Source: Trichoplax adhaerens (Eukaryota > Animalia > Placozoa). Taken from it: DNA of 17,666 nt. The DNA lies in NCBI RefSeq assembly GCF_000150275.1, contig NW_002060991.1, forward strand, positions 23,589 to 41,254, in the 5' to 3' direction. Below, piece after piece: positions 1 to 17,666 of the stretch. Under the pieces are notes generated by a model. That model worked only from the letters and a program-made list of their open reading frames with translations. It had not been told where the DNA came from and did not search any database. The first letter of the stretch is position 1. Every line of letters starts with the position of its first letter. Made by a program: the position numbers and the translations under genes.

Positions 1-61
1 CTTCGTCAGCAAGGTGCATAGCCCACCCAAGACTGTGTGATCAAATCGAGTATCTCATTCT

Positions 62-285
62 AGATAGAGAAGACTGGACCACGCGAAAATAATAATATAA
101 AAAAAATCATTTAAAGAAAAAAAAGAGCCGTCGGCTTAAAAATTTTTTATATATTTCTTTGGCATATATGCTTACGCGCGCGAGAAGAAATGTAAAAAAA
201 ACTCCTGAGCCGACTATTTATTTTTTAATTCTCTTAGTTAGTTATTATATACGCGATTCGCGATTGGTCCAGGTCTCCTCTATCT
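62..285. repeat. Long imperfect terminal inverted repeat / fold-back hairpin
   Basis: AGATAGAGGAGACTGGACCA (62-81) pairs with TGGTCCAGGTCTCCTCTATCT (265-285, one extra G). GTCGGCT (130-136) pairs with AGCCGAC (208-214). TTTTTTATATATTTCTT (~143-159) pairs with AAGAAATGTAAAAAAA (~185-200). The tip holds palindromes GCATATATGC (162-171) and CGCGCGCG (175-182). Confidence 0.85.
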
Positions 286-304
286 CTAATAAATCTAAAT
301 AATC

Positions 305-1716
305 TGTGAAGTTTATAGTCTATGTGGAACATACATTATAAATTATGTGGAACATTTGCAATCGAATACTCAATAATATAAGACTGATTATCCGGTTTAT
401 CTTAGAAGACTCGATTTTCCCGTATATCCATGTTCCACATAGATTATGAACTTTAATCTAATCTGATTATCCGGTTTATCTAAGCCGTTTTCGACTGTTT
501 ATATGAGGGGTAATATTTGAGATTGTGTGAACAGATATTGTGAAGTTTATAATCTATGTGGAACATAGATTATAAACTATGTGGAACATACATTATAAAC
601 TATGTGGAACAAACATTATAAACTATGTGGAACATACATTATAAACTATGTGGAACATTGCTAAAATTGACGGTGAATAGGGAATTGATCAAAATTAAGA
701 AGGCAAAGTGGAACATAAATAATTATGAAACTATGTGGAACATTTAGAGTTATAAACTATGTGGAACATTCAGAATCATAAACTGTGTGGAACACGCAAG
801 ATAGGAGATTCGGATGGATGTGGAATGTTTATGTGTAATTTCAAAGTTTATAATCTATGTGGAACATACATTATAAATTATGTGGAACATTTAGAAATGG
901 AACACTTGATAGGGTTTTGATCAAAAATAAGCAGGTAAATTTTTTGGTTAAGCTAGTACGATATTGCCTAATCTGTTAGATAGGTCGTTTGTACAAACCA
1001 AGTAGGCAAATTTTATGTGAATATTGTGCGATATTCCCTAATATTAGAGCTAGGAGTAAAAACTATGTGGAACATAAATAATTATGAAACTATGTGGAAC
1101 ATTTAGAGTTATAAACTATGTGGAACATTTAGAATCATCAACTGTGTGTAACACGCAAGATACGAGATTCGGATGGATGTGGAATGTTTATGTGTAATTT
1201 CAAAGTTTATAATCTATGTGGAACATACATTATAAATTATGTGGAATATTTAGAAATGGAAGACTTGATAGGGATTTGCTCGGAATTAAGGTAGGTAAAT
1301 TTTGGGTGAATATTGTGCGATAATCCCTAATCTAAGTGGGGAGATAGGATTTGATGAAAATTAAAATAGGCAAATTTTGGGTGAATATTGTACGATAATC
1401 CCTAATCTAGAATTTAAAACTATGTGGAACATGTAGCATAGATTTGGATAGAAAGATTCAAAACTATGTGGAACATATCACCACCGTAAAGTATGTGGAA
1501 CATAGGATCGGATAGATTAAAGCTATGTGTGAAGATAGAGAATTGATAAAAGTGTTAATAGGCAAAATATTGTGTCATATTCCCTAATCAGGATTCAAAA
1601 CTATGTGGGATATTCAAAACTATGTGGAACATTTAAAACTATGTGGAACATTCTAAAATATGTGGAACATTCAAAACTATGTGGAACATGCAACTGTCAT
1701 AAACTATGTGGAACAT
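305..1716 (+). repeat. Subterminal array of (CTA)TGTGGAACA repeats
   Basis: About 24 exact forward TGTGGAACA copies by manual count, plus variants and one inverted copy (TGTTCCACATAG, 432-443). Five copies are in 23-bp tandem register (TATGTGGAACA at 555, 578, 601, 624, 647); another tight cluster lies at ~1600-1716. Confidence 0.95.
708..1278 (+). repeat. ~210-bp direct duplication (708-919 / 1067-1278)
   Basis: Near-identical blocks offset by 359 bp, from GTGGAACATAAATAATTATGAAAC to ACTTGATAGGG(T/A)TTTG, with a few substitutions. Confidence 0.9.
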
Positions 1717-2010
1717 TGTATAATTTAACATGGTCAAGTATTAGTAATACTTTATATTATGCACAGCGTATATATAACAATACACTACGCGAAGCATTGC
1801 AAGCGAGTAAACATACTGTAGGTAGACTATAAATTCAGATCAGATTGTGCATGCCTGCTTCAACGTTCTAACAGCGAATAACAGATGATATGCAACATCA
1901 AGCAACTGTTTATAACTCCTTCATTTCTATTCACAATCAACCGATGGGCTACAGAGTGGTGGTTTGTGGGATGGTCAAAGAAATTGAGAGTCTTAGTTCG
2001 AATCCTAATA

Positions 2011-2191
2011 ACGTACAGAGAAATGAACTTGTCCAGACGTGCGGACAAGTTTAAGGATAATTAAGTTAAAAACTATCATTTAAATCTCTTTGCCTCGTAC
2101 AGAGACACGTACAGAGAAATGAACTTGTCCAGACATGCGGACAAGTTTAAGGATAATTAAGTTAAAACTATTATTTGAATTTCTTGGCCTC
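2011..2191. repeat. ~86-bp direct duplication, each copy with a 9-bp stem hairpin
   Basis: ACGTACAGAGAAATGAACTTGTCC...GCCTC at 2011-2096 and 2107-2191. Each copy contains AACTTGTCC-N8-GGACAAGTT. The second copy overlaps the last codons of the 282-aa ORF. Confidence 0.9.
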
Positions 2192-3019
2192 TTTAGGATG
2201 ATTTCTGAAATATCTGAGTACTGTTTTTACGTTCTTAGTAAACCATTGAAAAGGCAAATTGCACTGTGTAACCTTGGGATATTTCTCGAAGCTGTCATAA
2301 AAGTTGATGTACTCGTGTGCACGACTCTTCTTCACATGGCAATTGGAATTTATCCACTCGTTGAAGTTTCCTGAACCGTACCTCTTTTCGAGAGCGAATA
2401 CAGCTTTGGCCTCATACAAATAACGGCCGTAACGGAAGGCGATGTATAAAATGAACCTATCATTTGTTTGCATCCTTTGTTCACATTCATCTATTTTCGT
2501 TTTGCAATCATCTAATGTTTTCGGTTGCACACTTAGATCAGACAGAGTCCTGATTAAACCATGAGTTGCTGGTTGCCACTTCTCATGTAACTCCTTAATA
2601 ATTTCTGATTCCTGACTTCCACTGCTAGTTCTTTTTCGTTTAGTCTTTTCAATAGGCACATTAAGAAATGATATTCTGGGTATTTTAGGGATATCATCTG
2701 TGTTTATCTCCGGGAAAGCAGTTTCTAGCTTTCTCATAACTTCACTATCATTATTCATCAAGGAAACATACACATTATTGTTGTGTTTAAGACATCTTAC
2801 ATACAGATCTATCCAATACTTCGCGTATCCATGTATTGCTTCATTTACGATTTTTACCATATGGTGTGTGTCGTCAGTGCCTAAATAGTTCATATTTTGA
2901 AAAACAAAAAAGCTTTCTTTAATTCTGTCATAGTCTATTGATTGAACAGAATCCATCTCCATTTGTTCGTCATCATTCTCTTTTTTAAAAAGTACTTGAA
3001 GTGCTGTTTCATCATCCAT
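2171..3019 (-). CDS. Hypothetical protein, 282 aa; C-terminal helical domain resembling DUF3102-type DNA-binding domains
   Basis: Long ATG ORF. NLS-like KTKRKR. The pattern G-x2-L-x-EAK...F-x2-W...SRA-x2-Y is reminiscent of DUF3102 (recognised by eye only). Confidence 0.6.
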   Translation of the reverse strand: MDDETALQVLFKKENDDEQMEMDSVQSIDYDRIKESFFVFQNMNYLGTDDTHHMVKIVNEAIHGYAKYWIDLYVRCLKHNNNVYVSLMNNDSEVMRKLETAFPEINTDDIPKIPRISFLNVPIEKTKRKRTSSGSQESEIIKELHEKWQPATHGLIRTLSDLSVQPKTLDDCKTKIDECEQRMQTNDRFILYIAFRYGRYLYEAKAVFALEKRYGSGNFNEWINSNCHVKKSRAHEYINFYDSFEKYPKVTQCNLPFQWFTKNVKTVLRYFRNHPKEAKKFK

Positions 3020-3178
3020 ATTAAAAGTAACTGCAGAGTGTGAACTTTAAAACAAATTATTAAAATTTGATCTAGTTTATGAAAGTTAAAAATGATCAAA
3101 ATTGTTTGCTGATATCTACAGCATGAGCTAAGTAAATATGCAAGTCTTCAATGGAATGTGTTCGATTGTTAAATCAAA

Positions 3179-4288
3179 TTAAACATTATTCAAATCTTCG
3201 ATAGGAATCCATGAATTAAAATTATTAGAATAGCCCTTCCATTTAACTAATGCTAATCTCTTCTTTTTATCTTTCCTGATTACCCTTTCAATGCGATATT
3301 TATCTTGTTTAGTTTTCTGCAATTCAGGCTCATAAAATGATCCTTCAATAGGTTCATCATTGAGATCTTTCAACTTATATGTAATAGGATCGGTTTGCTG
3401 GATTGATTCTATAACAAAAATTTCCTCTGTCCAATTGGGCGTGTAACCCTTGTCAAACACTTTTCTTTTATACTTTGAAATTCGCACTCTGTCACCAACT
3501 TTAAATTTCGTTTTTTTACTTAAAGATTCAATGTTTCCATACAAATTGTGCCATGTTTGAATCTCATTTACTATCTTACTACCTTCCACTGGAGTCATTT
3601 TGATACTACTGTGTTCCGAATTATTATACTGTTCAATGAGTTTCTGTAAAATATCAATGTATTTGTTAGTATTTTTGGCGCTAAAATGTTTCCACATTCG
3701 TTCCTTCAACGTTCTGTTAAATCTCTCAATAACAACTGCTTTTCCTTCATTATACGTACTGTAGCGCTCAATATTACAATCGTTCAACATCTTGTCAACA
3801 ACTCTATTATAAAACTCGGATCCTTGATCAACCCATAACTTAATTGGCTTTCTATGACTAGATTTAATGATCTTATCAAATGCTTCAGCTATACTATTAC
3901 CTGTTTTATCTTTTACAAGTACACTCCAAGCATATTTACTAAAAATGTCAATTACGTTAAGTAAATATTTGTAACCACTATTGTATTTTGCAAATTCCTG
4001 CATATCAACAAGATCAGCTGACCAAATGTCATCAATTCCATTCACTCTTACACGACGCTTAGGAAAGTTCCTTCTGATTGGTTTATGCAGTTCATTAGCT
4101 AATTGAGTAGACCAATCGACATCTTTATTACCAAAGCCTGTAATACTTTTATCAAATCTGGCCTTGATAGCACCACACGAAATACACTTACTCTTTACAA
4201 TTATTCTATTATTTTCGGTTTCCACATGTAATATACTATCAGGAATAGAATCAGTATATTTTCTTTCTCGAATGCAATATGACAGCAT
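3179..4288 (-). CDS. Retroviral-like (rve) DDE integrase with C-terminal chromodomain (Polinton c-integrase)
   Basis: WSADLVDM, LWVDQGSEF and VIERFNRTLK give D,D(33)E. Also FKVGDRVRI...KGYTPNW and a chromodomain YRIERVI...LVKWKGY...NSWIP. The first ATG is at 4288 (the track starts at an upstream TTG, 4321). Confidence 0.96.
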   Translation of the reverse strand: MLSYCIRERKYTDSIPDSILHVETENNRIIVKSKCISCGAIKARFDKSITGFGNKDVDWSTQLANELHKPIRRNFPKRRVRVNGIDDIWSADLVDMQEFAKYNSGYKYLLNVIDIFSKYAWSVLVKDKTGNSIAEAFDKIIKSSHRKPIKLWVDQGSEFYNRVVDKMLNDCNIERYSTYNEGKAVVIERFNRTLKERMWKHFSAKNTNKYIDILQKLIEQYNNSEHSSIKMTPVEGSKIVNEIQTWHNLYGNIESLSKKTKFKVGDRVRISKYKRKVFDKGYTPNWTEEIFVIESIQQTDPITYKLKDLNDEPIEGSFYEPELQKTKQDKYRIERVIRKDKKKRLALVKWKGYSNNFNSWIPIEDLNNV

Positions 4289-4301
4289 CGCGTATACTAT
4301 A

Positions 4302-4769
4302 TTATTTAATAAAATTAGCAAACTGTTTTATCAACCGCTCATTAAAAGTTGTCGGTTTTTGTTCATAGTCTAGTAAAATATCAAGAGGTTTATTATTGTA
4401 ATAACGTTTTATTAAATAGTAACAACAATAATATCCACACATAACTGAATTGATGTTTTGTATTTGTGATCGATTATACACTATCCCTTTCTTAGCTGTT
4501 TTTAAATATGATAGTATTTCACTTGGAGGATATAATCCAAATGAATCAAAATACTCAACATCATTGCTGTGTAGGTCACAATAATAACAAACCCAATGTG
4601 TTCCTGGTCCCGCAAAATAATCCTGCATGTTAACTACTCCACACTCACTTTTCAACATAGCCTTGGGTAGCATGTCTTTTGAAGAAACACCCCGAAAGTT
4701 TTTTATCTTATATTTCTTCATGATGTGATCAATTTCGATATTACTTAATGGTTTTATCGTTGTATCCAT
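4302..4769 (-). CDS. Adenain/Ulp1-like cysteine protease (virion maturation protease)
   Basis: GTHW (H58), YFDSFG (D75) and QIQ...MCGYYC (Q104, C111): catalytic order His-Asp-Gln-Cys, typical size. Confidence 0.95.
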   Translation of the reverse strand: MDTTIKPLSNIEIDHIMKKYKIKNFRGVSSKDMLPKAMLKSECGVVNMQDYFAGPGTHWVCYYCDLHSNDVEYFDSFGLYPPSEILSYLKTAKKGIVYNRSQIQNINSVMCGYYCCYYLIKRYYNNKPLDILLDYEQKPTTFNERLIKQFANFIK

Positions 4770-5617
4770 CTTCCTACGTATGGAGGAGTCTGTAAATGTC
4801 CCGGAACATGCATCCCTTTTGGAATATATATTGATTTGCCTTTTTTTATAGATTTTTTTTTTTTTAACCCTTTACCTTTTTTGGGGATTGTTCCAGGTAA
4901 TGTTACACCTCTCCCAGCTATTCCACTAATAACAGCAGGTAAAATACCAGCTAATAAAGCACCAATAAATCCACCATTTTTGGCTACTTGAGTTTTAGAC
5001 AATTTGATATCACAACCAGTGTTCTTCAATTTAGCTTTATTAATTTTATTAATTTGTCGACGTGTTAGATATAATTTATCAGGTCCAGTTAAATCAGAGC
5101 GAGATAAACGAATTGTGCATCCTTTCTTAGCATTTATTGCCGATTTTAATTTCTGCTTCTGTGATGGTGAAATATTTACTCCATATTCTGAATAAGGCAT
5201 CTTATATATATTACTACTAGATAAAAAACCTCTTCCACCAGTTGCTTTATGAGTAGCTCCAGAAATAGCACCTGTAGCTGCGGCCATTGCTAACTTTGGT
5301 ACCACACTTTTTATTACTTTAGGAGCTGCTTTAGCTATAGCAGGAACAGCTGCACGAATTAGACCCATTAAAGCACCTAAGAAACCTGCTTGTTTTGATA
5401 CTTGATTTCGGCTTAATTTTAGTATAACACTCTTATTATTTTTTCTAGCTTTAATAACTTTATTATGTTGCGTTAAAGTCAATCCTAAATTATCGTTACC
5501 TTGTAACTGATGTGATAATAGTCTTATAGTTATTGCTTTATTATGTTGATAGGCTTTAGAAATAGCATTTTTCTGAGAATTTGTTAAAGTGAATCCAGTG
5601 TTTATATAGGAATTCAT
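4754..5617 (-). CDS. Basic core-like protein (adenovirus pVII/pX-like precursor) with duplicated domain
   Basis: Very Lys-rich. Two similar ~80-aa units, each followed by [AG]GF[LI]GAL and a Gly/Ala hydrophobic segment ending in GRG. Lies between the protease and MCP genes. Confidence 0.7.
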   Translation of the reverse strand: MNSYINTGFTLTNSQKNAISKAYQHNKAITIRLLSHQLQGNDNLGLTLTQHNKVIKARKNNKSVILKLSRNQVSKQAGFLGALMGLIRAAVPAIAKAAPKVIKSVVPKLAMAAATGAISGATHKATGGRGFLSSSNIYKMPYSEYGVNISPSQKQKLKSAINAKKGCTIRLSRSDLTGPDKLYLTRRQINKINKAKLKNTGCDIKLSKTQVAKNGGFIGALLAGILPAVISGIAGRGVTLPGTIPKKGKGLKKKKSIKKGKSIYIPKGMHVPGHLQTPPYVGRWIQR

Positions 5618-5629
5618 TATAATATAGGT

Positions 5630-7039
5630 TTATACAATAACATTCATTCTTCCTCCTAATCCATGTAGTTGCAAATATCTATCAGTCAAGACAACTGCAT
5701 AAACATAATATGGTACATCATTACTGTTATTATTGATACTTTTAAAATTTTTCCCTAATGTCCATTTTACTTCAATATCTGCTGGACTATTTTTTAATCG
5801 TTCATTATGCTTAGATACATCGAAATGGAATATAGGATACAAATTTGCCCAATCTTCAGCAGATAACTGTGAACCAGTATCTGTATCTTGATATTTATGG
5901 ACTGCCTCCATAAACATCATATAAGGTCGACTATAATTTCTATTCGACGGATGAAAGTTACATTCTATCTCTCTTTCAGTGTATTGAATCGAGTTTATTC
6001 TAGCTGAAATACGTCTTACATCTGCATTATCAAATATCATGTTATTCATCGTTTGATTATTTTCTCGTTCAGTAGATTGAAATACAATGAAAATATGACG
6101 TGGTAATTCTGTTCCAGGCTGTGTAGTAATTCTCCAGGTAGGAGATGTTTGATTAGCTGCATATTGTGTCATATAAACTTTAACTTGCTCAAAGTAAAGA
6201 TTACTAATGTGTCCACTAACAAGTTTGGCCTCTAACTGGCTAGCTACTTCTAATGATGGAGTTACTTTAGGCATCCACATTGAAACATGTGATATTTTAA
6301 ATTTTCCGTCATCAATATTACTATCTTTTAAAATGTAGTTAGCTGTGGCAGCCCTATCGAGTTGTAAAGTATGTTTAACACCTCTAAATACTGTATCGAC
6401 ATCTTTACAGAATCCAAATATAGAACTTAGAGGTATTAAAAGTGATATTTGTTTATCACCTGTTGTTAATAGTTGTCTTGCATGAAATCCTCTGTTATAT
6501 TGAGGATTTGTGACTAATTTCATATCTCGAATTTGTTTAGCTTTTACAGTAACAACATCACTAGCTATGCTCACTGGGAATGACTCTGTCATATCAAATT
6601 CTGTCATATTTGGTTTACCTGTAGCTGTATCACGGTACCACAACATATTAGTTGCAATACTTCTACTGTAATCATCACTATACATGACTAAGTTTAAAAT
6701 TGTAGATGCATATGGGAGCCAATCGTTGATTTCTTCAACCGTATGATTATTAATTTGATATTGAGCACTTCTAAAAAGTGATAAGCCGTTATTCACTAAT
6801 GTTACAGCATCATCTGCATTATACAATGATCCACTATCTTTCGTTAAGTTTCCTCGTATTTCTATTACTGCTTTATGAGGCAATAGATAGACATCTTCAT
6901 CTCTAGTTTCAATCAAATAACTTCCTTTATCCATATCAGTATCTCGTGGCAGATACTCTATATATTCAAATTCTACAATTGAATTGTCTGCATGATTAGG
7001 CTCATCTATTCTTAGATATTGACTCACTAATTCTGACAT
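5630..7039 (-). CDS. Major capsid protein (double jelly-roll)
   Basis: 469 aa, beta-rich. Motifs seen in Polinton MCPs: NNGLSLF, IPLSSIFGFC, PRHIFIVFQ, YPIFHFDVS. Position within the morphogenetic cluster. Confidence 0.88.
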   Translation of the reverse strand: MSELVSQYLRIDEPNHADNSIVEFEYIEYLPRDTDMDKGSYLIETRDEDVYLLPHKAVIEIRGNLTKDSGSLYNADDAVTLVNNGLSLFRSAQYQINNHTVEEINDWLPYASTILNLVMYSDDYSRSIATNMLWYRDTATGKPNMTEFDMTESFPVSIASDVVTVKAKQIRDMKLVTNPQYNRGFHARQLLTTGDKQISLLIPLSSIFGFCKDVDTVFRGVKHTLQLDRAATANYILKDSNIDDGKFKISHVSMWMPKVTPSLEVASQLEAKLVSGHISNLYFEQVKVYMTQYAANQTSPTWRITTQPGTELPRHIFIVFQSTERENNQTMNNMIFDNADVRRISARINSIQYTEREIECNFHPSNRNYSRPYMMFMEAVHKYQDTDTGSQLSAEDWANLYPIFHFDVSKHNERLKNSPADIEVKWTLGKNFKSINNNSNDVPYYVYAVVLTDRYLQLHGLGGRMNVIV

Positions 7040-7063
7040 TAATATATATTATGGTTATATAAT

Positions 7064-7579
7064 TTAAATTATACGTTCAAATCCCTTACCAGTCTTAACA
7101 CCCGAACCAGATAAAATATTTGATAGTATAGCTCGAGATTTATCATTCAAAACTTTTCTAACTTGTGGATTGGTCGATAAATTAGTGACGTTATCTTTGA
7201 TTCGATTTCGGAAAGTCTGCATTAAATTTTTAGTAGTTTTCTTATCAGCCTTTTCAATTTGCTTGATGACCGCTTTATCTTCATTTATAATATTTTTTAC
7301 TACCTGATCACCTAATTTCTTCGCTTGCGAAGTTATTGTTTGTTTACTAGCTTGGATTGCCTTATCGCCTAGCTTCTTCGCTTGCGACGTGATTGTCTGT
7401 TTACCAGCTTGGATTGCCTTATTACCTAGTGGTTTTAAAGCCTTTTTAATAGGTGTTATCTTATTCTTAACAATTTTGCTACCTATCGAAATAACTTTCT
7501 TAGCGCGATCAAATAGATTACCCAATAAATTACCACCAATAATTTTTTTCTTGAAATATTGTTCTCTTTGTAATAACAT
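7064..7579 (-). CDS. Basic virion protein, probable membrane-lytic (pVI-like) precursor
   Basis: IIGG followed by an amphipathic helix NLLGNLFDRAKKVISIGSKIV, an internal 19-aa repeat, and C-terminal LSGSG. ATG at 7579 (the track uses the TTG at 7582). Confidence 0.6.
   Translation of the reverse strand: MLLQREQYFKKKIIGGNLLGNLFDRAKKVISIGSKIVKNKITPIKKALKPLGNKAIQAGKQTITSQAKKLGDKAIQASKQTITSQAKKLGDQVVKNIINEDKAVIKQIEKADKKTTKNLMQTFRNRIKDNVTNLSTNPQVRKVLNDKSRAILSNILSGSGVKTGKGFERII
7308..7429 (-). repeat. 57-bp intragenic tandem repeat (2+ copies; LG[ND]KAIQA[GS]KQTITSQAKK)
   Basis: CCTA register at 7311, 7368 and 7425; differences are mostly synonymous. Confidence 0.9.
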
Positions 7580-7647
7580 CAATATATATATATATTATTT
7601 TATTTTACCCACAAGAAGTATTAATTGTTTATATCAGGTCCTAATAT

Positions 7648-7959
7648 TCAATCTACTACAATATGTACGTATCTCGATGTAAAATTTCTATACTCTTTTT
7701 TCTTTAAGAAATCAACATAAAAGGCTTTATCATCACTCATATATATATATCCTGATGGCGTCCTCTTTTTTTTTAGAACTTCCATTAGAAAGGTATCTCC
7801 ATTGTGACGCTTAAGTAGAACTATATCCTTATTACTCTTTCGTATTAATTTATTCTTGAGAAATTGAATAACAGTCTGAATCATACTTCTTAAGCGGTCA
7901 ATAAAGTAATGCAGTGGATTGCCAGTGTTTTTTTTATCAGATTTTTTTCCTCGCATCAT
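7648..7959 (-). CDS. Hypothetical basic protein, 103 aa
   Basis: ATG ORF filling the gap in the co-directional structural cluster, preceded by a (TA)n tract like its neighbours. Confidence 0.65.
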   Translation of the reverse strand: MMRGKKSDKKNTGNPLHYFIDRLRSMIQTVIQFLKNKLIRKSNKDIVLLKRHNGDTFLMEVLKKKRTPSGYIYMSDDKAFYVDFLKKKEYRNFTSRYVHIVVD

Positions 7960-7984
7960 ATATATATATATATGTTATATTAAT

Positions 7985-8746
7985 TTATAACTCCTTGATG
8001 TGGAGGTAATAGGTAACTCGTTCGTTATTTAAGTCAACTAAATTACCATCTTGATCTGTTACTTTAAATGTAACACTATTTATTGCACTCATTACTTTCA
8101 TCGAATTGTACATTTTCTGAAATGGTCGTACTTGTAATAGACTACCTGGTGGGACATTTGGTGATGTACAATGTATCAAATCTCCACTCTTTCCATTGAT
8201 GTAGGAACCATCTACAAGACTACAATGTATTTCAATAGTGTTAATACTTGTTATGTTAACAATCTGATCGCTATGATGTTTTCCATTTCCAGATATTATC
8301 CTTGAATTAAAACCTAGGATATCTCTAAAAGTATTATCTATTGTGAAATCCAATTTGTAATTATTTTTTAATTCGATCTCAGACTTAAATGTATTATAAT
8401 TTGGTGAAATGTTAACATGAAACAAGTTTTCGTCTCCAGATGTATTGGCAGGGATGTAATCGTTATTTTCTTTCATGATATTTTGTATCGCTTTCTGAAT
8501 ATCGACTACATTATATGCTCCTGGAGGAATGATGGTATTTTTCCAAACTTTTCCGTTAAAATATTTAAATTTATTGTTCTTTGATGTAATATTGTACCAA
8601 GAATACCAAATTTCAGCAGCAATGAGAGCTACTTTATAAATCTTTTTTATGTCAAGTAACAGAGGAGGATTAAAATATGTCGTAAAATTTTCGTCTTTTC
8701 CTATTGCCTTTTTACTATCAAAGAATAATGTTGTCTCAAATACCAT
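7985..8746 (-). CDS. Minor capsid protein (penton, single jelly-roll)
   Basis: 253 aa. N-terminal FTTYFNPPLLL, IPPGAYN, ILGF, IHCSLV, and C-terminal VTDQDGNLVDLNNE..YLHI fit Polinton pentons. Confidence 0.85.
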   Translation of the reverse strand: MVFETTLFFDSKKAIGKDENFTTYFNPPLLLDIKKIYKVALIAAEIWYSWYNITSKNNKFKYFNGKVWKNTIIPPGAYNVVDIQKAIQNIMKENNDYIPANTSGDENLFHVNISPNYNTFKSEIELKNNYKLDFTIDNTFRDILGFNSRIISGNGKHHSDQIVNITSINTIEIHCSLVDGSYINGKSGDLIHCTSPNVPPGSLLQVRPFQKMYNSMKVMSAINSVTFKVTDQDGNLVDLNNERVTYYLHIKEL

Positions 8747-8758
8747 TATATTATAATG

Positions 8759-9889
8759 TTATATAAAACTATTATGAATCTTTTCATACTGTTCTTTAGT
8801 AATTATGTTATCATTATACAATATATCAATTATATTTATGGCCTCATTATTTAATTGTTGATTACTATTTCCTGCTTCCTTCGCTCCTAAAATTACCTCT
8901 AGTCGATTACATAACTGATCTGGATTACTATAGTGCTTATATTGTATTTTTTCAGTATTCGACGATTTATTGTCACGGCCAATCTTGGTTTTCATGCTTC
9001 TACTGTTCATAGGTACACCAGATAATTCCACAAGCTTAGTAAATAATTTTTGAGCCTTATCGCTATATGTCTTTTTAGGATTGTACCTCTTCGTTAATAA
9101 ATCATAAAATGTATTATCAAATTTCCTGCTAAGCACTTTTCGTCCATTGTGATCATAAGCTTCTAGTTTCATTTGTATCAGTTTATTTGGATCTATATAT
9201 AAATCACCAAAATACGAATTATTAGCTAATGAATAAGGATCTCTCATAGTATGTTTTACATTTTTTTTTATAGATATTCCGTACCCTGATTGTGATCCTT
9301 CTTCTCGTATTGGATCTAACTGTTGCAAATTCTTTTCACGAACTACTGCTAAATATTTACTTAGAGTTAGTTGTTCTTGTTTTACTATTTGGTATTTAAC
9401 AGAGTTATTTTTTCTAGATGCATGAGTAGCTTGTGCTGTTAAACTGTTAATTTTTCTTCTAATAGATTTTATATCTTGAGGTTTGCTTAATGTGGGATCA
9501 AAACCATTTTTTTTTATAGTCTCGATTTCTTGAGGGTTAAATCTTCCTTGAAGGCCATCTTGGGAATGACTGTCCAACCATTGTTGCACTGAACTGTCTT
9601 CAGACTGTCGTTGTGATATGGTACTACTAAGTGATTCAATATTACTAGATAATGCTTCTTGATTTTTTTGTAACTGCTCAAGAAGTTTATCCTGTCGATT
9701 ATCTTCTTTTTTTTGAACTTCTTCAATTTTCTTTACAACAGGTTTTTGTAATTTTGTAGTAGATTCTTGGAATGATTGCTCGTTTAATTTTTGGTTTAGT
9801 TGTTGCTGTTTTAATATTGATCTATTCTTAAGAAAAGTATTAATTACTCTCTTTCTATCTTCCACTGTCTCTATCGTGTCAAAAGGCAT
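8759..9889 (-). CDS. Polinton conserved protein (coiled-coil N-terminus), function unknown
   Basis: Gln/Lys-rich coiled coil, central QSGYG, and C-terminal Y-x-NP-x2-L-x2-RL...GAKEAGN, a motif I recognise from Polinton ORFs near the ATPase. Confidence 0.7.
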   Translation of the reverse strand: MPFDTIETVEDRKRVINTFLKNRSILKQQQLNQKLNEQSFQESTTKLQKPVVKKIEEVQKKEDNRQDKLLEQLQKNQEALSSNIESLSSTISQRQSEDSSVQQWLDSHSQDGLQGRFNPQEIETIKKNGFDPTLSKPQDIKSIRRKINSLTAQATHASRKNNSVKYQIVKQEQLTLSKYLAVVREKNLQQLDPIREEGSQSGYGISIKKNVKHTMRDPYSLANNSYFGDLYIDPNKLIQMKLEAYDHNGRKVLSRKFDNTFYDLLTKRYNPKKTYSDKAQKLFTKLVELSGVPMNSRSMKTKIGRDNKSSNTEKIQYKHYSNPDQLCNRLEVILGAKEAGNSNQQLNNEAINIIDILYNDNIITKEQYEKIHNSFI

Positions 9890-10075
9890 ATGTATATAGT
9901 ATATATATTAAAGTTAGATAAAATTACATATAATGTAAAAATATACTAAATATTTTATTCAAACTATATATAAGATTGTAATTTTGCAGTAAGTTACAGT
10001 AAAAATTTCGTAAGATAATGTAAAAAATATATCGTATTCATTTTACACTCTAGCATTTATCTTATAAGATATATA

Positions 10076-10750
10076 TTATGGTACATAGAAACCATCGAAT
10101 CCCTTACGATAAATTTCTGGAATATACTTTGTGTTTTTATCAATAACCATAAATGTGTATGGTTGTTCTGTTGCTTCTATGTAGATATTTTTAAACTCAC
10201 TTTTACTAATACCTTTGGCATGATCTTCTGTAATATTTCTAATATCTCTATTATCTAATCCACCAAACAGAATAAAGCATTTAGTATTTCTTCTAATATA
10301 TTTAGGAACATCATAGTAACTTTGGGTCAAGTAGATACAATTACAATTTTTGTTTCTACTTAAACTAAAATATTCCTTAATTTTGTTCATGTTTTTAGAA
10401 TCAATTTTTATATCATCGAAAACAATTACTTTCTGCATCTCTGAATCTAGCTCCTCTACTGGTATTACCTCTTCAGGATTCTCAATGCTCAATGTATAAT
10501 GTTCATCATCTAATTCACTATTTAACATATCATAGAATGACTGCAATAATTCATACTTTTCCTGATCTGGATTAATAGTGTATACAACACAATCATCATA
10601 GTTTAACCATTGCATCAACATATTCAGTAATAAATTTGTTTTACCTTGACCAGTACTTCCAACTATCAAATAGTGACAATCAGGTAATAGAAAGTGATGT
10701 TTATATATTACTCCAACTCCTTTTTTGTCGTCAAAATTGATTATATCCAT
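10076..10750 (-). CDS. Genome packaging ATPase (A32/FtsK-HerA superfamily)
   Basis: Walker A GSTGQGKT, Walker B VIVFDD, SRNKNCNCIYLTQSY and IRRN motifs; 224 aa. Confidence 0.95.
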   Translation of the reverse strand: MDIINFDDKKGVGVIYKHHFLLPDCHYLIVGSTGQGKTNLLLNMLMQWLNYDDCVVYTINPDQEKYELLQSFYDMLNSELDDEHYTLSIENPEEVIPVEELDSEMQKVIVFDDIKIDSKNMNKIKEYFSLSRNKNCNCIYLTQSYYDVPKYIRRNTKCFILFGGLDNRDIRNITEDHAKGISKSEFKNIYIEATEQPYTFMVIDKNTKYIPEIYRKGFDGFYVP

Positions 10751-10779
10751 ATTTTATATAATATATATGTATATTATAA
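10751..10779. promoter_or_regulatory. Putative 29-bp bidirectional TA-rich promoter
   Basis: Almost pure A/T spacer between the divergent ATGs of the ATPase (10750, -) and fibre-like (10780, +) genes. Confidence 0.45.
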
Positions 10780-11883
10780 ATGAGTTATACAATCTTTGGT
10801 ACTTTACATAATCAGCATAATGAGGTTATAAAAGTTCGTGGACTCAAAGGTAATGGATATAAAATTAATGATGATGGTGATTACGATTTAGAAAGCAAAA
10901 GATTGACGAATTTATCATCAAATGTAGTGGATGACTCAGATGCGACAAATAAACAATACGTTGACAGTAGAATTGATACAAAAGTTTCTAAATCAGGGGA
11001 TGTATTATATGGAAATTTGGATATGAATAAGAACTGTATCAAAAATTTACATGACATAGATCCGAATGATGACGGTGCAATTGCAATAAATAAAAGATAT
11101 CTAGAAACTTATTATCTTGATAAAAGGTCTTTTATGATGAATAAATATTTTTCTGGAATACCAGTTGAAGATTTGTCGTTATTTTTTTTACCTAATATTA
11201 ACTTATGCGAAGTTTACAAAAAAGATAAATGTATGAGTTTACTAGATCCTATCAATCAAATTAAATTAGTTCAAAATGTTAAATTAAAACAACCTTCTTA
11301 CTTAATTGATCAAGAACATATACCTTATATCGCATTTGACGGAAAAAATAATTCCATGGCAGGTGAATTAAAATATGAAACTATGAATCATCATGGGGCT
11401 ACTACGTTCTTCTTAGTTGTTGCTACTAAGGGATTAAAAAATCAAACTCAATTTAGCTGGAGCGTTAAGAATCGAAACGGTGGTTATAATATCAACAAGA
11501 GATTAGGAGTTCATTTGCCATGGTCTGATGGTACTACATATATAGATCATGGGTCAGTTAATAATTACAGAATGCAATATAAAGATAGTACATTAACAGA
11601 TGAGATGATTAATAAAATAGTTCTTTGGAGCTATAGATGCACTGGTAAAAGAGCATCGTTATGGTTAAATCAAAATCATCTATATTCTGAAGATGAAAAA
11701 CATATTTCATCTGATCTGTTTGATACAGGAATATTTACCCTAGGGAATGGTTATCATGTCTCAGAACATTGTAGTATGGATTTCTATGGTCTGTTATTCT
11801 ATAACAGAGCTTTGACTGATGAGGAAATGAATAAAATGCAAATATATTTGAGAACATTTTTCAAATTTAATTATGTGGATTAA
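10780..11883 (+). CDS. Putative fibre/receptor-binding protein with C-terminal ConA/LamG-like head
   Basis: Two fibre-shaft-like units (LTNL...DATNKQYVD; GNLDMN..IKNL...AINKRYLE). The beta-rich C-terminus has IAFDG, LWLN and YNRALTDEEM, typical of LamG-3-like domains. Confidence 0.65.
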   Translation: MSYTIFGTLHNQHNEVIKVRGLKGNGYKINDDGDYDLESKRLTNLSSNVVDDSDATNKQYVDSRIDTKVSKSGDVLYGNLDMNKNCIKNLHDIDPNDDGAIAINKRYLETYYLDKRSFMMNKYFSGIPVEDLSLFFLPNINLCEVYKKDKCMSLLDPINQIKLVQNVKLKQPSYLIDQEHIPYIAFDGKNNSMAGELKYETMNHHGATTFFLVVATKGLKNQTQFSWSVKNRNGGYNINKRLGVHLPWSDGTTYIDHGSVNNYRMQYKDSTLTDEMINKIVLWSYRCTGKRASLWLNQNHLYSEDEKHISSDLFDTGIFTLGNGYHVSEHCSMDFYGLLFYNRALTDEEMNKMQIYLRTFFKFNYVD

Positions 11884-11898
11884 TATTATAGACGCATA

Positions 11899-12396
11899 AT
11901 GGAAAACAAAGTGGATAACATATTTAACTTCAATAGTATATCTGATCAATTATCATCTGAAGAAATAGATTTCTTGAAAAAATTGTATGCTTACTATCAT
12001 AAGAAAACATGGTGTTATAAACGTGCATATAAATACCTTAAACATAAGGACTTATTTTTGAGTGTCTCTGCTATTTTCTTAACAGCATTAGGTGGAGCTG
12101 TATCAGCAGCAACAATAAATTTTATTCCCTTACCAACTATATCACTGGTAGGTATCGTCTTACATGGGTATAATAAAAAGAAAAATTATAAAAAAAGAAT
12201 AGAGCTATGTAAATTTGCTTATACAAGCTATCAAAAAGTTTTGATTGATTTACGAAGTTATTTAAGGGGAGATCAATATGATTCTGATCAGGTAATTCAT
12301 CATCTTAATTGGATAGATAAGGAAATAACAGATTTATGTCCTCCTATAGATGATTACTATAACAAACGCTATGATAAATATCATATTATTAATTAA
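11899..12396 (+). CDS. Small two-TM membrane protein (SLATT-like topology)
   Basis: Hydrophobic hairpin LFLSVSAIFLTALGGAVSAATINFIPLPTISLVGIVL flanked by basic helices. Confidence 0.65.
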   Translation: MENKVDNIFNFNSISDQLSSEEIDFLKKLYAYYHKKTWCYKRAYKYLKHKDLFLSVSAIFLTALGGAVSAATINFIPLPTISLVGIVLHGYNKKKNYKKRIELCKFAYTSYQKVLIDLRSYLRGDQYDSDQVIHHLNWIDKEITDLCPPIDDYYNKRYDKYHIIN

Positions 12397-12418
12397 TAGA
12401 ATCTTTCTATTGATTAAT
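12388..12418. terminator. 14-bp stem hairpin between convergent genes
   Basis: ATTAATTAATAGAA-TCT-TTCTATTGATTAAT (one T:G pair), overlapping the stop of the 165-aa ORF. The terminator role is inferred. Confidence 0.5.
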
Positions 12419-12461
12419 CATCTATGAAATGATTGAAAATTGTATGGCATAACATATATGT

Positions 12462-13067
12462 TTATGTCGATGGTAGAAATTCCCATCTATTCACCTCACA
12501 TACTGCTTTCCATATATTTTCATAATGGTTTAGTGTCGCCTTAGACTTTGGAAGTTTACATTGTGAAGCTATGTCAGCCCTATGCAATATAATAAGTAGT
12601 TTATGAAAGATATACATTGTATTAATATATCTCTTTCTATTCATCCCTTTTAATATTTCCGATAGCGATATATTAGCTTCTTCGAAGTATCTTAGAAACT
12701 CTCCTAGCTGAAAATCTTTTAATTGAAGTTGATTTAGCTTATTCATTATATGATATTTTCGATGATAAATACTACGTTTTTTCTTTACATACGTATGGTT
12801 ATATTCAGGTACAAAGATGTAACCGTAATGACATCCACATTTGATACATAAATATTCAGTCCCAGTTTGTTCTATAATAGTATCACATTTTCACAAGTCC
12901 ATGGTGTATTCTTAACATCAAAACGAGGACATTCACATCCATAATCAAATATTTCACCACATTTCAAGCAGAAATCATCAAGAGTAAATTTTTTTCTATC
13001 TTTCCTCGACGACTATTTAAAAGAATTAAGATCTGACTTTTAAAAAGTCAGATAATGGAAAATCCAT
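12462..13067 (-). pseudogene. VLTF3-like (poxvirus A2-type late transcription factor) gene, frameshifted
   Basis: C-terminus LPKSKATL...IWKAVC...WEFLPS is VLTF3-like. The frame stays open upstream of 12746 to 12890 (KCDTIIEQTGTEYLCIKCGCHYGY...RSIYHRKYHI). The adjacent frame continues with CLKCGE..CEC...WTC. Candidate start is the TA-preceded ATG at 13067. Confidence 0.7.
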
Positions 13068-13182
13068 TACATATAATGATTTACATACGATGTCGACGTA
13101 TCTGTCGTCATCAGATGAATCAATATCGTCATTCGAATTACTATCGTCTGGGATATCAGAATCATGATTAGATAAATCGTTA

Positions 13183-13503
13183 TTAATTTTCGGATGTAAA
13201 TTTTCTGCTTCTTTTTTTTTGGCTCTCTTTGAAACAACTATCTGGTATTTCATCAACATAATCGAATTTGTATTTCTTACCATCAACTTTAGATTTACCA
13301 GATTTACAGCGGTTAGTCTTATCACAAGACATTTTAATAATGCCACAATTAATACCTAACTTTTTTTGACAGTTATATATGGAATGATAATATGATACCT
13401 CATCTGTATCAATACAAGTTGCTTTTATCTTCTTCACATTCTCGTGATTTTTTGAAACAAATGAATAATCCCGGTTTTTTACTGACTTTGTACAATGTTT
13501 CAT
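13183..13503 (-). CDS. NUMOD1-like DNA-binding protein (no nuclease domain)
   Basis: KKIKAT..DTDEVSYYHSIY..QKKLGIN.GII...C...YKFDY matches the NUMOD1 pattern of HNH homing endonucleases. Probable start is the ATG at 13503 after TATATATAAAA (the track extends to 13542). Confidence 0.6.
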   Translation of the reverse strand: MKHCTKSVKNRDYSFVSKNHENVKKIKATCIDTDEVSYYHSIYNCQKKLGINCGIIKMSCDKTNRCKSGKSKVDGKKYKFDYVDEIPDSCFKESQKKRSRKFTSEN

Positions 13504-13653
13504 TTTTATATATATAGTGTTCATAAAATATTCTTTAAGCATTAGCTATGATACATTGAAATACATAATGATACACAATGTTTTTCAGTAAATTTACAAA
13601 GAAATTGCTTAAAGAAATGCTTAAAGAAATTTTTATATATATAATATATAGAA

Positions 13654-16600
13654 ATGCAAAAGAAGGAATTGAAAAAATTATCGAAAAAAGAGTTAACAAA
13701 CATTGTATCGAGTAGATCACATAACACCAAATCCACTAAACGTACTAAACCTATTAAATTAAAAGAAGGTTATGAGATTAATCCTACGACTGGTAGACAA
13801 ATTAAAATCAATGGTCCAACATATAGAAAGATCCATAATAAATCAAAAGAAGGTTATGTGATTAATCCTAAGACAGGTAGGCAAATTAAAATCAATGGTT
13901 CAACGTATAGGAAGATCCATAATAAATCAAAAGAAGGTTATGAGATTAATCCTAAGACAGGCAGATTTATTAAAATTGATGGTCTGGTTCATAGACGGAT
14001 GAGAAAAGAAATGCAACAAGAAATAAAAATGAAGGAGCCAGAAATATATTCTATGACCGTTTTGTTATTTAGACGAGTAGATGAATCTAGTAAGATGAAA
14101 AAAATTGCCTTCACAAGTAAGGATGGATATCGTTATATTTTGATTGCGAAACGTATTCTTAACATATCAATGAAAAAATGTATCGATCTCTATCTTAACA
14201 AACGAATTTACAGGAAAGAGGATGGTAAATATAACGAACAGTTCACTGAACTTATTGATCAATTGATATCTTCAATAGATTTTGAAGAATTATGGGATAA
14301 ATGTGGTCATTATACCGATTGTATTATAATAAAATCTGCTTCGAAATGTCCTAATCTGGGTGAAAATGTTGACGTATTAGAGGAGGAATTACATCTTACA
14401 AATACAGAAATGGGTGTTTATGATAAATATCTTAACTTTGATCTAAATCAAGAAGTTCTATCAGATACACGAGCTAATAGCTGTTTTGTGAATTTGATTG
14501 TTAGCAAATTTGAGGCTGCATTTGGTAAAGTTAGGAAAGATGGAACAAAGTATTATAGATTTAATCTGACTCATGAAAGCCTATGTGAGATTTGTGGTAT
14601 CAATTATCAAGAAGATAATATAGGCTTGTCTGTAAATAAATCACTTGCATTCTTTAAGAAATTTAGGATCGGATTATGTGTGTATGGGCCATTTGGACGA
14701 CTATTAAAGTACAGTCCAGAACATCCAAATAAAAAAATAAATCCGAGAAATTTGTACATCTATATTCACAACAAACATTGCTATGAAATCAATAATAATA
14801 TCAAAAAATTCGAACAGGTTGTTTGGCGACCAAATGATGATGTCTCATCTGAATTAAAATCTTTGAAGGTTTCAAATGAATACTATATCAGAGATACGAA
14901 TATCCACACAAATAGAGCACTATTTATTGATGACTGTGAACAGATGATAAGATATCTAGATGATAAAGATAATGATGAAATAAAACTTGTAACATTTGTA
15001 TATAACGAAGATACACTAGATACTTTCTTGTTTGAGATTATTGAGAAAATGAATTATACACCTGAGATTAATTTCAATTATGGTAAAATAATGACACTAA
15101 AATTAAAATATAACAAAATAATAGCAGTAATAACGGCTCCTGATATTAAACAAAATGATGTTGATATGGAAATTGACGAAAAAAGTTACGAAACATTTCA
15201 TAAAGTGGATGATGAATTTTACAAAGGTTTATTACAAAAAAATCATTTGTCGTGCTATAATCAGACTATTATGGACCTTGAAAATGTGTTGAAAATATCA
15301 CCAATGGGCGGTTATTTTGATAATTGCATGGTATATAATGAGCTGTTAGGAATAGATAGTAGAAAGGCTTATACTAGTGATTTTATGAACATTGAATTTT
15401 ATCCTGTCTTTAACCATTTCGATGTGTGGCAGAGTTACGATGGACATGCAGTTGAAGACTATACACAGTATATCGTTGAAACTAAACGTTGCCATCCTAT
15501 TCTGTTTAATGCAAAATTTTCTAGATGTTACGGGATAAAGTTAAATAAAATAAGATTTAATGATGTAGAAATTCTTTACTATAGAAGACCTTCGAATTTA
15601 GTCAAAAGTAATAGCGAGCACCTTGTGAAGGCTGTCTATGAATCTGACCTGCCTCTTGATTGTAAGAAATTCATCGTTAACAAAAATTTAGGGCTAATAG
15701 AAAAGAAGAGAAATGTAAAAACAATTACAAAGGTCTTTAAAAATTACGATGAGGCATTCTATTATCAAAACTCGTTAGATAATGGCCAGATTTATACGAT
15801 TACGGGAAACAGCATAAATACAGAATTGGAAGAGTTAGAAGAAGAAGAGAAGAATAAATTGTATTTGCTATGTATATCTGAAGAAAGAACTTTAATTAAT
15901 GGATTTTTACCAATTAAAGAACTTGTATATGATATCAGATCTATTAAAAATTATATGACGTATAAAAAATTAATTCGTGCTAATATTGAAGTTCGTGGCA
16001 TTAAGACTGATAGTCTGCTAATTGACAATAGTAGGGATAATAAATCCAAAGTGAAAAAGCTCTTTGATTTCAGCAATAAAATTGGCTGTTTTAAACTCGA
16101 GACATGTAATTATTTAATAGATAAGAAATTACAATGGATCGAAAATGAATTACCGCAAATTGCACAAATAACTATCACAGAGCATGAGATTAAAGATGAA
16201 AGAGACACGGATGAGATTAATAATGTGTTTAAAAAATATAACACATTTATTAAAGGATCATTACCTGGTGTTGGTAAAACAACTTGTGCCAAAATGAATC
16301 CGTATATAAAAACTCTTTTTGTTAGTCCTTATAATAAACTGTGCCAGGAGTTACGAAAAAGTAGTCACGATGCGGTAACTCTAAATATGTTACTTGGAAT
16401 TGGAATCGATGATAAACACATAAAAATGAAAAACTTTAACATTGAGCCATATGATTGTATCGTTTTTGATGAGATTTTATTATATAATCCCTATCAACTG
16501 TATTTAATTAAAATGTTCATGAAAAAGAATGCTGAAAAAAGATATTTATGTACTGGTGATGTTGATCAAAGAAAGCCATTTACTTTCGGTACAAACAATA

Positions 16601-17538
16601 TCAAAGATCAAAATAATTATCAGTTGTGGTGCTTAAATCAAATGTTCCCACATCAACTGACGTTAAGCGAAAATAAACGTTTGAATAAGAGCTCTGATAA
16701 GAGAAAGCTAATTGTGCTTAAGAGGGATATTTTTGATCTTAATAAGGACGTTATTTCTACTTTTAAACGCCATGGAATCAAAGTTGTTAAGACCATGAAA
16801 GAAGTAACAACGATAAAAAATATTTGTTTGTTTAATTTTAGGTGTGACCAGGTTAATAAACACGTCGCTAAGAATGTAGTCGAAAGAGCTGGATTTTATA
16901 GCGGTTTAGAACTTGTTTGTAAAAAGCACTATAAGAATAAAAATGATCGGCTGTATGTTAACTATCATTATGTTTTAAAATCGATTGGAGATAAGTATTT
17001 TGTCGTGAACGAGCCAGTTGAGAACAAAGATATTCGACTGGACGTTGATAAATTGAAATATTTCAAACTTCCGTATGCTAATACATGCGATTCAGTACAA
17101 CGTCTCACAATAAAGGACAAAATTACCATATTTGATTGCAATACGCCCTATGTGGATCGCTACTTTATTTGGACTGCATTAACACGAGGCACAAATTTAA
17201 AAAATGTTCAGATATATGAACATTCACCGGAAGAAATTATGTCTTTAAACGAATCTTGGGTAAAACTTTACTTTAAGAATAAGATAGAGGATTACAGATC
17301 ACAAGATAGGGCAGCGGGTAGAAAAAATGATAAGGATTACATAGATATTGATTGGATTCAGTTACAACTCGAAAAGTGCACGTCATGTCTTCTATGTAAT
17401 ACATTATTTGAAGCTATGATTAATCCGGATAATAACATTAATTCTAACATTACAGTTGATAGAATTGATAATAAACTACCACATGTTAAGAGTAATTGTA
17501 GGTTAATGTGCCTTGATTGCAATGTGAGAAAGCGTTAG
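13654..17538 (+). CDS. Multidomain replicase: repeats + OTU-like + divergent family-B DNA polymerase + SF1 helicase + HNH-like nuclease
   Basis: PolB-like motifs A (GID568SRKAYTS), B (K672FIVN676KNLG) and C (GIKTD786S). SF1 motifs GSLPGVGK875T, FD939EI, GDVDQ, ENKR, YANTCDSVQRLT, WTALTR. C-terminal CLLC...TVDRIDN..PH..SNC..MCLDCN. Confidence 0.85.
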   Translation: MQKKELKKLSKKELTNIVSSRSHNTKSTKRTKPIKLKEGYEINPTTGRQIKINGPTYRKIHNKSKEGYVINPKTGRQIKINGSTYRKIHNKSKEGYEINPKTGRFIKIDGLVHRRMRKEMQQEIKMKEPEIYSMTVLLFRRVDESSKMKKIAFTSKDGYRYILIAKRILNISMKKCIDLYLNKRIYRKEDGKYNEQFTELIDQLISSIDFEELWDKCGHYTDCIIIKSASKCPNLGENVDVLEEELHLTNTEMGVYDKYLNFDLNQEVLSDTRANSCFVNLIVSKFEAAFGKVRKDGTKYYRFNLTHESLCEICGINYQEDNIGLSVNKSLAFFKKFRIGLCVYGPFGRLLKYSPEHPNKKINPRNLYIYIHNKHCYEINNNIKKFEQVVWRPNDDVSSELKSLKVSNEYYIRDTNIHTNRALFIDDCEQMIRYLDDKDNDEIKLVTFVYNEDTLDTFLFEIIEKMNYTPEINFNYGKIMTLKLKYNKIIAVITAPDIKQNDVDMEIDEKSYETFHKVDDEFYKGLLQKNHLSCYNQTIMDLENVLKISPMGGYFDNCMVYNELLGIDSRKAYTSDFMNIEFYPVFNHFDVWQSYDGHAVEDYTQYIVETKRCHPILFNAKFSRCYGIKLNKIRFNDVEILYYRRPSNLVKSNSEHLVKAVYESDLPLDCKKFIVNKNLGLIEKKRNVKTITKVFKNYDEAFYYQNSLDNGQIYTITGNSINTELEELEEEEKNKLYLLCISEERTLINGFLPIKELVYDIRSIKNYMTYKKLIRANIEVRGIKTDSLLIDNSRDNKSKVKKLFDFSNKIGCFKLETCNYLIDKKLQWIENELPQIAQITITEHEIKDERDTDEINNVFKKYNTFIKGSLPGVGKTTCAKMNPYIKTLFVSPYNKLCQELRKSSHDAVTLNMLLGIGIDDKHIKMKNFNIEPYDCIVFDEILLYNPYQLYLIKMFMKKNAEKRYLCTGDVDQRKPFTFGTNNIKDQNNYQLWCLNQMFPHQLTLSENKRLNKSSDKRKLIVLKRDIFDLNKDVISTFKRHGIKVVKTMKEVTTIKNICLFNFRCDQVNKHVAKNVVERAGFYSGLELVCKKHYKNKNDRLYVNYHYVLKSIGDKYFVVNEPVENKDIRLDVDKLKYFKLPYANTCDSVQRLTIKDKITIFDCNTPYVDRYFIWTALTRGTNLKNVQIYEHSPEEIMSLNESWVKLYFKNKIEDYRSQDRAAGRKNDKDYIDIDWIQLQLEKCTSCLLCNTLFEAMINPDNNINSNITVDRIDNKLPHVKSNCRLMCLDCNVRKR
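13762..13995 (+). repeat. Three 84-bp (28-aa) repeats KEGY.INP.TGR.IKI.G
   Basis: Units start at 13762, 13846 and 13930; the third diverges at its end. NPxTGRxIKxxGxTY resembles the core of the NCLDV 2-cysteine adaptor motif but lacks the cysteines. Confidence 0.9.
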
Positions 17539-17666
17539 AAACGATAAAGATTTCTAAATTTGAAAGGGCATTTACTTTCTGTCCCCCTTTGGTATATCTT
17601 GTCTTGGTCCTTTCTTGCTTTCTCTACATTTCTTAATAGCAGCTATAGCTTGTGCTCATTTCATAT

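What the first reader, a model, noticed from the sequence alone, without database searches (positions are those of the whole stretch)
62..17538. Candidate system: an integrating Polinton-type virus with hairpin telomere and polymerase-helicase-nickase replicase
Seen: a fold-back end, an iteron-like array, and one ORF carrying PolB, SF1 helicase and HNH motifs next to a standard Polinton virion/integrase module. Established: canonical Polintons use protein-primed PolB, whereas hairpin-ended viruses (parvoviruses, poxviruses) self-prime and need a nicking or resolving nuclease. Inference: this lineage may replicate by self-priming/rolling-hairpin, with the HNH domain resolving the end. I believe PolB-SF1 fusions have been noted in some Polinton-like viruses, so the novelty would lie in the link to the terminal structure.
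Basis: partly seen in the sequence, partly recalled or inferred. Interest (0 to 1): 0.88.

Follow-up and report, generated by a model that had tools for sequence, protein, structure and literature searches.

The report
Fold-back end on known Trichoplax virus
This is an integrated copy of an already published placozoan Polinton-type virus whose left end can fold back on itself, but its polymerase-helicase-nuclease protein is of a known type and likely still starts DNA synthesis from a protein primer, so the fold-back more likely helps rebuild or release the end than replaces the primer.

Summary
The anatomy is real; the novelty is mostly in print. The window is a left-end-plus-body copy of the published Trichoplax MELD virus (capsid 100%, replicase 98% identical). 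Bases 62-285 form an imperfect palindrome flush with the insertion point (z -4.6), followed by 25 copies of a 12-mer. The 1294-aa replicase is a known 'Tlr1-like helicase' (pPolB palm + SF1 helicase + HNH described 2016; terminal-protein-position domain and OTU protease 2024). Against pure self-priming: the OTU Cys/His dyad and a Ser/Tyr at the position where terminal proteins carry their linking residue are kept in 53 of 53 aligned proteins. Hairpin priming for palindrome-ended virophages/PLVs with non-pPolB replicases was proposed in a July 2026 preprint. What I did not find in print: this 224-nt bulged fold-back, near-universal conservation of the PacI-type HNH residues, and an inner arm 2 nt longer than the integrated end. 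One unrelated complete element with the same replicase also has terminal hairpins; controls are too few. Flip/flop could not be resolved. Best model: protein priming, with fold-back and HNH acting in end regeneration or release (0.5); rolling hairpin 0.25.

The parts
1..61 (.). Host flank, likely a repeated host sequence; insertion point between 61 and 62
   Evidence: Uninterrupted form in 4 of 4 runs, contig depth 393-763 (depth is not copy number)
62..287 (.). Terminal imperfect palindrome: outer end starts 5'-AGATAGAG at 62 and pairs with 285; the inner arm runs 2 nt further (286-287)
62..1670 (.). Left terminal inverted repeat (extent inferred from another copy)
   Evidence: One contig in 1 of 4 runs (X7) joins 1670 to 17532 on opposite strands; no partner repeat in the window
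321..1716 (+). Subterminal array, 25 copies of a 12-mer (24 on +, 1 on -), in 19/23/26-nt tandem units and a 267-nt duplication
2011..2167 (.). Two 61-nt direct repeats, the first holding a 26-nt palindrome (2026-2051)
2171..3019 (-). 282-aa protein, weak DUF3102 match; weak homologs lie beside the replicase in two related loci
   Evidence: Pfam E 0.008; L020, L027
3179..4288 (-). RVE (retrovirus-like) integrase with C-terminal chromodomain, DDE residues present
   Evidence: rve E 1.6e-11, Chromo 2.8e-7; D92 near-invariant, D154 and E188 invariant in 14 sequences
4302..4769 (-). Adenovirus-type maturation protease
   Evidence: Peptidase_C5 E 1.6e-4, above cut-off
4754..5617 (-). 287-aa basic protein, probably a core/DNA-binding virion protein (inferred from composition and position, untested)
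   Evidence: no significant Pfam match
5630..7039 (-). [quoted passage not shown]
   Evidence: PF21738 E 9e-21; 100% identity to P0072
7985..8746 (-). Probable minor capsid protein (label inferred from homologs beside capsid genes in canonical Polintons)
   Evidence: blastp 22-37% to ORFs in 8 of 25 integrase-bearing loci
10076..10750 (-). A32-like genome-packaging ATPase
   Evidence: Pox_A32 E 1.3e-5, above cut-off
10780..11883 (+). 367-aa fibre-like protein (weak)
   Evidence: Phage_T7_tail E 0.013, below cut-off
11899..12396 (+). SLATT-like membrane protein (weak)
   Evidence: E 0.097
12462..12746 (-). VLTF3-like late transcription factor (C-terminal part)
   Evidence: Pox_VLTF3 E 2.7e-7
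13654..17538 (+). Tlr1-like replicase, 1294 aa: 2C_adapt repeats (aa ~33-115); terminal-protein-position alpha/beta domain (~130-232, candidate linking residue Tyr220); OTU protease (~255-385, Cys277/His375); exonuclease-position domain without conserved acidic residues (~405-530); pPolB palm (D568, K672/N676/G680, T785-D786); SF1B helicase (~845-1190); PacI-type HNH (~1245-1290). This copy has a substitution at a near-invariant helicase motif position (residue 1150)

Best explanation
The window holds the left end and gene body of an endogenous copy of Trichoplax MELD virus, a group-2 Maverick/Polinton with a Tlr1-like replicase that likely initiates DNA synthesis from its own N-terminal terminal-protein domain, while the terminal fold-back likely serves as a local end structure that the HNH domain is predicted to nick during release or resolution. 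Shown: identity, gene set, palindrome, insertion point, domain order, conserved residues. Inferred steps: (1) Tyr220 (Ser or Tyr in all relatives) is charged with the first nucleotide at the 5'-AG end and the OTU protease cuts the primer domain off; (2) palm plus SF1B helicase copy by strand displacement, the 12-mer array being a loading or binding platform; (3) the displaced single strand folds its 3' end onto the inner arm, giving a duplex origin at once instead of waiting for a 17-kb panhandle; (4) the integrase trims 2 nt from the free end, which would also shed the 5'-linked protein and would explain why the integrated end is 2 nt shorter than the inner arm; (5) to leave the chromosome, the palindrome extrudes and is nicked by the HNH domain, and the inner arm or slide-back on AG repeats restores the lost dinucleotide.
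For: Capsid 100% and replicase 98% identical to the named virus. Cys277 and His375 invariant in 53 of 53 aligned proteins; the region folds as an OTU domain (best Z 6.7, rmsd 3.0, 100 aligned; 14 of the 16 rows with Z>=5 are OTU domains). The N-terminal model matches the N-termini of viral pPolBs over 280-300 columns (densovirus DNA polymerase E 2e-5; adintovirus and mavirus weaker). Published terminal proteins carry Ser/Tyr in the loop between the last helix and last strand with Gly/Pro nearby; here that loop reads G218-H219-Y220 (model) and has Ser, Thr or Tyr at 218-220 in 53 of 53 proteins, the top of 128 three-residue windows in aa 130-260 (next 49, median 19). Palm region aligns to phi29 polymerase (Z 14.0, rmsd 5.0, 340 aligned); motif C lacks its first Asp as in Tlr1-like helicases predicted to be active. 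HNH residues R1270 and N1281 53/53, H1277 52/53, H1277 aligning with the loop Tyr of PacI, i.e. conserved like a working domain. The end starts 5'-AG like Polintons (recalled), and the inner arm is 2 nt longer. Terminal protein and palindromic fold-back ends coexist in Streptomyces telomeres (abstract).
Against: All enzymatic steps are predictions. The strand order of the N-terminal domain (beta-beta-beta-alpha-alpha-beta by DSSP) is not obviously the PRD1-type topology, and published work finds this middle domain variable, with a bona fide PRD1-like fold only in TvV-S1. The 53 proteins are related, so 53/53 is not 53 independent events. OTU Z-scores are below 8. A flush 3' fold-back is a ready primer-template, which favours self-priming at least for the second strand. 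A preprint finds terminal palindromes preferentially with non-pPolB replicases. The 2-nt offset rests on this copy and one contig start in X7. The PacI match is weak by score (E 0.068). Among copy variants in reads, two (205, 215; 4 of 4 runs) pair with the opposite arm where the window does not, but others (196, 199 in 3 of 4 runs; 226) would break pairs unless compensated.
Confidence: 0.5

Rival explanations
1. Rolling-hairpin replication: the 3' end folds back and self-primes; the HNH domain nicks opposite to resolve the end, so the palindrome inverts (flip/flop); the terminal-protein domain is vestigial or used in one step only.
For: Palindrome flush with the end and bulged like poxvirus hairpins (comparison recalled); HNH conserved across the clade; an unrelated complete 17.5-kb element with the same replicase has a 42-nt hairpin 5 nt inside both ends (L013, z -3.86); same model proposed for palindrome-ended virophages/PLVs.
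Against: Candidate linking residue and OTU dyad kept in 53 of 53, also in L013; HNH, VSR or GIY-YIG nucleases are fused to Polinton polymerases with no reported hairpins, and transpoviron homologs lack the nuclease; a complete canonical-pPolB element also has a short stem near its ends (L080), and several other contig ends gave z below -3 on 70 nt.
Confidence: 0.25
2. The palindrome is a by-product (an old inverted duplication of the terminus by template switching) and the HNH domain is a passenger homing nuclease or acts on host or rival DNA; replication is plain protein priming with a long panhandle.
For: Arms diverge to 82 of 129 matching columns; published view is that these nucleases are homing/intein-type invaders; the same preprint offers accidental annealing as an alternative; L092, with the same replicase type and 123-nt terminal repeats, shows only short weak stems (-6.4 kcal/mol on 70 nt), though its ends may be clipped.
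Against: Pairing persists along the whole 224 nt and is tightest at the very end; contigs sharing the inner arm from 248 but with another upstream sequence occur in 3 of 4 runs, suggesting the arm is kept across variants; HNH residues are near-invariant at 25-52% overall identity.
Confidence: 0.2

Closest known systems
Trichoplax MELD virus (Starrett et al. 2021, PMC8502044; passages read)
   Same: Capsid identical, replicase 98% identical; same element family.
   Different: The paper calls the replicase S1H 'instead of a PolB'; 'hairpin' and 'HNH' have 0 hits in its main text. This copy has 22 residue differences, 14 of them from residue 1150 on.
Tlr1-like helicases of PLVs, Tlr1 and transpovirons (PMC5499653, passages; PMC11161782, sections 6, 7, 9)
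   Same: TP-position domain, active-site OTU, pPolB palm with KTD motif C, SF1 helicase, C-terminal HNH.
   Different: Those papers treat HNH as an invader and do not link it to end structure; here an alpha/beta domain remains at the exonuclease position (aligns to the phi29 N-terminus) but without conserved acidic residues.
Palindrome-ended virophages and PLVs of Halocafeteria seosinensis (bioRxiv 10.64898/2026.07.28.741278; passages and section 7 read, figures and supplements not seen)
   Same: Terminal palindromes next to the insertion site, RVE integrase, non-canonical replicase, hairpin-priming model.
   Different: 52-nt palindromes in a protist; replicases named in the text are D5 primase-helicase and PolA-S3H ('SF1' 0 hits). 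Here 224 nt, bulged, animal host, replicase that keeps a predicted protein primer.
Streptomyces telomeres (PMC4513846, abstract only)
   Same: Works like it in one respect: palindromic fold-back ends together with terminal-protein priming.
   Different: Bacterial, internal origin, separate Tpg/Tap proteins; no homology claimed.
Parvovirus rolling-hairpin ends and poxvirus telomeres (recalled)
   Same: Terminal imperfect palindrome.
   Different: No HUH Rep or separate resolvase found among 15 ORFs; closed ends and flip/flop not shown.

Membership tests
Maverick/Polinton group 2 (Polintoviricetes) | DJR major capsid, packaging ATPase, maturation protease | tested here: met
Maverick/Polinton group 2 (Polintoviricetes) | RVE integrase with DDE triad | tested here: met
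Maverick/Polinton group 2 (Polintoviricetes) | Terminal inverted repeats at both ends | tested here: inconclusive
   Right end not in the window; a ~1.6-kb inverted repeat is implied by one contig in 1 of 4 runs
Maverick/Polinton group 2 (Polintoviricetes) | 5-8 bp target-site duplication | not testable with these tools
   Right flank not held; no genome for this window
Canonical Polinton (strict sense) | Stand-alone pPolB with active exonuclease | tested here: not met
   Replicase is a palm-helicase fusion; no acidic residue conserved at >=80% in aa 405-530
Tlr1-like helicase | OTU protease with Cys/His dyad before the palm | tested here: met
   C277/H375 53 of 53; OTU fold Z 6.7
Tlr1-like helicase | pPolB-type palm, motifs A and B intact, motif C lacking first Asp | tested here: met
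   D568 53/53, K672 53/53, N676 52/53, D786 53/53, K784 47/53; phi29 Z 14.0
Tlr1-like helicase | SF1 helicase after the palm | tested here: met
   Pif1/RecD2/Dda Z 23-24, Foldseek E 2e-16
Tlr1-like helicase | C-terminal HNH or GIY-YIG nuclease | tested here: met
   PacI-type motif, E 0.068; Pfam HNH in 6 of 31 members, best 4.4e-5
Tlr1-like helicase | Alpha/beta domain at the terminal-protein position | tested here: met
   aa ~130-232, pLDDT mostly 85-95
PRD1-like terminal protein | 4-stranded sheet plus two helices of LF/PAD topology | tested here: inconclusive
   Strands and two helices present, order differs by DSSP; no direct superposition possible
PRD1-like terminal protein | Ser/Tyr in the loop between last helix and last strand | tested here: met
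   53 of 53; top of 128 windows
PRD1-like terminal protein | Covalent link to the 5' end | not testable with these tools
   needs bench work
Rolling-hairpin / hairpin-telomere replicon | Palindrome flush with the terminus | tested here: met
Rolling-hairpin / hairpin-telomere replicon | Flip and flop isoforms | tested here: inconclusive
   Only short-word contigs available and tables cut
Rolling-hairpin / hairpin-telomere replicon | Covalently closed or self-primed free ends | not testable with these tools
   needs free genomes
Rolling-hairpin / hairpin-telomere replicon | No protein primer | tested here: not met
   by prediction only:

The most novel reading that the evidence does not exclude
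Tlr1-like elements run a hybrid cycle not yet described: terminal-protein priming at the open end, hairpin self-priming of the displaced strand, and nicking of the fold-back by the fused PacI-type HNH to resolve ends and cut the provirus out; the 2-nt-longer inner arm records integrase trimming that sheds the terminal protein. That would answer how Polintons excise and how they remove the terminal protein before integration.
Probability: 0.22. Interest if true: 0.8.

Novelty: new variant of a known kind. Interest (0 to 1): 0.45.

Why it matters
How Polintons leave the chromosome and how they shed the terminal protein before integration are stated open questions. This element puts a long terminal fold-back, a predicted protein primer and a strongly conserved nuclease in one multi-copy family of a laboratory-kept animal (culturability recalled), so a simple count of end orientations in long reads would separate protein priming from rolling hairpin. 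The genome, the fusion protein and the hairpin-priming idea themselves are already in print.

Tried and rejected
No whole genome was held, so other copies and the right flank could not be read. Flip/flop: no opposite-strand joint was listed on 1-400 in 4 runs, but 24 loose ends and 100 pieces were not shown and contigs drop variants, so this is no evidence. Co-occurrence test: of 63 replicase loci (4 only HNH fragments), 3 more and 26 integrase loci, end repeats at both contig ends were seen in only L013 (= L060), L092 and L080 among the 7 and 8 records paired: underpowered. An ungapped stem scan missed even the window's fold-back and was replaced by self-BLAST (which also did not list it) and folding. 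Scans of viral contigs with the single replicase, the capsid, the capsid alignment and the terminal motif gave nothing; the repeat motif gave 2 loci, one glanced at and not followed. No LF/PAD chain appeared among the 50 rows of the fold search for the N-terminal model, which does not exclude the fold. Atlas search of aa 125-240 gave leads at 0.80 or less. Rfam: 0 matches. Earlier findings of this scan: none. Searches for a published hairpin end in this group: polinton+SF1 helicase+fused+hairpin 0 papers; searches turned up only the Halocafeteria preprint as relevant. Starrett's one held supplement had no 'Trichoplax' hit; its genome maps and the preprints' figures and supplements were not seen and may bear on novelty. 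Rejected: the idea that the fusion or its HNH is new.
Full report
Observation. The window carries 16 ORFs of 80 aa or more. Pfam assigns an RVE integrase with chromodomain, adenovirus-type protease, double jelly-roll capsid, A32 ATPase and VLTF3-like factor among the 15 scanned. Bases 62-285 form an imperfect palindrome (z -4.57, 0 of 200 shuffles), the strongest fold compared with 152 tiled windows; A62 pairs with T285 and the inner arm continues 2 nt (CT, 286-287) that the outer end lacks. Twenty-five copies of a 12-mer lie at 321-1716. No right-hand terminal repeat is in the window.

The end is real. Eighteen of 21 listed runs, from 6 studies, hold part of the stretch, 14 at half the words or more. 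In the 4 runs laid, a contig follows 1-61 and then leaves the window, as an unoccupied site would, and in X7 a contig starts exactly at the terminal AG. One X7 contig joins 1670 to 17532 on opposite strands, implying that some copies have a ~1.6-kb inverted repeat directly after the replicase (1 of 4 runs). The fold-back region is polymorphic among copies. These are short-word contigs, so orientation isoforms could not be told.

Identity. The replicase is 98% identical (1272/1294) and the capsid 100% identical to proteins named Trichoplax MELD virus, on a 17,508-base record; fragments are also annotated in Trichoplax genomes. Starrett et al. describe its replicase as an SF1 helicase 'instead of a PolB' (passages). 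This copy differs from 52 of 53 aligned proteins at a near-invariant helicase motif position (residue 1150), so it may be impaired.

Replicase. Of 71 homologs I aligned 52 near-full-length ones with the window protein, leaving out 19 (the near-identical record and short or partial hits). A model of aa 200-1294 (pLDDT 87) matches Pif1/RecD2/Dda helicases (Z 23-24) and phi29 polymerase (Z 14.0, 340 aligned). Polymerase motifs A, B and the second Asp of C are invariant or nearly so; the exonuclease-position domain has no conserved acidic residue. The C-terminal domain aligns with PacI (E 0.068) with His1277 at the place of PacI's loop Tyr and is near-invariant. A model of aa 116-399 shows an alpha/beta domain followed by an OTU fold with Cys277/His375 in 53 of 53. 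This is the published Tlr1-like helicase: palm, SF1 and HNH in Krupovic et al. 2016 (passages), TP-position domain and vOTU in Krupovic et al. 2024 (sections 6, 7, 9); polB-SF1 fusions in group-2 Mavericks are also noted in a 2026 preprint (passages).

Primer question. The 2024 paper places the linking Ser/Tyr of terminal proteins in the loop before the last strand. I looked there: G218-H219-Y220, with Ser at 218 or Tyr/Ser at 220 in 53 of 53 proteins, ranking first of 128 windows. With an intact protease to cut the domain off, protein priming is likely retained. The caveats are that the fold order is not clearly PRD1-like, the sequences are related, and nothing is measured.

Fold-backs in relatives. 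L013, a complete 17.5-kb element in which I saw no capsid gene, with the same replicase, has a 42-nt hairpin 5 nt inside both ends (z -3.86). L092 (same replicase type) has only short weak stems and possibly clipped ends; L080 (canonical pPolB) has a 10-bp stem near its ends; other contig ends also reached z below -3. Three complete elements cannot test co-occurrence. Nucleases fused to Polinton polymerases also occur in nematode and oomycete pPolB2 (passages).

Mechanism. I commit to protein-primed strand displacement, with the fold-back as a local duplex origin and release structure and the HNH domain as the predicted nicking enzyme (0.5); rolling hairpin 0.25; by-product with passenger nuclease 0.2. 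The 2-nt offset between inner arm and integrated end fits retroviral-type 3' trimming (established for RVE integrases, recalled) and would remove a 5'-linked protein; this is inference from one copy plus one contig start.

Verdict. Known virus, known replicase, partly published hypothesis; the long bulged terminal fold-back, the conserved candidate linking residue, the conserved HNH and the 2-nt offset were not found in the searches named under Tried and rejected. Other papers seen as passages only and not bearing on the verdict: PMC11296320, PMC7031253, PMC12721341, 10.64898/2026.10.13.758929. Interest 0.45.

Noticed in passing
window 61/62 (contigs): The unoccupied form of the flank has, 2 nt past the insertion point, 11 nt identical to the reverse complement of the element's first 11 nt (rough chance 1e-5 per 30 nt): possible sequence-guided target choice or an excision footprint.
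   Followed up: partly
window 248-290: Contigs in 3 of 4 runs share the inner arm from 248 on but have a different sequence before it, and the arm has several-fold higher contig depth than the loop: possibly sister families with the same arm and another loop.
   Followed up: no
window 291-376: A variant that skips or replaces these 86 bases occurs in 3 of 4 runs: two subtypes of terminal repeat.
   Followed up: no
window 17100-17666: Differences from the published replicase cluster after residue 1150, and the sequence after the stop is not the inverted repeat seen in another copy; the minus strand has a short basic reading frame ending near 17574. Possibly a recombinant right part.
   Followed up: partly
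window ~465-517: Many contigs with unrelated flanks on both sides match this short stretch: a motif dispersed elsewhere in the host genome.
   Followed up: no
L080 1-12 and 12310-12321: Complete canonical-pPolB Maverick whose contig ends stop on a 12-mer that reads like an outward-facing Polinton 5'-AGT start; could be a clipped terminal palindrome, which would weaken any link between fold-backs and the fusion replicase.
   Followed up: partly
L013 1-17505: Complete linear element with no capsid gene seen, carrying a Tlr1-like replicase plus a 1476-aa protein with a herpes origin-binding helicase domain (Pfam E 3e-19) and terminal hairpins: transpoviron-like, with two replication proteins.
   Followed up: partly
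L030, L034, L036, L048 and others, just downstream of the replicase: The integrase gene directly follows the replicase in many distant relatives, whereas here the two sit at opposite ends.
   Followed up: no

What the first reader, a model, noticed from the sequence alone, without database searches (positions are those of the whole stretch)
62..285. ~225-nt imperfect terminal hairpin with a two-armed (Y/T-shaped) tip
The arms pair in register across three blocks, with bulged AT-rich segments between them. The apex has two adjacent mini-palindromes (162-171, 175-182), and each arm has an internal mini-hairpin (AGCCGTCGGCT 126-136; CGCGATTCGCG 252-262). The shape recalls parvoviral ITRs, and the mismatched stem recalls poxviral telomeres.
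Basis: partly seen in the sequence, partly recalled or inferred. Interest (0 to 1): 0.8.

Follow-up and report, generated by a model that had tools for sequence, protein, structure and literature searches.

The report
Fold-back end of a placozoan virus
A 224-base stretch at the exact left end of a known virus-like element inserted in the genome of the simple animal Trichoplax is predicted to fold back into a long imperfect hairpin, which likely lets a released single strand prime its own copying, a way of starting replication not expected for this polymerase type.

Summary
The hairpin is real: DNA fold -36.9 kcal/mol, z -4.6, 0 of 200 shuffles, best of 581 windows. It is terminal: contigs of 4 of 4 runs place the element's boundary at 61/62, where pairing stops. 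The element is the named Trichoplax MELD virus (integrase 100%, replicase 98% identical), a polinton-like provirus with a Tlr1-type replicase: phi29-like polymerase, SF1 helicase, HNH-like domain. It is not a parvovirus or poxvirus.

The three helices hold. The Y tip is marginal, the two arm mini-hairpins do not form in the fold, and the AT-rich middle pairs no better than chance. No flip/flop form, no MITE-type empty site and no significant covariation were seen (contigs only). One distant relative (L076) has the same design in unrelated sequence.

Best reading (0.45): the flush 3' end self-primes on a released single strand and is resolved asymmetrically. Main rival: a protein-primed origin that the hairpin shields or rebuilds. 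Terminal palindromes and a hairpin-priming model were proposed in a 2026 preprint for protist virophages/PLVs, so this is a new variant: longer, imperfect, in an animal provirus with a protein-primed-type polymerase. The right end was not available.

The parts
1..61 (.). Flank outside the element (multi-copy target sequence)
   Evidence: Contigs of 4 of 4 runs cover 1-61 at depth 430-760 and continue into 95 letters that are not the element
62..285 (+). Imperfect terminal hairpin; first 224 nt of the element
   Evidence: boundary
62..87 (+). Outer arm, flush with the element end; pairs with 257-285
   Evidence: 25 of 29 columns complementary; most pair probabilities 0.8-1.0, range 0.5-1.0
130..136 (+). 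GC-rich middle helix, 5' side (pairs with 208-214)
   Evidence: 7 of 7 pairs, probability 0.87-1.0
143..159 (+). Tip-proximal helix, 5' side (pairs with 185-201)
   Evidence: 15 of 17
160..184 (+). Tip loop with two weak mini-palindromes (162-171, 175-182)
   Evidence: pair probabilities about 0.63 and 0.45
257..285 (+). Inner arm: inverted near-copy of the element's first 26 nt; predicted template side of a fold-back primer
   Evidence: shared with a further contig family that has another interior
321..1714 (+). Subterminal array: 26 copies of a 10-nt motif in tandem units of 19-26 nt
   Evidence: 27 matches in the window against 1.3 expected, 26 of them here; TRF
2171..3019 (-). 282-aa ORF of unknown function next to the array
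   Evidence: only a sub-threshold DUF3102 hit; no usable Atlas hit
3179..4288 (-). rve integrase with chromodomain
   Evidence: Pfam rve 1.6e-11, Chromo 2.8e-7; 100% identical to the Trichoplax MELD virus integrase
4302..4769 (-). Adenain-like maturation protease
   Evidence: Peptidase_C5 1.6e-4
5630..7039 (-). [quoted passage not shown]
   Evidence: DJR-like 8.9e-21
10076..10750 (-). A32-like packaging ATPase
   Evidence: Pox_A32 1.3e-5
12462..12746 (-). VLTF3-like protein
   Evidence: Pox_VLTF3 2.7e-7
13654..17538 (+). Tlr1-type replicase: TP-position domain, vOTU-type Cys/His dyad, phi29-like polymerase palm, RecD-like SF1 helicase, HNH-like zinc domain
   Evidence: 98% to 'S1H [Trichoplax MELD virus]'; fold to phi29 polymerase E 7e-8; RecD 8e-11; conservation; HNH-like fold, weak

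Best explanation
The segment 62-285 is the left terminus of an integrated Trichoplax MELD (polinton-like) virus; as a single strand it is predicted to fold back so that the 3' end lies flush in a 25-pair stem, and it likely serves as a self-priming replication origin. Shown: the boundary, the fold, the gene set, one fixed orientation in the contigs seen. Inferred: when the minus strand is released (strand displacement by the polymerase-helicase, or excision), its 3'-OH pairs with 285 and is extended from 286 onward, giving a duplex closed at this end. The closed end or the head-to-head junction would then be opened by a nick on one side only, as at the left end of minute virus of mice, which keeps one orientation; the conserved HNH-like domain of the replicase is the candidate nickase. 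The opened form, with the whole hairpin spelled out at the end, is what the rve integrase would insert. The repeat array behind it would bind initiator or integrase.
For: Pairing starts exactly at the element's first base and stops there: primer-template geometry. Only 20 of 16,956 other 26-nt tiles have as good a nearby inverted match, all in the neighbouring repeat array. A distant relative with the same replicase and an rve integrase, L076, ends in a 111-nt imperfect hairpin with a perfect 22-bp outer stem (z -8.9, 0 of 200) and a read-through fold-back at the contig end, with no sequence likeness to this one (246 of 500 shuffles score as well). L076 and the window rank first and second of 176 locus ends folded. 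Further contig families in the same host runs keep the inner arm while changing what lies beside it. The HNH-like domain is not a sporadic insert in this clade: 68 of 80 metagenome loci match through residue 1289 or beyond, and its Cys/His/Asn/Arg residues are kept in 41-42 of 42 aligned proteins chosen for full coverage. The same model was proposed for protist virophages/PLVs (10.64898/2026.07.28.741278, section 7); single-orientation resolution is described for parvovirus left ends (PMC1185569 passages).
Against: The polymerase is of the protein-primed type and keeps the vOTU dyad (C277 99%, H375 100% of 97) and a TP-position domain with a tyrosine in 77%, so it may need no DNA primer. No flip/flop form was seen, which plain rolling-hairpin replication predicts. 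Sibling variation gives no statistical support for selection on pairing: 4 of 11 substituted positions are paired, against 104 of 229 positions overall. The HNH-like fold match is weak (PacI Z 5.9, rmsd 3.6, 90 aligned; Foldseek E 0.015), and PMC11071308 reads such domains as intein/homing relics. Only one clear outside example; its fold-back could be a library or assembly artefact and its true end is not proven. L098 is ambiguous. The right end is unseen.
Confidence: 0.45

Rival explanations
1. Replication is protein-primed as in polintons and adenoviruses. The hairpin acts on the displaced single strand as a local panhandle: it rebuilds a short duplex origin, or shields the 3' end from nucleases, or is a packaging/maturation signal, and it is not extended.
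For: phi29-like palm, conserved vOTU dyad and TP-position domain (PMC11071308 section 10); one fixed orientation; purine-rich AG start as in polinton ends (recalled, from no call); mismatched poxvirus hairpins serve virion maturation (PMC8956199, title and abstract start only).
Against: A flush paired 3'-OH with template beyond it is a ready primer and would have to be blocked; the TP-position domain is the least conserved part of the region 130-850 (mean top-residue share 0.31) and no priming residue is proven.
Confidence: 0.3
2. A relic: one ancestral fold-back (template-switch) duplication of the end, copied passively since and decaying fastest in its A/T runs; the inner arm may only add a second integrase-binding site.
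For: The AT-rich middle pairs at chance level; no significant constraint among 11 variant positions; 10.64898/2026.07.28.741278 names accidental annealing as an alternative.
Against: Three near-perfect helices remain in register; the same design recurs with unrelated sequence in L076; the inner arm is kept across contig families.
Confidence: 0.17
3. Symmetric rolling-hairpin or poxvirus-like telomere: ends alternate between flip and flop forms.
For: Overall shape; one X3 contig continues into other sequence right behind 286 and could be an inverted end against host DNA.
Against: 0 joints and no strand-change joint among the 8; X1 carries 117-348 as one unbroken contig; no Rep/HUH or resolvase among 15 ORFs.
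Confidence: 0.05
4. An independent MITE of 224 nt that sits at the element's end by chance.
For: Near-perfect 20-26 nt inverted ends; the two bases on either side of 62-285 are the same dinucleotide.
Against: The unoccupied site runs from 61 into unrelated sequence, not into 286; no 61-286 joint; contig depth of the hairpin interior is not above that of the array behind it (a weak measure).
Confidence: 0.03

Closest known systems
Trichoplax MELD virus (Starrett et al. 2021, PMC8502044; record DAC81756 / DAC81743 proteins)
   Same: Integrase 100% and replicase 98% identical: the same virus.
   Different: The paper calls the replicase S1H 'instead of a PolB'; 'hairpin' occurs 0 times in its text and in the one supplement held. 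The termini are not described in the passages seen.
Terminal palindromes of Halocafeteria seosinensis virophages and PLVs (10.64898/2026.07.28.741278)
   Same: Palindrome at the very end of an rve-integrated element; hairpin-priming model proposed (section 7).
   Different: There: found with at most 4 mismatches and a gap of at most 10, 52 nt in the figured subtype, protist host, linked to non-pPolB replicases; S1H/Tlr not mentioned in the main text. Here: 224 nt, three helices with a long unpaired middle, animal host, protein-primed-type polymerase fused to SF1 helicase. Figure 4A and supplements were not visible.
Tlr1 elements, transpovirons and PLVs with pPolB-S1H (PMC5499653, PMC11071308)
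   Same: Replicase architecture TP-position/vOTU/palm/S1H/HNH; rve integrase and capsid genes as in Tlr1; linear DNA with inverted repeats. Tandem 19-mers at Tlr1 ends are recalled, not read.
   Different: No terminal hairpin is mentioned in the passages seen; priming is assumed to be by protein.
Parvovirus terminal hairpins (AAV ITR; MVM/LuIII left end)
   Same: Flush 3' fold-back with mismatches; a single orientation has precedent at protoparvovirus left ends (PMC1185569 passages).
   Different: dsDNA polinton-like gene set; no HUH nickase or SF3 helicase found; tip arms marginal.
Poxvirus mismatched hairpin telomeres
   Same: AT-rich imperfect hairpin next to an array of short tandem repeats.
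   Different: No flip/flop seen; no resolvase found; element integrates by an rve integrase; covalent closure untested.

Membership tests
Polinton-like virus with Tlr1-type pPolB-S1H | Polymerase palm of the protein-primed type fused to an SF1 helicase | tested here: met
   phi29 polymerase best PDB fold, E 7e-8; RecD E 8e-11; motif residues D568, K672, T785-D786 invariant
Polinton-like virus with Tlr1-type pPolB-S1H | DJR capsid and packaging ATPase | tested here: met
Polinton-like virus with Tlr1-type pPolB-S1H | vOTU Cys/His dyad ahead of the palm | tested here: met
   C277 99%, H375 100% of 97 sequences; naming by analogy with PMC11071308
Polinton-like virus with Tlr1-type pPolB-S1H | Terminal inverted repeats at both ends and a target-site duplication | not testable with these tools
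   Right end not in the window; no genome held
Canonical Polinton/Maverick | Stand-alone pPolB with exonuclease domain plus rve integrase | tested here: not met
   Integrase present, but the polymerase is the helicase-fused form
Parvovirus ITR | HUH (Rep/NS1) nickase-SF3 helicase gene | tested here: not met
   None among 15 ORFs scanned with Pfam; five of the longer ORFs have no firm family, so a very remote one is not excluded
Parvovirus ITR | Stable T/Y-shaped tip | tested here: inconclusive
   Tip arms at probability 0.63 and 0.45
Parvovirus ITR / poxvirus telomere | Flip and flop isomers | tested here: inconclusive
   None seen in contigs of 4 runs, X1 unbroken across the inner junction; contigs drop rare forms and one X3 row is unexplained
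Poxvirus telomere | Covalently closed end in the free genome | not testable with these tools
   Only integrated sequence and contigs, no raw reads of free DNA
MITE | Dispersed free-standing copies and an empty site joining the two flanks | tested here: not met
   Empty site leaves 61 for other sequence; no 61-286 joint
Virophage/PLV terminal palindromes (Halocafeteria type) | Palindrome adjacent to the insertion boundary | tested here: met
Virophage/PLV terminal palindromes (Halocafeteria type) | Near-perfect palindrome (at most 4 mismatches, gap at most 10) in elements with non-pPolB replicases | tested here: not met
   Long unpaired middle; pPolB-type palm

The most novel reading that the evidence does not exclude
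The pPolB-S1H-HNH viruses are a widespread group that has moved from protein priming to parvovirus-like hairpin self-priming while keeping a phi29-type polymerase, with the fused HNH domain as the end-resolving nickase in place of a Rep protein, and the integrase inserting the opened hairpin. This would be a working intermediate between protein-primed and hairpin-ended linear DNA viruses, present in an animal.
Probability: 0.2. Interest if true: 0.8.

Novelty: new variant of a known kind. Interest (0 to 1): 0.52.

Why it matters
How Tlr1-type polymerase-helicases start replication is open: the polymerase was first called inactive (PMC5499653), then predicted active and protein-primed with a variable TP-position domain (PMC11071308). 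A flush terminal hairpin in such an element gives a defined, short substrate on which priming and nicking can be assayed. It extends the terminal-palindrome observation from protist virophages to an animal provirus with a pPolB-type enzyme, against the preprint's link to non-pPolB replicases. It also suggests that long imperfect end hairpins are missed by strict palindrome searches and by short-read assemblies.

Tried and rejected
No whole genome is held, so the right end, TIR and TSD were not seen. Rfam gave only generic sub-threshold hairpin hits (best E 0.03, 26.7 bits against a gathering score of 211): a miRNA or known RNA was rejected. Exact searches of viral contigs with the inner arm and with the L076 end found nothing; the integrase query found no viral locus. 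Two further alignments brought no new contigs. Most of the 176 locus ends folded are assembly breaks, not termini, so the lack of hairpins there says nothing; three further record ends showed none. L051 was rejected as a purine/pyrimidine repeat. L098's 127-nt inverted ends may be an assembler overlap, so its 42-nt hairpin (z -3.9 and -4.9) is not counted as terminal. An ungapped inverted-repeat scan missed the window's own hairpin and was dropped as insensitive. Changes on both arms in one X3 contig (144, 196, 199, with indels) lie in A/T runs whose register is ambiguous and were not scored as compensatory. Atlas look-ups gave no usable hit for the 282-aa ORF and only sub-0.9 leads for the C-terminal domain. 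Earlier findings of the scan: none returned. The original Tlr paper is not held. The fold searches named no terminal-protein match for residues 130-260, which were searched only as part of the larger model.

Full report
The observation. Window 55-295 folds as single-stranded DNA into one long hairpin: -36.9 kcal/mol on the plus strand and -36.2 on the minus strand, z -4.6 and -4.7, with 0 of 200 shuffles as stable. It is the best of 581 windows of 240 nt. Three helices carry it: 62-87 with 257-285, 130-136 with 208-214, and 143-159 with 185-201; 0, 1 and 0 of 300 shuffled arms do as well. The long A/T segment between the outer and middle helix pairs at chance level (27 of 48; 181 of 300). The four small palindromes exist as sequence. 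The two in the arms are not formed in the ensemble (0.001, 0.011) and the two at the tip are marginal (0.63, 0.45). The hairpin is real; its ornaments mostly are not.

What it belongs to. The window encodes an rve integrase with chromodomain, an adenain-like protease, a double jelly-roll capsid protein, an A32-like ATPase, a VLTF3-like protein and a 1294-aa replicase. The replicase is 98% and the integrase 100% identical to proteins named 'Trichoplax MELD virus', and the replicase cluster holds Trichoplax adhaerens and Trichoplax sp. H2 proteins. Starrett et al. (PMC8502044; passages and one supplement searched) list this virus as having an S1H gene instead of PolB and never use the word hairpin. 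A model of residues 130-850 (pLDDT 90) matches phi29 polymerase best (E 7e-8) and protein-primed viral polymerases in BFVD. The helicase is RecD-like. The C-terminal zinc domain is HNH-like, but only weakly: PacI Z 5.9, rmsd 3.6, 90 aligned; a nicking HNH at E 0.015. This is the Tlr1-type pPolB-S1H of PMC5499653 (passages) and PMC11071308 (section 10 and passages).

Is it terminal? No genome was held, so I laid contigs of four runs from four studies, out of 24 listed, on 1-900 and on 50-335. In 4 of 4 runs a contig covers 1-61 and continues into other sequence, and an X1 contig begins at the equivalent of 62. Complementarity ends at the same place: 62 pairs with 285, while 61/286 and 60/287 do not pair. 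The outer arm is thus the element's first 26 bases and the inner arm an inverted near-copy of them. Behind it lies an array of 26 copies of a 10-nt motif.

MITE: the unoccupied site does not join 61 to 286, and X1 carries 117-348 as one contig, so the inner arm stays tied to the array. Flip/flop: no joint at all and no strand-change joint among the 8; an inverted form would be expected to break the X1 contig at the inner junction. Contigs drop rare forms, 3 loose-end rows and 20 pieces were not shown, and one X3 contig leaves the window right behind 286, so this is not proof. Sibling copies: substitutions at 11 positions; 7 are unpaired in the window's fold, 3 lie in the A/T-run helix and 1 in the GC helix (only in one low-depth copy). 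With 104 of 229 positions paired, 4 of 11 shows no constraint. The variant at 254, common in three runs, falls in the stem of the 252-262 mini-hairpin, outside the main stem. A further high-depth family keeps arm 248-285 with another interior. The right terminus was not available.

Relatives. An alignment of the replicase fetched 9 viral, 80 (of 114) metagenome and 7 genome loci, and one more contig later. I folded both ends of the 87 loci of at least 1500 nt then held and of the window: 176 ends. The top two were L076 and the window; most other ends are assembly breaks. L076 has the replicase C-terminus (46% identical), an rve integrase, an A/T-rich stretch, and then a 111-nt imperfect hairpin with a perfect 22-bp outer stem (z -8.9), after which the contig reads back on itself. 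Its sequence is unrelated to the window's hairpin. L098 has a 42-nt hairpin at both contig ends, but its 127-nt inverted ends may be an assembly overlap. So: one good and one doubtful outside example.

Mechanism. The geometry is that of a primer on a template: the 3' end of the minus strand pairs flush with 285, and 286 is the next base to copy. I put 0.45 on self-priming of a released single strand followed by one-sided nicking, which would explain the single orientation; PMC1185569 (passages) describes asymmetric resolution and a flip-only report for protoparvovirus left ends. The HNH-like domain is the candidate nickase because it is constant in this clade (68 of 80 loci match through it; key residues in 41-42 of 42 proteins picked for full coverage). 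Against this, the enzyme keeps the signs of protein priming (vOTU dyad, TP-position domain), so a hairpin that rebuilds or shields a protein-primed origin gets 0.3, and a neutral fold-back relic 0.17. Folding is predicted; priming, nicking and any free form are untested.

What is known. A 2026 preprint (10.64898/2026.07.28.741278; section 7 and passages read, figure and supplements not visible) reports palindromes next to the TSD in Halocafeteria virophages and one PLV subtype, ties them to non-pPolB replicases and proposes hairpin priming. The idea is therefore in print. In searches and in the passages read from PMC11296320, PMC12747079, PMC2871265, 10.1101/2022.07.28.501842 and 10.64898/2026.10.13.758929 I found no terminal hairpin described for a pPolB-S1H element or for this virus; subscription papers and Repbase were not searchable. 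The AG...CT rule for polinton ends and the Tlr1 19-mers are recalled and come from no call.

Verdict. A real, previously unremarked fold-back terminus of a known virus: a new variant of a recently described feature, longer, imperfect, in an animal provirus, and paired with a protein-primed-type polymerase. Interest 0.52; the boldest reading (a hairpin-primed, HNH-resolved branch of pPolB viruses) has probability 0.2 and interest 0.8.

Noticed in passing
window 61/62 junction (table 7): The sequence that follows position 61 at the unoccupied site holds, two bases from the junction, an 11-nt reverse-complement copy of the element's first 11 bases (seen by eye in 4 of 4 runs). It may mean that the integrase is drawn to targets resembling its own end.
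   Followed up: partly
window 248-291: A high-depth contig family in X1, X8 and X10 shares arm 248-285 but has unrelated sequence inside it; X3 shows three other continuations behind 286, 290 and 291. Probably further virus families with the same end motif, or the unseen right end.
   Followed up: partly
window 321-1714: 26 copies of a 10-nt motif in 19-26-nt units, one copy inverted at 432-441 forming a second fold (426-453/543-570); a 267-nt duplication 708-974/1067-1333.
   Followed up: partly
window 2011-2071 and 2107-2167: 61-nt direct repeat (98% alike) ending 3 nt before the stop of the 282-aa ORF.
   Followed up: no
window 13505-13654; L011 2214-2363: AT-rich inverted repeat between the divergent 119-aa ORF and the replicase; a relative has one at the same place. 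Possibly a bidirectional promoter or internal origin.
   Followed up: no
window 17539-17666: No terminal motif or open frame after the replicase stop; the element's right end lies beyond the window or is lost.
   Followed up: partly
L076 2019-2188: 111-nt imperfect hairpin followed by a perfect 59-nt read-through fold-back with a 9-nt loop at the contig end: a closed end, a junction of two ends, or a library artefact.
   Followed up: partly
L098 1-17505: Linear element with a pPolB-S1H ORF (1382 aa) and a second large ORF (1476 aa, helicase-like by eye); no capsid-like ORF noticed; transpoviron-like.
   Followed up: partly
L095 about 7500-15800; L096: A low-GC island of about 8 kb with an intact pPolB-S1H ORF (1283 aa) inside a long contig of a bacterial MAG (Cyclobacteriaceae); a frameshifted relative near a contig end of a Balneolaceae MAG. 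Real insertion or assembly chimera not resolved.
   Followed up: no
window 13752-14003: Three 84-nt tandem repeats encode 2-cysteine-adaptor-like units (PF08793) at the N-terminus of the replicase.
   Followed up: no

What the first reader, a model, noticed from the sequence alone, without database searches (positions are those of the whole stretch)
13654..17538. PolB-SF1 helicase-HNH single-chain replicase replacing pPolB
Polymerase motifs A/B/C occur in order at aa ~568-786 but diverge (DSRKAY, KxxxNKxxG, KTDS). The two catalytic Asp positions appear retained. I cannot recognise proofreading Exo I-III motifs. A complete SF1 (RecD/Pif1-like) motif set and a Zn-binding HNH-like domain follow. 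An ORF scan would likely label it only as a helicase.
Basis: partly seen in the sequence, partly recalled or inferred. Interest (0 to 1): 0.8.

Follow-up and report, generated by a model that had tools for sequence, protein, structure and literature searches.

The report
Known viral polymerase-helicase fusion replicase
This gene of a Polinton-like virus encodes one long protein with a protease domain, a predicted DNA polymerase core, a helicase and a nuclease-like tail that likely copies the viral DNA by itself; the type is already described, but my searches found no bench test of it.

Summary
The 1294-aa ORF folds at aa 419-826 like phi29 protein-primed DNA polymerase (Foldseek 3.8e-8; Z 13.5). 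Both catalytic aspartates are invariant in 138 of 138 aligned sequences. A RecD-like helicase and an endonuclease VII/HNH-like tail follow. It is not new: this is the pPolB-S1H (Tlr1-like helicase) replicase of Krupovic 2016/2024. The protein is 98.3% identical to a deposit named Trichoplax MELD virus S1H, and Wei 2026 lists Trichoplax under elements with such fusions. It is a derived pPolB, not a replacement by something unrelated. Polymerase activity is inferred only. Small additions: the HNH tail is kept in 124 of 127 long-tailed relatives and diverges with the palm; this copy departs from an otherwise invariant helicase motif V position; two RNA runs of one study show spliced antisense RNA over the capsid genes. 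This scan noted a relative before on other DNA (e1-7145383).

The parts
13654..17538 (+). pPolB-S1H replicase ORF, 1294 aa
   Evidence: 98.3% identical to P0001, named S1H of Trichoplax MELD virus
13752..14003 (+). three 84-nt repeats coding 28-aa units (aa ~33-117), 2-cysteine adaptor family
   Evidence: D7; PF08793 E 7.5e-14
14026..14358 (+). alpha/beta domain at the terminal-protein position (aa ~125-235); terminal-protein identity not shown
   Evidence: model pLDDT mostly 80-95; best fold matches Z 5.9 or less, none a terminal protein
14404..14820 (+). OTU-like cysteine protease domain (aa ~251-389) with Cys277 and His375
   Evidence: top six VIA rows are OTU domains, Z 6.0-6.9; Foldseek rows mostly OTU but E 0.15 or worse; Cys and His 132/132
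14908..15243 (+). exonuclease-fold remnant without conserved catalytic acids (aa ~419-530)
   Evidence: structural alignments to phi29 start at model residue 15 against chain residue 5; no invariant Asp/Glu column
15244..16131 (+). protein-primed-type PolB palm and fingers with TPR1- and TPR2-like insertions (aa ~531-826); D568, K672, D786
16201..17208 (+). RecD/Dda-like SF1B helicase (aa ~850-1185); this copy departs from the family at residue 1150 in motif V
17236..17535 (+). zinc-binding HNH / endonuclease VII-like domain (aa ~1195-1294)
   Evidence: PHROG 1035 E 3e-8, 27 of 31 aligned members; weak PacI match E 0.42
3179..4321 (-). retroviral-type integrase with chromodomain and DUF5679
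   Evidence: rve 1.6e-11, Chromo 3e-7, DUF5679 3e-5 below cut-off
4302..4769 (-). adenain/Ulp1-like maturation protease
   Evidence: PF00770 21.8 bits against cut-off 21.3
5630..7039 (-). [quoted passage not shown]
   Evidence: PF21738 E 8.9e-21
7985..8746 (-). probable minor capsid protein (inferred from size and position only)
   Evidence: no family hit above cut-off; homologue lies just before the MCP homologue in L023
10076..10750 (-). A32-like packaging ATPase
   Evidence: PF04665 E 1.3e-5, above cut-off
12462..12746 (-). VLTF3-like protein
   Evidence: PF04947 E 2.7e-7

Best explanation
The gene encodes a pPolB-S1H (Tlr1-like helicase) replicase of a Polinton-like virus, whose predicted protein-primed polymerase palm likely copies the linear viral genome while the fused helicase likely unwinds the DNA ahead of it. 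Shown here: domain order (repeats, alpha/beta domain, OTU fold, exonuclease remnant, phi29-like palm, SF1B helicase, HNH-like tail) and family-wide conservation of the protease, polymerase, helicase and nuclease residues. Inferred: the OTU protease cuts off the N-terminal part, which primes synthesis at the genome ends; D568 and D786 bind the two metals for nucleotide addition without proofreading; the 5'-3' helicase takes the place of the missing thumb, tracking the displaced strand and giving strand displacement and grip; the HNH tail nicks or resolves branched replication products. The window's own copy may have a weakened helicase.
For: Fold: pLDDT 91.6; all 15 Foldseek PDB matches at E<=0.001 are family B polymerases, phi29 first; VIA Z 13.5, rmsd 5.2, 355 aligned, next entry Z 7.4; the named rows among 38 BFVD matches at E<=0.001 are mostly protein-primed polymerases of phages, bidnaviruses, adenoviruses, adintoviruses and mavirus; ESM Atlas top hits carry PF03175 in 11-25% of members, score 0.93-0.95. 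Residues: D568 and D786 138/138. OTU Cys/His 132/132 on an OTU fold. Helicase: RecD2 1e-7, RecD 1e-4, Dda 0.009; Walker A follows the palm in 135 of 137 relatives, median 89 aa after D786. No other polymerase gene among the 16 window ORFs scanned. Krupovic 2024 describes the same order and predicts activity, noting that active mavirus, pipolin and plasmid enzymes also lack the first Asp of motif C. SF1B 5'-3' polarity is stated.
Against: No sequence method links the palm to PolB: Pfam none, PDB phmmer and profile none, hhalign against phi29 and a 14-phage profile 0.3%, tblastn of phages none. The first Asp of motif C is present in 1 of 138 rows, no KxY column is conserved (any KxY in 24 of 138 rows) and the structural match ends at phi29 residue ~498, so no thumb is seen. 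The putative terminal-protein domain matches no terminal protein. OTU Z scores are under 8, the level the tool calls possibly a common arrangement. No biochemical test was found. This copy departs from the family at residue 1150 and at 819 (family Lys 108/137).
Confidence: 0.75

Rival explanations
1. The palm does not elongate DNA. It is a DNA-binding scaffold, or only adds the first nucleotides to a primer protein, and host polymerases do the copying with the helicase's help (the 2016 'inactivated polymerase' reading).
For: First Asp of motif C, KxY motif, thumb and proofreading residues are all missing; Krupovic 2016 argued inactivation on these grounds.
Against: Exactly the two metal-binding aspartates and the dNTP-binding Lys/Asn/Tyr stay near invariant across proteins about 30% identical while the exonuclease acids have decayed; the same authors reversed the view in 2024.
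Confidence: 0.13
2. The polymerase is active but starts chains without a terminal protein (primer-independent, like pipolin PolB, or from a nick or hairpin end made with the HNH domain).
For: Motif C has Lys before Thr-Asp in 101 of 138 rows, and pipolins also lack that Asp; the N-terminal domain has no terminal-protein match and no Ser/Thr/Tyr there exceeds 78 of 120; window 55-295 folds into a long hairpin (z -4.6).
Against: The OTU dyad, proposed to release the terminal protein, is invariant; TPR1-like insertion present; Krupovic 2024 reports variable folds at this position and a true terminal protein in TvV-S1. That the hairpin is the element's end is not shown.
Confidence: 0.12
3. The HNH tail is a passenger homing endonuclease with no part in replication.
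For: Krupovic 2016 and 2024 find HNH in PLVs and GIY-YIG in Tlr1 at this place and read them as invasions; free-standing GIY-YIG or HNH genes sit near the replicase in L014, L029 and L031.
Against: 124 of 127 relatives with a tail of 60 aa or more carry it; Arg 119/124, His 120/124, Asn 124/124 and four Cys are kept; its divergence tracks the palm (Spearman 0.46, highest of 200 permutations 0.20) and its mean identity (0.37) exceeds the palm's (0.30). The set is limited to close palm relatives, so distant members were not examined.
Confidence: 0.4
4. The family works as described but the window's copy is a decaying endogenous copy whose helicase is impaired.
For: Residue 1150 departs from a motif V column invariant in 36 of 36; contigs of all 8 runs laid carry another letter at that codon; the window has no inverted repeat joining its two ends.
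Against: The ORF is uninterrupted and all polymerase, OTU and HNH residues are kept; a single-base assembly error would look the same.
Confidence: 0.35

Closest known systems
pPolB-S1H fusion proteins (Tlr1-like helicases) of Polinton-like viruses, Tlr1 and transpovirons (PMC5499653; PMC11161782)
   Same: Length 1000-1400 aa; order middle alpha/beta domain, vOTU with Cys/His, palm with motifs A and B, motif C lacking its first Asp, no KxY, no proofreading, SF1B helicase, C-terminal HNH.
   Different: Here about 110 aa of the exonuclease fold are still predicted between OTU and palm (the papers say the domain is lacking, or mostly lost in mavirus); the element also has a maturation protease, which the 2016 paper says PLVs and Tlr1 lack; the HNH tail looks stably inherited in this clade.
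Trichoplax MELD virus S1H (Starrett et al. 2021, PMC8502044; P0001)
   Same: 98.3% identical, collinear, 1294 aa.
   Different: 22 residues differ; the paper describes it as a helicase gene 'instead of a PolB gene' and the passages read do not mention the polymerase, OTU or HNH domains.
pMVRE group 2/3 elements with palm-retaining truncated pPolB fused to SF1 helicase (Wei et al. 2026, PMC13215967)
   Same: Truncated pPolB-SF1 fusion, rve, chromodomain, DUF5679 and MCP are the common domains; Trichoplax sp. H2 is listed in group 2.
   Different: I could not show that their Trichoplax element is this one; their main text has no word on OTU, HNH or protease.
Bacillus phage phi29 DNA polymerase
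   Same: Closest solved fold (Z 13.5-13.8).
   Different: phi29 has active 3'-5' exonuclease residues, Asp-Thr-Asp, KxY and a thumb, a separate terminal protein and no helicase.
OmPLV helicase SF1-pPolB fusion (PMC12721341)
   Same: SF1 helicase and pPolB in one chain.
   Different: Opposite order (helicase first), full exonuclease, no vOTU; an independent fusion according to that paper.

Membership tests
pPolB-S1H (Tlr1-like helicase) | 1000-1400 aa protein with SF1B helicase in the C-terminal part | tested here: met
   1294 aa; RecD2/RecD/Dda matches
pPolB-S1H (Tlr1-like helicase) | PolB palm with conserved motifs A and B upstream of the helicase | tested here: met
pPolB-S1H (Tlr1-like helicase) | TPR1 and TPR2 subdomains (protein-primed type) | tested here: met
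   355 of about 408 model residues align to phi29 5-498, so the 104-aa A-to-B and 114-aa B-to-C insertions must largely align; Z 13.5 against 8.1 or less for other PolBs. The tool gives no residue-level alignment; TPR limits are recalled.
pPolB-S1H (Tlr1-like helicase) | motif C without its first Asp; motif 4 (KxY) missing | tested here: met
   Asp in 1 of 138 rows; no conserved KxY column
pPolB-S1H (Tlr1-like helicase) | no proofreading exonuclease | tested here: met
   no invariant acidic column in aa 405-566 (best 108 of 138 Asp or Glu), whereas phage controls keep each Exo acid in every row that covers it; a structural remnant persists
pPolB-S1H (Tlr1-like helicase) | vOTU domain with catalytic Cys and His before the palm | tested here: met
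pPolB-S1H (Tlr1-like helicase) | terminal-protein-like middle domain | tested here: inconclusive
   alpha/beta domain in the right place; fold matches weak and not to terminal proteins
pPolB-S1H (Tlr1-like helicase) | C-terminal HNH or GIY-YIG nuclease | tested here: met
pPolB-S1H (Tlr1-like helicase) | branches with Tlr1, transpoviron and PLV proteins in palm or helicase trees | not tested
   no named Tlr1 or transpoviron sequence came back, so no tree was built
pPolB-S1H (Tlr1-like helicase) | DNA polymerase and helicase activity | not testable with these tools
   needs biochemistry
canonical Polinton pPolB (TP-vOTU-Exo-palm) | conserved Exo I-III catalytic residues | tested here: not met
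Polinton / adintovirus element | rve integrase, maturation protease, packaging ATPase, DJR capsid protein | tested here: met
   (protease just above cut-off)
Polinton / adintovirus element | terminal inverted repeats | tested here: inconclusive
   none between the window's ends; contigs leave the window just behind the replicase stop, so the right end is probably missing
OmPLV SF1-pPolB fusion | helicase N-terminal to a complete exonuclease-bearing pPolB | tested here: not met
   order is palm then helicase; paper passages

The most novel reading that the evidence does not exclude
In this clade of some 1500 sequence clusters the HNH tail is a working part of a one-chain replisome, not a parasite: a PacI-like nuclease (Asp-Arg strand, His or Tyr in the loop, Asn) that nicks or resolves the products of helicase-driven strand-displacement synthesis by a thumbless, proofreading-dead pPolB, carried here by a full Polinton-type virus of an early-branching animal.
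Probability: 0.3. Interest if true: 0.55.

Novelty: already known. Interest (0 to 1): 0.25.

Why it matters
The type is known, so the finding mainly corrects a database label (helicase only). It would matter more if tested: my searches found no assay of any pPolB-S1H, and whether a polymerase with no thumb, no KxY and no proofreading replicates a 15-20 kb genome with a fused helicase is an open, directly testable question. The conservation data here (both aspartates 138/138; HNH residues kept in 124 of 127) sharpen the targets for such a test.

Tried and rejected
Sequence-level proof of PolB kinship failed throughout: Pfam, PDB by phmmer and by palm and N-terminal profiles, tblastn of phages, hhalign against phi29 and a phage pPolB profile (the returned alignment was off register and was ignored). 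No terminal-protein fold was listed for aa 125-235; this is weak evidence either way. The Atlas search of the tail gave only leads under 0.9. No whole genome is held for the window, so copy number and flanks could not be counted. A second word-index search returned no named Tlr1 or transpoviron protein. The window's protease found no tblastn match in loci L001-L057, which may reflect divergence or short contigs. The two RNA runs have little or no cover at 10456-13551; both are of one study, so nothing is drawn from it. Runs X6, X9, X18, guessed to be RNA, behave like DNA and show none of the splice joints. The paper search for antisense spliced Polinton RNA in placozoans gave 7 general listings, not read. 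The top BFVD match (H6WBE3, 999 aa, E 3e-14) has no name in the tool and none in the papers. An idea that aa 423-429 is an intact Exo I motif was dropped: those columns are not conserved.
Full report
Setting. The window is an AT-rich (27-36% GC) Polinton-type element. Pfam on 16 ORFs found an rve integrase with chromodomain, an adenain-like protease (21.8 bits, cut-off 21.3), a double jelly-roll capsid protein, an A32 ATPase and a VLTF3-like gene; the 1294-aa ORF gave only N-terminal 2C_adapt repeats and a sub-threshold AAA_19 hit. No other polymerase gene was found among them. No whole genome is held.

Identity. A search with aa 400-860 gave 43 proteins; the top one, P0001, is named by its source 'S1H [Trichoplax MELD virus]' and differs from the window protein at 22 of 1294 residues. 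Starrett et al. 2021 (PMC8502044, passages) say this virus encodes a superfamily 1 helicase instead of a PolB. A palm profile found 1549 clusters at E<=0.001 among 1.84 billion representatives, of which the best 150 were returned. I do not state the window's own source.

Polymerase. The model of aa 405-850 (83 sequences) has mean pLDDT 91.6, pTM 0.89. Foldseek on the PDB gave 15 matches at E<=0.001, all family B polymerases, the first nine phi29 (best 3.8e-8). VIA over 48,161 chains gave phi29 Z 13.5, rmsd 5.2, 355 aligned, model 15-422 (aa 419-826) against chain 5-498, the only chain with Z>=8; a second look gave phi29 13.4-13.8 and other PolBs 8.1 or less. BFVD gave 38 matches at E<=0.001, the named ones mostly protein-primed polymerases. 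The Atlas pointed to PF03175. In 138 aligned sequences (the window plus 137 of the 182 proteins then held, chosen for length) D568, G680 and D786 are invariant, K672 137, Y573 136, N676 134. Against this, every sequence-level comparison with known PolBs was blank, the first Asp of motif C occurs in 1 of 138 rows, no KxY column is conserved, and the match stops before the phi29 thumb (thumb limits recalled).

Exonuclease remnant. Alignments to phi29, HSV-1 and archaeal PolBs begin at model residue 15-18 against the start of their exonuclease domains (domain starts recalled), so aa ~419-530 keeps part of that fold. No acidic column there is invariant (best 108 of 138 Asp or Glu), while the Exo acids of 14 phage pPolBs are kept in every row that covers them. 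The remnant was not folded alone, so this rests on range ends.

N-terminal part. The model of aa 125-410 (79 sequences, pLDDT 85.7) has two domains. Aa ~251-389 matches OTU proteases (top six VIA rows, Z 6.0-6.9; Foldseek only E>=0.15); Cys277 and His375 are kept in 132 of 132 rows with a residue (133 rows). Aa 125-235 is an alpha/beta domain with no convincing match.

Helicase and tail. The family profile hits RecD2 (1e-7), RecD and Dda; of 141 relatives of 1000 aa or more, 141 have Walker A, 133 Walker B, 136 motif III, 133 motif V and 121 motif VI by simple patterns. The window copy departs at residue 1150 from a motif V column invariant in 36 of 36; contigs of all 8 runs laid read another letter there. 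The tail matches PHROG endonuclease VII (3e-8; 27 of 31 members), Pfam HNH weakly (5 of 31) and PacI at E 0.42, with the invariant His on PacI's loop Tyr; PMC5714182 (passages) says that loop Tyr replaces the catalytic His in PacI. Of 189 proteins, 136 had motif VI after the palm; 9 with tails under 60 aa were set aside; 124 of the other 127 carry the domain, with His in 120 and Tyr in 3 at that column, and its distances track the palm's (Spearman 0.46; permutations at most 0.20).

Neighbours. Among 29 of 57 loci with at least 500 bases behind the replicase, 19 have an rve gene directly downstream. L001 pairs the replicase with a Sputnik-type virophage capsid, L002 and L031 with rve and A32 ATPase, so the module moves between capsid types.

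Literature. Krupovic 2016 (PMC5499653, parts 1-3 of 5) described the helicase-pDNAP fusion with HNH or GIY-YIG tails and called it inactivated. Krupovic 2024 (PMC11161782, passages and sections 9-10) added TP and vOTU, named it pPolB-S1H and predicted activity. Wei 2026 (PMC13215967, parts 1-2 of 6, passages, supplementary file 2 whole, searches of 8 files) found such fusions in groups 2 and 3 and lists Trichoplax sp. H2 in group 2 and corals and jellyfish in group 3; its figures were not visible. PMC12721341 (passages) describes an independent fusion of opposite order. Searches listed no biochemical test. An earlier AI note of this scan describes a relative with an added primase.

Mechanism. 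Shown: domain order and conservation. Inferred from pPolB and SF1B biochemistry: OTU self-processing frees a primer protein; the palm polymerises with two aspartates and no proofreading; the 5'-3' helicase runs on the displaced strand in the direction of the fork and stands in for the thumb; the tail cuts branched products. I put the whole at 0.75, with the tail's role the weakest step.

Verdict. Real, correctly read, already known as a type and very nearly as a sequence. Interest 0.25.

Noticed in passing
window 4936-9741: RNA runs X15 and X16 (two samples, one study) show 11 and 10 joints of 92-282 nt, 10 and 9 listed with GT..AG ends on the + strand, 9 shared; none in six other runs. The genes here lie on the - strand and 7 of 10 internal exons have stops in all three + frames: a spliced, non-coding antisense RNA across the capsid cassette, possibly host silencing or viral regulation.
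   Followed up: partly
window 15520-15622: One CT..AC joint in X15 only (28-nt side, depth 12) hints at antisense RNA over the replicase too; X16 has an unspliced 3.6-kb piece of unknown strand over the gene.
   Followed up: partly
window 55-295: Nested inverted repeats fold into a long DNA hairpin (-36.9 kcal/mol, z -4.6, 0 of 200 shuffles), possibly the element's left terminus.
   Followed up: partly
window 300-1730: Non-coding arrays of 19-27 nt repeats sharing a 10-nt core, with a 267-nt duplication; may be origin or protein-binding iterons.
   Followed up: no
window 17532-17666: Contigs of five runs leave the window just behind the replicase stop with differing continuations: several copies or a truncated right end.
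   Followed up: partly
L001:200-9623: Same replicase beside Sputnik-type major and minor capsid genes: a virophage with pPolB-S1H.
   Followed up: no
L005:5392-15393: A 17.5-kb contig with 268-nt terminal inverted repeats carries this replicase and a convergent 1476-aa origin-binding (SF2) helicase, with no capsid or integrase family hit among the 10 ORFs scanned: a plasmid-like element with two replication genes.
   Followed up: no
L023:851-14089: Metagenome contig sharing MCP, probable mCP, ATPase, fibre-like and SLATT-like genes with the window; its replicase is broken into several ORFs.
   Followed up: no
window 11899-12396: Weak SLATT (two-transmembrane effector) match, E 0.097; Starrett 2021 lists SLATT among MELD virus genes.
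   Followed up: no
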